Shown here in pieces: positions 1 to 64,000 of a stretch of DNA of 64,000 nt. The notes under the pieces are model-generated. The model was not told the origin of the DNA, ran no database searches, and worked only from the letters and a program-made list of their open reading frames with translations. Both the position numbers and the translations under genes were made by a program. The stretch is from Cyanobacteria bacterium P01_D01_bin.156 (GTDB taxonomy: Bacteria > Cyanobacteriota > Cyanobacteriia > Phormidesmidales > Phormidesmidaceae), in contig JBCCQQ010000008.1 of assembly GCA_039024555.1 (NCBI GenBank), forward strand, positions 64,001 to 128,000, written 5' to 3'. Numbering within the stretch: the stretch's first letter is position 1; each line of letters opens with the position of its first letter.

Positions 1-2
1 CC

Positions 3-2525
3 ATTGTTGAACACAGCATAACCACACTTTGGCTAACATCAGGATTATTCAACCTGATGGTGGATGAACAGCTGAACAGTCTAAAGCCAGTTCGACAATT
101 ATTGGCAGGAGGTGACGTGCTCTCCACTCGTCACCTAGGAAAAGCCATGACAGCTCTGGAGAACACGAGAATCCTCAACGGCTATGGTCCCACGGAAGGT
201 ACCACCTTTACCTGCTGTCATCAGATTACCCTTGATGACTTAGATGAGGCCGTTCCAATCGGATCGCCCATTGACCATACCCAAATTTATGTGCTCGATG
301 GCGACCTACAACAGGTTCCTCCTGGTTTACCAGGGGAGCTATACATCGGCGGTGCTGGCCTAGCCCAGGGATATCTCAATCGCCCAGAGCTAACGGCAGA
401 AAAGTTCATTCCTAATCCGTTTTACGATATTCGTCAGCCTGGTAGCGATTGTTTTTACCTGTACAAGACAGGCGACCGAGTACGCTATAGGAACGATGGT
501 ACTTTAGAATACCTGGGTCGTTTGGACCAGCAGGTGAAAATACGCGGCTTCCGGATTGAGCTAGGAGAAATTGAAACGGCTCTATGCCATCATCCCGATA
601 TTCAGCAGGCAGTGGTGATTGTTGATGGTGAGACCGCAGAAAACAAGCGACTTGTAGCGTATCTTCAGACGGTTGCTCTTGACAAACAAAGCTCAGCTGT
701 CGGCCCCCTGTCTTCTCAGTCTTTACGCCAGTTTTTGCTGAGCCAGCTGCCCGACTACATGGTGCCTGTTAAGTTTATCTGGCTATTGGACAAGGTTCCC
801 TTAACCAATAATGGCAAGATTAATCGTAGGGCGTTACCGGCGCCTACCTGGGAAAGTAATGATGCCGTTACACCCCAAACTGACATAGAGAAAATCCTAA
901 CCAAGATTTGGACGGTGGTATTACCTGTTGAATCTGTGGGTATCTACGACAATTTCTTTGATTTAGGTGGAGACTCCATTCTAGCGATGCAAATTGTTAG
1001 CCGTGGAACCCAAGCTGGTATTGACATAACGCCCAAACAGCTTTTCCAGCACCAAACCATTGCGGAGCTAGCCGCTGTTGTTGAGCTAGGGCAAGAGCTA
1101 GCCCCTCAGGAACCGGCTGTAGGACTTGTTCCCCTGACTCCAATTCAGCATTGGTTCTTTGAGCAGTCTCTAGCAACTCCCCATCACTTTAACCAGTCTG
1201 TTTGTCTGGAGCTGCCGTTAAACACAAATACTGTAGCCCTAGAAAAATCTCTGACAGCCATTTATCAGCACCACGATGCCTTTAGACTAAGGTTTACCCA
1301 GGATGCACAAGGTTGGCATCAAGAGTACATGGATGGAACCGCCCCCAACATTCAGTGGTTTAATCTGAAACAGCTGGATAAAAGGCAACAGGATAGCGTA
1401 ATTGCAACTAAAGCAGCTCTACTTCAGCAGGGTCTTGATTTGCAGACTGGTCCGTTGGTGACCTTTGGTGGTTTCAATCTAGGCGATTCTCGTCCCGACC
1501 AATTGCTAATTGTTATTCATCATTTAGTCATTGACGGTGTTTCCTGGCGAATTTTACTGGATGATTTACGACAGGCGTATATTCAGGTTACTAATGATGG
1601 CCATGGAGAGCGACCTATTTATCTAGCTCCTAAAACTCACTCATATCAAGCATGGGCAGAGCATCTGGAGGCATTTGCTAACAGTGAAGAGATACAGTCT
1701 GCCCAGGACTACTGGAATAAGACCGCAACCAATCAGTTCCAAAGTATCCCCCAAGATCATACGAATGACAACAACACGATCGACACCTCCCAGCGGCTAA
1801 CTGTTCATCTGGATAAAGAACAAACGCAGGCACTACTACAGCAGGTACCATCCACCTACAATGCACACATCAACGATATCCTGCTAACCGCACTAGCTCT
1901 GACTTTAGTAGATTGGACAGGGCAAGCATTGATTGATTTAGAAAGCTACGGTCGTTTCTCAGAAGACTTAGATTTATCACGAACCGTAGGCTGGTTCACC
2001 TGTCTCTATCCAGTATGTTTATCCATCGATACTGACGCTCCAGTATCAAAACAAATTCGAGAGATTAAAAATCAGCTTCAGGCCGTTCCCCATGATGGCC
2101 TGAGTTATGGTCTACTGCGCTATCTAAACAACCAGAAAGACCTAGCGATTACTCCTGCAATTGGCTTTAACTATTTAGGGCAGTTGGACCTGACACAAAG
2201 CGAATTCCGCCGGATTCCTGCGATCTCAGCAAACCAGGACCCTAGTAATCAGCGACTGCACCAGATTGATATTAATAGCTGGGTCGAGGCAGGACAGTTT
2301 TCTGTAGAGTGGACGTTTAATGCTGGCTCCTATGAGAGTGAAACCATTCAGCGGCTAGCCCGACAGTTTATCAACCATCTAGAAATTATCATTGACCACA
2401 GTCTCTCTAAAGAAGACGCCGACTATACCCCTGATGACTTTAATCTAGTGCAGCTAGACCAGTCTGCCTTGGATGCGGTTCTGGCTCAGGTTAGCTTTGC
2501 CGGAGAACAGGAGGTGTCGCCATGA
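3..2525 (+). CDS. NRPS, 5'-truncated: C-terminal part of A domain (Val/Ile-like partial code), T, epimerization (E) domain
   Basis: Frame is open from base 3 (IVEHSITTLWLTSGLFNLM...), so ATG57 is internal. A motifs NGYGPTE, GELYIGGAGLAQGY, YKTGD, NGKINR. T motif FFDLGGDSI is typical of T before E. E motifs LTPIQHWFF, HHLVIDGVSWRIL, RTVGWFT, FNYLGQ. Visible code residues W-L-G-G-T-F resemble Val-type DAFWxGGTFK. Confidence 0.93.
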   Translation: MVEHSITTLWLTSGLFNLMVDEQLNSLKPVRQLLAGGDVLSTRHLGKAMTALENTRILNGYGPTEGTTFTCCHQITLDDLDEAVPIGSPIDHTQIYVLDGDLQQVPPGLPGELYIGGAGLAQGYLNRPELTAEKFIPNPFYDIRQPGSDCFYLYKTGDRVRYRNDGTLEYLGRLDQQVKIRGFRIELGEIETALCHHPDIQQAVVIVDGETAENKRLVAYLQTVALDKQSSAVGPLSSQSLRQFLLSQLPDYMVPVKFIWLLDKVPLTNNGKINRRALPAPTWESNDAVTPQTDIEKILTKIWTVVLPVESVGIYDNFFDLGGDSILAMQIVSRGTQAGIDITPKQLFQHQTIAELAAVVELGQELAPQEPAVGLVPLTPIQHWFFEQSLATPHHFNQSVCLELPLNTNTVALEKSLTAIYQHHDAFRLRFTQDAQGWHQEYMDGTAPNIQWFNLKQLDKRQQDSVIATKAALLQQGLDLQTGPLVTFGGFNLGDSRPDQLLIVIHHLVIDGVSWRILLDDLRQAYIQVTNDGHGERPIYLAPKTHSYQAWAEHLEAFANSEEIQSAQDYWNKTATNQFQSIPQDHTNDNNTIDTSQRLTVHLDKEQTQALLQQVPSTYNAHINDILLTALALTLVDWTGQALIDLESYGRFSEDLDLSRTVGWFTCLYPVCLSIDTDAPVSKQIREIKNQLQAVPHDGLSYGLLRYLNNQKDLAITPAIGFNYLGQLDLTQSEFRRIPAISANQDPSNQRLHQIDINSWVEAGQFSVEWTFNAGSYESETIQRLARQFINHLEIIIDHSLSKEDADYTPDDFNLVQLDQSALDAVLAQVSFAGEQEVSP

Positions 2526-5500
2526 GTCGCAGCAGTGTTCAAGACATCTATCCTCTGTCCCCGACCCAGCAGGGCATGTTGTTCCATAGCCTCTATGGGC
2601 CAAAATCAGGGGCCTATATTGTGCAGGTGGGTTACACCCTCAAGGGAAATCTTGATCGAGACGCCTTTAGTAGTGCCTGGCAGAATCTAATCGACCGCCA
2701 CACAATTCTGAGAACCGCCTTTGTATGGGAGAACTTAGAATCTCCCGTTCAGGTAGTGGGACAAAAGGCTGTATTGCCCATATCCTGGTTGGACTGGCAG
2801 GATATGGGCGACAGTCAGCAACAGCTGTCAACGTGGTTAGAAGCCGACCGACAGCAGGGTTTCACTCTATCGACAGCCCCCTTAATGCGATTAGCTGTGA
2901 TGCAGTTGAGCACCAACTGCTATCGTATCGTTTGGACCCACCATCACATTTTGTTAGACGGCTGGTCTCTACCTATTTTGCTCCAAGAGTGGATGGTGTA
3001 TTACCAGTCAGCTTGTTGTCAGAAAGTGCCCCAACTGGAGCCAGCTTACGCCTACCGAGACCATATTGTCTGGCTTCAGCAGCAGGATTTAAATCAGGCA
3101 AAACAGTTTTGGAAAGAGCAACTAGCCGGGATTACCACACCAACACATCTGGGCATTGACCGGAGTAAATCAGGCAACTCTCAGGCTATCTTCAAACAGC
3201 AATCGTTTGCCCTATCGACTGAGCTAACCCAGACATTTAGGGCCTTTGCGAAACAGCATCGCCTTACCCTTAGCACTTTAATCCAAGGAGCCTGGGCTAA
3301 AATACTCAGCTGCTACAGTGGAGAATCCCCTGTAATTTACGGCCTAGCCTGCTCCGGTCGGTCCAACAGCGGGGTGGCTAACGACAGTCGGATTGGTTTA
3401 TTTATTAACACCTTACCGATGGTTGTCAGAGCAGATGCTAACCAGGTGCTGCTCCCCTGGCTACAAGAGATTCAGGCCCAGCAGCTAGCCATTCAGTCCT
3501 ATGACCATACACCCCTGGTTGAGATTCAAGCGGTGAGTAATCTTTCCAAGACACTACCACTGTTTGAAACTGTCGTAGTATTTGAGAACTATCCTATTCA
3601 ATCCAGACAAAAAACCGGGGATCTAGAACTAACAGACGTTTCTATTGCAGAGCAAACAAACTATCCCCTGGCACTGTTTGCAGTGGCTACAGATACGCTA
3701 CAGCTGAAGCTGTTGTACGATAGCGGACGATTTTCAGAAGCTGCTATCAATCGCCTTGTAGGCCATCTTCAGACAGCGTTAAAAGAGATGGTTCAGGAGC
3801 GCACCTACAACATTGAGGATATTTCTCTTCTTTCGTCCATTGAAAAGGAACAGCTGCTTGAATATGGTTGTTCACTTTCGGATAGGACACCGGAACAGTC
3901 TATCCATGCAGCCTTCTCACATCAAGTCAGTCAAACCCCTGATGCCACTGCCATTATCTTTAATGGTGAATCTATCAGCTATGACATATTAAATAAGCGC
4001 GCGAATCAGTTAGCCCACTACCTGCAGCAGCAAGGCATTGTCTCCGGCAGCCTCATTGGTATTTGTACAAAACGGTCCATCGATATGGTCGTGGCACTGT
4101 TAGCCATACTGAAGGCTGGTTGTGCTTACGTGCCTCTGGACCCGATGTACCCAACAGCCCGCCTTCGTCATGCCACAGAGGATGCAGGAATAGAATGGGT
4201 AATTTCTCACGAATCTACCGTCTCTGTTGTAACAGAACTAGATGTTAAACCCATCAACCTGAATCAGGTGGCAACAACTCTGGCAAACTTGTCGACAATA
4301 GAACCTGCTAAGCAACACGATTTGGATGCCTTAGCTTACGTGATTTACACCAGTGGCAGCACTGGCAAGCCCAAGGGTGTTGCAATTCAGCACCATAGCC
4401 TAAGCAACTTGCTAGGGGCCATGGCCCGCCGTTTACATATTAAAGCCAGCGACACTCTAATGTCAGTAACCACGCTAGCTTTTGATATTGCAGCCCTGGA
4501 ACTGTTCCTGCCGTTAATTAGCGGAGCTCGCCTACTGTTAGCTAGTGATGAAATGGTTCGAGATAGTCACCAGCTAATTGCCCATCTAGATGCCTACGGT
4601 ATCGATATTATGCAGGCCACACCAGCCACCTGGCGATTGTTAATTAATACCGGCTGGAGTGGTCAAAGTGGTCTAAAAATTCTCTGTGGTGGTGAAGCTT
4701 TAGATCTTGAACTAGCTAAAAAACTAATCAGCCGTGGCGAGGAAGTCTGGAACGTCTACGGTCCCACTGAAACCACCATTTGGTCTAGTGCCCTGGAGCT
4801 ATCGTCTGAACATTTAACGGGCAGCGCCGTTCCCATCGGCCACCCGATTGATAACACTCAGTTTTATGTGTTGGATTCACAGCAACAGTCTGTCCCAATG
4901 GGCGTAGCTGGGGAGCTCTACATTGGAGGAATGGGATTAGCTCAAGGGTATTGGAATCGACCTGAGTTAACGGCAGAGAGATTTGTAGAAGTTTGTCTTG
5001 ACAGCAGAGGAGCAGAGGAGCAGAGGAGCAGAGGAGCAGGGGAGCAGGGGAGAACACCCATCACCCTTTACAAAACCGGCGACCGTGTTCGCTACCGGGA
5101 AGACGGCACTCTTGACTACCTGGGGCGCTTTGACCAACAAACTAAATTACGGGGATATCGTATAGAGCTAGGTGAGATTGAAACTGCGATCGCAGCACAT
5201 ACATCTGTCAACCAGGCCGTAGCCGCTATCCAAGGAGATCAACCAGAAGAGCAGCGTCTAGTGGCCTATATAACCCTAACTAATGGTAGTGACAGAGAGA
5301 ATCTAGCCAGGGAGCTGCGGTCTTACCTCACGCCATTACTGCCCACATATATGATTCCCAGTGCCTATCAGATATTGGACGTATTTCCCTTGACGCCCAA
5401 TGGCAAAGTGGACCGTAAGGCACTGCCCTTAGTTCAAAAATCTGTCACAACCAATCAGCCTAAAACCTCTTTGGAAAGAACATTGGCAGAAGTCTGGCAG

Positions 5501-5812
5501 TCTCTATTGAAATTGGACTCCGTTGGCATCCACGACAACTTTTTTGAAGTGGGTGGCCATTCGCTACTGGTGGTCAATGCCCAAAATCAAATTCGCCAAA
5601 AGCTGGATGTAGAAATCTCTCTGATGGATTTGTTCCAATATCCCACCCTCAGCACCCTGGCCAACTATATTAATCAACTGCAAACAGGTCAGACAGAAAA
5701 GTCACATATCCGAGATCGCACCGTCGCCCTATCCGCCGGAAAACAGCGTCTTAAAAAGCGATTAAGTCAACGACGCGAGGCAACCGATCCACTAGGAGGT
5801 GCAACAAAATGA
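2522..5812 (+). CDS. NRPS C(DCL-type)-A(Gly)-T
   Basis: N-terminal DIYPLSPTQQGMLFH and HHILLDGWS fit a DCL C domain after an E domain. A code read by eye is DILQLGVIWK (Gly type). T motif FFEVGGHSL. ATGA overlap with the upstream gene. Confidence 0.93.
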   Translation: MSRSSVQDIYPLSPTQQGMLFHSLYGPKSGAYIVQVGYTLKGNLDRDAFSSAWQNLIDRHTILRTAFVWENLESPVQVVGQKAVLPISWLDWQDMGDSQQQLSTWLEADRQQGFTLSTAPLMRLAVMQLSTNCYRIVWTHHHILLDGWSLPILLQEWMVYYQSACCQKVPQLEPAYAYRDHIVWLQQQDLNQAKQFWKEQLAGITTPTHLGIDRSKSGNSQAIFKQQSFALSTELTQTFRAFAKQHRLTLSTLIQGAWAKILSCYSGESPVIYGLACSGRSNSGVANDSRIGLFINTLPMVVRADANQVLLPWLQEIQAQQLAIQSYDHTPLVEIQAVSNLSKTLPLFETVVVFENYPIQSRQKTGDLELTDVSIAEQTNYPLALFAVATDTLQLKLLYDSGRFSEAAINRLVGHLQTALKEMVQERTYNIEDISLLSSIEKEQLLEYGCSLSDRTPEQSIHAAFSHQVSQTPDATAIIFNGESISYDILNKRANQLAHYLQQQGIVSGSLIGICTKRSIDMVVALLAILKAGCAYVPLDPMYPTARLRHATEDAGIEWVISHESTVSVVTELDVKPINLNQVATTLANLSTIEPAKQHDLDALAYVIYTSGSTGKPKGVAIQHHSLSNLLGAMARRLHIKASDTLMSVTTLAFDIAALELFLPLISGARLLLASDEMVRDSHQLIAHLDAYGIDIMQATPATWRLLINTGWSGQSGLKILCGGEALDLELAKKLISRGEEVWNVYGPTETTIWSSALELSSEHLTGSAVPIGHPIDNTQFYVLDSQQQSVPMGVAGELYIGGMGLAQGYWNRPELTAERFVEVCLDSRGAEEQRSRGAGEQGRTPITLYKTGDRVRYREDGTLDYLGRFDQQTKLRGYRIELGEIETAIAAHTSVNQAVAAIQGDQPEEQRLVAYITLTNGSDRENLARELRSYLTPLLPTYMIPSAYQILDVFPLTPNGKVDRKALPLVQKSVTTNQPKTSLERTLAEVWQSLLKLDSVGIHDNFFEVGGHSLLVVNAQNQIRQKLDVEISLMDLFQYPTLSTLANYINQLQTGQTEKSHIRDRTVALSAGKQRLKKRLSQRREATDPLGGATK
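5003..5050 (+). repeat. Intragenic octamer tandem repeat (AGCAGAGG)4(AGCAGGGG)2
   Basis: 48 bp, frame-preserving, just before YKTGD of the Gly A domain. Confidence 0.95.
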
Positions 5813-8800
5813 GTACACAACAGGCATCCCTAACCGGTTTAGAAATCGCCATTATCGGCATGGCAGGACGTTTTCCAGGGGCTCAGTCTATTGCTGAGTT
5901 TTGGCAAAATCTTCAGCAATCGGTGGAGTCGATTGTGCCCTTAGACGACGAACATCTTCTGTCACAGGGTGTGTCCGCCGAGACGTTGGCCGACCCAAGC
6001 TATGTAAAGGTAGGCGGTGTGTTGACCAACACTGACCAGTTTGATGCCGCCTTCTTTGGCTTTAGCCCCCGTGAGGCAGAGCTGTTAGATCCGCAGCAGC
6101 GAATTTTTCTAGAAACTGCCTGGGAGGCATTGGAAACCGCTGGTTACGATAGCGATCGTTATCCTGGTGGCATTGGCATCTATGGTGGTGCTGGCATGAA
6201 TGGCTACCTGCTAAATCTGTATGCCAATCCGTCCATTCGAGAGAATGTTAGTTCCTACGAGCTGTTTATCTCCAATGACAAAGACTTTTTAACCACACGG
6301 GTCTCCTACAAGCTAAATCTCCAGGGACCGAGCTTGGATGTACAAACCGCTTGTTCGTCCTCTTTGGTGGCAGTGCATCTGGCCAGTCAAGCGTTACTCA
6401 GTGGAGAATGTGATATGGCCCTGGCCGGAGGTGTGGCCATTTCAAAACAGCTAGGCTATCGCGCCCAAACCGGCAGCATCTACGCCACCGATGGCCACTG
6501 TCGTGCCTTTGATGCCCTAGCCGACGGCACCGTCGGAGGGAACGGTGTTGGCATTGTTGTGCTCAAGCGTCTAGAAGATGCCCTGGCTGACGATGATACT
6601 ATTGACGCCGTGATTAAAGGGTCAGCTATCAACAACGACGGTGCCCTGAAGGTAAGCTACACTGCCCCCCGAATTGATGCCCAAAAGGTAGTGATTCAGT
6701 CGGCTCAGGCAATGGCAGAAGTCATGCCAGAAACCATTAGCTATGTCGAAGCCCATGGTACTGGGACCAACCTAGGCGACCCCATTGAAATTGCCGCTCT
6801 CACCCAAGCATTCAACACAGAAAAAACAGGCTATTGCGCTATTGGCACTGTAAAGACCAACATTGGGCATTTAGACGCCGCCGCAGGTATCGCCGGGCTG
6901 ATTAAAACCGTGTTGGCCCTTAAGCATAAGCAAATCCCCGCAAGCTTACATTTTCAGCAACCCAATCCAAAAATCGACTTTGACAACAGTCCTTTCTATG
7001 TCAACGCTATCTCCACAGATTGGCCCCAAGGCAAAACACCCCGACGAGCAGGGGTTAGCTCCTTTGGTATCGGTGGCACTAATGCCCATGTAATTTTAGA
7101 AGAAGCCCCTGTTACGGCTCCACATTCATCAACAGAACAACCCCAGGTGCTTGTACTTTCTGCAAAGACGCCAACAGCTCTGAACTCCGCTGCAGAAAAG
7201 CTAACTGATTACTTAAGTCAATCTTCCGATGTTTCTCTAGCAGATGTCGCCTACACCTTACAGACAGGTCGGCGTACATTTAAGCATCGCCGCAGTGTTG
7301 TTGCCCAAACTGTTGAAGAAGCCATCTCCCAACTACAGGTACCCATCGCCCAAAATACAAAGGAACAGCCCAATCTAGTATTCCTTTTCCCAGGTCAGGG
7401 CAGTCAGTACTCTGGAATGGCTAGTGATCTTTACAAGACCCAACCAGTTTTCAAAGCAGCCATAGAACAATGTGGAACTTTCCTTGATGGAAAGCTTGAG
7501 TATGCTCTAACAGAACTTTTGTTTGGTGCTCTAAAAGGCCTATTACCGGAAACTCGCTACACTCAGCCCGTTCTCTTTGCTGTCGAATATGCTCTGGCTA
7601 AGCTTTGGCGCCATTGGGGCGTTAAGCCAAGCGCAATGTTGGGGCACAGCTTAGGAGAATATGTTGCCGCTTGTTTGGCGGGAGTCTTTGACTTAGAGAC
7701 TGCTCTGGAACTTGTGGTTCTTCGGGGGCAGCTAATGCAGCAGCAGGAAACCGGAGGGATGCTTTCGGTAGCGCTTTCTCCAGAAGCTTTGCAGCCTTGG
7801 CTAAGCGAGACAATTACTTTAGCAGCAACTAATGGGCCGCAGCTGTGTGCCGTGTCGGGGAAAAAAGATGCGATCGCAACCTTTCAAGCTCACCTGGAAG
7901 CAAACAACATCAGTTGTCGGCGACTGCATACCTCTCACGGGTTCCACTCATCAATGATGGAGCCTATGGTAAAGCCCTTGGTTGATGCTGTTCGCCAGGT
8001 AAAGTTAAATTCTCCCAAAATCCCTTTTATCTCTAACGTAACTGGCACCTGGATCACGTCAGAAGAAGCCACTGACCCTGCATACTGGGGACAACAGGCA
8101 CGACAGTCAGTAAAATTTAGCGAAGGTATCACGGAAATTCTTCAGCTTTCTGACGCAGTGCTGTTAGAAGTGGGTCCAGGTAATTCCCTTACTACCCTGA
8201 CACGACAACATTTATCATCGCGGCTCTCGAATCCTACAATTTATAGCCTGCCACATCCCAAGGTCGCTAGCCAGGAGAACGCCGATAGTCAACAGGTATT
8301 GACCGCCGTTGGACAACTTTGGTCGGCAGGCGTTGCTATTGACTGGAAATCTTTACACCCAGAGAATCGGCGACGTATTCCTCTGCCTACCTATCCCTTT
8401 GAGCGCAAGCGCTACTGGGTAGATATGATGGATATGAGTAAGGCAGCAGCACCTGTTGCAACTGGAGCGCTTGAGCCGGATACAACCAAGTGGTTCTACC
8501 GGCCTAGCTGGCAGCGAGTGATGCCCCCACGTAAGACGGTTGACCCAACAGAACGTCCCTGCTGGCTAATCTTTTTAGATAGTCTGGGTATTGGTCACCA
8601 GTTGGCTAAACAAATTGAGCGTGCTGGTCAGGATGTATTTACCGTCAAAGTAGGCAACAGCTTTGAACAGAGCGGGTATAGGCAGTTTAGCCTCAATCCC
8701 CAAGAGAACAACACTTATCAGCAGCTGTTAGAAGACCTACAGCTGCGGGAAATGGAGCCAACCAATATTGTCTACCTGTGGCCCTTGGATCAGGGTAACA

Positions 8801-10272
8801 AAGACTTTATAACATTGTTGAATCTGGTAAAGACCTGGGCGGTACAGACCAATCTGGTACAACTAACGGTGGTGACAGATTCTGCCTATGAGGTGGTTGG
8901 CCATGAGATCATCAATTCTCACCAGTCGTTACTACAGGGGTTGTGTCAGGTAACCAGCCAAGAATACCCTGCCATCGGCTGTCACCAGGTGGATATTTTG
9001 ACCACCGACGGCACCCCCATGCAGCAGGCAAACGCCCTATGGTCTACTCTACAGGCAGAACCGGCAGCGGTGGTGGCTCAGCGGGGACGACATCAGTGGC
9101 AACAAACTTACCAGTCTGTATCTCTGCAAACCGGTTCTCCTTTACGCAAGGGCGGGGTTTATATAGTTGTTGGTGATGTGGAGCAGGGCCTAGGACAGGT
9201 ATGGGCCAAAGCCCTAGCCAAGCAATATCGAGCAAAAATCGCTCTGATCTGCAAAGACGGTTCCAATAGTGGTGCTCTACAGGCACAGCTGTTGGAACAA
9301 GGTGCAATCGAGGTCTTGCTACTAACCGCAGAGTTAACTCAGTCTGAAAGCTTATGCAATAGTCTGGACCAGGTAGTGCAAAAACTGGGCAACATTAACG
9401 GTGTTTTCTTTAGCACTCCCACCACAAATGAAAAGTCTGCCGCCCCCATTGCCTTACTACAGTCTGAGCAGCTTGCCTATAACAATCATACAAAACAGCA
9501 GATACTGAAAGGTTTAGCGATAGCTCTCGAAAACTATCAATCTGATTTTTGCTGTGTCCAGTCTTCTCTATCTTCTGTAATTGGCGGTGTGGGTCTCGCT
9601 GCCTACTCAGGCGCTAGCCATAGCTTAGATGCCCTAGTGACCCAACAAAATCAGACTTCCCCATTCCCCTGGTTTAGCGTTAACTGGGATGCTTGGTCAG
9701 ATGAAGTATCCAAGAACGAGACCGGCTGGGGAACCAGCCTAAAGGACTTTACCCTTACATCTGAAGAAGTTTGGACGGCTACCGAACGGGTGCTTGCTCA
9801 GGCACCAGGCCAGATTGTGGTGTCCAAGGGCAATCTCCCAGCCCGCATCGCCCAATGGATTCATCCACAACCAAGATTGGCAGCCCAGGAACAGTCGGAC
9901 GGCAACCACAGTCGGCCTCAGCTATCTACGGTTTATGTGGCTCCCAGCAACGATGTTGAAAAGACCATTTCAAGTATTTGGCAGGACCTGCTGGGTCTAG
10001 AACAGGTGGGTATCCACGACAGCTTCTTTGATCTGGGGGGCCATTCTCTGCTGGCAATTCAGGTAATTTCACGGCTTCGAGAAGCGTTTCCGGTGGAAGT
10101 GGAAATGCGTAATCTTCTGTTTGAAGCTCCCACTGTGGCAGGCATCGCCGCTGTGATTACCGAACAGCTACCCCAAACAGAAGAGTTGGATACCATGGCA
10201 GCCCTATTGGCAGAAGTGCAAAGCCTATCCAGCGATGAGGTCCAGGCCCAGCTGGCGGGAGGTGACACATGA
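5809..10272 (+). CDS. Type I PKS module KS-AT-KR(degenerate)-ACP
   Basis: KS triad motifs QTACSSS, EAHGTGT, KTNIGHL. AT motifs GHSLGE and HGFHS (malonyl-like HAFH variant). The KR-like region has YIVVGDVEQGLG in place of the Gly-rich NADPH motif. ACP FFDLGGHSL. Confidence 0.93.
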   Translation: MSTQQASLTGLEIAIIGMAGRFPGAQSIAEFWQNLQQSVESIVPLDDEHLLSQGVSAETLADPSYVKVGGVLTNTDQFDAAFFGFSPREAELLDPQQRIFLETAWEALETAGYDSDRYPGGIGIYGGAGMNGYLLNLYANPSIRENVSSYELFISNDKDFLTTRVSYKLNLQGPSLDVQTACSSSLVAVHLASQALLSGECDMALAGGVAISKQLGYRAQTGSIYATDGHCRAFDALADGTVGGNGVGIVVLKRLEDALADDDTIDAVIKGSAINNDGALKVSYTAPRIDAQKVVIQSAQAMAEVMPETISYVEAHGTGTNLGDPIEIAALTQAFNTEKTGYCAIGTVKTNIGHLDAAAGIAGLIKTVLALKHKQIPASLHFQQPNPKIDFDNSPFYVNAISTDWPQGKTPRRAGVSSFGIGGTNAHVILEEAPVTAPHSSTEQPQVLVLSAKTPTALNSAAEKLTDYLSQSSDVSLADVAYTLQTGRRTFKHRRSVVAQTVEEAISQLQVPIAQNTKEQPNLVFLFPGQGSQYSGMASDLYKTQPVFKAAIEQCGTFLDGKLEYALTELLFGALKGLLPETRYTQPVLFAVEYALAKLWRHWGVKPSAMLGHSLGEYVAACLAGVFDLETALELVVLRGQLMQQQETGGMLSVALSPEALQPWLSETITLAATNGPQLCAVSGKKDAIATFQAHLEANNISCRRLHTSHGFHSSMMEPMVKPLVDAVRQVKLNSPKIPFISNVTGTWITSEEATDPAYWGQQARQSVKFSEGITEILQLSDAVLLEVGPGNSLTTLTRQHLSSRLSNPTIYSLPHPKVASQENADSQQVLTAVGQLWSAGVAIDWKSLHPENRRRIPLPTYPFERKRYWVDMMDMSKAAAPVATGALEPDTTKWFYRPSWQRVMPPRKTVDPTERPCWLIFLDSLGIGHQLAKQIERAGQDVFTVKVGNSFEQSGYRQFSLNPQENNTYQQLLEDLQLREMEPTNIVYLWPLDQGNKDFITLLNLVKTWAVQTNLVQLTVVTDSAYEVVGHEIINSHQSLLQGLCQVTSQEYPAIGCHQVDILTTDGTPMQQANALWSTLQAEPAAVVAQRGRHQWQQTYQSVSLQTGSPLRKGGVYIVVGDVEQGLGQVWAKALAKQYRAKIALICKDGSNSGALQAQLLEQGAIEVLLLTAELTQSESLCNSLDQVVQKLGNINGVFFSTPTTNEKSAAPIALLQSEQLAYNNHTKQQILKGLAIALENYQSDFCCVQSSLSSVIGGVGLAAYSGASHSLDALVTQQNQTSPFPWFSVNWDAWSDEVSKNETGWGTSLKDFTLTSEEVWTATERVLAQAPGQIVVSKGNLPARIAQWIHPQPRLAAQEQSDGNHSRPQLSTVYVAPSNDVEKTISSIWQDLLGLEQVGIHDSFFDLGGHSLLAIQVISRLREAFPVEVEMRNLLFEAPTVAGIAAVITEQLPQTEELDTMAALLAEVQSLSSDEVQAQLAGGDT

Positions 10273-13200
10273 GTCAGTTTTATCAACAGCTTTCTAAACT
10301 TACGCCGGAACAGCGCGCCCTATTTGAGAAAAAACTAGCCGAAAAAGGTCTGCAGGCTCCCAAAGTAGGCACAATCCCCCAGCGTTCTCCTGGACAGCCC
10401 ATACCGCTGTCCTTTGCCCAGCAACGCCTATGGTTTGTACAACAACTTGATCCAGAAAACACGGCTTACAATGTAGCAAGTGTATTTAAGCTACAGGGAT
10501 CATTAGATTTCCTTGCTTTAGAAAAGAGTTTGAATACCCTGGTAGAGCGCCATGAAACCCTGCGTACTCGCTTTGTTAGCAATCGTGAAAATCAGCCAAA
10601 GCAGGTCATTGATTCACCCAGTTTTCGACCTCTTGAGAGAGTAGACCTAACGGCCTCTGAGTATCCTAAAGATTCAGCCCATAGGAAGATTCAGGAGATT
10701 ACTCAAACACCCTTTGACCTGACTCAATCTATTTTGCGAACAGCACTGCTGAAGCTAGAAGAAGAGATTCATCTGCTGGTACTGACTACCCACCACATTG
10801 TTAGCGACCGCTGGTCGGTGATGGTATTCCTGAGGGAAATGACCATTCTTTATCGGGCATTTTCCCAAGGGATGGGGTCTCCCCTGCCCCCTTTGCTCGT
10901 GCAGTATGCAGACTGGGCCATCTGGCAGCGGCAGCAGCTCCAGGGTGACAAACTACAGCAGCAGCTCCACTACTGGACCACACAGCTAGACGGAGAGCTG
11001 CCGGTGCTGGACCTGCCCAGGGATAGGGGCTATGGCGCTGTTGCCACATACCGGGGAGCTCAGGTGCCGATTCAGATTACTCCTGATTGTTCTGAACAGC
11101 TAAAATCCTTAGCCAGCAGGCATCAGGTTACTCTGTTTACGCTGTTGCTAACCACCTTTAAGGTGCTGCTCCATCGTTACACTAACAGCGATGATATTGT
11201 GGTAGGCAGCGATATTGCCAATCGAGATCGCACCGAAACTGAAGGGTTGATCGGTCTACTGGTCAATACCCTAGTATTTCGCAGTGATTTATCCAACAAT
11301 CCCAGATTTAGCGATCTGCTCAACCAAGTGCGTGAGACTGTTGTAAATGGTCTCGCACACCAGGATTTACCCTTTGAGAAACTGGTAGAAGCCATCAACC
11401 CCGAGCGTCATCTAAGCCAGATGATGCCCCTGTTCCAGGTAAAACTGGACCTGCAACAGGTGAATGTCAAACCCATGGAGTTGGATGGCCTCACTCTTGA
11501 GCGTTATCCTCTACAAGATAATCAGGCCAAATACGAACTTCGGTTTAACCTCCAAGATACGGAACAGGGAATTAGCGGACAGGTGGAGTATAACTGCGAC
11601 TTATTTGATGCAGACACCATTGTTCGAATGGTAGGGCACTGGCAAATATTGTTGGAAGGAATTGTTGCAGATGTCCATCAACGACTCTCACAGCTGCCAT
11701 TACTGAAAGAACAAGAAAAGAATACTCTCCTAATCAACTGGAACCAAACCCAGCAGGACTATCCCACCGATAGCTGCATTCATGAGCTGTTTGAAAAGCA
11801 GGTAGAGAAAAGCCCCGACGCCGTTGCAGTGGATGATGGGGATATTTCCCTCACCTATGCAGAGCTAAATGTAGAGGCGAATCGGTTGGCTTGGCATTTG
11901 CGATCGCAGCAGGTCGCCCCAGAAACTCGAATCGGCATCTGCATGGATCGCTCCTGGCATATGGTGGTGGGCCTGTTGGCGATTTTGAAAGCGGGGGGAA
12001 CGTATGTTCCATTGGATCCAGCTTATCCGAAAGAGCGGCTAGAATTGATTGTCCAAGACGCTGAGATTCCCTTACTGCTTACCCAGAAAGGAACGTTTGA
12101 AACCGATCAGGCTGTTCAAGTAATTGATCTTGAAAAACTGTCCGAGAACGAAGAGATTTCCAGGGAAGATGCTATCGGTGCTCCAGGCCCCCAAACCCCC
12201 AATGCTGGGGGCTTTGAATCTTATCCCAAAGAAAATTTAGATATCAACGTTACTTCGAATCATCTTGCCTACGTTATTTACACCTCCGGGTCCACCGGTC
12301 GCCCCAAAGGCGTAGCTATCGAGCACCGTAGCACCGTAGCTATGCTTCACTGGGCTCAGGAACAATTTACCACCGAAGAGATTTCAGGAGTGCTAGCCGC
12401 AACATCTGTTTGTTTTGATCTCTCAGTCTTTGAACTCTTTGTGCCCCTAAGCTGGGGTGGTCGAGTTGTTCTGGTGGAGAATGCCCTGACTTTGCCGAAG
12501 CTACCCGACAAGGCAAATGTTAGCCTAATCAACACAGTTCCCAGCGTTCTCAATCAGCTACTAAAGCTCAGCCCGCTGCCCAATTCTATTCGAGTTGTCA
12601 ACCTTGCAGGCGAAGCACTACCCGTCACTCTGGTACAGCAGCTACAGACAATTTCTCATGTTCAAAAAATCTACAATCTCTACGGTCCCTCGGAAGACAC
12701 CACCTACTCCACATGTGCTCCGCTGCATACTGGAACAGTTGAGCGCGTCCCCATAGGCAAACCCATCACCAACACCCAAGCTTACGTGCTGGACCGCTAT
12801 CAACAGCCAGTACCAGTGGGCGTTGTGGGAGAACTCTATTTGGGCGGTGCTGGACTAGCACGGGGCTATTTGAACCGACCAGAACTAACAACAGAGAAGT
12901 TTGTTGAGAATCCGTTGGCGGACTTTCCCTTCCGACTTCCGACTTCCGACTTCCGACTTTATAGAACTGGAGACCGCGTCCGCTACCTCCCTGACGGTTC
13001 TCTCGAATTTCTGGGTCGCTTCGATCACCAGGTGAAGATTCGCGGCTTTCGGATTGAAATTGGGGAAGTGGAAACAGCATTGCGAAAGCATCCAGCGGTT
13101 CAGGATGTAGTGGTCACCGTTTATGGGGAACAGGAAAAGACGCTAGTAGCCTATGTGGTACCGAAGGAAGCTGCAGAGGATAGTGATTCTCTTACTAAGA

Positions 13201-16200
13201 AACTGCGCAGTGACTTGCTAGCAACGCTGCCCGACTATTTGGTGCCAACGCTATGGGTACAGATGGAAGCTCTGCCCCAGTTACCCAATGGCAAGGTTAA
13301 TCGTCGAGCATTACCCCGGCCAGAAGTCCAATCCCGTGGCATCTATGTTGCTCCTAGATCCTCCCTTGAGAAAACGCTGGCCACAATCTGGGGTGATGTG
13401 CTTCAGCAAGCAACCGTTGGCATCCACGACAACTTCTTTGAGCTGGGCGGCCATTCCCTATTAGGTATTCAGATTGTTGCCCAGGCAGAAGCCGCCCTTG
13501 GGTACAGTATTCCTCTGCGCACCCTGTTTCAGGCACCGACCATTGCTGGCTTTGCCGCTCTGCTTGAAACGGATAATACCTCCACAGAAGCAGTAGAACA
13601 GTTTCCTAACATTAACGCCGACTTACCCCAGCGCCATCAGCCATTTCCTCTCACTGATATTCAACAGGCCTACTGGCTGGGCCGGGTACAGGCATTTGAA
13701 CTCGGCAATATTGGCACCCACGGCTACCGAGAATTTGATATATCAGGGCTGTCTATGGTCCAGGTAGAACAGGCACTTAACAGACTAATTGAGCGCCACG
13801 ATATGTTGAGGGCGGTGGTGAATTCCGAAGGGCAGCAACAGATTTTAGCAGAGGTGCCCCATTACAGCATCGCAGTCACCGATTTGCGAGCAAATACCGC
13901 CGTACATAAGGATGCCCGGTTGACTGAGCTACGCGATCGCATGTCCCACCAGGTCTTCACCCCAGACCAGTGGCCCCTATTTCAAATAGAAGCTGCCCAG
14001 CTAGAGGATAATAAAGTTAGATTTTACGTCAGTTTTGACGTGCTAATCGGCGATGCCTGGAGCTTTCAACTGTTGGGTAGAGAAATGGCCCAGCTAATCC
14101 GTGGCGAAAGTCTTACCCCGCTCTCCATCAGCTTCCGCGACTATGTCCTTGCGGAACAAGCCTTTCGTCAGACTAGTGCTTACGAAAAGGCCATGGACTA
14201 TTGGCAACAAAAACTGCCAAAGATTCCCCCTGCGCCTGATTTGCCTTTGACCATGGCTCCTAGTCAGGTGGATTCCCCCAAATTTGAGCGACGAAGCGGT
14301 CGTCTGGAACCAGAACTATGGCAACGGCTTAAGCAAAAGGCCCACGCAGCTAACTTGACACCGTCGGGGTTGGTACTAGCCGCCTTTGCCGAGATTCTTA
14401 CCATTTGGAGCCGTCAGCCTCAGTTCACCCTAAATCTGACTCTGTTTAATCGACAGCCGGTGCATCCAGACGTGAATTATCTAGTGGGAGACTTTACGGC
14501 TTCTCTACTATTGGCCGTTGATAATGGCGGCAGCGACACCTTTACTACCCGCGCCCAGCGATTACAGACTCAGCTATGGAACGACCTAGATAATCGCGCT
14601 GTCAGCGGTGTGCAGGTGCTACGGGAATTAGCACGACAGCAAAACCGTAGCCCCGGTGCATTAATGCCAGTAGTCTTCACCAGCACCCTAAGTCAGGCGA
14701 TTCCAGCTACAGCATCTAGGGACTGGCAAACCGAAACAGTCTACAGCGTTAGTCAAACCTCCCAGGTATATCTGGACCATCAGGTTTCCGAAATAGCAGG
14801 TGCACTGGTCTTTAACTGGGATGCGATCTCATCCTTGTTCCCTGCAGGGATGCTGGACCAAATGTTTGCGGCCTATGACCAGTTGTTAAATCAACTAGCT
14901 ACAGACAACTGGCAGACTTTACCTCGTCTGGCTCCCGCCGATTATCTTTTAGAGATTAATCAGACTAGCAAAGTACTCACCAAAGAACAGCATCTGCTAC
15001 ACACCCTGTTCTTTGAGCGGGTACAACAGCAGCCTGATCATCCGGCGGTCATTACCCCCGAGCGAACGCTCACATACAAGGAGCTGGCCCAGCAGGTACA
15101 TGCCCTATCCCATCGGCTAGAGACCAGCCCCAATCAGCTGGTGGCCGTTTCTATGGCAAAAGGCTGGCAGCAGGTGGTAGCGGTGCTGGCTATTCTCACA
15201 GCAGGCGCAGCCTATGTCCCTATTGATCCCACACTTCCTCAGGAACGCCGCTGGCAGCTACTCGGGGATACTGCCGCCGAGATTGTTCTAACGGTTGAAC
15301 CTGGCGGCTGGCCCGAACACGTTCAGCAGTTAACCGTTAACTTTGTCGATCTTGTTTTTGACAACATCGCCTGGGAACCACTTCAGAGAGAAACCGATCT
15401 GGCCTACGTTATCTACACCTCTGGCTCTACAGGCACTCCAAAGGGAGTGATGATAGACCATCGGGGCGCAGTCAATACTATTTTGGATATTAATCAGCGG
15501 TTTGAAGTAGGAGAAGACGACCGTATCTTCGCCCTCTCTTCCCTGAGCTTTGACCTATCGGTATATGACATCTTTGGCACCTTAGCAGCTGGGGCAACAA
15601 TGGTCATCCCCGACGCTGATCAAGTAAAAAACACAGTCCACTGGCGACAGCTATTAATCGAGCATCAGGTCACCATTTGGAACTCAGTCCCAGCACTGAT
15701 GCAACTGCTGTTATCCGAATTGAATAACGGAGAGAATACCGCTACACATATACGGTTAGCACTCCTCAGCGGCGACTGGATTCCCCTCACCTTGCCAGAC
15801 CAGTTCAAGCAGCGGTGCCCCAAAGCAGATCTAATCAGCCTGGGGGGCGCCACCGAAGCCTCCATCTGGTCAATATTCTACCCAATTGATACGGTAGACC
15901 CTAGCTGGTCCAGCATTCCCTATGGTCGCCCCCTAGCCAACCAGCAGTGGTATGTGCTGGATGAGAACTTACAGCCCTGCCCCCCTTGGGTTCCCGGCCA
16001 TTTATATATCAGCGGCATTGGTCTTGCAAAAGGCTACTGGAATCAACCTGAATTGACTGCAGAAAGATTTATTGAAAGTCCCTTCGAGAAAGCAGGTGAG
16101 CAGTCTTCATCCCTTCCCACCCTCACTCCTTCACTCCATCTACCTTCCGAATTTCGAATTCCAAATTCCGAATTCCGCCTTTATAAAACCGGCGACCTCG

Positions 16201-17636
16201 GCCGCTACCTTTCCGATGGTAATCTCGAATTTCTCGGTCGCGAAGACTTCCAGGTAAAGAGCAACGGCTATCGCATCGAGCTGGGAGAGATTGAAACGGC
16301 GCTGCAGCAGTATACAGCCATCGAATCAGCGGTGGTGAATGCAGTAGGGACACCGCCGGAGCTGGTGGCCTATGTGGTGCCTAAGGTGGGTAATGCGCTC
16401 AACCAGCCCCTGGCTAAGCTGGAGTTTAAACAACAGCAGTTGGGGATTCGTGCGATCGCACACTCCGAAGAAACTGTCGAACTGCCCCTACCCGAAAGCC
16501 ACACATCAGAGGACCTTCTCCGCCGCCAAAGCCATCGGCAGTTTCTAGAACAGCCTGTCACCCTAGCCAGATTTAGTCAGTTTTTATCGGCCCTCAAATC
16601 CCAATCCTTCCCAACAGCGCCGTTACCAAAATATCGCTATGCGTCCGCCGGGAGTCTCTACCCAATTCAAACCTATGTGCATGTTAAAGAAAATCGTATC
16701 GCTGGTCTGGTAGCTGGTTGGTATTACTATCATCCAGCAGAGCATCATTTGGTAAGACTGGCGGAATCGCCCAGTTCATCAAATCTATACGGTCCTCACC
16801 AACAGCTCCATGACGACAGTGCCTTTAGCCTATTTCTGGTGGCTCAGATGGAAGCTATTGAACCTGTTTACGGCGATAAAGCTCGAGATTTTTGTCTAAT
16901 TGAAACGGGCTATATGGGTCAGCTGTTAATGGAAAAAGCCCCTGATTTTGACCTGGGGTTATGTCCCATCGGTGGCTTTAATAGTGATGCATTGCGAGAG
17001 ATTTTAGACCTTAGCGAGCACTACCAGCCCCTCCATGCCCTGGTAGGCGGAGCCATTGATACTCAGTGGTCTCAGCAGTGGATGGTCAACGCTCCCCGCA
17101 GCGTATCCATTACAGATACCTTACGTAAGCACCTTAGCAATACGCTACCTAGCTATATGGTGCCTACCCGCTATCAAATTTTAGAGAAAATCCCACTGAC
17201 CCCCAATGGCAAAGTGGACAGACGGGCACTGCCAGTTCCTGCGTTGGGAGCCACCACTGAATATATCGCCCCGAACACTCCAACAGAGATCAAGATTGTC
17301 CAGCTGTGGCAAACGCTTTTAGAAGTGGAACAAGTGGGCATTAACGACAACTTCTTTGAAGTGGGCGGTAACTCTCTAACGGCTATGCAGCTCCTATCCA
17401 AGCTGCAGCAAACATTCTCTACAGAATTAACCATTGCCCAGCTATTTGGGTCACTTACTCCAGCTCTCCAGGCCCAGCTGGTAGATTCATCGGTTGGGGC
17501 ATCTCAACAAGAAGCGATTCAACCTGCGGCCAGGGAAACAGATTTACCCGATATCACTACCCTATCGGACATAGACGTGGACGACATGCTAGCCCAGCTG
17601 CTAGCGGAGAACGATCAGCAGGAGGTGACACCATGA
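10269..17636 (+). CDS. NRPS C-A(Ala)-T-Cy-A(Cys)[embedded FMN oxidase]-T; thiazole-forming
   Basis: C HHIVSDRWS. A1 code DLFNNALTYK (Ala). Cy motifs FPLTDIQQAYWLGR, DVLIGD, PVVFTS, SQTSQVYLDHQ. A2 code DLYNLSLIWK (Cys). Ox insert RRQSHRQF...KYRYASAGSLYP lies between A8 and A10. Confidence 0.93.
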   Translation: MSQFYQQLSKLTPEQRALFEKKLAEKGLQAPKVGTIPQRSPGQPIPLSFAQQRLWFVQQLDPENTAYNVASVFKLQGSLDFLALEKSLNTLVERHETLRTRFVSNRENQPKQVIDSPSFRPLERVDLTASEYPKDSAHRKIQEITQTPFDLTQSILRTALLKLEEEIHLLVLTTHHIVSDRWSVMVFLREMTILYRAFSQGMGSPLPPLLVQYADWAIWQRQQLQGDKLQQQLHYWTTQLDGELPVLDLPRDRGYGAVATYRGAQVPIQITPDCSEQLKSLASRHQVTLFTLLLTTFKVLLHRYTNSDDIVVGSDIANRDRTETEGLIGLLVNTLVFRSDLSNNPRFSDLLNQVRETVVNGLAHQDLPFEKLVEAINPERHLSQMMPLFQVKLDLQQVNVKPMELDGLTLERYPLQDNQAKYELRFNLQDTEQGISGQVEYNCDLFDADTIVRMVGHWQILLEGIVADVHQRLSQLPLLKEQEKNTLLINWNQTQQDYPTDSCIHELFEKQVEKSPDAVAVDDGDISLTYAELNVEANRLAWHLRSQQVAPETRIGICMDRSWHMVVGLLAILKAGGTYVPLDPAYPKERLELIVQDAEIPLLLTQKGTFETDQAVQVIDLEKLSENEEISREDAIGAPGPQTPNAGGFESYPKENLDINVTSNHLAYVIYTSGSTGRPKGVAIEHRSTVAMLHWAQEQFTTEEISGVLAATSVCFDLSVFELFVPLSWGGRVVLVENALTLPKLPDKANVSLINTVPSVLNQLLKLSPLPNSIRVVNLAGEALPVTLVQQLQTISHVQKIYNLYGPSEDTTYSTCAPLHTGTVERVPIGKPITNTQAYVLDRYQQPVPVGVVGELYLGGAGLARGYLNRPELTTEKFVENPLADFPFRLPTSDFRLYRTGDRVRYLPDGSLEFLGRFDHQVKIRGFRIEIGEVETALRKHPAVQDVVVTVYGEQEKTLVAYVVPKEAAEDSDSLTKKLRSDLLATLPDYLVPTLWVQMEALPQLPNGKVNRRALPRPEVQSRGIYVAPRSSLEKTLATIWGDVLQQATVGIHDNFFELGGHSLLGIQIVAQAEAALGYSIPLRTLFQAPTIAGFAALLETDNTSTEAVEQFPNINADLPQRHQPFPLTDIQQAYWLGRVQAFELGNIGTHGYREFDISGLSMVQVEQALNRLIERHDMLRAVVNSEGQQQILAEVPHYSIAVTDLRANTAVHKDARLTELRDRMSHQVFTPDQWPLFQIEAAQLEDNKVRFYVSFDVLIGDAWSFQLLGREMAQLIRGESLTPLSISFRDYVLAEQAFRQTSAYEKAMDYWQQKLPKIPPAPDLPLTMAPSQVDSPKFERRSGRLEPELWQRLKQKAHAANLTPSGLVLAAFAEILTIWSRQPQFTLNLTLFNRQPVHPDVNYLVGDFTASLLLAVDNGGSDTFTTRAQRLQTQLWNDLDNRAVSGVQVLRELARQQNRSPGALMPVVFTSTLSQAIPATASRDWQTETVYSVSQTSQVYLDHQVSEIAGALVFNWDAISSLFPAGMLDQMFAAYDQLLNQLATDNWQTLPRLAPADYLLEINQTSKVLTKEQHLLHTLFFERVQQQPDHPAVITPERTLTYKELAQQVHALSHRLETSPNQLVAVSMAKGWQQVVAVLAILTAGAAYVPIDPTLPQERRWQLLGDTAAEIVLTVEPGGWPEHVQQLTVNFVDLVFDNIAWEPLQRETDLAYVIYTSGSTGTPKGVMIDHRGAVNTILDINQRFEVGEDDRIFALSSLSFDLSVYDIFGTLAAGATMVIPDADQVKNTVHWRQLLIEHQVTIWNSVPALMQLLLSELNNGENTATHIRLALLSGDWIPLTLPDQFKQRCPKADLISLGGATEASIWSIFYPIDTVDPSWSSIPYGRPLANQQWYVLDENLQPCPPWVPGHLYISGIGLAKGYWNQPELTAERFIESPFEKAGEQSSSLPTLTPSLHLPSEFRIPNSEFRLYKTGDLGRYLSDGNLEFLGREDFQVKSNGYRIELGEIETALQQYTAIESAVVNAVGTPPELVAYVVPKVGNALNQPLAKLEFKQQQLGIRAIAHSEETVELPLPESHTSEDLLRRQSHRQFLEQPVTLARFSQFLSALKSQSFPTAPLPKYRYASAGSLYPIQTYVHVKENRIAGLVAGWYYYHPAEHHLVRLAESPSSSNLYGPHQQLHDDSAFSLFLVAQMEAIEPVYGDKARDFCLIETGYMGQLLMEKAPDFDLGLCPIGGFNSDALREILDLSEHYQPLHALVGGAIDTQWSQQWMVNAPRSVSITDTLRKHLSNTLPSYMVPTRYQILEKIPLTPNGKVDRRALPVPALGATTEYIAPNTPTEIKIVQLWQTLLEVEQVGINDNFFEVGGNSLTAMQLLSKLQQTFSTELTIAQLFGSLTPALQAQLVDSSVGASQQEAIQPAARETDLPDITTLSDIDVDDMLAQLLAENDQQEVTP
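12188..12214 (+). repeat. Intragenic GC hairpin element CCCCCAAACCCCCA-ATGC-TGGGGGCTT
   Basis: CCCCCA/TGGGGG stem inside an extra segment (APGPQTPNAGGF) before the A3 motif. Resembles cyanobacterial short dispersed repeats. Confidence 0.6.
12929..12956 (+). repeat. Intragenic heptamer tandem repeat (CTTCCGA)4
   Basis: Directly before YRTGD of the Ala A domain. Confidence 0.95.
16091..16179 (+). repeat. Intragenic composite repeat: AGCAG remnants, CACTCC-type octamers and 5 degenerate TTCCGAA heptamers
   Basis: TTCCGAA TTTCGAA TTCCAAA TTCCGAA TTCCGCC at 16145-79, before YKTGD of the Cys A domain. Confidence 0.9.
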
Positions 17637-20600
17637 GTGCAACAAATTCTCCTGACTTAAAGAATCTCTCCCCTGAGCAGAAGCGAGAACTACTCGCTAA
17701 GCTGCTGAAAAAGAAGGCGGCGAAGCAGCCCCAGCGCACTGCTCAGAAATTCCCCCTATCCTTTGCTCAGCAGCGGCTATGGTTTATCGATCAGCTTCAG
17801 ACAGGACAAGCGGTTTATACCATTCCAGCTGCCCTCAGGCTCCAGGGAAATCTAAATGTAGATATTCTCCAGCGCTGTCTTGATGAAATTGTGACTCGCC
17901 ATGAAGTGCTGCGTACGCAGTTTGTGACAGAAGCGGGGGCACCATCCCAACAAGTTCAACCTCCAACAAATGTGAACTTACCTGTGATAGTCCTGGATGG
18001 AGCGAGCGACAATTTAGAACAACAGATTCGGCCATATCTTAAAGCTTTGGTAGAACTGCCCTTTGACCTGGCCACAGGGCAACTGCTGCGCTGCCAGCTC
18101 ATACGCTTGAGTGCTACCGACCATGTATTGGCCCTAGGCGTTCACCATATTGTTGCTGATTACTGGTCACTACGGGTATTCATGAAGGAAATTGCCCTGC
18201 TGTACCAGGCATTCTCCCAAAATCAGCCGTCGCCGCTGCCTGCTCTGCCAATTCAGTATGCGGACTATGCCGTTTGGCAGCAACAAAATCAACAAACTAG
18301 CCAGTCCCAGCTTGACTACTGGCTAGAGAAACTGGCAAATCCACCATCCATACTACAGCTACCGACGGACCACCCTCGCCCGGCTGTGCAAACATTTCAC
18401 GGAGCGCGACACAGTTTTGCTTTATCAAAGCCTCTTTCAGATCAGCTATCAGCCCTAGGGCAACAGCACCAAGCAACACTGTTTATAACGCTCCTAGCAG
18501 CCTTTAAGGTGCTGCTATATCGCTACTCTGGCCAAGGTGATATTTTGGTTGGGTCTACGGTTACAAACCGCGATCGCACCGAGCTACAAAATCTAATCGG
18601 ACTATTCGTCAACAACTTAGTATTCCGTAGCCAGATAGATGCTCAGCTCACGTTCAAACAGCTCTTAGACCAGGTAAAGAGAACTGCCCTAGATGCTTAT
18701 GCTCACCAGGAGGTCAGCTTTGAGCAGGTGGTAGATGCTCTACAAGTAGAGCGGCAGCTTAGCCGCAATGCGCTATTCCAGGTGATGTTTATTCTCCACA
18801 ACACCCCCAAGGCATCGGTCTCTTTGCCAGAGCTAAACGTAAGCGCTCTGGAATTTACAAACAACGCCTCCCGGTTTGACCTAAGCTTGGACATTTACGA
18901 AACCGAGGCAAGATTGACCGGTGTATTTGAGTACAACACCGATCTGTTTGACGCCGATACTATCACCCGGCTGGCCGTCCATTTTGAAACATTGCTAGAG
19001 GGGATTGTTGCTGCACCCAACACAACTGTTGGGCATTTACCCCTGTTGCCACCATCGGAGCTAGAAACCCTGGCTAGTTGGAATCAGACAAAAATAGCTA
19101 TTCCAGAGGTATGTGCCCACAAACTGGTTGAAGCGCAGGCGGCAAGAACACCGGACGCGTCTGCCCTTACCGTCGACAACAAATTGCCGGAGCGTATTGC
19201 ATCCCAGTTTGTGGCCCCAGAGAAACTCTGGACCTACCAGCAACTAAACCAGAGCGCCAACCGGGTAGCTCGTTTCCTTAAGACCCAGGGCGCAGTTCCT
19301 GGCAGCCGCATTGCCCTAGCTTTTAACCGCTCCGCTGAACTGGTAATTACCCTGCTGGCAGTTCTGAAGCTAGGGGGCACCTACATACCCCTCGATCCCA
19401 CCCATCCCACCGAACGGCTGCGGCATATTCTCCAGGATGCACATGTGGCAATGGTGCTAACCGCAGATAAGGCTTTTGCTGAGGACAGCCTACCTTCAGA
19501 AACTAAGCTGTTGGATCTTAAACAACATACAGAACTAATCGAACAGCAGTCTTTTGAGAATCTTGGCAACACTACCACAGCAGAAGATTTAGCCTACATC
19601 ATCTACACCAGTGGCAGTACCGGCAAACCGAAAGGAGTGCCTATCCGTCACCGTAGCCTGGTCAACCTACTTAGCTCCATGGCTAAGTCCCCCGGCATCA
19701 CCGCAGACGATGCCCTTTTAGCCGTGACCACCGTCGCCTTTGACATTGCCACTCTGGAGTTGTTACTACCCCTAACCGTAGGTGCCCGCTTGGCCATTGC
19801 CAGCCCCGATACCGTATGTGATGCAAGTCGGCTAATGTCTCAAATTGCCAACGATGGAATCACCATTATGCAGACCACCCCAGCAACCTGGCGATTATTA
19901 CTGGACTCTGGCTGGAAAGGAAAAGAAACTCTCAAAATTCTCTGCGGCGGCGAAGCCCTAGATCCTGGATTAGCTCAGCAGCTTCTCCCCTGCAGCAGTG
20001 AGTTATGGAATATGTACGGTCCCACTGAAACCACCATCTGGTCAGGAGCCTTACACATTACTGAAGAAAAGCTTACAGGGCAAACTGTTCCCATCGGCGG
20101 AGCCATCGACAACACCCAGTTTTACATTCTCGATGCCCAGCATCAACCCGTTCCCATAGGCGTTTCCGGAGAGCTTTGCATCGGTGGCGCAGGATTAAGC
20201 CCTGGGTATTTAAATCGTGATGAACTAACGGCGGAAAAGTTTGTTCTTAATCACTTTTCAGGGGAGCAGGGGAGCAGGGAAGCAGAGGAGCGGAGGAATG
20301 ACTTCCGACTTCCGACTTCCGACTTCCGACTTTATAAAACCGGCGATCTCGCCCGCTACCGCCCCAACGGCACCCTCGAATACCTGGGCCGTCTGGATCA
20401 CCAAATCAAGCTGCGAGGTTTCCGCATTGAGTTGGGAGATATTGAAACCGCTCTTACCCAGCATAAAGATATTGATCAGGCCTTCGTGGTTCTCTGGAAG
20501 AACTCGTCTGATGATCCTCAGCTAGTAGCCTACTGCAAGGTTTGGTCTACAGCCATTGCAAAAGACCCTCAGACCATCCGCCAGCATCTCAGTGAACAGC

Positions 20601-23600
20601 TACCGGCTTACATGATTCCTACCGCCTATGTGCTGTTAGAAGAGTTTCCCCTGACTCCCAATGGCAAGGTGGATCGCAAAGCACTGCCCGAGCCTATTAT
20701 AGAGAGCGGTTCAGCGTCGGCTGTTCCGCTGAAAACAGAAACAGAACAACAGCTTGCGGCCATTTGGTCAGAGGTACTGAACCAGAATGCAATCAGCGCC
20801 AGCGACAACTTTTTTGAGCTGGGTGGGCATTCCTTGCTGGCGGCACGGGTAATGGCTAGACTACAGCCTATTTTTGGTGTTACCGTTCCCCTCAGGGCAT
20901 TATTTGAGTCGTCTTGTCTGTCGGCCCTGGCCAAGGTGATAGACCAAGAACTAGGGCAACAGAATTTTGTGCCGGTACAGCCCATTGCTCGAACACAGCC
21001 ACTACCGCTGTCCTATGCGCAGCAGCGGCAATGGGTACTAGCTCAGCTAGAGCCGGACAGTGCTTTCTACAATATTCCGGCTGCAGTTCGCTTAGAGGGA
21101 GATTTCTCCCTAGAAATATTCAAAGAAAGTTTGGAGATACTTTGCGATCACCATGAAAGCCTACGCACTGGTTTCAAATCGGTAAATGGCGCAGCAGAAC
21201 TATTTATCCTGCCCCAGGTTAAACCCGTAGTTACCTACAGAGAACTTCAAGGCGCTACAAAAGAGACTATTACAAACTATCTTGAAACAGAAATTCAAAA
21301 AGCCTTTGACCTAGAAGCTGCACCACTGATGCGGGTACAGGTGCTCAGAACCGATATCCACACTCATGTGGTGTCTCTGGTGCTGCATCATATTATTGCC
21401 GACGCTTGGTCAGTGGGGCTGCTGATCAAGGAACTAGTGGCCGTTTATGATCAGCTTCAGAAAAAGCAGCCGGTAGCATTAGCACCACTGAGCATTCAGT
21501 ACGTTGACTACGCCACCTGGCAACAGAATCTAGATACGAAGCAACAGCTAAACTACTGGCAACAACAGCTAGCGGATAGCCTGCCGTTACTGCCCCTACC
21601 AACAGACTACCCCCGTCCAGCAACACAACAGTTTTCTGGAAGCAGCCATCAGTTTACCTTCACCGAAGCTCAAACCACTGCCCTTAAAAATCTCAGCCAG
21701 CAACACAGCGCCACCCTATTTATGACACTGCTGGCAGCATTTAAGGTGCTGCTTCATCGCTACAGCGGTGCTAATGATGTGCTGGTGGGCACCCCCATTG
21801 CCCATCGTCCCCAGGCCGAGTTAGAAAACATTCTGGGTATGTTTGTAAACACCCTGGTGTTGCGCAGCGATTTCTCTGAAGAAATCTCCTTCAACCAGCT
21901 ATTAGACCAAGTAAAGGAAACGTCACTGGCCGCTTATGCCAACCAGGATGTGCCATTTGAGCAGGTGATCGATGTCCTGAATATTCCGCGCAACTGGAGT
22001 CATTCACCCCTGTTCCAGGTGATGTTTGTGTGGCAAGCAGCCACGCCAGACAGCCTGGAGATGCAGGGTGCAGATTTAATCTGGTCTCCCATATCCCTGG
22101 AGAGCAATACCACCAAGGTGGATCTGACGCTGATGATGGCAGAGAAAGACGGTTACCTCAGCGGCAGATTTGAGTATCGCCAGGACTTGTTTAAATCTGG
22201 CACTATCGAGGCAATGGCGGAAGCATTCTGTACGTTACTGGATGCCGTTGTTGAATCTCCTACAGCAACTGTTTCAGGGCTGCCGCTATTGCATAAACAT
22301 CAGCAGGAACAGCTAGTCCAGTGGAACCAAACTCACCAAACCTATGGTTCAAATATTTGTCTACATCAGCTGTTTGAAAAACAGGTAAAGCATACCCCCG
22401 AGGCTACTGCATTAGTCGCTGCTGATAAGCGTCTCAGCTATCAGGAGTTAAATGCTCGCTCGAATAAATTAGCAGCCTACTTGATATCCATAGGCATTGG
22501 CCCTGAAGCTCGTGTTGGTGTCTGCCTGGATCGTTCGGAACATCTGATCGTCGCTTTGTTGGGGATTCTCAAAGCGGGAGGAGCCTATGTACCGCTGGAC
22601 CCTGCATACCCCCCAAGTCGTCTGAACTATATTCTTGAAGACGCAGACGTTTCGGTGGTTGTCACTGAGCAACAGTATCACGAGCTTACGGAGAAAGGCT
22701 CGTTTAAGGTTGTCCTAACAAGTTCAGAGGAAATCTCTTATCAGAATACGGATACAATTGTTACTAACGTTCAGCCACACAACCTGGCCTATATTATTTA
22801 CACCAGCGGCAGCACAGGACAGCCTAAGGGTGTGGCCATCGAACATCACAGCCCGGTCGCTTTAGTAAACTGGGCGAAAGAAGTCTTTTCTCCTGACCAG
22901 CTATCCGGCGTATTGGCCGCCACATCTATCTGTTTTGACCTGTCGGTATTTGAGATTTTTGTCACCCTCAGCAGCGGTGGCACCATTATCTTGGCCGACA
23001 ATGTTCTGCAGGTAACTGATATACCCGCTGCCAATGAGATTACCTTAATCAATACGGTGCCCACCGCTATTGCTGAGCTGTTAAGAATCGAAGGTATTCC
23101 TAAGAGTGTCTCGACTATTAATCTTGCTGGAGAACCGATTCCTCCTGTCCTGGTGCAACAGCTGTACGCCGTAGATTCTGTGCAGCAGGTATTTAATCTA
23201 TACGGACCTTCGGAAGACACCACCTATTCCACCTATACGCTGCTGTCCCCCGATGACGCAGTTGTTCCCATCGGTTATCCCATCGCCAATACCCAGACAC
23301 ATGTGTTGGATAAGCATTACAATCCTGTTCCCATCGGCATGACTGGGGAGCTATATCTCGCAGGAGATGGCGTTGCACGGGGGTATTGGAATCGGCCTGA
23401 ATTAACCCAGGATAAATTTGTTACTTCTGACCGGCTCACGGTGGGCAGTACCTACCCTACAGCATACAAAACTGGAGATCTTGTCCGTCATCGGCCCGAT
23501 GGCCAATTGGAATTTCTAGGACGAATCGATTCTCAAGTGAAGCTGCGGGGGTTCCGGATCGAGCTGGGAGAAATTGAGGCAGTGCTATTGCAGCACCCTG

Positions 23601-25531
23601 ATGTGGTTCAGGTAGCGGCCCGTGTGTGGACCGATGAACAGGATAATCGGCGGCTGGTAGCCTATGTAGTGCTATCAGATTTATCGAATAGTGAGGAGTG
23701 GGGAATAGCTATTAAGGGGAGTGAGGGATTGCGATCGCACCTTCAAGCCACCCTCCCCGACTATATGGTGCCAGCTTTCTTTATCCCCTTAGAGAGCCTG
23801 CCCCTGTTACCTAATGGCAAGCTAAATCGCAAGGCTTTACCAACGCCCGTTCTTCCCAAACAGGTCTCAACTGAGACCGTTACCCAAACCGAAACAGAGC
23901 AAAAGCTAGTCTCTATATGGCAAGGGCTACTGCAACAATCTGTCGGTTTACACGACAACTTCTTTGAATTGGGCGGAGACTCTATCCTGGCAATTCAGGC
24001 CATTGCCCGTGCACAGCAAATGGATCTGCACTTTTCTCCTAGAGATTTGTTCCAGTATTCCACTGTTGCTCAGCTAGCAACTATTGCCCAAAAGCATCCC
24101 CAGAGACTGGTATCACAAAAGCCGATTGTAGGGACTATCCCCCTTACCCCTATTCAGCACTGGTTCTTTGAGCAACAGCTAAATCATCCTCACCACTGGA
24201 ACCAGTCGGTGCTACTCAAGGTGCAGCAGCCCCTGGAAACAGAGATTCTTTCCAAGGCACTGGGTCAGCTAATGACTCACCACGATAGTCTCAGAGCTAC
24301 CTTCTACCTAACAGAAACCGGTTGGCAACAGCGCTATGGTGAACCGTCAACAGCCGTTCCAATCGCCATCATTCGCAAACCGGTAGGCGATTCAACCGTA
24401 GAAAAAGAGATTATCAATACGGCCAACGCTGCCCAGGCCAGCTTTAATCTTGCTAAGGGGCCGCTATGGCGAGTGGTTTATTTTGAGCTAGAAACATCGA
24501 CAGAAATAGAACGACGGCTGCTAATTATCTGTCATCATCTCCTGGTGGATGGTATCTCCTGGCGCATTTTGTTAGAAGACTTACAGCGGCTCTACACCCA
24601 GCTAAACCAGACTGGTATGGCTCAACTGCCCTTAAAAACTCTCCCCAATCAGGACTGGGTAAGCCAGCTAGAGAGTAATGATAAATCATCAGAACTTACC
24701 TACTGGAAAACTGTTACTCAATTATCAATACCGCCGCTGCCCCGAGACTTTACCGATGGAACCAATATAATGGCCCTGGCAGATACCGTATCCGTTAACC
24801 TATCAGAAACAGATACCCAGCGATTGCTACAGCAGGTACCTGCTGCATATAACGTCCATATTAATGATTTACTACTAACGGCTTTAGGGCTGGCCCTCGA
24901 ACCTTGGGCTGGCAATCAACTACGCCTTGCCATGGAAGGTCACGGACGCCCTGCTGATGTGGATCTTACCCGCACCGTAGGCTGGTTCACCACGCTGTAT
25001 CCGGTACTTTTGGAAATACCCGAAGGTGATCTCAGTACTACTATTAAGGTTGTCAAAGAGACATTACGAGCAGTACCTGACCAGGGACTGGGCTACGGCA
25101 TTTTACGCTATCTCCAAGCTAACGATAACAATCTTGAAACAGATATTCCCATTCGCTTTAACTACCTGGGGCAAACCGATCAGCTATTCTCAGGTAGCAA
25201 TTTATTTGTTCCTGCCACTGAACCAACTGGAGCATCCCGCAGCCCCCACGACGACCGTGACATGCTAATCGAAATTAACGCCGTTGTTAGCCAAGGGATA
25301 TTAAAGCTGAACTGGACCTATGGCCAAGAAATTCATCATCGGGAGACTATCGAAAATTTAGCCCATAGCTATTTACACCAGCTTAAAGAATTGATTAATC
25401 ACTGCTTGTCTTCCGAAACCGACCAGGGCTATAGCCCAGCAGATTTCCCACAGATGGACTTTGCCCAGGGTGAGCTGGATGATTTATTAAGCAGCCTGGA
25501 TCTAGACGATGGGGGAGGTGTAATGTCATGA
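17633..25531 (+). CDS. NRPS C-A(Gly)-T-C-A(Ala)-T-E
   Basis: C1 HHIVADYWS, A1 DILQLGMIWK (Gly). C2 HHIIADAWS, A2 DLFNNALTYK (Ala). T GGDSI, then E domain HHLLVDGISW and EGHGR, giving D-Ala. Confidence 0.93.
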   Translation: MSATNSPDLKNLSPEQKRELLAKLLKKKAAKQPQRTAQKFPLSFAQQRLWFIDQLQTGQAVYTIPAALRLQGNLNVDILQRCLDEIVTRHEVLRTQFVTEAGAPSQQVQPPTNVNLPVIVLDGASDNLEQQIRPYLKALVELPFDLATGQLLRCQLIRLSATDHVLALGVHHIVADYWSLRVFMKEIALLYQAFSQNQPSPLPALPIQYADYAVWQQQNQQTSQSQLDYWLEKLANPPSILQLPTDHPRPAVQTFHGARHSFALSKPLSDQLSALGQQHQATLFITLLAAFKVLLYRYSGQGDILVGSTVTNRDRTELQNLIGLFVNNLVFRSQIDAQLTFKQLLDQVKRTALDAYAHQEVSFEQVVDALQVERQLSRNALFQVMFILHNTPKASVSLPELNVSALEFTNNASRFDLSLDIYETEARLTGVFEYNTDLFDADTITRLAVHFETLLEGIVAAPNTTVGHLPLLPPSELETLASWNQTKIAIPEVCAHKLVEAQAARTPDASALTVDNKLPERIASQFVAPEKLWTYQQLNQSANRVARFLKTQGAVPGSRIALAFNRSAELVITLLAVLKLGGTYIPLDPTHPTERLRHILQDAHVAMVLTADKAFAEDSLPSETKLLDLKQHTELIEQQSFENLGNTTTAEDLAYIIYTSGSTGKPKGVPIRHRSLVNLLSSMAKSPGITADDALLAVTTVAFDIATLELLLPLTVGARLAIASPDTVCDASRLMSQIANDGITIMQTTPATWRLLLDSGWKGKETLKILCGGEALDPGLAQQLLPCSSELWNMYGPTETTIWSGALHITEEKLTGQTVPIGGAIDNTQFYILDAQHQPVPIGVSGELCIGGAGLSPGYLNRDELTAEKFVLNHFSGEQGSREAEERRNDFRLPTSDFRLYKTGDLARYRPNGTLEYLGRLDHQIKLRGFRIELGDIETALTQHKDIDQAFVVLWKNSSDDPQLVAYCKVWSTAIAKDPQTIRQHLSEQLPAYMIPTAYVLLEEFPLTPNGKVDRKALPEPIIESGSASAVPLKTETEQQLAAIWSEVLNQNAISASDNFFELGGHSLLAARVMARLQPIFGVTVPLRALFESSCLSALAKVIDQELGQQNFVPVQPIARTQPLPLSYAQQRQWVLAQLEPDSAFYNIPAAVRLEGDFSLEIFKESLEILCDHHESLRTGFKSVNGAAELFILPQVKPVVTYRELQGATKETITNYLETEIQKAFDLEAAPLMRVQVLRTDIHTHVVSLVLHHIIADAWSVGLLIKELVAVYDQLQKKQPVALAPLSIQYVDYATWQQNLDTKQQLNYWQQQLADSLPLLPLPTDYPRPATQQFSGSSHQFTFTEAQTTALKNLSQQHSATLFMTLLAAFKVLLHRYSGANDVLVGTPIAHRPQAELENILGMFVNTLVLRSDFSEEISFNQLLDQVKETSLAAYANQDVPFEQVIDVLNIPRNWSHSPLFQVMFVWQAATPDSLEMQGADLIWSPISLESNTTKVDLTLMMAEKDGYLSGRFEYRQDLFKSGTIEAMAEAFCTLLDAVVESPTATVSGLPLLHKHQQEQLVQWNQTHQTYGSNICLHQLFEKQVKHTPEATALVAADKRLSYQELNARSNKLAAYLISIGIGPEARVGVCLDRSEHLIVALLGILKAGGAYVPLDPAYPPSRLNYILEDADVSVVVTEQQYHELTEKGSFKVVLTSSEEISYQNTDTIVTNVQPHNLAYIIYTSGSTGQPKGVAIEHHSPVALVNWAKEVFSPDQLSGVLAATSICFDLSVFEIFVTLSSGGTIILADNVLQVTDIPAANEITLINTVPTAIAELLRIEGIPKSVSTINLAGEPIPPVLVQQLYAVDSVQQVFNLYGPSEDTTYSTYTLLSPDDAVVPIGYPIANTQTHVLDKHYNPVPIGMTGELYLAGDGVARGYWNRPELTQDKFVTSDRLTVGSTYPTAYKTGDLVRHRPDGQLEFLGRIDSQVKLRGFRIELGEIEAVLLQHPDVVQVAARVWTDEQDNRRLVAYVVLSDLSNSEEWGIAIKGSEGLRSHLQATLPDYMVPAFFIPLESLPLLPNGKLNRKALPTPVLPKQVSTETVTQTETEQKLVSIWQGLLQQSVGLHDNFFELGGDSILAIQAIARAQQMDLHFSPRDLFQYSTVAQLATIAQKHPQRLVSQKPIVGTIPLTPIQHWFFEQQLNHPHHWNQSVLLKVQQPLETEILSKALGQLMTHHDSLRATFYLTETGWQQRYGEPSTAVPIAIIRKPVGDSTVEKEIINTANAAQASFNLAKGPLWRVVYFELETSTEIERRLLIICHHLLVDGISWRILLEDLQRLYTQLNQTGMAQLPLKTLPNQDWVSQLESNDKSSELTYWKTVTQLSIPPLPRDFTDGTNIMALADTVSVNLSETDTQRLLQQVPAAYNVHINDLLLTALGLALEPWAGNQLRLAMEGHGRPADVDLTRTVGWFTTLYPVLLEIPEGDLSTTIKVVKETLRAVPDQGLGYGILRYLQANDNNLETDIPIRFNYLGQTDQLFSGSNLFVPATEPTGASRSPHDDRDMLIEINAVVSQGILKLNWTYGQEIHHRETIENLAHSYLHQLKELINHCLSSETDQGYSPADFPQMDFAQGELDDLLSSLDLDDGGGVMS
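20259..20333 (+). repeat. Intragenic composite repeat: 5 CAGGGGAG-type octamers + (GACTTCC)4
   Basis: Octamers at 20259-98 and heptamers at 20300-27, before YKTGD. Confidence 0.95.
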
Positions 25532-28500
25532 ATGCCGTAGCCGCAAAACGCAATTCTATTGAGGATATTTATCCCCTGTCTCCCATGCAGCAAGGGTTGT
25601 TATTTCACACCCTGCTGTCACCTGCAGCTGGGGCCTACGTCCCCCAGGTGGTTGTGTCCTTTTCAGGCAGTCTAGATAGCCAACTGCTGCAACAGGCTTG
25701 GCAAACAATTCTCGAACGCCACAGTATTCTCCGCACTGGCTTCTACTGGGAACAGAGGGACCAACCATTCCAGGTGGTACAGCGTTCTGTAGCGTTACCT
25801 TGGGTAGAGCAGGACTGGTCGAGTTTGTCAGCCACCGAGCAGGCATCCAAGTTGACGGTATTGTTAGAATGCAACCGCAACGAGTCGTTTAATCTCAGTA
25901 AACCACCGTTGATGCGTTTGACTTGGGTGTCCTTGGGTAAAGGAGATTTGGGTGAAGAACGCTATCACCTGATTTGGTGCTATCACCACTTAATTCTAGA
26001 TGGATGGTCTAGCAGTCAATTACTAAAGGAAGTATTCCAGCAGTATTTTATTCTGACGGGTACTCTGCCCTCCTTAACAGCTACACCGGCTAAACCCTAT
26101 GGAGAGTATATCGCCTGGTTAAATCAGCAGGATAAAACCGCTGCCCAAAACTTTTGGGAAACCTATCTCAGCAATTGGCAGGGACCGACAGCATTACCAA
26201 TCCTTCAGACTGAGCGTCCTCAAACAGGATCTCTCGAACAACAGCAGTATGTAATCTCCGCAGAGGCGACCCAAGTGCTGCGAGACTTTATTCAGCGCTA
26301 CAAAATCACATTAAATACCCTAATACAGGGAGCATTGGGTCTACTGCTCAGTCGCTACACCAATAGCCATGATGTTGTTTTTGGAGCTACCTGTGCCGGA
26401 CGTCCGACAGAACTAGCCGGATCGCTATCCATGGTGGGGCTATTTATCAACACGCTGCCTGTGCGAGTTCAAGTTAAGCCTCAAGCAACTGCTGCTAGCT
26501 GGCTACAAGATTTAGTTGCACAGCAAACAGAGACCATTACCTATGAGTATGTCTCCCTGAGAGAACTGCAAGCCTGGAGCAACGATGGCCGTTCTCTATT
26601 TGACTGTTTGTTGGTGTTTGAGAGCTACCCAGTGGCAACAGACATGTTCCAGGGGCAAACGGCCTTTAAGCTGGACGATATTCAGTTTAATGAATGGACC
26701 CATTTTCCCCTAACGTTGCTGGTATCCGAAGGAAAAGAACTGGCGATTACGGCAAAATATCGTTCTGAACAAATCTCACCGGAAGCCATCACCCGACTGC
26801 TAGGACATTTGAATAATGTTCTACTGGGACTGGCTCAACATCCGAAAGGAAATCTACAAGATATCGACCTACTATCGGCGACAGAGAAACAACAGCTAAC
26901 CGAGTGGAATCTTACCCAAGCCAACTACCCGCTAGGGCAGGTACTGCCAAATTTGTTAGCACTGCAGGCAAAGAAATCACCCAGTACTACGGCAGTTATT
27001 TTTGAGGATCAGGCCCTTACTTATCAAGAACTGCATCAAAAAGCCAACCAGTTAGCCCATCACCTCCAAAGCCAAGGCATTGCCTCTGAGCATCGCGTTG
27101 GCATTTATTTCCAGCGTGCTCTAGGTATGACGGTGGCAATTTTGGCGGTAATCAAAGCAGGTGCTGCCTACGTGCCTCTTGACCCAGAATATCCTGCCGC
27201 GCGTCTGCATTGGATGCTAGAGGATGCCGATATAACAGCAGTGATTATAGACAAGCTCCTGAATTTACCACCGTTACCAGACACTGTTGTCACCATTGAT
27301 GTCACAGATGGTTCGCAACAACCTTCTACAGAACCAAAGCATGGGCTAACGCATGAGAACAGCGCCTATAACATTTATACCTCTGGGTCTACAGGCAAGC
27401 CTAAGGGCGTGATTAACACTCATCGGGGATTGGTGAATCGACTGTGCTGGATGCAAGAAGCCTATGGCCTAACTGAGGAGGAACGTATTCTACAAAAAAC
27501 CCCCCTAAGCTTTGATGTGTCGGTATGGGAACTATTCTGGCCATTGCTGAATGGTGCCACTCTGGTTATCGCTAAGCCTGGAGGCCATAGGGACAGCACC
27601 TATCTTGCAAAAACAATCTGTCAGCAGCAGATTACGACAGTCCACTTCGTCCCCAGCATGTTGGCCGCATTCCTAGAAGACCCGGATGTAAGCACCTGCA
27701 CGTCTCTACGTCGGGTAATTTGCAGTGGTGAAGCCCTTTCGCCAGCGCTACAAAAACAGTTCTTTGAAAAGCTACCCAACACAGAACTGCATAATCTCTA
27801 CGGTCCAACCGAGGCCGCCATTGACGTCACTGCCTGGCAATGCCAGCCCGGTGAGGCAACAGTGCCCATCGGTCGGCCCATTGCTAATACTCAAATTCAT
27901 CTATTAGACCAGGACAACAATTCAGTCCCCATCGGTATTCCTGGAGAACTCCACATCGGCGGTGCAGGCGTAGCACGAGGATATTTGAACAGACCAGAAT
28001 TGACAGCAGAGCGATTTATAACGAATCCATTTTTTGAAATTGGAAGTCGAAAGTTGGAAGTTGGAAGCAATACCTCGTCCTCCGCTCTTCGCTCTCCGTC
28101 CTCCGTCCTTTATAAGACCGGCGACCTCGCCCGCTATCGTCCCGACGGTGCCATCGAATACCTAGGACGAAAAGATTTTCAGGTAAAGCTGCGAGGTATG
28201 CGGATCGAGCTAGGAGAAATTGAAGCGGCTCTAAATGACTACCCTGGTGTGCAACAATCTGTTGTGCTGCTGCAGGACGATGTAGCAGGTGGACCAGCAC
28301 TAGTTGCCTACCTGGTGGGTATCGCTGTTGGAGATCTTAAACTAGCACTGACAGCTTTTCTAAAGCAGCGGCTTACTGAGGCCATGATACCCAAGGTATT
28401 CATCTCGATGGAGTCAATGCCCTTAACATCCAATGGCAAATTGGACCGACGAGCGTTACCTCAACCAGAGCAGATGGCCACGGTGGAGAAAGTTTTGCCT

Positions 28501-28776
28501 AGGAATAGGACAGAAACAGATATTGCTGCCATTTGGCAAGACATCTTACAAACTGATGCAATTGGTATCTACGAGAACTTTTTTGAACTGGGGGGCCATT
28601 CCCTAACTGCCACTCGTATGAATACGCGACTGCGAAAACAGTTTGAACTGAATTTGCCGCTCCATAGCGTGTTTGAATATCCCACCATTGAGGTCCTTGC
28701 AGTGCATATTGATGCCCTGCGCATTGCCGCTAAGCCCACCGAGTCACCCACTGGCCATAAGGAGATTGAGCTATGA
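25528..28776 (+). CDS. NRPS C(DCL)-A(Ser)-T
   Basis: DIYPLSPMQQGLLFH and HHLILDGWS. A code DVWHISLIDK (Ser). T GGHSL. C-terminal tail GHKEIEL resembles a docking SLiM. Confidence 0.92.
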   Translation: MNAVAAKRNSIEDIYPLSPMQQGLLFHTLLSPAAGAYVPQVVVSFSGSLDSQLLQQAWQTILERHSILRTGFYWEQRDQPFQVVQRSVALPWVEQDWSSLSATEQASKLTVLLECNRNESFNLSKPPLMRLTWVSLGKGDLGEERYHLIWCYHHLILDGWSSSQLLKEVFQQYFILTGTLPSLTATPAKPYGEYIAWLNQQDKTAAQNFWETYLSNWQGPTALPILQTERPQTGSLEQQQYVISAEATQVLRDFIQRYKITLNTLIQGALGLLLSRYTNSHDVVFGATCAGRPTELAGSLSMVGLFINTLPVRVQVKPQATAASWLQDLVAQQTETITYEYVSLRELQAWSNDGRSLFDCLLVFESYPVATDMFQGQTAFKLDDIQFNEWTHFPLTLLVSEGKELAITAKYRSEQISPEAITRLLGHLNNVLLGLAQHPKGNLQDIDLLSATEKQQLTEWNLTQANYPLGQVLPNLLALQAKKSPSTTAVIFEDQALTYQELHQKANQLAHHLQSQGIASEHRVGIYFQRALGMTVAILAVIKAGAAYVPLDPEYPAARLHWMLEDADITAVIIDKLLNLPPLPDTVVTIDVTDGSQQPSTEPKHGLTHENSAYNIYTSGSTGKPKGVINTHRGLVNRLCWMQEAYGLTEEERILQKTPLSFDVSVWELFWPLLNGATLVIAKPGGHRDSTYLAKTICQQQITTVHFVPSMLAAFLEDPDVSTCTSLRRVICSGEALSPALQKQFFEKLPNTELHNLYGPTEAAIDVTAWQCQPGEATVPIGRPIANTQIHLLDQDNNSVPIGIPGELHIGGAGVARGYLNRPELTAERFITNPFFEIGSRKLEVGSNTSSSALRSPSSVLYKTGDLARYRPDGAIEYLGRKDFQVKLRGMRIELGEIEAALNDYPGVQQSVVLLQDDVAGGPALVAYLVGIAVGDLKLALTAFLKQRLTEAMIPKVFISMESMPLTSNGKLDRRALPQPEQMATVEKVLPRNRTETDIAAIWQDILQTDAIGIYENFFELGGHSLTATRMNTRLRKQFELNLPLHSVFEYPTIEVLAVHIDALRIAAKPTESPTGHKEIEL
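28040..28107 (+). repeat. Intragenic composite repeat: 4 TTGGAAG-type + 4 CTCCGTC-type heptamers
   Basis: Units at 28040-67 and 28080-107, before YKTGD of the Ser A domain. Confidence 0.9.
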
Positions 28777-31700
28777 GTATGACCAGCGATCGCACCATTG
28801 AAACATTTCTGGCCGATCTTGCTCGCCAGGACATTAAGCTATGGCTAGACGGAGAAAAGCTCAGGTGCAGTGGTCCAGAAGAACTGCTTACCGACAACTT
28901 TAATGCAGGTCTAAAGGCTCGTAAGGCAGAGATTATTGATTTTTTGCAACAGGTACATGGGCAATCGGCCACACCTAAAATTACTCCCGCCGAGCGCAGT
29001 GGCTCTCTGCCACTTTCCTTTGCCCAGCAGCGTCTGTGGTTCCTAAATCAGATGCAGCCTGAGGCGGCAGTGTATAACCTGCCCATGGCCATTGAAGTAG
29101 AGGGCTTTCTGGATGTAGCTGCCTTTACCCAGAGCCTAAACGACATTGTGCGTCGTCATGAAGCATTACGCACTCGATTTATTACCGTTGATGGTCAGCC
29201 AACCCAGGTGGTGGAAGCACCGGTCCCCGTCACCATAGAAGAAATAAATTTACAGAATAAGGCTGATGTAGAAGCCCAGGTAAGACAGGCGGCGATTGTT
29301 GCTGCTCAGAAGCCTTTTGACCTGAGCCAAGACCAGCTACTGCGGGTTACTCTACTACGCCTAAGTGAAGCAAAGTCGGTGGTGTTGTTCACCCTCCACC
29401 ACATTATTGCCGATGGCTGGTCCATGGAGATTTTGATCCAGGAACTAGGGGCAGGCTATCGAGCTGCGTTGATGGGGCAGATGGCATCTTTACCCAACTT
29501 GTCAGTACAGTACGCTGATTTTTCGGTGTGGCAGCGCCAGTGGCTTCAAGGAGAGAATCTAGAAAAACAGCTTAACTATTGGCGAAATCAGTTAGACATT
29601 CACCAGCCTGTGCTGCAACTGCCGACAGATTTTCCTCGGGCCAGGGTGCAAACCTATCGGGGTGCAGTGAAACAGTTTTCATTGTCACCAGAATTAAGTC
29701 AAAAACTCACTGCCCTTGCCCAGAGTCAATCAGCTACAGTCTTTATGACTCTACTGGCGGCATTCAAGGTACTGCTTTATCGGTATACAGGCCAAACGGA
29801 CCTGGTGGTGGGCACACCCATCGCCAATCGTCATCGCGCCGAGGTGGAAGGGCTGATTGGATTATTTATCAATGTGTTGGCGCTGCGATCGCAACTCTCT
29901 CCCCAAGCTGGTTTTCAAGATCTCCTAGCTCAGGTAAAAGCCATTACTCTCAATGCCTACGACCATCAAGATCTTCCCTTTGAGAAGTTGGTGGATGAGC
30001 TGCAGCTAGAGCGAGATTTAAGCTACAGCCCTCTATTTCAGGTCAAGTTTCGTCTGGAAAATGCCCCCCAAGAGACTCTCAGCTTACCGGGGCTAACCTT
30101 TAAGCGACTGCCCCAGGCGGTGACCACCGCCAAGCTAGACCTCAGTGTCGATCTATATGAAACTCCCAACGGCATTGTCGGTGGCTTTGAATACAACTGC
30201 GATCTGTTTAAGTCGGAAACCATTCAGCGGATGGTGCACCATTTTCAAATAATTCTGGCCTCCATTGTGGCTGCTCCAGATCGACCCATTGCTGAGCTCC
30301 CCATGCTTACCGAAACTGAACTGCAGCAACAGCTGGTGGACTGGAACACTACGGAGAAACCCTATCGCCAGAATAGCTGTTTCCACTATCTCTTTGAAGA
30401 ACAGGTAGAGAAAACGCCTGGTGCGATCGCACTTATCTACGACGACGGAACCACTCCTCAACAGCTGTCTTACCAGGAACTCAACCAGCGCAGCAACCAG
30501 CTAGCCCACCGCCTAATCTCTCTAGGCGTCAGCCCAGAAAAGATTGTCGGCATCTGCGTAGATCGCTCCCCTGAGATGATTATTGCTATGCTGGCTGTGC
30601 TTAAGGCCGGTGGAGCCTACCTACCCTTAGATCCCACCTATCCGCCAGAACGTCTGGACTACATGCTCTCCGACGCCCTGGTAGCGGTACTGCTTACCGA
30701 GAGCAAATTCTCTTTTGACCTAAGCGCTCAGCGGGTAAACCTGGATACCCAATGGCCCCAGCATCAGCCCAATACTAATCCTGAGCATATCGTTGGCCCC
30801 AACAATCTGGTCTACCTGATTTATACCTCCGGCTCCACCGGTAAACCTAAAGGTGTCCTGATTCCCCACAGTGGTTTAGTCAACCTAACAGAAGACAAAA
30901 TTCGCATCTGTCAAGTACGCCCTGGTGACTGCATCCTACAATTCTTCTCCTTTAGCTTTGATGCCTCTATTCCAGAAATCATCATGGCATTGGCCACAGG
31001 TTCAAAGCTTTTGCTGGCTCCGGCCACTACCATGCTGCCTGGCCCCGACCTGAAAAATCTCATCCAGCGGCACAACGTCACCCACATCACGATTACTCCG
31101 TCTGCCTTGGTGAGTGTACCCTACGATGATTTTCCAGAGCTGCGCATGGTGCTAGTCGGTGGCGAAGCTCCCAGTCCAGAACTCATTGAAACCTGGAGCC
31201 AAAACCGGCTATTTATCAATGCCTACGGTCCCACTGAAACCACTGTAAATGCCAGTATGGTGCCCTGCGGCAATGGCCATCCGGTGGAACCAACACTGTT
31301 ACCCAGCACTAACAAACAGCTGTATATCCTGGACAATAATCTCCAGCTGTTACCCATCGGCGTACCCGGTGAGCTACACATCGCCGGAGTGGGATTGGCC
31401 CGTGGGTATTTGAATCGTCCCGATCTAACAGCAGAACGGTTTATTGCAAACCCATTTGCCAGGAAGCAGGGGAGCAACCGGAAGTCGGAAGTCGGAAGTC
31501 GGAAGTCGGAAGTCCACCCATCACCCACCCTCTATAAAACTGGTGACCTTGCCACATACCTCCCCGATGGTCGCATTAAGATTCTGGGTCGCATCGACAA
31601 TCAGACTAAGATTCGTGGCTTCCGCATAGAGCTGGGAGAAGTTGAGCGCATTCTACAGTCTCACCCAGATATCAAAACCAGCATTGTTGTGGTTAGAGAG

Positions 31701-32207
31701 GATAATGGCAACAAGCGACTGGTGGCCTACGGTGTGCCGATGGTGGCTAACGGCGCAACACCAACAGAAATTCGACAGTTTGTGGCAGAAACACTGCCTC
31801 AGTATATGGTGCCGTCAGTGTTTATATGGTTGCCTGCTCTACCGTTAACGCCCAACGGTAAGGTAGATACCAAGTCGCTGCCTGCACCCACTGTTGTCTC
31901 TAATCAGGAACAGGTAGCTCCTCGCAATGCCACAGAACAGACTTTGGCTGAGATTTTTGCCCAGGTGCTCTCTTTAAAGTCTGTAAGCATCTACGATGAT
32001 TTCTTTGATTTAGGTGGTCATTCCTTACTGGCCACACAGCTTGTGGCTCAACTTCTCAATCAGTTCTCAGTGGAAATCACGGTGATTGATTTATTTGAGG
32101 CTACCACCGTAGCAGGGTTAGCCCAGCGGGTAGAGCAAAAACGACGCTTAGCTCAGATGCAGCTACCGGTAGACAGCGATGAAGAACGGGAGGAGATTGC
32201 ATTATGA
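28773..32207 (+). CDS. NRPS TubC_N (beta-hairpin docking)-C-A(aromatic, Tyr/DOPA-like)-T; last elongation module
   Basis: N-terminal FLADLARQDIKLWLDGEKLRC...LKARKAEII docking domain. C HHIIADGWS. A code read by eye is DAPTLGAVNK. T GGHSL. C-terminal EEREEIAL. No TE domain. Confidence 0.9.
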   Translation: MSMTSDRTIETFLADLARQDIKLWLDGEKLRCSGPEELLTDNFNAGLKARKAEIIDFLQQVHGQSATPKITPAERSGSLPLSFAQQRLWFLNQMQPEAAVYNLPMAIEVEGFLDVAAFTQSLNDIVRRHEALRTRFITVDGQPTQVVEAPVPVTIEEINLQNKADVEAQVRQAAIVAAQKPFDLSQDQLLRVTLLRLSEAKSVVLFTLHHIIADGWSMEILIQELGAGYRAALMGQMASLPNLSVQYADFSVWQRQWLQGENLEKQLNYWRNQLDIHQPVLQLPTDFPRARVQTYRGAVKQFSLSPELSQKLTALAQSQSATVFMTLLAAFKVLLYRYTGQTDLVVGTPIANRHRAEVEGLIGLFINVLALRSQLSPQAGFQDLLAQVKAITLNAYDHQDLPFEKLVDELQLERDLSYSPLFQVKFRLENAPQETLSLPGLTFKRLPQAVTTAKLDLSVDLYETPNGIVGGFEYNCDLFKSETIQRMVHHFQIILASIVAAPDRPIAELPMLTETELQQQLVDWNTTEKPYRQNSCFHYLFEEQVEKTPGAIALIYDDGTTPQQLSYQELNQRSNQLAHRLISLGVSPEKIVGICVDRSPEMIIAMLAVLKAGGAYLPLDPTYPPERLDYMLSDALVAVLLTESKFSFDLSAQRVNLDTQWPQHQPNTNPEHIVGPNNLVYLIYTSGSTGKPKGVLIPHSGLVNLTEDKIRICQVRPGDCILQFFSFSFDASIPEIIMALATGSKLLLAPATTMLPGPDLKNLIQRHNVTHITITPSALVSVPYDDFPELRMVLVGGEAPSPELIETWSQNRLFINAYGPTETTVNASMVPCGNGHPVEPTLLPSTNKQLYILDNNLQLLPIGVPGELHIAGVGLARGYLNRPDLTAERFIANPFARKQGSNRKSEVGSRKSEVHPSPTLYKTGDLATYLPDGRIKILGRIDNQTKIRGFRIELGEVERILQSHPDIKTSIVVVREDNGNKRLVAYGVPMVANGATPTEIRQFVAETLPQYMVPSVFIWLPALPLTPNGKVDTKSLPAPTVVSNQEQVAPRNATEQTLAEIFAQVLSLKSVSIYDDFFDLGGHSLLATQLVAQLLNQFSVEITVIDLFEATTVAGLAQRVEQKRRLAQMQLPVDSDEEREEIAL
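31462..31530 (+). repeat. Intragenic composite repeat: AGCAGGGG remnant + (CGGAAGT)5 + CACCCA units
   Basis: Heptamers at 31479-31513 are the reverse orientation of the 12929 and 20300 arrays, before YKTGD. Confidence 0.95.
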
Positions 32208-35200
32208 TCTCCCTCAAAGACTTCATCGGCTATCTTAAACCCCAGGTGGTAGCAGAACCGCTGATTCGTCAATGGTATGCCTGGAGCTATCTGATTCCAC
32301 CAGCCACAGCGGCTCGGTATCTAACAGAGTCGCAGCTGAAAATTATGGAATCCTTTGTGGCTGCGCCAGAGGTTCATGCTTCTACGCTGAGAGATCCTGC
32401 TATGCAGGGAGGGCCTTTTATTAACCATGGACCTGGCCGAGTGGGTGAGGTCAAGACACTCTTAGAAAAGAGTAAAGCAGAGCAGGCAAAACTATTGGGT
32501 TTGAGCGATGCGATCGCAACCCTCACTCACCAGCTGAACCAACATCCTCCAGGCAAATCCCTAGAATCTCTTTATGCCCAGATACCGGAACCCCTCCAAG
32601 GCTACGTAGAGCTAGTTTATGATGCCGAAAACAATCCATCTATTCGCTTTATTGAGGGTCTGTTGTACCGCAGCGAATATTACAACTCAGCGGACCAAAG
32701 TATTGCCTTACGCGTATACGCTAACAGCGACCAACGTGCTTTTGTAATGAGCACTCCGCGTCTACCCGATAACGACAGTCTGTTTCTCCCCATCCCTTTT
32801 GTAGATTCCCGGTTAGATCAGCTTTTCCAAATGCGGCACACCCCTAATTCAGTGGAAGCCATGGCTGATTTATTGGAGATTACAGGCTCGAATCGTCCAT
32901 TCTTTTACAATCTCTTTACCCCTGAAGCACCTAGAAAAAATCCGTCCTATCAAGATGACGGCGTTAGAATTCGCTACCTAGGACATGCCTGCGTGCTGAT
33001 CGAAACCGCAGAAATCTCTATTCTCTGCGACCCGCTAGTGAGCTACGAACATCCTGCGGGAATGGAGCGCTACAGCTATAAGGACCTGCCAGAAACCATT
33101 GACTATGCCCTGATTACCCACAACCATCAGGACCACGTCATGCTAGAAACATTGCTACAGCTGCGCCACAAAATCAAGCATATTGTTATCCCCAGCAGTC
33201 AAAAGGGCTCTCTCCTCGATCCATCCCTCAAGCTTGCCCTTCAACAAATCGGCTTTTCTCAAGTACGAACTTTAGACGAGCTAGAAAGCATCCCCCTTCC
33301 CGATGGTGAAATCATCAGCATTCCTGTTCTGGGGGAACACGGCGATCTCAATATCTCTACCAAAAACGCCTACTGGATTAACCTCAAGGGTCATTCCATA
33401 CTGTGTGCCGCTGACTCTAACAATCTTGATCCTAGACTCTACAGCCATATCAATCATTTACTGGGTGATCTCGATATTCTCTTTATCGGCATGGAATGCG
33501 ACGGTGCCCCCTTCACCTGGGCCTACGGGCCGCTACTGCCTCAGCCTACTCCCCACAAACAAGCCCAAACCCGTCGCCTTGATGGCTCCAATGCAGAACG
33601 AGCTCTTACCCTGGTTAACCAGCTCAACCCGCAACAAGTTTACGTCTACGCTATGGGTCAAGAACCCTGGCTTACCTACATTACTTCTATCAATTACACC
33701 CCAGATTCCACTCCCATTATTGAATCCAATCAGCTAGTCAAACACTGTCAACAACAGAATCGCACTAGCGAACGTATGTTGGGACGAAAAGAAATCAAGC
33801 TACCCCCGAGCCAGACTAAACAAACGAAAAAGAACAACCCCATTCCTGTCCTTTCCGAATTTCGAACTCCGAATTCCGAATTCCAAAGCCCACCGCTCCA
33901 CCCCTCCACCGCGTCCCTACCCTCGTCATCCTCTGTCAAATCAATGACTGCTGACACCCTCACCCCCTTCCTCGCCCAACTTCAAAGCCTCGATATTCGC
34001 CTCTGGATGGACGGTGATACACTGCGCTGCAACGCACCCAAGGGTGCCTTAACCCCAGAATTAACAATTAAACTAAAAGAACACAAACCAGAAATCATTG
34101 CCCTACTTAAAAACACCACGGCGCAAACTTCACCCTCGACACCAGCCAATCCTCAAGCAACATCTTCTGTTCAAGTGCCTGACTGGCGACAGGATCTCAT
34201 TCTCCCAGCAGATATTATCCCGACTCCTCCGCTCCACCACTCCACTACTCCCAAAAATATCTTCCTAACCGGAGCTACAGGATTCCTAGGGGCCTTTCTA
34301 CTATATGAACTCCTACAACAAACTGATGCGACCATCTATTGCCTGGTACGAGAATCTAAATCAGGCCTAGATACACTGGAACAGTGTCTGTCCAGCTATA
34401 GAATCTGGCAGCATAGTTTTGCCTCTCGTCTCATACCAGTTTCGGGAGATTTAAGTGAGTCGTTTCTAGGATTATCTGAGACCTATTTTGAGGCTCTAAC
34501 CGAACAAATTGATAGCGTTTATCACAATGGTGCTCAGGTTCACCATATTTCTCCCTACGCCCAGCTTAAAGCAGCTAATGTAAACGGCACCCGAGAAATT
34601 ATTAAGCTAGCCTGCCAAGGGCGGCCTAAGTCCTTGCACTACACGTCCACGCTTAGTGTTCTACCGCCAACGCCGCTGCCGGGACAGGTCAAGCTCTATG
34701 AGCAGAGCAACTTGGGAGATTATCCTGTGCCAACTGGAGGCTACAACCGGACTAAGTGGGTAGCAGAACAGCTAGTGGCACAGGTTCGCGATCGCAACCT
34801 CCCTGTTACCATCTATCGCCCTGGTCCTATCTCTGGCCATAGTCAAACCGGCGTTTTTAATCGCAACGATTTTCTCTATCGGCTGATGCAGGGCTATGTG
34901 CAATCTGGCATGGCCCCGGAAGGAGAGATGCCTCTGGATATGCTGCCAGTGGACTACGTGAGTAAAGCCATGGTCTATTTATCCCTGCAACCCGAGTCCG
35001 TGGGTAAAGCCTTCCATCTAATTCACCCAGAATCGGCATCCTCAAATCTGTTATTTGAAGCATGTCAAAGGGCTGGCTATCCCATCCAGCGGGTGCCCTA
35101 TGAGCAATGGTTTAAGAAACTAATGCTCATTGCCCAGGGAGATGAACAGCATGCATTGTATCCTCTAGTTTCCCTATTCTCATCACGGACTGGTGAGAGC

Positions 35201-35368
35201 AACGCGGCCAATCAGGCCCTGGAAGTTCCGTTTGATACGGAGCAAACCTATACCGGATTGAAAAATGCTCCCTTTGATTTACCACGATTAAATCAATCGT
35301 TATTTGATACCTATCTGAAGGCCATGGTTGCAACCGGTACGTTATCGCCGCCCCCGGTGTTGACATAA
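32204..35368 (+). CDS. Fusion: CmlA-like metallo-beta-lactamase-fold diiron beta-hydroxylase + TubC_N docking domain + terminal thioester reductase (R)
   Basis: N-terminus EPLIRQWYAWSYLIPP...MQGGPFI, THNHQDH, GEHGDL and ADSNN match CmlA-family motifs. Internal FLAQLQSLDIRLWMDGDTLRCNAP docking domain. R domain has TGATGFLG, YNRTK and IYRPG. Confidence 0.88.
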   Translation: MISLKDFIGYLKPQVVAEPLIRQWYAWSYLIPPATAARYLTESQLKIMESFVAAPEVHASTLRDPAMQGGPFINHGPGRVGEVKTLLEKSKAEQAKLLGLSDAIATLTHQLNQHPPGKSLESLYAQIPEPLQGYVELVYDAENNPSIRFIEGLLYRSEYYNSADQSIALRVYANSDQRAFVMSTPRLPDNDSLFLPIPFVDSRLDQLFQMRHTPNSVEAMADLLEITGSNRPFFYNLFTPEAPRKNPSYQDDGVRIRYLGHACVLIETAEISILCDPLVSYEHPAGMERYSYKDLPETIDYALITHNHQDHVMLETLLQLRHKIKHIVIPSSQKGSLLDPSLKLALQQIGFSQVRTLDELESIPLPDGEIISIPVLGEHGDLNISTKNAYWINLKGHSILCAADSNNLDPRLYSHINHLLGDLDILFIGMECDGAPFTWAYGPLLPQPTPHKQAQTRRLDGSNAERALTLVNQLNPQQVYVYAMGQEPWLTYITSINYTPDSTPIIESNQLVKHCQQQNRTSERMLGRKEIKLPPSQTKQTKKNNPIPVLSEFRTPNSEFQSPPLHPSTASLPSSSSVKSMTADTLTPFLAQLQSLDIRLWMDGDTLRCNAPKGALTPELTIKLKEHKPEIIALLKNTTAQTSPSTPANPQATSSVQVPDWRQDLILPADIIPTPPLHHSTTPKNIFLTGATGFLGAFLLYELLQQTDATIYCLVRESKSGLDTLEQCLSSYRIWQHSFASRLIPVSGDLSESFLGLSETYFEALTEQIDSVYHNGAQVHHISPYAQLKAANVNGTREIIKLACQGRPKSLHYTSTLSVLPPTPLPGQVKLYEQSNLGDYPVPTGGYNRTKWVAEQLVAQVRDRNLPVTIYRPGPISGHSQTGVFNRNDFLYRLMQGYVQSGMAPEGEMPLDMLPVDYVSKAMVYLSLQPESVGKAFHLIHPESASSNLLFEACQRAGYPIQRVPYEQWFKKLMLIAQGDEQHALYPLVSLFSSRTGESNAANQALEVPFDTEQTYTGLKNAPFDLPRLNQSLFDTYLKAMVATGTLSPPPVLT
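33853..33914 (+). repeat. Repeat-built interdomain linker: 5 TTCCGAA-type heptamers + CACC-type octamers
   Basis: Heptamers at 33853-87 and CACCGCTC CACCCCTC CACCGCGT at 33891-914, between the hydroxylase and docking domains. Confidence 0.9.
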
Positions 35369-35439
35369 TTTTTGGTTTCGTGCCCACCCTACAGTTTCCT
35401 CCTTGCCCCCTTCTCCCCTGCCCCCTTTCTCCTCCTACC

Positions 35440-36360
35440 ATGACCGAACGTTATACCGACTACAACAATTGGGCCTGGCTCTACAACAAGACCGTGGGAC
35501 CAGACTATAGCAAGCCTCAACTGGCATTGCTTGAGAGGGTGTTGTTACCCCACATACCAAAGCAAGGAAAGATTTTAGATTTGTGCTGTGGTACGGGGCA
35601 ATTGATTCAGCCACTAATTGAGGCTGGATATGATGTGGTGGGACTGGATGGCTCTGAGGAAATGTTGGCCTATGCCCGGCAGAATGCGCCCCAGGCTGAT
35701 TTTCTCCTAGAGGATGCCCGCACCTTTGATTTGGAAGCCAGTATTGACGGTGTATTTTCCACCAGCGCTTCTCTCAATCATTTGATGAGTTTGCCAGAGC
35801 TGACCCAGGTATTTGAGCGAGTGTATCGGGCTCTGAAACCAGACGGCATATTTGTGTTTGACCTCAACCATCCAGAGCAGCTAGAACGCTGGTGGCAAGG
35901 GCAACCCACTGAAGGTGAAATTAGTCGCTACTTTGCTTGGATGATTACTCCTCGCTACGATTCCAACTCTGCTGAAGGAGCATTTGAAGTCACTATTTAT
36001 CAGTCTTCCGTAAAATCCTCTGGCCTGATTAGACAGCTGTTGTTTCCCATTAAAAGGATGCTGTATACGCTATTAAGCCGCCCCCGCTTTATCGGTCTAC
36101 GTCTGCGGGTTCTACAAAATTTTGCTGGCTTTGAACCCCACTGGGAACAGAAAAAACTTAGCTATCCCGTCAAGGGCCACGAGATTAATGCTGTTATTAC
36201 AGCACTTCAGCAGGTGGGATTTAAGGACATCTCGCTACAAACTATTGATGGTTCTTCAAAAATTGACGATCGCCATTCCGCCCATTTTATTTGCCAGAAA
36301 TCGTCCTCTACTTGTTTAAATACAACGGCTGAAACAGTCTCGGTTATGGATTCACCATAG
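35440..36360 (+). CDS. Class I SAM-dependent methyltransferase (candidate N-methyltransferase)
   Basis: ILDLCCGTGQ, GLDGSEEML and LKPDGIFVFD motifs. ATG35440 is preferred because the GTG35380 extension only translates a C/T repeat. Confidence 0.88.
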   Translation: MTERYTDYNNWAWLYNKTVGPDYSKPQLALLERVLLPHIPKQGKILDLCCGTGQLIQPLIEAGYDVVGLDGSEEMLAYARQNAPQADFLLEDARTFDLEASIDGVFSTSASLNHLMSLPELTQVFERVYRALKPDGIFVFDLNHPEQLERWWQGQPTEGEISRYFAWMITPRYDSNSAEGAFEVTIYQSSVKSSGLIRQLLFPIKRMLYTLLSRPRFIGLRLRVLQNFAGFEPHWEQKKLSYPVKGHEINAVITALQQVGFKDISLQTIDGSSKIDDRHSAHFICQKSSSTCLNTTAETVSVMDSP

Positions 36361-36430
36361 ATACTCAAGACGAGGGCAGGCAAAAGACCAGCCCCTTTTT
36401 CCATACCTGTTCTTCTGTTTACCCAAAACC

Positions 36431-37879
36431 ATGACCACCACAATTTCCACACAACAACACCTCCAAGGAATCATAGAGCGTTACACTCAGCGTACTGTGA
36501 AATCAAAACAACAGGCTGCGGCCAACCGCTCTGTCGTGGCGGATAAAAGTTCCATTGGGTTTAATTTCTCCCTGGAAACGAAGGAGATGTGCTATCCAGT
36601 GGTGGCAGCAAGAGCTGAAGGTTCTCGACTTTGGGATATTGATGGCAATGAATATATCGATATCCTGATGGGGCTGGGCACCTATCTATTTGGCCACAAT
36701 CCTCCTTTTATTCGAGAAGCACTAGAAACCCAGTTAAAAAAAGGAATTCCCATCGGACCCCAAGCAGAGTTAGTGGGAAACGTTGCCCAACTAGTGAGTG
36801 CTCTCACGGGAATGGAGCGGGTCACATTTAGCAACACCGGCACTGAAGCGGTGATGACAGCTGTGCGCATTGCTCGTACGGCTACCAAGCGCAAAAAAAT
36901 TGCGGTATTTACCAACTCTTACCACGGTCATTTTGATGCGGCCCTGTTGCGAGCTCCCCTGAGCGAATATGCTCGCAAAAAGGCAGTAAGAGTAACCGGC
37001 TCTAAACCCTGGCTAGCGCCAGTTAACTGGCTACTCAAACAAAAAATTAACAGCCGTGCAGTACCGGCGGCTCTGGGTATTCCTCCAGCGGTAGCGCAGG
37101 ATGTCATGGTTTTAGAATACGGCAATCCTCAGTCATTAGCTGCCATTAAAGCCAACCGCAACAAGCTAGCAGCGGTTTTAGTAGAGCCTGTGCAAAGCCG
37201 CTGCCCGGAGCTACAGCCTAGAGATTTTTTACAGGAACTGAGATCGCTAACCAGCCAAATTGGTACAGCTCTAATTTTTGACGAAATGGTTACCGGCTTT
37301 CGGGTGCAACCTGGCGGTGCCCAAGCCCACTTTGGGATTCAGGCCGATCTCGCCACCTACAGCAAAATTGCAGGCGGTGGTTTACCCCTATCCATCATCG
37401 CCGGTAAATCTCGATTTATGGACCACATTGATGGTGGCCAATGGTGCTACGGTGACGACTCCCAGCCCCAGGTAAACACCACTTTCTTTGCTGGTACTTT
37501 CTGCAAACATCCTTTGGCTCTGGCCACGGCCCATGCTACCCTCAGCCGACTAAAGGCAGAGGGGACTGGGTTACAAACAGATTTGAACAAGAAAACAATT
37601 GATCTGGTAAATCGGCTTAACAGCTTTACCTCAGAGGCGCATTTGCCCGTGAGGTTTACCCAGTTTGGCTCCTTCTTTGCGATCGCACTCACCCAAAGCA
37701 AAATCTCCCCTCTGGCCACCAATCTACTGTCCTACCATCTGCTCAACCGCGGCATCCACCTACGGGGCGGCGACAAAGGCGGTTTTCTCTCCACCGCCCA
37801 TACCACAGACGACATCCACAAAATCTATACCGCCTTTTGCGAAGGTCTTACCGCCCTCCAACAAGCGAATTATATCTAG
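36431..37879 (+). CDS. Class III PLP aminotransferase resembling PKS/NRPS-embedded AMT domains
   Basis: LWDIDGNEYID, NTGTEA, VEPVQ, FDEMVTGFR, DLATYSK (PLP Lys) and FFAGTF. Confidence 0.92.
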   Translation: MTTTISTQQHLQGIIERYTQRTVKSKQQAAANRSVVADKSSIGFNFSLETKEMCYPVVAARAEGSRLWDIDGNEYIDILMGLGTYLFGHNPPFIREALETQLKKGIPIGPQAELVGNVAQLVSALTGMERVTFSNTGTEAVMTAVRIARTATKRKKIAVFTNSYHGHFDAALLRAPLSEYARKKAVRVTGSKPWLAPVNWLLKQKINSRAVPAALGIPPAVAQDVMVLEYGNPQSLAAIKANRNKLAAVLVEPVQSRCPELQPRDFLQELRSLTSQIGTALIFDEMVTGFRVQPGGAQAHFGIQADLATYSKIAGGGLPLSIIAGKSRFMDHIDGGQWCYGDDSQPQVNTTFFAGTFCKHPLALATAHATLSRLKAEGTGLQTDLNKKTIDLVNRLNSFTSEAHLPVRFTQFGSFFAIALTQSKISPLATNLLSYHLLNRGIHLRGGDKGGFLSTAHTTDDIHKIYTAFCEGLTALQQANYI

Positions 37880-37924
37880 TCTCTTCGCCCTGCCCCCCCT
37901 TTCCCCTTATCCCTTCTAAGAACC

Positions 37925-38143
37925 ATGACCCAATCCACCGAAATCACCTATCGCGTAGTTATCAGCGACGAAGAACGTTACTCTATCTGGCCTGAATATA
38001 AAGAAATCCCTTGGGGTTGGAGGGCTGAAGGAAAACTGGGTACTAAACAAGAATGTCTTGATTATATTGGCGAAGTTTGGACCGACATGCGCCCCCTCAG
38101 TTTGAGAAAAGCCATGGCGAAAAACCAGCAAGATAATGATTAG
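37925..38143 (+). CDS. MbtH-like NRPS accessory protein
   Basis: YSIWP...PWGW...[17 protein letters not shown] signature. Confidence 0.96.
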
Positions 38144-38684
38144 TCAGATTGCATCCACAATAGCTACTACCCATACCAGGGAAAGCTCGGTGACGCCAGA
38201 AACGACGCTTAATATGACGACACCAGATAACGCACCCAAGACCCTGGATTTACTCGTGCCCTGGGATATTCCCCTGGAGTACTCGTTGAACGATACAGAA
38301 AAACAGAAGATTCAAATTATATTGGAACAGCTTTTGTACGCGTTAAATACAAAAGATTCTTCCCAGGCACTCGCTCAGGTAGAACAATTACTCACCACTC
38401 TGCCCATACCCAACACTAAGCTAGCCCAGGTGCAGTCCACCAAGACCTCTCTCAGCACCGACGATGTGGACGACTACGACCAGTACTTTGGTATTAATCA
38501 TGTCCAAACTGACGAGACTTCCCTTTGTCTGGTGAGAGGACTATTAACTAACTGTCATCGATTTATTGCACTTTGCCATCAAAATTCTCAGCTTTCATCC
38601 AAGCATGTTGAACAACAAAAACAGGGGTTTATTAGCTATATCCATCTACTAGCAAGAGTCTTTTACCTGGAAGCGTTGTCATGA
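38136..38684 (+). CDS. Hypothetical protein in the NRPS operon (possible partner or N-terminal half of the next heme enzyme)
   Basis: 182-aa ORF overlapping MbtH and coupled by ATGA to the next gene. No motif recognised. Alternative start at ATG38214. Confidence 0.7.
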
Positions 38685-39244
38685 ATCAGACCACCCCCCA
38701 AGCCATCTGGCAAGGATTTCACTGGTCCTTTTTTATCAATGTTCAGGGCTTAATTATCAGCCTTAGACGGTTTGAAGCTCAACTGGCCCTTGGCAACCTG
38801 GACCAAGCCGAACAAGAGTTAGTGACTGCAACAGACTTGATGTTGGCATCTGGGGCCTCTATGGAACTGGCTGGCAGCTTTAGCCGGGATGCCTACGAAC
38901 AAGATGTACGACAGTCCATGACACCCCCTCAAGTACGCGCCGACAACTTTAGCGGTCTAATGTCGTGGGAACATGCGGCTCTGATGCAGATTTGGAAGCG
39001 ACTGCGGCCAACATTTGAGGCCCTGCCCAATGAGTTAAAGCCACAACACGATAAGTTTGTACAAGCCTATTTTGAACTTGCCAAGTCTCATCGTGCTATC
39101 TGTGAAAAATTTGGTGGCAGCGAGGGTGGCAGCCTTCGATTTGGCCAAAGCTGCGCAGTCGCCACCCTCGATAAATTTAAAGATAGTCGTCTGGGATTAA
39201 TTGCCCCTAAGCCACGGTCTGATTGTCCCTTTCACATGAATTAA
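38681..39244 (+). CDS. SfmD/LmbB2-like heme-dependent tyrosine hydroxylase (HDAO family), single-domain form
   Basis: ASGASMELAG..Y...VRQSMTPP....FSGL...EH and HRAICEKFGG. His codons at 38972 and 39089 plus Cys at 39101 give H-x38-H-xxx-C. C-terminal CPFH. Confidence 0.72.
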   Translation: MNQTTPQAIWQGFHWSFFINVQGLIISLRRFEAQLALGNLDQAEQELVTATDLMLASGASMELAGSFSRDAYEQDVRQSMTPPQVRADNFSGLMSWEHAALMQIWKRLRPTFEALPNELKPQHDKFVQAYFELAKSHRAICEKFGGSEGGSLRFGQSCAVATLDKFKDSRLGLIAPKPRSDCPFHMN

Positions 39245-39339
39245 GTATGAGGTTAAACCTTGTCCACAACCAAAACTGAAATTTTTCCGAAGAATAATAG
39301 ATAAGAGTATTTGTTCAAGGCTAAAAACACATAAAACAA

Positions 39340-39374
39340 AATCAACCAAGCAATTGTGTTTTACTTGGTTGATT
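39340..39374 (+). terminator. Stem-loop about 100 bp after the NRPS operon end
   Basis: AATCAACCAAG (39340-50) and CTTGGTTGATT (39364-74) form a perfect 11-bp inverted repeat. The U-tract is weak. Confidence 0.45.
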
Positions 39375-40014
39375 AAAATATTTTGCATAAACAATTTAAC
39401 TGACCTTACATTTCAAAACCTACATTGGTCCACCGCCAAACAAATGTCTGCCTGTTTGCGAACACCAATAAATAAGACCACCATTTACAACTTCGGCTTG
39501 CTTATCAGAAAGAGATTTCCATAGCACCGCTTTGACTGTTTCGTTTTCTTTAGATAGTTGCATACATTTAGACATGGAATTTCAACCTGATAACTAGAAA
39601 GAACAATCAGAACCCTTAGTGCATTCACAAGATTCATCTATTCGATTCTATTTTGCTATTAATACACCTACAAGGCAGTAGTACTCTCACTTAATTTCTG
39701 GCTGATAGTTTATAGACCTAGGATAAACAGAACACATCAATTGTGAAGCTTTACCATCTTATTTCGACTGGCATCCATAATCTCCGTATTTATCGGAGTC
39801 GAGGATTCTAGCTCAATCATATTGGGCGATAACGTTTAGAAAGCAGAAAGAGTCAAGGATAGAGCATAATTTACCGTTACTGATTCAGAGGATAAAAAGA
39901 TCTGTAGAACTTATCAATTGTCTGAATATGACAAAAAAAATTATCCTTTGAATCAGCAACGCCCATAATTCTTTCCCAACCTGTCGGTTAAAACTCTGAC
40001 ATTGTATGGCAAGC

Positions 40015-40482
40015 CTATTGCTCAAACTTCTTGGCAATAAGTGCATCTAACGACCACTGCCCTGGACCGTTAGCCAAAAGGAATAAGTACAGCGCACCGT
40101 AGAGCGATGCAGTTTCTAATGGAGTAACTTTTAGGCCATTACCTTTAATGTGAAAGAAAATAGCCACACCCATCGTCGCTAACAAGGCTAAAGCATTCGG
40201 GCGCGTTAAAAATCCTAAAATGATTAATCCAGCGCTGATTACTTCCACATAAGCGGCACAGTAAGTAAAAAAGACTGGATACGGTAGCCCAATGTAGCTA
40301 ACCACGTTATCAGCAAAGCCTTGAATATCCGCTAACTTATCCAAGCCATTGTGAATCATCAAGCCGCCTGCCGCCAGTCGGACAATCAGCCAAACAATCT
40401 GAAATAAAGAACTATCAGATTTACCAGGGGCGAATAGCTTTTGAGGTAAAGAGGATGAAGGTGTGATATCTGAGGATGACAT
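40015..40482 (-). CDS. DoxX family membrane protein
   Basis: RLAAGGLMIHNGLDKL, E...GLIILGFLTR and GPGQWSLD motifs with hydrophobic helices. ATG40482 preferred. Confidence 0.88.
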   Translation of the reverse strand: MSSSDITPSSSLPQKLFAPGKSDSSLFQIVWLIVRLAAGGLMIHNGLDKLADIQGFADNVVSYIGLPYPVFFTYCAAYVEVISAGLIILGFLTRPNALALLATMGVAIFFHIKGNGLKVTPLETASLYGALYLFLLANGPGQWSLDALIAKKFEQ

Positions 40483-40512
40483 AGGAATTAAAAATGGAAA
40501 GCTACATACATT

Positions 40513-40531
40513 ATTGCAATTTATTCTCAAC
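40513..40531. promoter_or_regulatory. Fur-box-like 19-mer upstream of doxX
   Basis: ATTGCAATTTATTCTCAAC (reverse complement GTTGAGAATAAATTGCAAT), a 9-1-9 AT-rich dyad. Confidence 0.6.
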
Positions 40532-40575
40532 AGAGCAGTATTTCAGATATCAATCTTCGAACTAGTCTTATCTCA

Positions 40576-40830
40576 TCATATTTGGACTATTTTTAGTGGC
40601 AAGGTCGTCTGTTGAATGGTCTGAACAATCGCTGGTTCAGACCATTCTGGACTAAATTTAGTAACAACCAACGCAGCTTTTTCAGCGATCGCAGCTGCGC
40701 TTAAATCTTGCTCATATAGAATCTCCAGGGCTCCTAAAACAAACCGTACGATACGCAGTGATCACAAAGATTCCGTAAGGTTAACCATCAATAATGGAGT
40801 CATTGAAACTCCGTAGGTTGGCATTTGTCA
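40576..40830 (-). pseudogene. Remnant of an HslV/proteasome-type Ntn-hydrolase gene
   Basis: The minus strand gives LLMVN / YGIFVITAYRTV / FVLGALEILYEQDLSAAAIAEKAA across frameshifts, with the AIGSG segment missing and a stop at 40576-78. Recognised by eye only. Confidence 0.4.
40614..40647. repeat. Perfect 13-bp inverted repeat with 8-nt loop
   Basis: GAATGGTCTGAAC-AATCGCTG-GTTCAGACCATTC. Confidence 0.85.
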
Positions 40831-40901
40831 TTAGTGATGGCTTCTCAAATTCTGAATATAATTAATTGGTCTACCGGCCAAGAAAGATTCAATATTTCGA
40901 T

Positions 40902-41102
40902 ATGAGGATATCTCCACGCTCGATACTCAATATGGCATTTATCGGCTTAAGTATTCTATTAAGCCTTAACGCATATGGTCACTTTATACTTCACCAACCT
41001 GCAGCTGTACCGTTTTCTAATCAGTGGTGGTCCACTTGGGCTCCATGTTATATGGGTTGGATTGCAGTTTTAGGAGTAGGGCGATTAAGAAGATGTCGAT
41101 AG
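40902..41102 (+). CDS. Small hypothetical membrane protein
   Basis: Two hydrophobic segments (AFIGLSILLSLNAY and WWSTWAPCYMGWIAVLG). ATG40902 preferred. Confidence 0.5.
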   Translation: MRISPRSILNMAFIGLSILLSLNAYGHFILHQPAAVPFSNQWWSTWAPCYMGWIAVLGVGRLRRCR

Positions 41103-41124
41103 TGGAAGGTTCTCCCAAAGACTT

Positions 41125-41934
41125 TTACCGACTTGTTGATGGAGTATATGCCCAAACCTCAAACTTTGCTGTTGAAGATAGCTCAGTTGTGCTTGGGCCA
41201 TAGTATCTGATACAAAACTCTTCGAATTCTTCTACAGCAAGCTGAAAAATGTCATCCGGTGCCCACCAGCAGAAGCCATAGGCACGCGATCTAATATTGC
41301 TTAGCAGCTCTTCAACAGTATTCTTGACGATCCATTCTTTAGCAATCTGATAGGTAGATTGGTAGCCCTTATGGCGCAAGTAGAGATCAGTATCTTCAAT
41401 CAAGTTATCAAGTATCTTGGGAAATTTCACCTCTTCATACTTTGAGAGAATGCGTTTGAAGTGCATTGAGAACTCTTTGTGCGCAGGTGGGGTATTCCAT
41501 TGAGCATTGAGATAAAAACTTTCAGGCTTTAGAACCCTGGCAACCTCGTCAAGAAAGGTTTGCCAATTCGAGACGGTATGAATCATATGAACAGTAAGGG
41601 CCACGTCAAAACTGGAATCTGGAAAGGGCAGTTTTGACGCATCTGCCTGAAGCAGAGTTAGGTTTGGGGGCATCGGTTGCAGTTTTTGCCTAAACTGGTC
41701 GAGCATTTCTTTGGAAATATCGATGCCAGTAACCGGGTAGCCCCGTTTGACCAATGGGAGAACATTTAAGCCTGTACCCACACCGGGTTCTAAAAAACAG
41801 GTACTGGGGGTCGCCTTGACCAGAGCCAGAATAACGTCGGCAACATCTTCAGCAACGTGCTCGGTCATCCAGCGAGTTTGATCATAAATTGAGGCTATTG
41901 CGTTGTAGTAATTTGGCTTAACCATCTCAGGCAA
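41125..41934 (-). CDS. Class I SAM-dependent methyltransferase
   Basis: FLEPGVGTG, GIDISKEML, ADASKLPFPDSSFD and RVLKP. Confidence 0.9.
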   Translation of the reverse strand: MPEMVKPNYYNAIASIYDQTRWMTEHVAEDVADVILALVKATPSTCFLEPGVGTGLNVLPLVKRGYPVTGIDISKEMLDQFRQKLQPMPPNLTLLQADASKLPFPDSSFDVALTVHMIHTVSNWQTFLDEVARVLKPESFYLNAQWNTPPAHKEFSMHFKRILSKYEEVKFPKILDNLIEDTDLYLRHKGYQSTYQIAKEWIVKNTVEELLSNIRSRAYGFCWWAPDDIFQLAVEEFEEFCIRYYGPSTTELSSTAKFEVWAYTPSTSR

Positions 41935-41991
41935 ATTACCTTCGAGATTTAACGGATACTAAGAATTCAATTTCCATAGAGCTAAGCCCAG

Positions 41992-42387
41992 CTACTGACC
42001 TATCCGAAACACATGCCCATCAGGATATCTGACATGAAATTCTCTGACGCCCCAAGGCATATCTTCGGGAGGAAAGACAACCTCAATGCCGTGCTCAATA
42101 GCAAGAGCGTATAGCTGATCTACATTCTCTACCCAAATGGACATCCAGACTCCCTTGTCTTGGGTTTCATCCCCTCCCGGACCAAATGTACTTGAGTTGT
42201 TACCTTTACCACGACCACCCTGTCCATCCTGGCATAGAAAAATCTCACATTCTCCAGAACCTATTGCCCCAAATCCCGGTGGATCACCCCAATCCCACAG
42301 TTTCGTCCATCCCAGCTGGTCAAACCATTCAAAGCTTTCTTGCAAACTTGAAACATTTAGAATTGGGGTAATTGCTTTGGCTTTCAT
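41992..42387 (-). CDS. VOC/glyoxalase-bleomycin resistance family protein
   Basis: TPILNVSSLQESFEWF...PEDMPWGVREFHVRYPDGHVFRIG. Confidence 0.9.
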   Translation of the reverse strand: MKAKAITPILNVSSLQESFEWFDQLGWTKLWDWGDPPGFGAIGSGECEIFLCQDGQGGRGKGNNSSTFGPGGDETQDKGVWMSIWVENVDQLYALAIEHGIEVVFPPEDMPWGVREFHVRYPDGHVFRIGQ

Positions 42388-42647
42388 AAATTCATAACCT
42401 CTAGTTCTAAAATCCTGAGTTCTGTCTGTTCTTTCAGTCCGTATAAAATTCTTATCCTTGTAGTATCAAACATAAAGGTTTTACCGTTGCATCTAGCTCT
42501 GAATCAGCCATTCACGGCTCATAGTTCATCAGCTGAAATCCAGCAAAATAAAAAACTCTCGACGTATTATCTATAACAATCTTTTAACTCTGTCATTAGG
42601 AAAGAAAGTAGATTCTCCATAGCATTGCTCACATCTTTTACCTAGTC

Positions 42648-43076
42648 CTAAACCGCTCTTTGAAAGACCATCCTAACTGCTCGTCCTTCTTCACCCCAAG
42701 GGGCAATATTAGTCATTTGCAGAACCAAACTACCGTCCGGTCTCTTCGAGAGCTTACTGCGCCAACCCCAGGGAGGACCTGAGGGGTCACCATAGGAATA
42801 GTGCACAGTGAAAAGGCCCCAAGCTTCTGCCAAGTCTAGACATTGTACTGGTGTTTTCTGATGCCAACTATCTACCCAAGTAGCACTACTTTCATGAAAT
42901 GTAAAAGACCCTGTTTTTATTTCGTCCTCGTAAACCCATGTATAGGAAAGAACATTCGCCTCTATTTGCAGAGTGCATTCACTAACATCAGCGTTATTAC
43001 CGGCAGGATCAAGCCACAACTCAGCTGTACCTTTCCACTTCGTTTCCTGAAAATCATTGAGCCATAATTGAGCCAT
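42648..43076 (-). CDS. Hypothetical beta-barrel protein (DUF1579-like)
   Basis: WKGTAELWLDP, WVDSWHQ and PPWGWR motifs. Family assignment tentative. Confidence 0.65.
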   Translation of the reverse strand: MAQLWLNDFQETKWKGTAELWLDPAGNNADVSECTLQIEANVLSYTWVYEDEIKTGSFTFHESSATWVDSWHQKTPVQCLDLAEAWGLFTVHYSYGDPSGPPWGWRSKLSKRPDGSLVLQMTNIAPWGEEGRAVRMVFQRAV

Positions 43077-43137
43077 TTTACATATCCTTCACGAATATTA
43101 TCTGCTGCTTTTAGCGTCACAGTTATGCTTGGTTAAG

Positions 43138-43503
43138 CTACAGATTGTTTCCAATCCTCCACAACACACCCGTCGGATCCGTCAAGGTAAAATCACGCAT
43201 TTTCCAGTCTCTATCTTCTGGGTTACCAAGCTTGACGTTATATTTTTCTACGACTTGTTTGTCGCTAATTCGCTGCCACCAGTCATTGGCACTCTCCACG
43301 AGCAGATGCATCATAAAATTATCAGCATGCTCTTTAACATAAAAATTTTGAAGAAGAAAGCTACTACTTCCTGCTGTGAAATATGCCAAATCACTATCAG
43401 ACCACTTTAATTCAAAGCCAATATCAACATAAAATTTTTGGCTTAGGTTAAAATCTCTAGATGGCACGAACGCCTTTGCTTCGATTGTTTGATAGTTTGG
43501 CAT
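43138..43503 (-). CDS. VOC family protein
   Basis: AFVPSRDFNLSQKFYVDIGF...DRDWKMRDFTLTDPTGVLWRIG. Confidence 0.9.
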   Translation of the reverse strand: MPNYQTIEAKAFVPSRDFNLSQKFYVDIGFELKWSDSDLAYFTAGSSSFLLQNFYVKEHADNFMMHLLVESANDWWQRISDKQVVEKYNVKLGNPEDRDWKMRDFTLTDPTGVLWRIGNNL

Positions 43504-43621
43504 TTTCCTTATCCCTTTAAATATTATCTCAACAACATAACGATCAGATTTACGTCCACAAGGTGGCCTCTCTACATCCCCCCCTTTTCAGCACTCTTTG
43601 CACCATATCTAGCAATCGTAG

Positions 43622-44173
43622 TTAGGCCTTGATGTAACCCAGATAAAAACAACAAAGTTCTTCATTACTATTGAATGGAACCTCGTCATCAAATAGTCTC
43701 TCAAGTTTATCCACCGTCCCATGCCATCCTGCAGTGACTGAGGACCAAATTGTTCCAGGGCCACCAGACTGTTGTTCAAATTTCGTCGGCATGCCATTAA
43801 TAGCTTCGGAAGCAAGGACAGTCGGCCCAAAAGTATCCAAAAACATAAAAGTTGTTTCATTGTCACCCTTGGCCTCTAACTCGAATCTCATTCCTCCCGT
43901 TCCACGATAAGAGCCTCTTGGCTCATTGAGAGCGATATAACGAAGTGGCTCATAGCTGGTGATTGTATTATCCCAATGATGACTGAAGAGGCCATCAATC
44001 CTGAGATTAAACACCCTAGGAGGCACTATCCACCACTTTTCTAGACCTTCTTTAGTGCTTACCGCTTGCCAGACCTGCCCAATAGGCGCTTGTACATACC
44101 TCACCCAGCACATCGCATAAGCAGTTATCAAGTGGCCTACTCGGTCAAAACGTATCTCTAAAGTACTTTCCAT
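43622..44173 (-). CDS. SRPBCC/AHSA1-like ligand-binding domain protein
   Basis: RYVQAPIGQVWQAVSTKEGLEKWW...AGWHGTVDKLE. ATG44173 preferred over TTG44197. Confidence 0.8.
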   Translation of the reverse strand: MESTLEIRFDRVGHLITAYAMCWVRYVQAPIGQVWQAVSTKEGLEKWWIVPPRVFNLRIDGLFSHHWDNTITSYEPLRYIALNEPRGSYRGTGGMRFELEAKGDNETTFMFLDTFGPTVLASEAINGMPTKFEQQSGGPGTIWSSVTAGWHGTVDKLERLFDDEVPFNSNEELCCFYLGYIKA

Positions 44174-44478
44174 AAGGCCCTGATGCCTTTCGTTCAAGGA
44201 TATATACTTACGAGGCTACTCAAACTTACCACACAATAAAACATTTGTACTGCCAAAAGTGTTTACCATGAAGCGTACTGTGTGAAACGTTATGATGACA
44301 AATCTTGCGTCAAAGCAATGACCTTCAAAGTCAGTTGCATAGCGCAGTATATTTTCAACTCCAGATTCGTCAGTATCCGCAAACGCTAATATAGCAAATG
44401 AGCCTACACATAGGTCTGTTGAATGAAGTGATCATATCGAGCATTCGCACCTTCAGACGCGCTACGCTTAGCACTTAT

Positions 44479-44497
44479 ATTGAGAATAATTCTACCT
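44479..44497. promoter_or_regulatory. Fur-box-like 19-mer upstream of tyrosinase
   Basis: ATTGAGAATAATTCTACCT, about 90 bp before the start codon. Confidence 0.55.
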
Positions 44498-44588
44498 ATG
44501 AGCGTGCTAATTTATAGAGCTATAGCTCTTCGGATGCTCCGTTTGTGAGAGCCATACCTGTTCGTTTTTAGTCTAACGACATTTTTCT

Positions 44589-45914
44589 GTGCTTCAAAGA
44601 CTGAATTCTACATTTTCGTTTTCAAAGAAGTTAACGCTGAGTTTTTTTATTGGCGTGATTTTGGTAGTTGCGATCGCAATCATTGCCCTTTCCAGGCTGC
44701 ACGATAATTCTGGAGTTTACTATCCTCCTCCCCCAAATGCCACCGGTCCGGAGCTGGTTTTTCCAAATCTTTCCCAGTCTCAAGAACGCCATATACGTAA
44801 AAGCGTGACCGCGCTAACCCCAGAAGAAAAGTTCGCTTTTGTTACTGCCGTCAACACTCTACAATCAACATATCCTGAGGGCTCGCGGCTCAGCCTATAC
44901 GAACAGTTTGTAGTTCAACATATTTTAACCATGGGATTTCGTCAGAGCTTGGGAGCCACCGGTCCGGCTCGCGGGAATCCCGCCCACAGTTATCCAGCGT
45001 TTTTGCCTTGGCATCGACAGTTCCTACTCGACTTTGAGCAGGCGCTGCAGACAGTCGATGAAAGTATCACTATTCCTTACTGGGACTGGACCGATCCAGA
45101 TGCGCTTAACGTGATGCTACAAGAAGATTTTTTGGGAACATCAGGGCAAGGTACCTTTGTTGAAGTTCCTGAACACGGACGCTTTGAGGGCGGTGAGGTA
45201 AAAACTAGCCCATTCGCAGCATGGCAGCTCAACGAAACTCTCCACTTTGATGCCATGACATTAGAGTCGTTAGGACCTCATCTGCTCAGGTTTTCTACGT
45301 TGCCGCCGTTTGATAGCTATCCCTTACCTCAGAGTGAAATCAACAGTCTCTTTAATACCGACAACTATGAAGTGTTTAATGCACTGATTGAAGGTGCACT
45401 AGTGCCGGATAATAATGCTAACTCAGATTATGTTCCTGGTTGGGCGCTACATGCCTTTGCCCACTCTATTATCGGTGGTAGTCAAGTCGATTGGACTGAT
45501 TGGAACCAAGGGATTGCGCACCAAACGGATATTTTAGGCACAATGGACAGCATCCCCTGCTCTCCTTACGATCCTATTTTTTGGCTACATCACGCCAATG
45601 TGGATCGCCTTTGGGCGCAGTGGCAAGATGACGGACACAGTGGTGATGCATTTTATCCAGCAAGCGAACGACCCTTTGGTCATAATCTCTCTGATCCAAT
45701 GTGGCCCTGGGACGGTGGGCTATCTTCTCCCGGTAACTACGGTCCTAAAAATGCAAACCTGACAGAGATGTTTACGCCCCCAGCAGCTACCAAGATTGTT
45801 AGCGCGCAAGATGTCTTAGATTTTCGTCAGCTAGGCTATACCTATACAGATTTAGCTGATGGCACAGAAGCAATAGATAAGACAGAGAACCGTGAGATAG
45901 TCCCAGCTTTATAA
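44589..45914 (+). CDS. Tyrosinase (type-3 copper) with N-terminal signal/anchor
   Basis: CuA QH...AHSYPAFLPWHR, IPYWDWT, CuB LHAFAH...DPIFWLHHANVDRLW. N-terminal KK followed by hydrophobic FFIGVILVVAIAIIAL. Confidence 0.92.
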   Translation: MLQRLNSTFSFSKKLTLSFFIGVILVVAIAIIALSRLHDNSGVYYPPPPNATGPELVFPNLSQSQERHIRKSVTALTPEEKFAFVTAVNTLQSTYPEGSRLSLYEQFVVQHILTMGFRQSLGATGPARGNPAHSYPAFLPWHRQFLLDFEQALQTVDESITIPYWDWTDPDALNVMLQEDFLGTSGQGTFVEVPEHGRFEGGEVKTSPFAAWQLNETLHFDAMTLESLGPHLLRFSTLPPFDSYPLPQSEINSLFNTDNYEVFNALIEGALVPDNNANSDYVPGWALHAFAHSIIGGSQVDWTDWNQGIAHQTDILGTMDSIPCSPYDPIFWLHHANVDRLWAQWQDDGHSGDAFYPASERPFGHNLSDPMWPWDGGLSSPGNYGPKNANLTEMFTPPAATKIVSAQDVLDFRQLGYTYTDLADGTEAIDKTENREIVPAL

Positions 45915-46016
45915 GCTTTAGACTACGACCAGGTGGTTGTACAGCACAAACCTCTGACTAATTCGGTTATTGGTTCTGACGTTCAAGCAATTCAGCTTTC
46001 TGTTTTTCCAAAGATT

Positions 46017-46934
46017 TCAACTTTCTCTTAAGACTATTTTAGTTGCTATGAAATTGGCGGCCTGTTGTAGCGAACTTCGAGCCTCCGGAACAAAGCCGTC
46101 GAGCATTTGCCAGCTGTGGAAGACGCCAGCGCATACCACCAACTCGCTTTCTCCACCGGAAGATTGGACCTTATCATGTACCCGCTTCGCATCGTCGAGA
46201 AGGATCTCGGTGTCACCAACCTGAATATGTAGCGGAGCAATCCCATCTAACCGTCCAAATAGCGGAGATGCGCCTGCTTCGCGCCATTCCTCTGGTCGAG
46301 CATAACAACGGGCGAACGCTTGAATATTTTCCGATCGGAGCATGGCGCATTTACCATCATTGACGGTGACTGATGCACCACTCCCCGTCAGGTCCGTAGC
46401 AGGGGAGAAAAGCACGGCACAGGAAGGTAAAGCTAGACCTTGATCGCGAATACGAAGCAGGAGCGCTAGGGCTAGTCCGCCCCCGGCGGAGTCACCTGCC
46501 AAGGCGATATCGTGATGAGAGACGCCGCTGTTGATTAACCATTGGTACGCGGCTTCTGCGTCGTCGAGCGCAGCCGGATACGGAAACTCAGGGGCTAGCC
46601 GATACTCGGACGCGAAGACTCTAGCGGGTGTGAGTCGAGCTAAGGCCGCTGTAATCGGCCGATGAGTCGAGGGCGAACACGAAACGTATCCGCCGCCGTG
46701 CAGGTAGAGGATGGTTCGACGGGTTGATGCGCTTGGGACTATCCACTCACCCGGCGGGTGATGGATCTCGGTGGGCGTTACGGTGACGCCAGCCAAATTG
46801 AAGCGTCGAAGGGGGCGCGGTGTGCCAAACAAACGTCGAGCACGACGTACCATGGACTCGGGTGGTCCCCAATCACGACGTCGGATCAGGACGCGAAGTA
46901 TCTGAGCTACAAAACGTGCGCGTATACTGCTCAT
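46017..46934 (-). CDS. Alpha/beta hydrolase (HSL/family IV esterase)
   Basis: HGGGY, YRLAPE and GDSAGG, with catalytic E/D and H near the C-terminus. Confidence 0.92.
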   Translation of the reverse strand: MSSIRARFVAQILRVLIRRRDWGPPESMVRRARRLFGTPRPLRRFNLAGVTVTPTEIHHPPGEWIVPSASTRRTILYLHGGGYVSCSPSTHRPITAALARLTPARVFASEYRLAPEFPYPAALDDAEAAYQWLINSGVSHHDIALAGDSAGGGLALALLLRIRDQGLALPSCAVLFSPATDLTGSGASVTVNDGKCAMLRSENIQAFARCYARPEEWREAGASPLFGRLDGIAPLHIQVGDTEILLDDAKRVHDKVQSSGGESELVVCAGVFHSWQMLDGFVPEARSSLQQAANFIATKIVLRES

Positions 46935-47021
46935 CAGAGTACTGTATCGAATGGCTCGCTGAAGAGTGTGGAATTCGCCTTCCTAAAAGAGTAGGGTCGT
47001 GATCAAATTTAGAATTCTCCC

Positions 47022-48194
47022 TTACCGTCTCGCCAAAACCTGCTGATTTGAGTTTATCCCTAACAACAGTACTATCGCTAAGATTGTTGTGGTCACACTA
47101 AAATAAAAGGGCGCAGCGACTGATACTTGGGTATAGAGCCATCCTGCAATCAAGCTAGCGGGCAGTGTAGCTAACCCAATCAACATATGAAAGGTGCCAA
47201 CCTCCGCACCGCGCCGATCGGGATTTACCAGATCGGCAACAAATGCTTTTTGCACACCCCGCGTCAGAGTGGAATAAAGACCATAAAACATAAAAAGGCC
47301 CCATACTATTTCAGCCTTTTGGGCCAGGGCAAAGCCCAGGTATACCAAAGCAAAAACTCCATAGCCCGCTATTAATAAAGGACGACGGCCAATACGATCT
47401 GATAGTCGCCCCGCAGTGAAGCCTAAAAAGGTTTCTACTAGGTTAAACACTGCATAAAGCAACAACAATTGACTACCTGTAAGGCCCAGATCTTGAGATC
47501 GCAGTAACAAAAACGCATCCGACGAGTTCCCTAAACTAAACAGCCCCACCACCAGCAAAAACTGCCGATAGGCTGGGCTGAGTCCTTTTAGCGTAAATTG
47601 CGGTCGCGATCGCGGCTTAGTATCACGCCTTGGTTCCCGCACCCACTTTAAAAGTACGAATACCCCCAGCAGGGCTGGGATAAACGCAAACGCAAACACC
47701 CCTCGATATCCCACCTGGCTCAATAACAACAGACCCAACAGGGGACCCAGTACTTCTCCAACCGTTTCCAGGCTATGGTGTAGCCCAAACGCTTGGCCTC
47801 GCTGTTCCGGTGCACAGTTTTCCGTAATCAGCACATCCCGTGGAGCCGCCCGCAATCCTTTACCAAGACGGTCCACCAGTCTAGCGGCTAGCACCATCCC
47901 CCAACCGCTAGCTGCTGCTAACCCCAGCTTAGAGAGTGCTCCCAAACCATAGCCTGTTACTGCAAAGGGCTTACGTTGACCCACCCGATCCGACAGCCAA
48001 CCAGAATAGAGCTTTAACAAACTGGCTGTACTCTCAGCAATGCCCTCAATTACCCCTACCGTCCATACTGGAGCCCCTAAAACCGATGTTAGAAAAATCG
48101 GTGTAATCGGGTACACCATTTTGCTAGCAAAATCAGTGCAAAGACTTACCCAGCCGAGGGCACGTACTGTCGGCGACAGCGTCGATTTAGGCAT
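47022..48194 (-). CDS. MFS transporter
   Basis: GWLSDRVGQRK and GRLSDRIGRR motif A repeats with about 12 hydrophobic segments. Confidence 0.93.
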   Translation of the reverse strand: MPKSTLSPTVRALGWVSLCTDFASKMVYPITPIFLTSVLGAPVWTVGVIEGIAESTASLLKLYSGWLSDRVGQRKPFAVTGYGLGALSKLGLAAASGWGMVLAARLVDRLGKGLRAAPRDVLITENCAPEQRGQAFGLHHSLETVGEVLGPLLGLLLLSQVGYRGVFAFAFIPALLGVFVLLKWVREPRRDTKPRSRPQFTLKGLSPAYRQFLLVVGLFSLGNSSDAFLLLRSQDLGLTGSQLLLLYAVFNLVETFLGFTAGRLSDRIGRRPLLIAGYGVFALVYLGFALAQKAEIVWGLFMFYGLYSTLTRGVQKAFVADLVNPDRRGAEVGTFHMLIGLATLPASLIAGWLYTQVSVAAPFYFSVTTTILAIVLLLGINSNQQVLARR

Positions 48195-48981
48195 GCTTTG
48201 GTACTGATTGCAGCAGCTTTTGAGGCGTCTTTGTGGGTAGAGCTACTTTTGGTAATAATTTTGTTGGACTAGCCTGCATTTTTTGGTTTAGCAATGCCTG
48301 GAACTGCTCGTTTAGTAGACGCTGACGCATAGCCTCATCAAGCCTAGCAGGAACAAATTTTTCCAACCTAACAATCACTAGCCAATCACCCAATTTTTCA
48401 GGTGGCCATAGCTCCTGCGGCTCAATTATTTGCAAAATTCTTGCCAAATTGGGGTGAAGGGTACCTAGCTCAACGGGGCCTACCATGCCACCGGTCTGCG
48501 CTTCCTTCCCTTGAGAATACTGCTTCGCTAAGTTTGCAAATGACACTTTATCGTCGCGTAGGCGAAAGTATAGTTCTTGGGCTAAGGAAACATCCTTAGT
48601 GCGAAGCAGCGAGTAGATGGCTCGGTCATACTTGGCCTTGTTTTGCATAAAGATCGACTGAATCTGAGAACCCCAAGTATCTTCCTTAAACCGATGCAAT
48701 CGATAGGCACGCAGCGCTTCAGCAACTAAATGCTGAGGTTCTAACTGATGCTGCTGACACCAGGCTTGACGCTGTTCGTCACTAAGCAAGTTATTTTGGG
48801 TGCAATAGTACTCGTAGGCGACCTGCTGATCGCAGGTAATGCCACCGATGAGCTGATCAATCACTAGCTCTTTTACTAGCTGTGGCAACAGACGATACTG
48901 CCGAATTTTTTGTACCAGCTCCGGAGTGTTGAGAATTTGAGCTCCAACTTGGATAGCGGGTTCCATAGGCAGATACTGCAC
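48187..48981 (-). CDS. Parvulin-type peptidyl-prolyl isomerase (cyanobacterial type)
   Basis: YSLLRT..LAQELYFRL...FANLAKQYSQG.E..TGGMVGP. Overlaps the MFS start, so probably co-transcribed. Confidence 0.85.
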   Translation of the reverse strand: MQYLPMEPAIQVGAQILNTPELVQKIRQYRLLPQLVKELVIDQLIGGITCDQQVAYEYYCTQNNLLSDEQRQAWCQQHQLEPQHLVAEALRAYRLHRFKEDTWGSQIQSIFMQNKAKYDRAIYSLLRTKDVSLAQELYFRLRDDKVSFANLAKQYSQGKEAQTGGMVGPVELGTLHPNLARILQIIEPQELWPPEKLGDWLVIVRLEKFVPARLDEAMRQRLLNEQFQALLNQKMQASPTKLLPKVALPTKTPQKLLQSVPKHA

Positions 48982-48991
48982 TCTAATGACT

Positions 48992-49010
48992 ATTAAAACT
49001 AAGTCTCAAT
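48992..49010. promoter_or_regulatory. Fur-box-like 19-mer upstream of the parvulin-MFS operon
   Basis: ATTAAAACTAAGTCTCAAT (reverse complement ATTGAGACTTAGTTTTAAT). Confidence 0.5.
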
Positions 49011-49226
49011 AAACTTATTATGCTATTAGATTACCATCCTTAAAACCGGAGTAATCTCACACAGTGTCTAGACTACTACTTATGTAATGGAAGCATTAGG
49101 TCGTAACTGCTCAGGATAAAAGGTTTAGCATTTTTTTACTATTCCATCTTCTCAAGGCACACGAACCTATTAAGCATACTCAAAGACATATCTGACCATA
49201 GGGAAGCCCAAATCGCTATTGAGTTT

Positions 49227-49245
49227 ATTGAGAAAGTTTTGCAAT
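49227..49245. promoter_or_regulatory. Fur-box-like 19-mer upstream of the small Cys-rich gene
   Basis: ATTGAGAAAGTTTTGCAAT. Confidence 0.6.
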
Positions 49246-49285
49246 AATTTAGGCGCCCCACCATCAACAGGAATACAAAACAGGG

Positions 49286-49585
49286 ATGAACGACATTATC
49301 ACCACCTGTTCAATCATCGTTGCCATCATCATGGGGCCTTTGTTGCTTCTGTGTCTAATGGCTTGGTTTACTGTACAAGCATTTGTAGATATCAAAACCA
49401 AAGCACTACAGATCTACTTACAACGCTCCACCCCTTGTGGTCGTTGTGCTTACTACACAGGCTGCAAAGAACTAGCCTGTGCTGTACACCCCTACTTAGC
49501 CTTGACACAGGCGGCAAAAGATTGCCGAGATTTTACTGCAGCAGAGACAATTATTCCACCAGCTACTGATTGCTACAAGTATTGA
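49286..49585 (+). CDS. Small membrane-anchored Cys-rich protein (CxxC...CAVHP...C)
   Basis: N-terminal TM helix and PCGRCAYY....LACAVHP.......CRDF, a motif typical of small cyanobacterial proteins. Confidence 0.8.
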   Translation: MNDIITTCSIIVAIIMGPLLLLCLMAWFTVQAFVDIKTKALQIYLQRSTPCGRCAYYTGCKELACAVHPYLALTQAAKDCRDFTAAETIIPPATDCYKY

Positions 49586-49629
49586 CAGGGAAAGTATGTA
49601 GCCTTTCGTACAGCTATTAGACCATTAAC

Positions 49630-50706
49630 CTAAATCGGTATTGCTTTAACTGAGTATTGCTGCACAGGAACCAGCGGTTGGTCTGTTCCAGATTTCATCT
49701 GACTGAGTACAGAGTGGCTTACCTCCACTCGTACCCTATAGGTTTTAATTATCGCTCTCTCATGCCAAGAGATTTCAACGTCTGCCCAGGTCAATTTCCG
49801 TTCTAATTTCTTGAGTAAAATCTGAGCACGAATATGGGGAATCCAGGGTAGAACCCATCGCAGGAACTGGTGTATGAATTTTCCCGGATCTCGTCTAATT
49901 ACCCTGGCTAGTTTCGGTTTATGTAGCCAAGACCATCCCTGCTGCATCCACAGGTCCCGTTCCGCAACTTGCTCCCAATGGGAAAAGCCAGTCCAGCCTC
50001 GGTAAAACAAGCGTAATTCAGAAATATCTCCCCGACGATAAACTAGACTGTCTAACGCATCTGGCTCCAAATGCCCCCAAAATTGCCCCATGGGAAAGTC
50101 AATCAGCGTTGGTGCAAAGTTATGCCCTCCAAAGTGAGATGTTTGCCATATCTGCAGCTGTCCGTCCTGGGCATAGCGTTCTCGCAATGTCCGATATAAG
50201 GGAGTACCAAACCGTCCACAAGCGACATCATAGTGGGTGTGGGTACATACAAAAAGATTGCGAGTAAATGGCTGCTGATAGGCTGAGAATGTTTCTATCT
50301 GGGCGGGTTGAAGGGTCAGACTTTGAACTAAATTAGCAATTTTTTGGCGCGGTACCCAGTAATGTTGCTGGGTATAGTCTGCGACAGGCCCCCGGGGTTT
50401 GCGATAAAAAAATATGTGACAGCGATCCGGAGTTGAATGGTGTTTATCAGGAGCGATCGCAACAATCCGCAATCGCTTCCACAGCTTTGGCTTTCTTTCA
50501 ATCTGCTGAAATACCTCCTGGAGCTCCGACAATTGATCCTGCCAGGGGTTTTTCGCCCACGGTTGAGGCACCTCAATGAACATCCACTGATCTGCCACAA
50601 CAGCGCTACCGATGGGATCTTCTTGATTAGCCTTGGAAGCTACCGAACAATACCGACAAGGTGAGTCAGTAGAAACTGACGTCGCCAAAGAGTGGTGAGC
50701 GGCCAT
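49630..50706 (-). CDS. Sucrase/ferredoxin-like (thioredoxin-like 2Fe-2S) protein
   Basis: CS...EDPIGSA, FVCTHTHYDVACGRFG and SHFGGHNFAPT. Confidence 0.9.
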   Translation of the reverse strand: MAAHHSLATSVSTDSPCRYCSVASKANQEDPIGSAVVADQWMFIEVPQPWAKNPWQDQLSELQEVFQQIERKPKLWKRLRIVAIAPDKHHSTPDRCHIFFYRKPRGPVADYTQQHYWVPRQKIANLVQSLTLQPAQIETFSAYQQPFTRNLFVCTHTHYDVACGRFGTPLYRTLRERYAQDGQLQIWQTSHFGGHNFAPTLIDFPMGQFWGHLEPDALDSLVYRRGDISELRLFYRGWTGFSHWEQVAERDLWMQQGWSWLHKPKLARVIRRDPGKFIHQFLRWVLPWIPHIRAQILLKKLERKLTWADVEISWHERAIIKTYRVRVEVSHSVLSQMKSGTDQPLVPVQQYSVKAIPI

Positions 50707-50725
50707 TATGAATAGATTACTCAGC
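50707..50725. promoter_or_regulatory. Weak Fur-box-like dyad between divergent sucrase-ferredoxin and TEII genes
   Basis: TATGAATAGATTACTCAGC, with core TGAATAG-A-TTACTCA. Confidence 0.35.
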
Positions 50726-50784
50726 TAAAGGATTAACTTAACGTTAGGATACTAATCCTGAACACCCCTACAGACTAATGCATC

Positions 50785-51510
50785 ATGAGCAGCTGGATAG
50801 TCTGTCCATACCCAAAATCGCATCCCAAAATCAGACTGTTGTGTTTTGCCCATGCAGGCGGTTCTGCATGGATGTTCCGCACCTGGGCAAAACAATTGCC
50901 AGAGACCGTTGAAGTGTATGCCATCGAACTGCCTGGCCGGGGCAAACGTATAACAGAAGCCCCTCTCAAACGTGTCACCTCTATTATTGAAAAGCTAGGT
51001 CCTGAGGTCCTGCCTTACTTGAATCTTCCTTTTGCCTGCTTTGGTCACAGTCTAGGCGCCCTTATTGCCTTTGAACTGTGCCGATGGCTTAGACATAGTG
51101 TACAGCTAACCCCTCTACATTTATGGGTTTCTGCAGCCCAAGCTCCCCACCTCCCGGCAGAAAGAACCCTCATGCACACCCTACCCGACGCAGCATTTAT
51201 CGATGAACTAAAACGCTATAAGGGTACCCCTGAAAATATTTTGAACAACGCAGAGATGATGGCCCTCGTACTTCCCATCCTCCGCGCTGACTTTACTGTC
51301 CTAGAGACCTATAAATACCAACCTGGTATGCCACTAACTTGTCCCGTTACAGGCTTTTGGGGTCGCCAAGACACTATCGTTAGTCAGGAACAAGTTGCCG
51401 CTTGGGCAATTCATTCTCAAAACTTTTCATTGGAAGCTATTGATGGGGATCACTTTTTTGTACAGCAACCACTATTTGCCACCAAACTATTGCCAGCACT
51501 GGCTACTTAA
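50785..51510 (+). CDS. Type II thioesterase (NRPS/PKS editing)
   Basis: FAHAGG, ELPGRG, GHSLG, LRADF and GDHFF. Confidence 0.94.
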   Translation: MSSWIVCPYPKSHPKIRLLCFAHAGGSAWMFRTWAKQLPETVEVYAIELPGRGKRITEAPLKRVTSIIEKLGPEVLPYLNLPFACFGHSLGALIAFELCRWLRHSVQLTPLHLWVSAAQAPHLPAERTLMHTLPDAAFIDELKRYKGTPENILNNAEMMALVLPILRADFTVLETYKYQPGMPLTCPVTGFWGRQDTIVSQEQVAAWAIHSQNFSLEAIDGDHFFVQQPLFATKLLPALAT

Positions 51511-52523
51511 CTAACCTGCTCTGTGGCATAGGCTATCTTCAAGGATTCAACCGATAGACCAGATGATGCGATCACACGCTGGCATCGAGCAATATCCGCA
51601 TCTCCTCCGTATACATTCCGTTCAAGTCTATGGGCCGTGTATAGAATTTCAGGGTGGGGTAGCCACGGCAAAATAACCTGATCCTTAGGGCTAGACAATA
51701 AACAAAGCAGCTGCTCCAGTTTCTCTAACGAGAATTCATCCTGGGGCAACACTACTACATTATCCACCTGCTCCACTAGCCAATCATGATCCCAGTCACT
51801 TCCGGTAAATGCAATTGCCAGCTTTGCTGTTGGCGCTGCATCAATAAATGAACAATCTGCTGTATCACCACAAAAAATCATATGCTTACCCCCCAGGCGA
51901 TACCATCCCGGCTCAACGTTTAATGCCAGCTCATGGGACATAGCTAGAGATGACGAGGGCAGCGACTGTAGTTTTGCCTGTCTGGCTTTCCCTGGGATAA
52001 CCCGAATAATTTCTGACTCAGATATGGGGACGTCATCAAAATTGGGAATCCCATCATCGTCTTTAGCTACAGCAGCCGACTTTAGATGCTTCACCTTTTT
52101 AATGGCTGTCCGTAGCTCATTCGCCGTAATTTTCTTACCCTGTTCAGCAGCTTCTAACACCTCGTTCCGTAGGTCTTCAGGTACAGACGGTGATGCTAGC
52201 TGATACAACAGAGACGTCGCTATGTCGACTTTTGCAAGATTTGCAAATCTATCGCCAAAGGTTTCATAGACCTTAATAAAGTTGTACGCCGTTCGCTGAC
52301 TCCAACCAAACTCAGCCTTTAGCCAGGTAAGAAATTGGCCGTACTGCAGCCGCGATCTCACATCTGATAGCTTCTCACCAATTTCCCAAACATCCTGAGC
52401 CGATCGCCGTAACCGCTCTCGAATTTCCCCAGTACGCTGCTGAATAATCGAACGCTGTGATACATCTAAGCTGCCATAGTCAAACAGCGCACTAATTGAT
52501 GAAGCCTTAGAACCACGAGCCAT
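51507..52523 (-). CDS. DUF3102-domain protein with degenerate DNA-methylase-like C-terminus
   Basis: WEIGEKL..VR..L.YGQFLTWLKAEFGWSQRTAYNFIKVY. C-terminal WYRLGGKHMIFCGD. Confidence 0.8.
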   Translation of the reverse strand: MARGSKASSISALFDYGSLDVSQRSIIQQRTGEIRERLRRSAQDVWEIGEKLSDVRSRLQYGQFLTWLKAEFGWSQRTAYNFIKVYETFGDRFANLAKVDIATSLLYQLASPSVPEDLRNEVLEAAEQGKKITANELRTAIKKVKHLKSAAVAKDDDGIPNFDDVPISESEIIRVIPGKARQAKLQSLPSSSLAMSHELALNVEPGWYRLGGKHMIFCGDTADCSFIDAAPTAKLAIAFTGSDWDHDWLVEQVDNVVVLPQDEFSLEKLEQLLCLLSSPKDQVILPWLPHPEILYTAHRLERNVYGGDADIARCQRVIASSGLSVESLKIAYATEQVS

Positions 52524-52613
52524 AACAGAACCTATAGGGCAGTAATAAATAAGCTGCAGGTCATTATGTTTTATAAGAAAACAAATTACCTACGAATTTA
52601 TAACCAAAACTAA

Positions 52614-52632
52614 CTTGAAAATTTATTCCAAG
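52614..52632. promoter_or_regulatory. Fur-box-like 19-mer upstream of the ABC transporter pair
   Basis: CTTGAAAATTTATTCCAAG. Confidence 0.5.
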
Positions 52633-52795
52633 TCCACATTTATGTTATCCGATTGACTTGACTTCACACGAATAACATGCAGTTTAATTTTTTGATATGC
52701 CTTATTGAAACAGTAGCCAATCAATTTATTAGGATTATTTTTTGGTAGTTCCTATGATGAATACAGACGCATTTTAGTTTCCAAGGATTATGTGA

Positions 52796-54478
52796 ATGCT
52801 TCAACTGTTTGAGCGCGTTAGCCAACCGCTCTGGCAAATAATCCAGTTTTACTGGATGCACGCCGCCTCTCAACAAAAGAGAACTGCCAGCCTTTGCCTA
52901 TTATTACTCGTAGCTCTATCAGCTATTAGTAGTAGTTTCTTAGTTTTTGAAAGTCTACAGCGAGGAGAATTTATTTCAGCTCTGGCAGCTCGGGACCCAC
53001 AACGATTTCAAACCACCCTATCTCTTTTTATCGGCATCCTCCTGGCGAGCGCACTTTTTCTCTCCATTAGTACCTACGTTCGAGATCGTCTAGGTTTGCA
53101 CTGGCGGCGCTGGTTAACTCGTTATCTGCTGACATCTTATTTGAGCCAGCGACGGTTCTATTACTTGTCTGATGATATCGATAATCCTGACCAGCGCATG
53201 GCTGAGGATATTAAACACATTACCCAAACATCTGTTTTTATTCTGTCCACGTTACTGGAATCTGGCATTCAACTCATTGGCTTTATTGGGGTGTTGTGGT
53301 CAGTTTCTTTGGGGCTAACAGGCTTTTTAAGTTTTTATGCACTCACTGGAAGTGCGATCGCAACATTCTTTTTCGGCAAACGACTCACCCGCATCAACGC
53401 TGAGCAGCTCAAACGAGAAGCCAACTTTCGCTTCGGCCTAATTGATATTCAAGAAAATGGCGAATCTATCGCTTTTTATCAAGGTCAAACCTACGCTAAG
53501 CAAGACAGTCATCAGCGTTTTGGCCAAGTCGTTGAAAACTTTAACCGCTTTATCCGCTGGCAGTTGGGCCTAGATTGTTTCCAAAATGGTTATCAATATC
53601 TCACCTTTATTATTCCTAGTTTGATTCTGGCTCCACAAATTCTGTCAGGCAATATAGAAGTAGGAGCTGTTGTTCAATCCCAAGCAGCCTTTGACCGTAT
53701 CTGGCTCTCTCTCAGTTTAGTAGTTGTACAGTTTGAACAGCTCACCACTTTAGCCGCCAGTATTGATCGGCTTAATCAGTTAATCCAAGGACTAGAAGTA
53801 ACTGATACCATCAATCACCCCATCAAAGTATTACCGAGTTCTCAAATCAGAACACAAAACCTCACCTTAGAACTGCCAGAGACTCAACGCACTCTTGTTA
53901 ATCAGCTCTCTTTCACGGTTGAAGCGAATCAAAATCTTTTAATCACGGGTCCCAGCGGTGTTGGCAAAAGCTCCCTAATCAGGGCTATCGCCGGACTTTG
54001 GACTACTGGTCAGGGAATCGTCCAATGTCCCTCGGACGATATTCTATTTTTGCCTCAGCGTCCATATCTAGTATTAGGGACCCTGCGACAACAGCTTCTA
54101 TATCCCAAAATAAATTCTAACCTAGCAGATCAAGAACTACTGTCTCTTCTGAAAACTGTACGGCTAGATGGCCTAACCGACCTAGAACAACAGCAAGATT
54201 GGTCCCAAAGGCTATCTACAGGGGAACAACAGCGATTGGCCTTTGCTCGGCTCTTGGTTACTCAACCTGCCTATGCGCTACTGGACGAAGCTACCAGCGC
54301 TCTATCAGTTCACCAGGAACAACATCTCTACCAACAGCTAGCCACTAAACCTATCACTTATATCAGTATTGGCCATCGTCCAAGTCTTTTAGACTACCAC
54401 CACCAAGTTTTAACCCTAAATAAAGACCACAGTTGGAATCTGCAGTCAGCAAAAACTTATAAAGAATTTGCCATCTAA
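52796..54478 (+). CDS. ABC transporter, fused permease/ATPase (ABCD/YddA/McyH-like)
   Basis: DNPDQRMAED, EANFR..E.IAFY, Walker A GPSGVGKS, LSTGEQQRLAFAR, LLDEATSAL. Confidence 0.94.
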   Translation: MLQLFERVSQPLWQIIQFYWMHAASQQKRTASLCLLLLVALSAISSSFLVFESLQRGEFISALAARDPQRFQTTLSLFIGILLASALFLSISTYVRDRLGLHWRRWLTRYLLTSYLSQRRFYYLSDDIDNPDQRMAEDIKHITQTSVFILSTLLESGIQLIGFIGVLWSVSLGLTGFLSFYALTGSAIATFFFGKRLTRINAEQLKREANFRFGLIDIQENGESIAFYQGQTYAKQDSHQRFGQVVENFNRFIRWQLGLDCFQNGYQYLTFIIPSLILAPQILSGNIEVGAVVQSQAAFDRIWLSLSLVVVQFEQLTTLAASIDRLNQLIQGLEVTDTINHPIKVLPSSQIRTQNLTLELPETQRTLVNQLSFTVEANQNLLITGPSGVGKSSLIRAIAGLWTTGQGIVQCPSDDILFLPQRPYLVLGTLRQQLLYPKINSNLADQELLSLLKTVRLDGLTDLEQQQDWSQRLSTGEQQRLAFARLLVTQPAYALLDEATSALSVHQEQHLYQQLATKPITYISIGHRPSLLDYHHQVLTLNKDHSWNLQSAKTYKEFAI

Positions 54479-54553
54479 AATAGCTGTCTTTTTCTATTGA
54501 TAGACCTATCAATATCTGCATCTTAACTCTCCTTGCTCCCTGTCTCCACCTTC

Positions 54554-56260
54554 ATGTCCCAACCATCTTCACTAAAATCAGTCATTCTTCCCTATTGGCT
54601 CTCCCGAGAAAAGTTAGGTGCCTGGAGCCTTTTAGTCGTTCTTATTGGCTTACTCCTTATTCAAACTGGTCTCAAAGTTGTTTTTTTAATCTACGGTGGA
54701 GAAGTCACCTCGGCCTTGGCTGCTCAAGATGCCGACCGATTCTGGCAGGCCATTGGTATCTTTTTAATCATTTTGTTAGTAGGCATTCCTCTTGCCTCTT
54801 TAAGTGGATATGTCCGGGCCAAACTAGGGTTGTTCTGGCGCACCTGGCTCACTCATCATTATTTGGATCACTATTTAAGTAACAATCACTTTTATCAAAT
54901 ACGCCTACGCCAGGTTTTAGCTAACCCGGACCAGCGTATCGAAGAAGATGTCCGTACCCTTACTCAAGAATCTCTGAAGTTTTTAGTCATTCTTCTAGAA
55001 TCAGGATTCCAGCTCATCGGTTTTGCTGGCGTACTGTGGTCCATTTCTCAGCCATTAGTTGCTGTTTTAGTAGTTTATGCTGTTGTAGGAACTGCGATCG
55101 CAACTCTCTCTTTTGGCAAATCCCTTATCAGTATCAATGCGGAACAACTTCAACAAGAAGCAACCTTTCGCTACGATTTAGCCAGAATTCGTGAAAACAC
55201 TGAAGCCATCGCCCTATATCGTGGAGAAAAGCAAGAACTCTCCCAAAGCTGGCAGCAGTTCGGGCTAGTACTTCGAAACTTCTCACGATTAATCCGCTGG
55301 CAGCTGGGCCTAAACCTTTTTCAAAACCACTATCGCTACGGCACTTTTATCATTCCAGGAATTATTCTAGCCCCCAGACTCTTCGCAGGAGACTTAGAAA
55401 TTGGCGATGTTACCCAGGCCGGAGCAGCCTTTAATCTAATGCTAGGGGCACTGGCCTTAATTGTTATTCAGCTGCAGCAGTTAACTAATCTTGGTGCAAG
55501 CATCCAACGTCTTACTCAACTAACAGCCACATTTACAGATCTTAGCAAGCCTCTTTCAACACCTCTAGATTCTCAAGAGTTCAGCATCAAAAGATATTCT
55601 GGCTCCAACCTCTCCATCGAGCATCTAACCCTTTCCACACCCAACTCAGATAAAACTTTAATCCAAGACTTATCTTTTACTCTCCCACCTAAAAAAAGTT
55701 TACTCATCGTTGGTCCCAGTGGTATCGGTAAAAGCTCCCTACTCCGTGCCATTGCAGGCCTTTGGCATGCCGGTAGCGGTAATATTACTTGTCCAGAGTC
55801 CGTTGCATTTCTTCCCCAACGGCCCTATTTACCACCTGGAAACTTACAACAACAGCTTCGCTATCCTGACTCATACTCCATCATAGACAACTCACAGCTC
55901 AACCAAGTGTTAGCAGCCGTCAATTTAGAACACTTAGCGCTATTGCCCACATATCAAGAAACTACGAAAAAGCATCTCTCATCTAATGAGAAACAAAAAT
56001 CTCTCTCTAGCTTATCCTTAGGTGAACAACAGCGCTTAGCCTTTGCCCGCATTTTATTAAAATCCCCTACATATGTGTTCCTAGATGAAGCCACTAGTGC
56101 TCTGGACCTAGCCAATGAAGCATCACTCTATGGGCATTTACAAACGCTAGGTATTAGTATCATCAGCGTTGGCCATCGGCCTTCCCTAGAGAAATATCAT
56201 GACTATAAACTAGAACTCTTCGCTCATGGAGAATGGCAATACTCAGCAACTTCCCCATAG
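54554..56260 (+). CDS. ABC transporter, fused permease/ATPase (ABCD/YddA/McyH-like), second paralog
   Basis: NPDQRIEED, GPSGIGKS, LSLGEQQRLAFAR and FLDEATSAL. Start is ATG54554 or TTG54533. Confidence 0.94.
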   Translation: MSQPSSLKSVILPYWLSREKLGAWSLLVVLIGLLLIQTGLKVVFLIYGGEVTSALAAQDADRFWQAIGIFLIILLVGIPLASLSGYVRAKLGLFWRTWLTHHYLDHYLSNNHFYQIRLRQVLANPDQRIEEDVRTLTQESLKFLVILLESGFQLIGFAGVLWSISQPLVAVLVVYAVVGTAIATLSFGKSLISINAEQLQQEATFRYDLARIRENTEAIALYRGEKQELSQSWQQFGLVLRNFSRLIRWQLGLNLFQNHYRYGTFIIPGIILAPRLFAGDLEIGDVTQAGAAFNLMLGALALIVIQLQQLTNLGASIQRLTQLTATFTDLSKPLSTPLDSQEFSIKRYSGSNLSIEHLTLSTPNSDKTLIQDLSFTLPPKKSLLIVGPSGIGKSSLLRAIAGLWHAGSGNITCPESVAFLPQRPYLPPGNLQQQLRYPDSYSIIDNSQLNQVLAAVNLEHLALLPTYQETTKKHLSSNEKQKSLSSLSLGEQQRLAFARILLKSPTYVFLDEATSALDLANEASLYGHLQTLGISIISVGHRPSLEKYHDYKLELFAHGEWQYSATSP

Positions 56261-56408
56261 ATCCGGAACAAAACTGCACTAGCAATGAATCTTTAAAAAC
56301 CTACTGATACATCGTTGGCATGAGCTCCGATTGTAGATAGGCAACAACCACTCACGGGCAGACTTAGTCCATATGAACGTAACGGTTTTATGAGCTAAGG
56401 AAAATTTT

Positions 56409-58892
56409 ATGCTGTATCGCGGGCTGGGGGTGAGTCTACTACTTTGTCTGATAGGCCTGCCAGTTCTAGCACAGGTCAGTGAAGACAGCACTGTAGGAAC
56501 AGTGGTAAGCGGAACAGGTCCATTCACTGTGACTGGAGGCACCCAGGAATTAACAACACTGTTTCACAGCTTTTCAGAATTTTCTCCAGGTACTAACGAT
56601 GTAACGTTTGCGTTAGACGGTGGCCAGAACATGGTGAATGTAGTCATTGGTCGTGTCACAGGGAGCAATGCATCATTTCTCGATGGCCAGCTTTCTCTCA
56701 CAGGAGGCAACAGCCCAGATCTCTTTTTAATTAACCCCAATGGCATTAGCTTTGGTAGCAATGCGAGTCTATCTTTACCCGGCTCGTTTATCCCCAGTAC
56801 CGCAGAGTCCGTTTTGTTTAGCCATGGGCTCGAATTTAATGCCGCCACCTCCAATGAGGCACCGTTGCTGACAGTAAGCACCCCCGCAGGACTTCAGTTT
56901 GGAGCTGAAGCGTCTACATCGCAGCCAACTCTGGAAGTGGTTAACACTGGCCATAGCATTGTTAATGCGGGTCTATCTCTCTTAACTGGAGGCGGAGGCG
57001 ATGTAGGGTTACGTATCGCGCCTCAGGAAACCCTGGCGCTAATCGGACACGACATTCGTTTATCAGGCGGCATAGTTAGCAATACTCTGGGTGGGCACTT
57101 ACATTTGGGCAGCCCTCAGTCGGGCACCGTTGAATTAAAGACTAGTCCGGCTGGCTGGGACTTTGACTACATAAACGTTAGCGACCTCGGTAATATCACC
57201 CTAAATAACCGTGCTTTGGTGGATACCAGCAGTCTAGTAGTCGGTCATCTCACAGTGAATACCCAAACACTAAATCTAGAGAATGGTTCGCTACTGTTGG
57301 CACAAAACTATGGATCTCAATCTGGAACTGACCTTGATATCCAAGCAACTGATGACATTAACATCATAGAAGTTGATAGTAGCGGTGGAGACATTATCCC
57401 CAGTGGCATTGTTTCCAGTACTTTTGGAACTGGAAACGGCAGTACCGTTAACCTCACCGCAGACAATCTCTCAATGCGATCAGGGGGACGTATTGTAGCC
57501 AATAGCTTTATAGGGTCAGGTCAGGGAGGCGATGTCAAGATCCAAGTGGATGACACTCTCAATCTTGCAGAAGTAGGGGGTAATACCTCAGCCAGTCTTT
57601 TGGGAGCGGTTACCGGGAGCAGCGGCAATGCCGGAGATGTGTGGGTGACGGGCAATCAGTTACTAATCTCAGGCGGAGCAAGCCTTTCAACATTTACGTT
57701 GGATAGTGGTAATAGCGGTACCCTCAGTATTGATATGTCAGAAAGGGTCGATATCGAAGGGTTTAGTCTTGCCATTGGCCAGGCTAGCAATCTTGCTGCA
57801 ACTACTTTAGGCAGCGGCAACGCCGGAGATGTTTTAGTGAACACACCACAACTGAATCTACGCAATACCGGACGTCTAGACTCATCCACCACAGCTAGTG
57901 GTAATGCCGGGAACATCACTGTTAATGCCACTCAAGGAATCACAGTCGAGGGAGGTATCCAGACACCTATTCAGCTTTTATCATCAATCAGCTCATCTGC
58001 AGATATTCCCAGCGATACCTTTCGCTCAATATTTGGGTTACCGGCAATACCAACAGGTAATGCTGGTAATGTCACGTTGATAACACCCTCTCTTGTGGTT
58101 GAAGAAGGCGCTGAAGTGGCAGTCAAGAGCTTAGGTACTGGAGAAGGTGGAACCTTAACAATTAATGCTGAGCAAATTTCCCTCGATCAGGGTGGCCAAC
58201 TCTCTGCTTTAACGACTGCAGGAAACGGAGGCAACATTTCGTTAACAGTGGATAGACTATTGTTAATGCGCCGCAACAGTTTGATTAATGCTGAATCGAG
58301 AAACATAGGTGACGGGGGCAACATTGTTCTGGCTTCACCAATTATTCTCGGTTTAGAAAATAGTGATATTGTGGCCAATGCCGTTAGTGGGGATGGTGGT
58401 AACATAAGCATTACGACTCGGGGCCTCTTAGGATTAGAATTTCGCGATCAGCTCACCGCTGGCAATGACATAACCGCTAGCTCCGAACTTGGCGTCACTG
58501 GTACTGTTGAAATTAACAACTTTGTTGTTAATCCTGACTCTGGCCTGGTAGAACTCCCTATTGATTTAGTCGATACTAGTAAACAGATTGCCCAAGGCTG
58601 TACCAGCAGTGGCAATGAGTTTATCGCAACCGGACGTGGCGGCATCCCCAACCATCCCACCCAAGGGAATCAAAATCGCTTTTGGACCGACATCCGTAAC
58701 TTGGCTAGTGAGCCCTCACATTCTACTTCCACCTTACCCTTAAGTCCCTCTTCCCAATCCTCTGTTCCCCTAACCGAAGCGACTACCTGGCACACGAATA
58801 CCACTGGGCAAATCGAGTTAGCAGTTGCAACAAACCAGCGTGAACTAACCTCCTATACAACTTGCTCTGGCATATCAGTTAATCACCTATGA
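56409..58892 (+). CDS. Filamentous-hemagglutinin N-terminal (TPS) domain exoprotein, TpsA-like
   Basis: Signal peptide, LFHSFSEF, RVTG and FLINPNGI.FG.NA. Repeated GNAGxI beta-helix motifs and the cyanobacterial C-terminal C....F.ATGRGG.P. Confidence 0.92.
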   Translation: MLYRGLGVSLLLCLIGLPVLAQVSEDSTVGTVVSGTGPFTVTGGTQELTTLFHSFSEFSPGTNDVTFALDGGQNMVNVVIGRVTGSNASFLDGQLSLTGGNSPDLFLINPNGISFGSNASLSLPGSFIPSTAESVLFSHGLEFNAATSNEAPLLTVSTPAGLQFGAEASTSQPTLEVVNTGHSIVNAGLSLLTGGGGDVGLRIAPQETLALIGHDIRLSGGIVSNTLGGHLHLGSPQSGTVELKTSPAGWDFDYINVSDLGNITLNNRALVDTSSLVVGHLTVNTQTLNLENGSLLLAQNYGSQSGTDLDIQATDDINIIEVDSSGGDIIPSGIVSSTFGTGNGSTVNLTADNLSMRSGGRIVANSFIGSGQGGDVKIQVDDTLNLAEVGGNTSASLLGAVTGSSGNAGDVWVTGNQLLISGGASLSTFTLDSGNSGTLSIDMSERVDIEGFSLAIGQASNLAATTLGSGNAGDVLVNTPQLNLRNTGRLDSSTTASGNAGNITVNATQGITVEGGIQTPIQLLSSISSSADIPSDTFRSIFGLPAIPTGNAGNVTLITPSLVVEEGAEVAVKSLGTGEGGTLTINAEQISLDQGGQLSALTTAGNGGNISLTVDRLLLMRRNSLINAESRNIGDGGNIVLASPIILGLENSDIVANAVSGDGGNISITTRGLLGLEFRDQLTAGNDITASSELGVTGTVEINNFVVNPDSGLVELPIDLVDTSKQIAQGCTSSGNEFIATGRGGIPNHPTQGNQNRFWTDIRNLASEPSHSTSTLPLSPSSQSSVPLTEATTWHTNTTGQIELAVATNQRELTSYTTCSGISVNHL

Positions 58893-59060
58893 GTTGCTCT
58901 TATCACCACTAATAAGTTCAACAATTAGCTGTCTAGTTAGATAAATCACGAAATCATTCACACCTAAAAACTGATTTTTTGCCAAGTTTACTTTACGGTT
59001 CTTATTTACCTCTGCGCGCCCAATCTCCAGAGCGGGAAAACTATGGCCACTTAGTCTGAT

Positions 59061-61643
59061 TTGGTCATCGTGGGCAGAAGATTTACGATTTCTCTCAGTT
59101 GTTTTCCACGTCGTGTTTACCACCATTTGATTTGGGGGGTGATTGGGCTGAGCCTAGTGATTAGACTCGCAGCAATTCCCTTAACAGAGGCTGCACCCGC
59201 CGCAGATTCTGTACCTGAAGTAGAATTCCCGCAATCTCATATCAATCCGATTACGGTGGGTCAGACGTTGTATCAGGAGGGGCGCTATTCTGATGCGATC
59301 GCTACCTGGCAAAGCACAATAGCAAAATTTAGCCAACGTGGAGAACTGCCCCAACTCATCACAGTACTCAACCTACTCTCGGCTGCCCACCAGTCTTTAG
59401 CCCAATGGTCGGATGCGACCGTATACATTGAGCAAAGTCTGGCCCTGCTAGCAGAGCATTCCCAAGCACCGGAGCTCTACGGTCAAGCCCTTAGCACTCA
59501 AGCCAGTCTTCAACTTAACTTAGGGCAGCCAGAACAAGCTCTGGAACTATGGCAACAAGCAGAAGACTATTATCGCCAAGCGGAAAACATTACAGGCATC
59601 CTGGGTAGTCAAATTAATCAAGCAGAAACCCTCCAGAGCTTAGGCTACTATCGACGATCCCAACAACGACTAGAAGTTGCCCGCCAGCAACTAGAAGCCC
59701 TACCAGATTCAATCGTGAAGGTGGTAGGCTTGCAGAGTTTAGGGAAAGCGTTTCAGCTCACCGGTGACCCGCGCGTTAGCTACGAGTATATGTCAAAGGC
59801 CCTAGCAAGTGCCCGCCGCATCAATGCCACAACAGAGTTGAGTTCAATTTATCTAAGCATTGGAAAACTAGCGACCGAGGTAGAGTCTGCCAATATTTCC
59901 TTGGCCTACTTCGATGCGGCCGAAGCCGCTGCCTTAACACCTCAGGAAAAACTACAGGCTCAGCTAGAAGAACTTAGCGTCTACATTGAGACAAAGCAAT
60001 ATGAGTCTGCCAATAGCCTGGCTCCACGACTCTTTGCTCAGCTCCGTCAACAGTCTGCAAGTCGAACTGCCGTCTACAATATTGTCAACTTTAGCCATCG
60101 TCTATTACAAGTTCCAACCCCAGCGATTACTCGATCGAACTTGAATCAGCTGCTAGCACAAGCTGTTCGGTTCTCTAATGACTTACAGGATACTCGTGCT
60201 AAAGCCCATGCGCTACGACAAATGGGACAACTTTATCGTGAGACACAACAGTGGACCGAGGCATTTGAATTAATCGAAAAATCTCTCCACGCAGCTCGAA
60301 CAACTCAATCAGCCGATGTAATTTCTCAATCTGCCTGGCAATTAGGTCAGCTTCTAAAACAAAAAAATAAAACAAAGGCAGCTGTGGAGGCTTACAGCGA
60401 AGCAATAGCTGCCATACAATCGCTACGTGGAGATCTAGTAGCAATAAATCAAGATCTACAATTTTCTTACCAAAAACAGGTAGAACCAATCTATCGAGAG
60501 TTTATCTCTCTTTTGTTGGATATCAAAACTCCAGAGACCCTGAAACAGGCCCGAGATGTACTAGAAGCATTACAGATAGCTGAATTAGATAACTTCTTTC
60601 GAGAAGCCTGTATAGATCTCCAAGTTAATCAAATTGATCAGATTGATCCATCTGCCACGGTGGCATATTCCATCATTCTACCTAATCGCCTGGTCACTAT
60701 ATACGCTAAAGCTGGTCAACCCCTACAAGAATTCGAAGTCTCCATTGACAGTCAATCTGTTCAGAAAACTCTTCAAGAATACTTAAACCTACTGCATCTA
60801 TCAAGTGATAAATCTCAGCGTTTGTCTACTGCCCAACAAATTTATAATTGGTTAATACGACCGGCAGAAGACCAAGGACTACTTGTCTCTGATCAACCGG
60901 CTGTATTCGTATTAGATGGGCTATTAAGAAATATCCCTATGGCATCACTCTACGATGGCACACAGTATTTAATTGAAAAATATCCTGTAGCGCTCTCACC
61001 AGGCCTACAGCTAATACAGTCTCGCGATCTGAATCAGCAAAGTATTAAGGCTCTAGTTGGAGGGGTTAGCGAACAACGAGGTTCTTTCAGTGCTCTTCCA
61101 GCAGTTGAAACAGAAATAGAAACGATTCATCAGCTCATAAACTCAACCAAATTATTAAATAGCGAATTTACTCGTGATGCGATCGCTGAGCGCCTACGCT
61201 CAGAACCAATAGATGCGGTCCATTTGGCCACCCATGGCCAATTTAGTTCTGACTTTAATCAAACCTATTTCCTCACCTGGGATGGTGTTATTAATATTCG
61301 AGAGCTCTCTGAGTTATTAAGACAACGTGAGGAAGCTAGTAATAAATCTATCGAACTATTGACCTTGAGTGCTTGTGAAACAGCAACAGGAGATGAGCGT
61401 GCAACATTAGGACTAGCAGGGTTAGCAGTCCGTTCCGGAGCACGGACAACTGTTGCTACTCTCTGGCCAATTAAAGATAACGTCGCCGCTCAGCTGATGA
61501 CGAATTTCTATCAGGCATTACAACAACCAGACACAAGTAAAGCAGAAGCTCTCAGACAGGCCCAGATAAGACTAATACGAGAGACTAATTTTGATGATCC
61601 ATTTTTCTGGTCAGCATACGTTTTGATCGGTAATTGGTTATAA
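59061..61643 (+). CDS. TPR + CHAT (caspase/HetF-associated) protease
   Basis: TPR-like helices, AELDNFFREAC, HLATHGQF (His), LSACETA (Cys) and PFFWSAYVLIGNWL. Start uncertain. Confidence 0.92.
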   Translation: MVIVGRRFTISLSCFPRRVYHHLIWGVIGLSLVIRLAAIPLTEAAPAADSVPEVEFPQSHINPITVGQTLYQEGRYSDAIATWQSTIAKFSQRGELPQLITVLNLLSAAHQSLAQWSDATVYIEQSLALLAEHSQAPELYGQALSTQASLQLNLGQPEQALELWQQAEDYYRQAENITGILGSQINQAETLQSLGYYRRSQQRLEVARQQLEALPDSIVKVVGLQSLGKAFQLTGDPRVSYEYMSKALASARRINATTELSSIYLSIGKLATEVESANISLAYFDAAEAAALTPQEKLQAQLEELSVYIETKQYESANSLAPRLFAQLRQQSASRTAVYNIVNFSHRLLQVPTPAITRSNLNQLLAQAVRFSNDLQDTRAKAHALRQMGQLYRETQQWTEAFELIEKSLHAARTTQSADVISQSAWQLGQLLKQKNKTKAAVEAYSEAIAAIQSLRGDLVAINQDLQFSYQKQVEPIYREFISLLLDIKTPETLKQARDVLEALQIAELDNFFREACIDLQVNQIDQIDPSATVAYSIILPNRLVTIYAKAGQPLQEFEVSIDSQSVQKTLQEYLNLLHLSSDKSQRLSTAQQIYNWLIRPAEDQGLLVSDQPAVFVLDGLLRNIPMASLYDGTQYLIEKYPVALSPGLQLIQSRDLNQQSIKALVGGVSEQRGSFSALPAVETEIETIHQLINSTKLLNSEFTRDAIAERLRSEPIDAVHLATHGQFSSDFNQTYFLTWDGVINIRELSELLRQREEASNKSIELLTLSACETATGDERATLGLAGLAVRSGARTTVATLWPIKDNVAAQLMTNFYQALQQPDTSKAEALRQAQIRLIRETNFDDPFFWSAYVLIGNWL

Positions 61644-61800
61644 AACATGACCTAATCACTATTCGTCAAAAGTTTTAACAGGATTTTCACAGAATTGAGT
61701 ACAGAAAGTAGAGAAAGCACGGATCAGATCTAGCTCAAAATTACTTACATTAGAAGAAAGAGTCTTAAAAGATAAGCTGTTTTATCAACTCTTCCTAAGA

Positions 61801-61830
61801 GTTGCGTCCGACTAGGTTGCGTCCGACTAG
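61801..61830 (+). repeat. 15-bp tandem duplication
   Basis: GTTGCGTCCGACTAG twice (61801-15, 61816-30) in the CHAT-DUF928 intergenic region. Confidence 0.9.
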
Positions 61831-61913
61831 TTGGTATTTAAGATCTTATTGATTAGAGAATACCTTACTGAAAGTCTTTTGATATCCAAAACTACAAGGT
61901 TGTGTGAACATCC

Positions 61914-62930
61914 ATGAAAATAAATCTGTGGAAAAAAGTGTTCGAGCGCTTAGCGCTAATAGCCCTGATGATGTCGAGCTTACTGTCGACTATCTTAGCT
62001 CCAGCTAAAGCCGTCTCATTTACACCACCAGAAGACAACAACGCACCTCAACAGAGTACGGGTGGAGCTTCTAGAGGAAACTGGCAGTTTGTGCCCCCTT
62101 CAGATAACAGCGCACCTCAACAGAGTACGGGTGGAGCTTCCCGCGATTTTGGGTTTATTCCACCCGCTGATAATGCAGTCCCTCACAGTAATACTAGCGG
62201 TGGGGCTTCTCGTAATGGTTTCAACTTTATCCCACCGCCAGATAGTGCTGCTCCTCGAACGTCTAGTGGTGGAGCTTCCCGGGACATTGGCTTTATCCCT
62301 CCACTAGATAATGCAACTCCTAGTGACACAGCTGGTGGAGCTTCTCGAACCAATAGTTATGGTACTAACTCTTTACTATTTCAGGCTGTTAGCGATTCGA
62401 TGTTAGCAATTACGCCTAACAGTTTCTATGGCCAGACTTTGACTGCACGACCAATGTTCATGGCTTATGTGCCTCCCTCCACCATTCAACAAGCCGTCTT
62501 TAGTCTCAAGGATGAGGAACAGAATCTAGTTTTTGAGCAGATAGTTGCTATACCTGCTGAAGGTGGAGTAATGGCAATTCAGCTCTCAGAGTCAGCACCT
62601 GAACTGGAGATCGGTCAGAATTATCAGTGGTTTTTGACCTTGAAAGTGGATGCACAGATTACCCCAGCTAGTCCCTTTGTAGATGCTTGGGTTAAGCGTA
62701 TTGCACCGACTGAAGAATTGGCTGACCTACTAGCATCTGATTATTCACTCGAAAATGCAGAAACTCTAGCCCAGAATGGAATCTGGTATGACACTGCAGC
62801 CATTCTAGCGAGTCATCAAGCTGTCACTTCTACCCAAGATATTGCGGAGAGCTGGTCTGAATTATTGACTTCTGTAGGGCTTAGTCGCATGGCTGAAGCA
62901 CCGATTATTGTAGTCAATGTTGATGAATAG
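61914..62930 (+). CDS. DUF928 domain protein with five N-terminal F.PP.D...P....GGASR repeats
   Basis: Signal peptide (AKA/V), GQTLTARPMFMAYVP, LEIGQNYQW, GIWYD and W.ELL.SVGL. Confidence 0.9.
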   Translation: MKINLWKKVFERLALIALMMSSLLSTILAPAKAVSFTPPEDNNAPQQSTGGASRGNWQFVPPSDNSAPQQSTGGASRDFGFIPPADNAVPHSNTSGGASRNGFNFIPPPDSAAPRTSSGGASRDIGFIPPLDNATPSDTAGGASRTNSYGTNSLLFQAVSDSMLAITPNSFYGQTLTARPMFMAYVPPSTIQQAVFSLKDEEQNLVFEQIVAIPAEGGVMAIQLSESAPELEIGQNYQWFLTLKVDAQITPASPFVDAWVKRIAPTEELADLLASDYSLENAETLAQNGIWYDTAAILASHQAVTSTQDIAESWSELLTSVGLSRMAEAPIIVVNVDE

Positions 62931-63110
62931 TGAATTACAGGGAAAAATGAGAGTGAAGGTAAAACTAAGTTAGTCATTATCCTAGTTAAATATCCAGTCT
63001 CATACCTCTGAATTTTAATTGAAAATATATGATTTTCTAGGAATTTTCTGGCCTTGAGTTGGCCAGAAAATTCCACTGAGTACATGCCCGTAGGTGCCCA
63101 TTTAATTAAT

Positions 63111-64000
63111 ATGTGGCAAAAAATAAAATCTCTCTTGAGTAAGGTCAATCGAACCTGGCTGATTGCACCAGGAGTTGCTATTACCGTGATAGCAGGCAAC
63201 ACTCTGGGCACCTTTGATCTACTGGAATGGGCTGTGCGTGATGAGTTTTTTCGACTGCGTACACTAGAATCAATAGAAGAGCGAATTGTTGTTGTCACCA
63301 TTGATGAATCAGATATTCAAGCAACAGGTGATTGGCCAATTCCTGACCAAACTTTAGCCCAGCTTATCCAAGCAATACGTGCTCAACAACCTCGCGTTAT
63401 CGGCTTAGATTTATATCGAGACTTACCCGAAGAACCAGGCCATCAGGCTCTCTTAGAAATCTACAAAACAACACCACAGCTAATCGGTGTAGAAAAGATC
63501 ACCGGCAGTCGAGTTTCTCCACCGCCTGTGTTAGCAGAGTTAGGTCAGGTTGCGATCGCTGATCTAGTTCTTGATAGAGATCGTACAGTTCGTCGCGCAC
63601 TGCTTTCTTCCGAAGATATTCAAACAGGCTCAATCAAATCGGGGCTCGCTACTCAAGCAGCATTAACATATTTAGAAGCTGAAGGAATCAGCCTTGAAGC
63701 AATTAATACTGAACAACAACAGTTTCAACTAGGTCAAGCTTCCTACCAGCCTATACGATCTGGTGAGGGCGGCTATGACAAAAACGATCTGGGCGGCTAT
63801 CAAATCTTGATGAACTGGCGTGGGGATTCTAGTCAGTTTTATCAGCTCACCATGAGTGATGTCTTATCTGGTGCGGTCGACCTTAGCTTAATGAGGGATC
63901 GTATCGTATTTGTTGGTTCTATTGCACAGAGCACAAACGATTTCTTTGAAACTCCATTCAGCCGAGCCTGGCTCTCCAAGACTCAGCCATTGGCCGGTGT
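63111..64000 (+). CDS. CHASE2 sensor domain protein, 3'-truncated
   Basis: Missing from the ORF track because it has no stop in the window. MWQKIKSLL...LEWAVRDEFFRLR...RIVVVTIDESDI...WPIPD..LA.L......PRVIGLDLYRDLP. Confidence 0.9.
   Translation, partial: MWQKIKSLLSKVNRTWLIAPGVAITVIAGNTLGTFDLLEWAVRDEFFRLRTLESIEERIVVVTIDESDIQATGDWPIPDQTLAQLIQAIRAQQPRVIGLDLYRDLPEEPGHQALLEIYKTTPQLIGVEKITGSRVSPPPVLAELGQVAIADLVLDRDRTVRRALLSSEDIQTGSIKSGLATQAALTYLEAEGISLEAINTEQQQFQLGQASYQPIRSGEGGYDKNDLGGYQILMNWRGDSSQFYQLTMSDVLSGAVDLSLMRDRIVFVGSIAQSTNDFFETPFSRAWLSKTQPLAG

Follow-up and report, generated by a model that had tools for sequence, protein, structure and literature searches.

A predicted fabrubactin-type siderophore cluster in a cyanobacterium, with a hydroxylase-docking-reductase protein in its putative Dmaq cassette

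The fabrubactins A and B of Agrobacterium fabrum C58 (Vinnik et al. 2021, as cited in PMC12971057, 10.1101/2022.12.14.519525, PMC11837247 and PMC13451346) are the closest described relatives of the system considered here. According to the available text of PMC12971057, the pathway to their dimethyl-amino-dihydroxy-tetrahydroquinolinium (Dmaq) end is established, with FbnL and FbnM acting as a heme peroxidase of two proteins and making DOPA, and the antiSMASH rule for Dmaq metallophores calls for FbnL and FbnM beside an NRPS. Dmaq genes had already been proposed for anachelin (PMC4247773), as had a tyrosinase route (PMC6562677). The cluster all2641-all2649 of Nostoc PCC 7120 (Jeanjean 2008, as cited in PMC4005646, PMC6562677 and PMC4247773) has no product structure in the literature that could be searched, and this second siderophore is still called uncharacterised in the accessible part of a 2026 preprint (10.64898/2026.07.24.740629), which names schizokinen, synechobactins, anachelins, cyanochelins, leptochelins and lusichelins among 24 cyanobacterial siderophores. 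CmlA and FrsH, finally, hydroxylate carrier-bound amino acids (PMC7794379, as far as its accessible text goes). Given the anachelin proposal and the fabrubactin pathway, the cassette described below is not a new assembly; the system is not new in kind, and the Dmaq cassette already serves as a genome-mining marker.

The window, a 64,000-nucleotide stretch of contig JBCCQQ010000008.1 from Cyanobacteria bacterium P01_D01_bin.156, carries part of what is, judged from gene content, a FAAL-PKS-NRPS siderophore cluster of ~75 kb, in which the genes under study form the putative Dmaq end cassette. Every gene named in the original prediction is present at the position given (Table 1), and the backbone it put forward agrees with the A-domain codes but misses the portion upstream of the window. 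There the contig encodes a FAAL-acyl-CoA dehydrogenase-ACP protein, two reducing PKSs with C-methyltransferase, a PKS with a degenerate KR, an Atu3671/MupA-family monooxygenase (TIGR04020, 504 bits against a cut-off of 244; 62% identity to the Agrobacterium monooxygenase) and an NRPS of the form C-A(Asn-like)-T-E, together with exbB/exbD/tonB, an AMIN-domain TonB receptor and an MFS exporter. The cassette genes share one strand with successive gaps of -8 to +70 bp, which makes the suggested single operon plausible.

Table 1. Features of the cluster within the window, numbered from its first nucleotide
Feature	Position	Strand	Remarks
3' end of a 2587-aa NRPS, C-A(Gly)-T-C-A(Val)-T-E	1..2525	+	start upstream of window
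NRPS C-A(Gly)-T	2522..5812	+	Gly predicted from A-domain code tables
PKS KS-AT-KR-ACP	5809..10272	+	KR without canonical NADPH-binding glycine motif, like Agrobacterium counterparts
NRPS C-A(Ala)-T-Cy-A(Cys)-Ox-T (thiazole)	10269..17636	+	
NRPS C-A(Gly)-T-C-A(Ala)-T-E	17633..25531	+	
NRPS C-A(Ser)-T	25528..28776	+	short acidic-hydrophobic docking motif at end
Last module, TubC_N-C-A-T	28773..32207	+	A code DAPTLGAVNK (predicted L-DOPA); C-terminal docking motif EEREEIAL
CmlA/FrsH-type diiron beta-hydroxylase (1-535), TubC_N beta-hairpin docking domain (589-636), thioester reductase (685-1046)	32204..35368	+	domains, structure matches
SAM-dependent methyltransferase (predicted N,N-dimethylation)	35380..36360	+	ATG at 35440 may be true start
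Class III PLP aminotransferase (predicted aldehyde to amine)	36431..37879	+	
MbtH-like protein	37925..38143	+	
FbnL-like half	38136..38684	+	structure model aligns to SfmD residues 18-165
FbnM-like half	38681..39244	+	matches SfmD residues 187-358, E 1.2e-9
Fur-like 7-1-7 box	44478..44495	+	overlaps -10-like hexamer, ~95 bp before tyrosinase
Type III copper tyrosinase, N-terminal hydrophobic helix	44589..45914	+	accessory gene
Sucrase/ferredoxin-like protein	49630..50706	-	recurs near clusters of this type
Stand-alone (type II) thioesterase	50785..51510	+	recurs near clusters of this type

As anticipated, the last module has no TE, and a domain search of it found neither a TE nor an R domain. 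Its A code was identical in all 55 related modules compared (chosen at at least 53% identity, with two rows representing one plasmid), including those of Agrobacterium and Anabaena cylindrica. The docking motif at its C-terminus is found at the end of 38 of 38 last modules that precede a hydroxylase-reductase gene and of none of the 15 last modules with a reductase of their own. The main departure from known cassettes lies here: the reductase is off the last module, in a separate hydroxylase-docking-reductase protein, and this fusion is present in 12 of the 14 cassette-bearing cyanobacterial genomes of a 401-genome sample. The N-terminal part of the protein combines CmlA_N with a metallo-beta-lactamase fold and the HxHxDH..E..D..E residues; all putative iron ligands, assigned by analogy with CmlA, are intact. 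Solved matches of the protein were 8a90 (E 2e-147), which we take to be the leucine hydroxylase FrsH, CmlA (4jo0, E 2e-114) and the R domain of MxaA (4u7w, E 5e-90). An inactive passenger role of the hydroxylase domain, with plain Dmaq at the end of the product, is very improbable; cassettes that have the same A code but no hydroxylase do exist, and one locus (L083) has a stand-alone docking-reductase without a hydroxylase, but the eight putative metal-site residues are the same in all 37 full-length hydroxylase domains compared, and the domain is more conserved (58-83% to that of the window) than the reductase to which it is fused (41-78%).

The extra beta-hydroxylase of the original prediction is supported, with the last module as its most likely target. 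The substrate of a diiron hydroxylase is not readable from sequence, and the best solved match, 8a90, is not an aromatic hydroxylase. The enzyme might act elsewhere, most likely on the Asn-coded first amino-acid module to give beta-hydroxy-Asn, and leave an ordinary Dmaq end; the diiron hydroxylases of hypeptin act on Asn, and an Asn-coded module occurs in this cluster, in G059, G166, G376, G406, G407 and G408, and in 7 of another 10 genomes with the fusion. We regard this as unlikely, given that the fusion and the docking motif link the enzyme to the last module. Furthermore, G206 has the fusion without an Asn-coded module, a search of the other 3 of the 10 fusion-bearing genomes (these 3 being possibly incomplete) gave no Asn-coded A domain, and Asn-type codes occur in two clusters that lack the fusion, all of which argues that the fusion tracks the last module and not the Asn module. 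In the chloramphenicol pathway, too, a diiron beta-hydroxylase goes together with an A-T-R module that handles an aromatic residue.

The gene originally described as an SfmD-like heme hydroxylase does have SfmD homology but is in fact two genes. In the FbnM-like half, His98, His137 and Cys141 align to SfmD His274, His313 and Cys317 and are invariant in 18 of 18 sequences. For the 182-aa FbnL-like protein a profile search gave no solved relative; its model resembles SfmD with Z 8.9 and an rmsd of 3.4 over 141 aligned residues, tied with unrelated helical bundles, while a second comparison ranked SfmD at the top (E 0.045). A complex model of the two halves scored 0.92 against 0.00 for the best control, with at least 96% of contacts agreeing between runs and a partner pLDDT of 91; at the mark applied, 116 of the 157 solved complexes pass, as do 2 of the 215 mismatched pairs, and the pass seen here may stem from resemblance to solved SfmD. 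Identity of the halves is 34% and 57% with the pair of A. vitis, and 28% and 50% with that of A. tumefaciens. Judged by homology and structure, FbnL and FbnM lie beside an NRPS here, accompanied by a DOPA-type module, reductase, methyltransferase and aminotransferase, but not by the in-cis reductase (C-A-T-R) without hydroxylase of Agrobacterium and A. cylindrica. This content supports the predicted Dmaq-type C-terminus from Tyr/DOPA through reductive release, transamination and N-methylation.

Six His of the tyrosinase probably bind copper, and a single hydrophobic helix lies at its N-terminus; its closest solved matches are ordinary tyrosinases. The helix, which may be cleaved or may serve as a membrane anchor, makes the proposed export likely; no twin-arginine motif was seen at the N-terminus. 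In 15 of the 80 loci the gene lies next to the cassette, and it often overlaps with the fbnM-like gene; its 4 closest orthologues in the 401 genomes all fall within cassette-bearing genomes, the two closest being preceded by Fur-like boxes (12 and 13 of 14). Together with the proposal for anachelin (PMC6562677), these observations would suit the strict form of the original prediction, in which cyclisation of the chromophore requires the tyrosinase. We consider that form distinctly improbable. For 10 of the 14 cassette-bearing genomes of the sample the search gave no orthologue, which is why we treat the enzyme as accessory and not as part of a required complete set; a protein search without a positive control found none in 10 of 10 genomes, and the Pfam tyrosinase was absent from 3 of the 5 genomes in which the positive control was detected. 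Neither Crocosphaera watsonii WH 8501, whose genome is complete, nor A. cylindrica UHCC 0172 gave a Pfam tyrosinase, and none was found in G406, the nearest relative of this cluster. That 11 of 16 fusion-bearing loci with at least 8 kb downstream lack the gene would also fit an open-chain end, a methylated diamine derived from beta-hydroxy-DOPA (noradrenaline-like) that binds iron through its catechol and closes its ring only with a tyrosinase; in a quick tree the aminotransferases of hydroxylase-free cyanobacterial cassettes form a clade of their own, consistent with a different substrate. However, the Dmaq-type cassettes of Agrobacterium and A. cylindrica likewise showed no linked tyrosinase, so ring closure evidently proceeds in its absence, and tyrosinase accompanies both cassette types; an open-chain end is accordingly rather improbable.

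The putative Fur-like box before the tyrosinase, part of the original prediction, stands above chance, with matches in 0 of 100 shuffles of the window. Across the 6.6-Mb genome the same 16-mer is present at three places: ahead of the tyrosinase, ahead of the cluster's first gene, and ahead of a flavodoxin gene that lies among antenna genes of the PSII family (isiA-like). As the pattern was derived from the first two sites, independent evidence comes only from the third and its surroundings. Fur-like boxes and TonB uptake genes together point to regulation by iron.

From the observed gene content, motifs, conservation and co-occurrence we infer the chemical steps, their order and the target of the hydroxylase as follows. 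The two small genes would supply one heme enzyme that converts free Tyr to L-DOPA, which the last module would load with the help of MbtH. Its C-terminal motif would dock on the mid-protein beta-hairpin domain of the next protein, and hence bring hydroxylase and reductase beside the same carrier domain, where the former would place a hydroxyl on the beta carbon of carrier-bound DOPA and the latter, after condensation, would free the chain as an aldehyde. Aminotransferase and methyltransferase would then give a dimethylamine, and oxidation of the catechol would let the amine close the ring to 4-hydroxy-Dmaq. The tyrosinase would not be needed in general; where present, it probably accelerates closure outside the cytoplasm, a location that we likewise infer. 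The predicted chain runs from an unsaturated, methyl-branched acyl group and an alpha-hydroxycarboxylate unit through D-Asn(?)-Gly-D-Val-Gly to the next alpha-hydroxycarboxylate, followed by Ala-thiazole-Gly-D-Ala-Ser-(OH)Dmaq. The isolated product could differ, because a benzylic hydroxyl on a catechol may leave as water.

Our main reading, to which we assign a probability of roughly 0.65, is that the cluster makes a Fur-regulated lipopeptide siderophore, a cyanobacterial variant of the fabrubactin type, with two alpha-hydroxycarboxylates and a beta-hydroxylated Dmaq. More tentatively, and at somewhat less than even odds, the Dmaq pathway in its most frequent cyanobacterial form (Nostoc PCC 7120, Nodularia, Crocosphaera watsonii) may yield an undescribed 4-hydroxy-Dmaq from carrier-bound beta-hydroxy-DOPA, perhaps dehydrating to a conjugated, pyoverdine-like dihydroquinolinium chromophore, with the linked, Fur-controlled, membrane-anchored tyrosinase, the long-proposed Dmaq cyclase, as an optional extracytoplasmic maturase. 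The extra hydroxylase, common in cyanobacteria, points to a modified iron-binding group that has apparently not yet been isolated; the fusion is carried by cyanobacteria of iron-poor waters that fix nitrogen or form blooms, and would be a compact case of a docking domain bringing two tailoring enzymes to one carrier. The prediction also offers a concrete structure to seek in the model strain PCC 7120, where a second siderophore has been recognised at the genetic level since 2008.

Comparison had been suggested with anachelin and the PCC 7120 region; the closest family is that of the fabrubactins, not only anachelin, and the cluster type appears to be the already studied iron-regulated one of PCC 7120. 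Set against the A. tumefaciens AF1/95 plasmid cluster (L007), rather than that of C58, the present cluster shares the FbnL/FbnM-like pair, DOPA-type module, reductase, methyltransferase, aminotransferase, MbtH, FAAL starter, Atu3671-family monooxygenase, two degenerate-KR PKSs and the core Gly-ketide-Ala-thiazole-Gly-D-Ala. It differs in its reductase, which is in trans and fused to a diiron hydroxylase, in its linked tyrosinase, and in an extra acyl-CoA dehydrogenase, two reducing PKSs, and D-Asn-Gly-D-Val and Ser modules. Of the traits given for fabrubactins in the available sources, the FAAL starter, the FbnE-type flavin monooxygenase and two PKS modules for alpha-hydroxycarboxylates are all present, but the backbone is not identical, with extra PKS and Asn/Gly/Val/Ser modules relative to L007. 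CmlA and FrsH share the CmlA_N and metallo-beta-lactamase build and the ligand residues but stand alone, whereas the hydroxylase here is fused to a dock and a reductase. SfmD, the 3-methyl-Tyr hydroxylase of saframycin, is matched by both halves with its heme His/Cys retained, and is one protein where we observe two genes. PvdP, the pyoverdine maturation tyrosinase, is likewise tied to a Tyr-derived dihydroxyquinoline chelator (PMC12971057, in its accessible text), while the tyrosinase here is optional and shows no twin-arginine motif. With anachelin the cluster shares the Dmaq genes Red, MT, AmT and TyrH (PMC4247773) and, in A. cylindrica UHCC 0172, the last A code; this strain is not the characterised producer and has one Ser module, not Thr-Ser-Ser. 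UHCC 0172 carries C-A-T-R in one gene, and neither hydroxylase nor tyrosinase was found there. The backbone is unlike that of anachelin, as predicted: a salicylate starter, Atha and Thr-D-Ser-Ser are not found, and a FAAL-loaded fatty-acyl starter, monooxygenase, thiazole and different modules stand in place of the salicylate and canonical KRs. In PCC 7120, BAB74340.1, presumably All2641, has the same CmlA_N-TubC_N-reductase build and is 50% identical, and the neighbouring methyltransferase (BAB74339.1) is 51% identical. Further proteins looked up returned no PCC 7120 members. Seven NRPS genes and a PKS agree with the count in the available published descriptions, and the module order of the window is the same in the relatives Nodularia chucula, G059, G166 and G376.

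The terminal cassette of this cluster has the genes, domains and placement that the original prediction had claimed for it. A gene within it (hereafter the fusion) joins a CmlA-type diiron beta-hydroxylase to the releasing reductase and is followed 3' by a methyltransferase, a class III aminotransferase, MbtH and then two short genes, with intergenic gaps of -8 to +70 bp within the cassette. A stand-alone thioesterase was ruled out as the release enzyme, as the reductase is intact. The locus is a variant of the known fabrubactin type, in which the peptide ends in dimethyl-amino-dihydroxy-tetrahydroquinolinium (Dmaq). The chemistry envisaged originally, in which a terminal DOPA is reductively released, aminated, methylated and cyclised, was as a prediction largely right, but its novelty and its need for a tyrosinase were overstated.

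Features of the terminal cassette and its surroundings (window positions)
Feature	Position	Content
Last NRPS gene	28773-32207	TubC_N-C-A-T, without thioesterase
Fusion gene	32204-35368	CmlA_N and metallo-beta-lactamase fold, second TubC_N, thioester reductase
FbnL-like gene	38136-38684	182-aa protein
FbnM-like gene	38681-39244	187-aa protein
Lower-GC opposite-strand block	40015-44197	DoxX, methyltransferase, two glyoxalase-fold, DUF1579-like, AHSA1
Tyrosinase	44589-45914	One N-terminal hydrophobic helix, six likely copper His
Downstream genes	52796-62930	Two SbmA/BacA-like ABC transporters, then TPS-domain protein, CHAT/TPR protein, DUF928 gene; no link to the cluster seen

Between cassette and tyrosinase lie 5.3 kb of lower GC content (0.415 vs 0.494) with genes mostly on the opposite strand, and the block that they form looks like an insertion. 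Short low-complexity repeat peptides (e.g. of the GSRKSEV and SEFRTPNSEF types) occur in-frame in variable loops of several A domains and, at about 33850-33950, in the linker between hydroxylase and docking domain; they are typical cyanobacterial short tandem repeats. Generic scans for promoters and terminators turned up no more sites than in shuffled sequences.

The two short genes are the FbnL/FbnM arrangement, described as a heme peroxidase composed of two proteins, which initiates Dmaq synthesis in fabrubactins and serves as an antiSMASH marker (PMC12971057). The 187-aa protein matches residues 187-358 of SfmD, the saframycin 3-methyl-Tyr hydroxylase (E 1.2e-9), and its His98, His137 and Cys141, which stay the same in 18 of 18 aligned homologues, align with SfmD His274, His313 and Cys317; what His274 and Cys317 do is set out in PMC11951088. 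For the 182-aa protein no family match was obtained, nor did its family profile match the sequences of solved structures. Its structural model (pLDDT 85) aligns to SfmD residues 18-165 (Z 8.9 over 141 residues), a score equalled by unrelated helical bundles, and a Foldseek search with the model ranked SfmD first (E 0.045). Modeled as a complex, the two proteins scored 0.92 against 0.00 for the best control, with at least 96% contact agreement between runs and a partner pLDDT of 91; of 157 solved complexes 116 attain the mark applied, as do 2 of 215 mismatched pairs, although this pass may stem from likeness to the solved SfmD. An FbnL-like gene is present in 60 of the 61 loci that carry a relative of the 187-aa gene and have 6 kb upstream. 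A tyrosinase as the source of DOPA was ruled out, given that the heme pair is always present. Six matches to the 187-aa protein (genomes G320, G065, G352, G318, G364 and G266) occupy frames 340-407 aa long and are possibly unsplit cyanobacterial SfmD-like hydroxylases.

The cluster as a whole begins 35 kb upstream of the window, with a FAAL-acyl-CoA dehydrogenase-ACP gene, two KS-AT-DH-MT-ER-KR-ACP PKSs, a KS-AT-KR-ACP PKS and a flavin monooxygenase of the Atu3671/MupA family, after which come seven NRPS genes and one further PKS; ahead of it lie ExbB, ExbD, TonB, an AMIN-domain TonB receptor and an MFS protein. The ten A domains have, in order, the codes DATKVGEVGK (with E), DILQLGLIWK, DAFWLGGTFK (E), DILQLGVIWK, DLFNNALTYK, DLYNLSLIWK (Cy, Ox), DILQLGMIWK, DLFNNALTYK (E), DVWHISLIDK and DAPTLGAVNK, which, by general code tables, would specify Asn, Gly, Val, Gly, Ala, Cys, Gly, Ala, Ser and finally an aromatic residue. 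A check of the text and supplement of PMC12283262 turned up none of these codes. The last code is identical in 55 of 55 modules, whether of the fusion type or of the C-A-T-R type, in which module and reductase form one gene without the hydroxylase; both therefore load the same residue, which is probably L-DOPA. By analogy with fabrubactin, whose two alpha-hydroxycarboxylate chelators are attributed to the monooxygenase FbnE (PMC12971057), the product of this cluster would carry two such groups, which together with the catechol would supply six iron ligands.

The hydroxylase itself appears intact, in that 37 of 37 full-length domains keep all eight of its putative metal-site residues (His306, His308, Asp310, His311, Glu378, His379, Asp404 and Glu431). 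The substrates of CmlA and FrsH are amino acids bound to a carrier (PMC7794379), and it is reasonable to ask which carrier is served here. An acidic-hydrophobic C-terminal motif resembling EEREEIAL ends all 38 of the last modules that precede a fusion and none of the 15 that have their own reductase; motifs of this kind bind TubC-type beta-hairpin docking domains (PMC13324335), and the docking domain of the fusion sits between its two enzymes. The hydroxylase might instead act on the Asn-coded module of the cluster, as an Asn-coded domain is present in 7 of 10 fusion-bearing genomes. However, such a domain was not found in the other 3, genome G206 has a fusion without an Asn-coded module, and Asn-type codes occur in two hydroxylase-free clusters, and we consider this target improbable. 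The conserved metal site, the pairing of docking motif with TubC domain and the uncoupling of the Asn module from the fusion together argue for beta-hydroxylation of the terminal DOPA as the best-inferred activity of the enzyme.

When species genomes were scanned for the 187-aa gene, 128 relatives came up. Among the best 80 of these, the hydroxylase shares a frame with the reductase in 39 (two of them broken into two frames and two cut by contig ends), both are in pieces in one, 12 have C-A-T-R in one gene without hydroxylase, and 28, mostly on short contigs, are unclassed. In an even sample of the phylum the split fbnM-like gene occurs in 14 of 401 genomes, and in 12 of the 14 the hydroxylase lies in a frame of at least 1000 aa (for 11 of them at a distance of about 7 kb or less on the same contig); the source genome is included in these counts, and kin among them are not independent. 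Stretches of contig C25 of genome G403 held no cluster genes. The plasmid clusters of Agrobacterium and Acaryochloris belong to the C-A-T-R type and Gloeocapsa PCC 7428 to the fusion type; on a quick aminotransferase tree, which is silent on the direction of gain or loss, the fusion label needs three changes. The locus of Phormidium LEGE 05292 (L083:1818-6863) is an intermediate between the two types, its last module ending in the docking motif ahead of a stand-alone 482-aa reductase without hydroxylase. Three further loci (L081, L088 and G206:C1:375570-381221) are likely recombinants: each has a fusion, whereas its methyltransferase and aminotransferase are those of the hydroxylase-free type. 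Two methyltransferases each are present in L081 and L088. In Symploca sp. SIO3C6 (L075:5692-11676) a DOPA-coded C-A-T immediately precedes the fbnL/M-like pair and a thioesterase, and the locus lacks a reductase, a methyltransferase and an aminotransferase; its product is possibly a DOPA peptide with a different end group. A hydroxylase-dock-reductase fusion labelled Burkholderiales bacterium (protein P0276), 46% identical to a Trichormus protein, indicates that this form may not be confined to cyanobacteria.

The tyrosinase is tied to this pathway. Among the best 80 of 128 relatives it lies less than 10 kb from the cassette in 15 loci, of both cassette types, and is linked in 9 of the 39 with at least 8 kb downstream, a recurrence that rules out chance proximity. 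Within the 401 genomes it has matches in 11, the four closest all in cassette-bearing genomes. Its supposed necessity was not borne out: it was not found in 10 of the 14 cassette-bearing genomes of that sample, nor in 10 further genomes searched by protein without a positive control, and a Pfam search with a positive control gave no tyrosinase in Anabaena cylindrica UHCC 0172, Crocosphaera watsonii WH 8501 or genome G406 and an unlinked one in Acaryochloris. We read it as an optional oxidase that would speed ring closure outside the cytoplasm. Scored against a Fur-type palindrome, only two sites on the 137-kb contig reach 12 of 14; the first lies about 100 bp ahead of the FAAL gene, the second about 95 bp ahead of the tyrosinase. 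With 134 such sites genome-wide their count alone is not unusual, but their positions are. The one further copy of the 16-mer common to both precedes a flavodoxin gene that lies among PSII-family antenna genes, a classic iron-stress locus, and the two closest tyrosinase orthologues are also preceded by Fur-like boxes.

In the literature searched, mostly outside subscription journals and without the primary fabrubactin paper, neither the fusion nor a hydroxylated Dmaq was found described; that paper may mention cyanobacterial clusters with the hydroxylase. The locus is of value in predicting a hydroxylated chelator for a cluster type that is widespread and for which the same literature gave no product description. 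Identity with fatuamide or cyanochelin was ruled out by the different chelators given for these in the accessible text.

The module order of the window recurs in genomes G406 (whole cluster), G059, G166 and G376 and in Nodularia chucula, and is rearranged in C. watsonii WH 8501, where it is partly seen. BAB74340.1 has the domain order of the fusion and 50% identity to it; the adjacent accession BAB74339.1 is a methyltransferase that falls into one 90% cluster with a protein bearing the name Nostoc sp. PCC 7120. The two are presumably All2641 and All2640. In PCC 7120, all2641-all2649 encode seven NRPSs along with two PKSs and have FurA boxes (PMC4005646), and the product is called unknown in PMC6562677 and in a 2026 preprint. 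In the A. cylindrica UHCC 0172 cluster a pyridoxal-dependent decarboxylase (L040:10585-11952) comes after the fbnM-like gene, and a single Ser module precedes that for DOPA. Clusters of PCC 7120, Nodularia and Agrobacterium C58 have been termed orthologues (PMC4247773, section 9), and the plasmid cluster of A. tumefaciens AF1/95 (L007) served here as a stand-in for C58. Its FAAL, PKS, monooxygenase, Gly, PKS, Ala, Cy-Cys-Ox, Gly, Ala-E and DOPA modules all have counterparts in the present cluster, and the two monooxygenases are 62% identical. The canonical KR glycine motif is missing from both PKSs of the Agrobacterium cluster and from the two matching PKSs here, whereas the A. cylindrica PKSs keep it.
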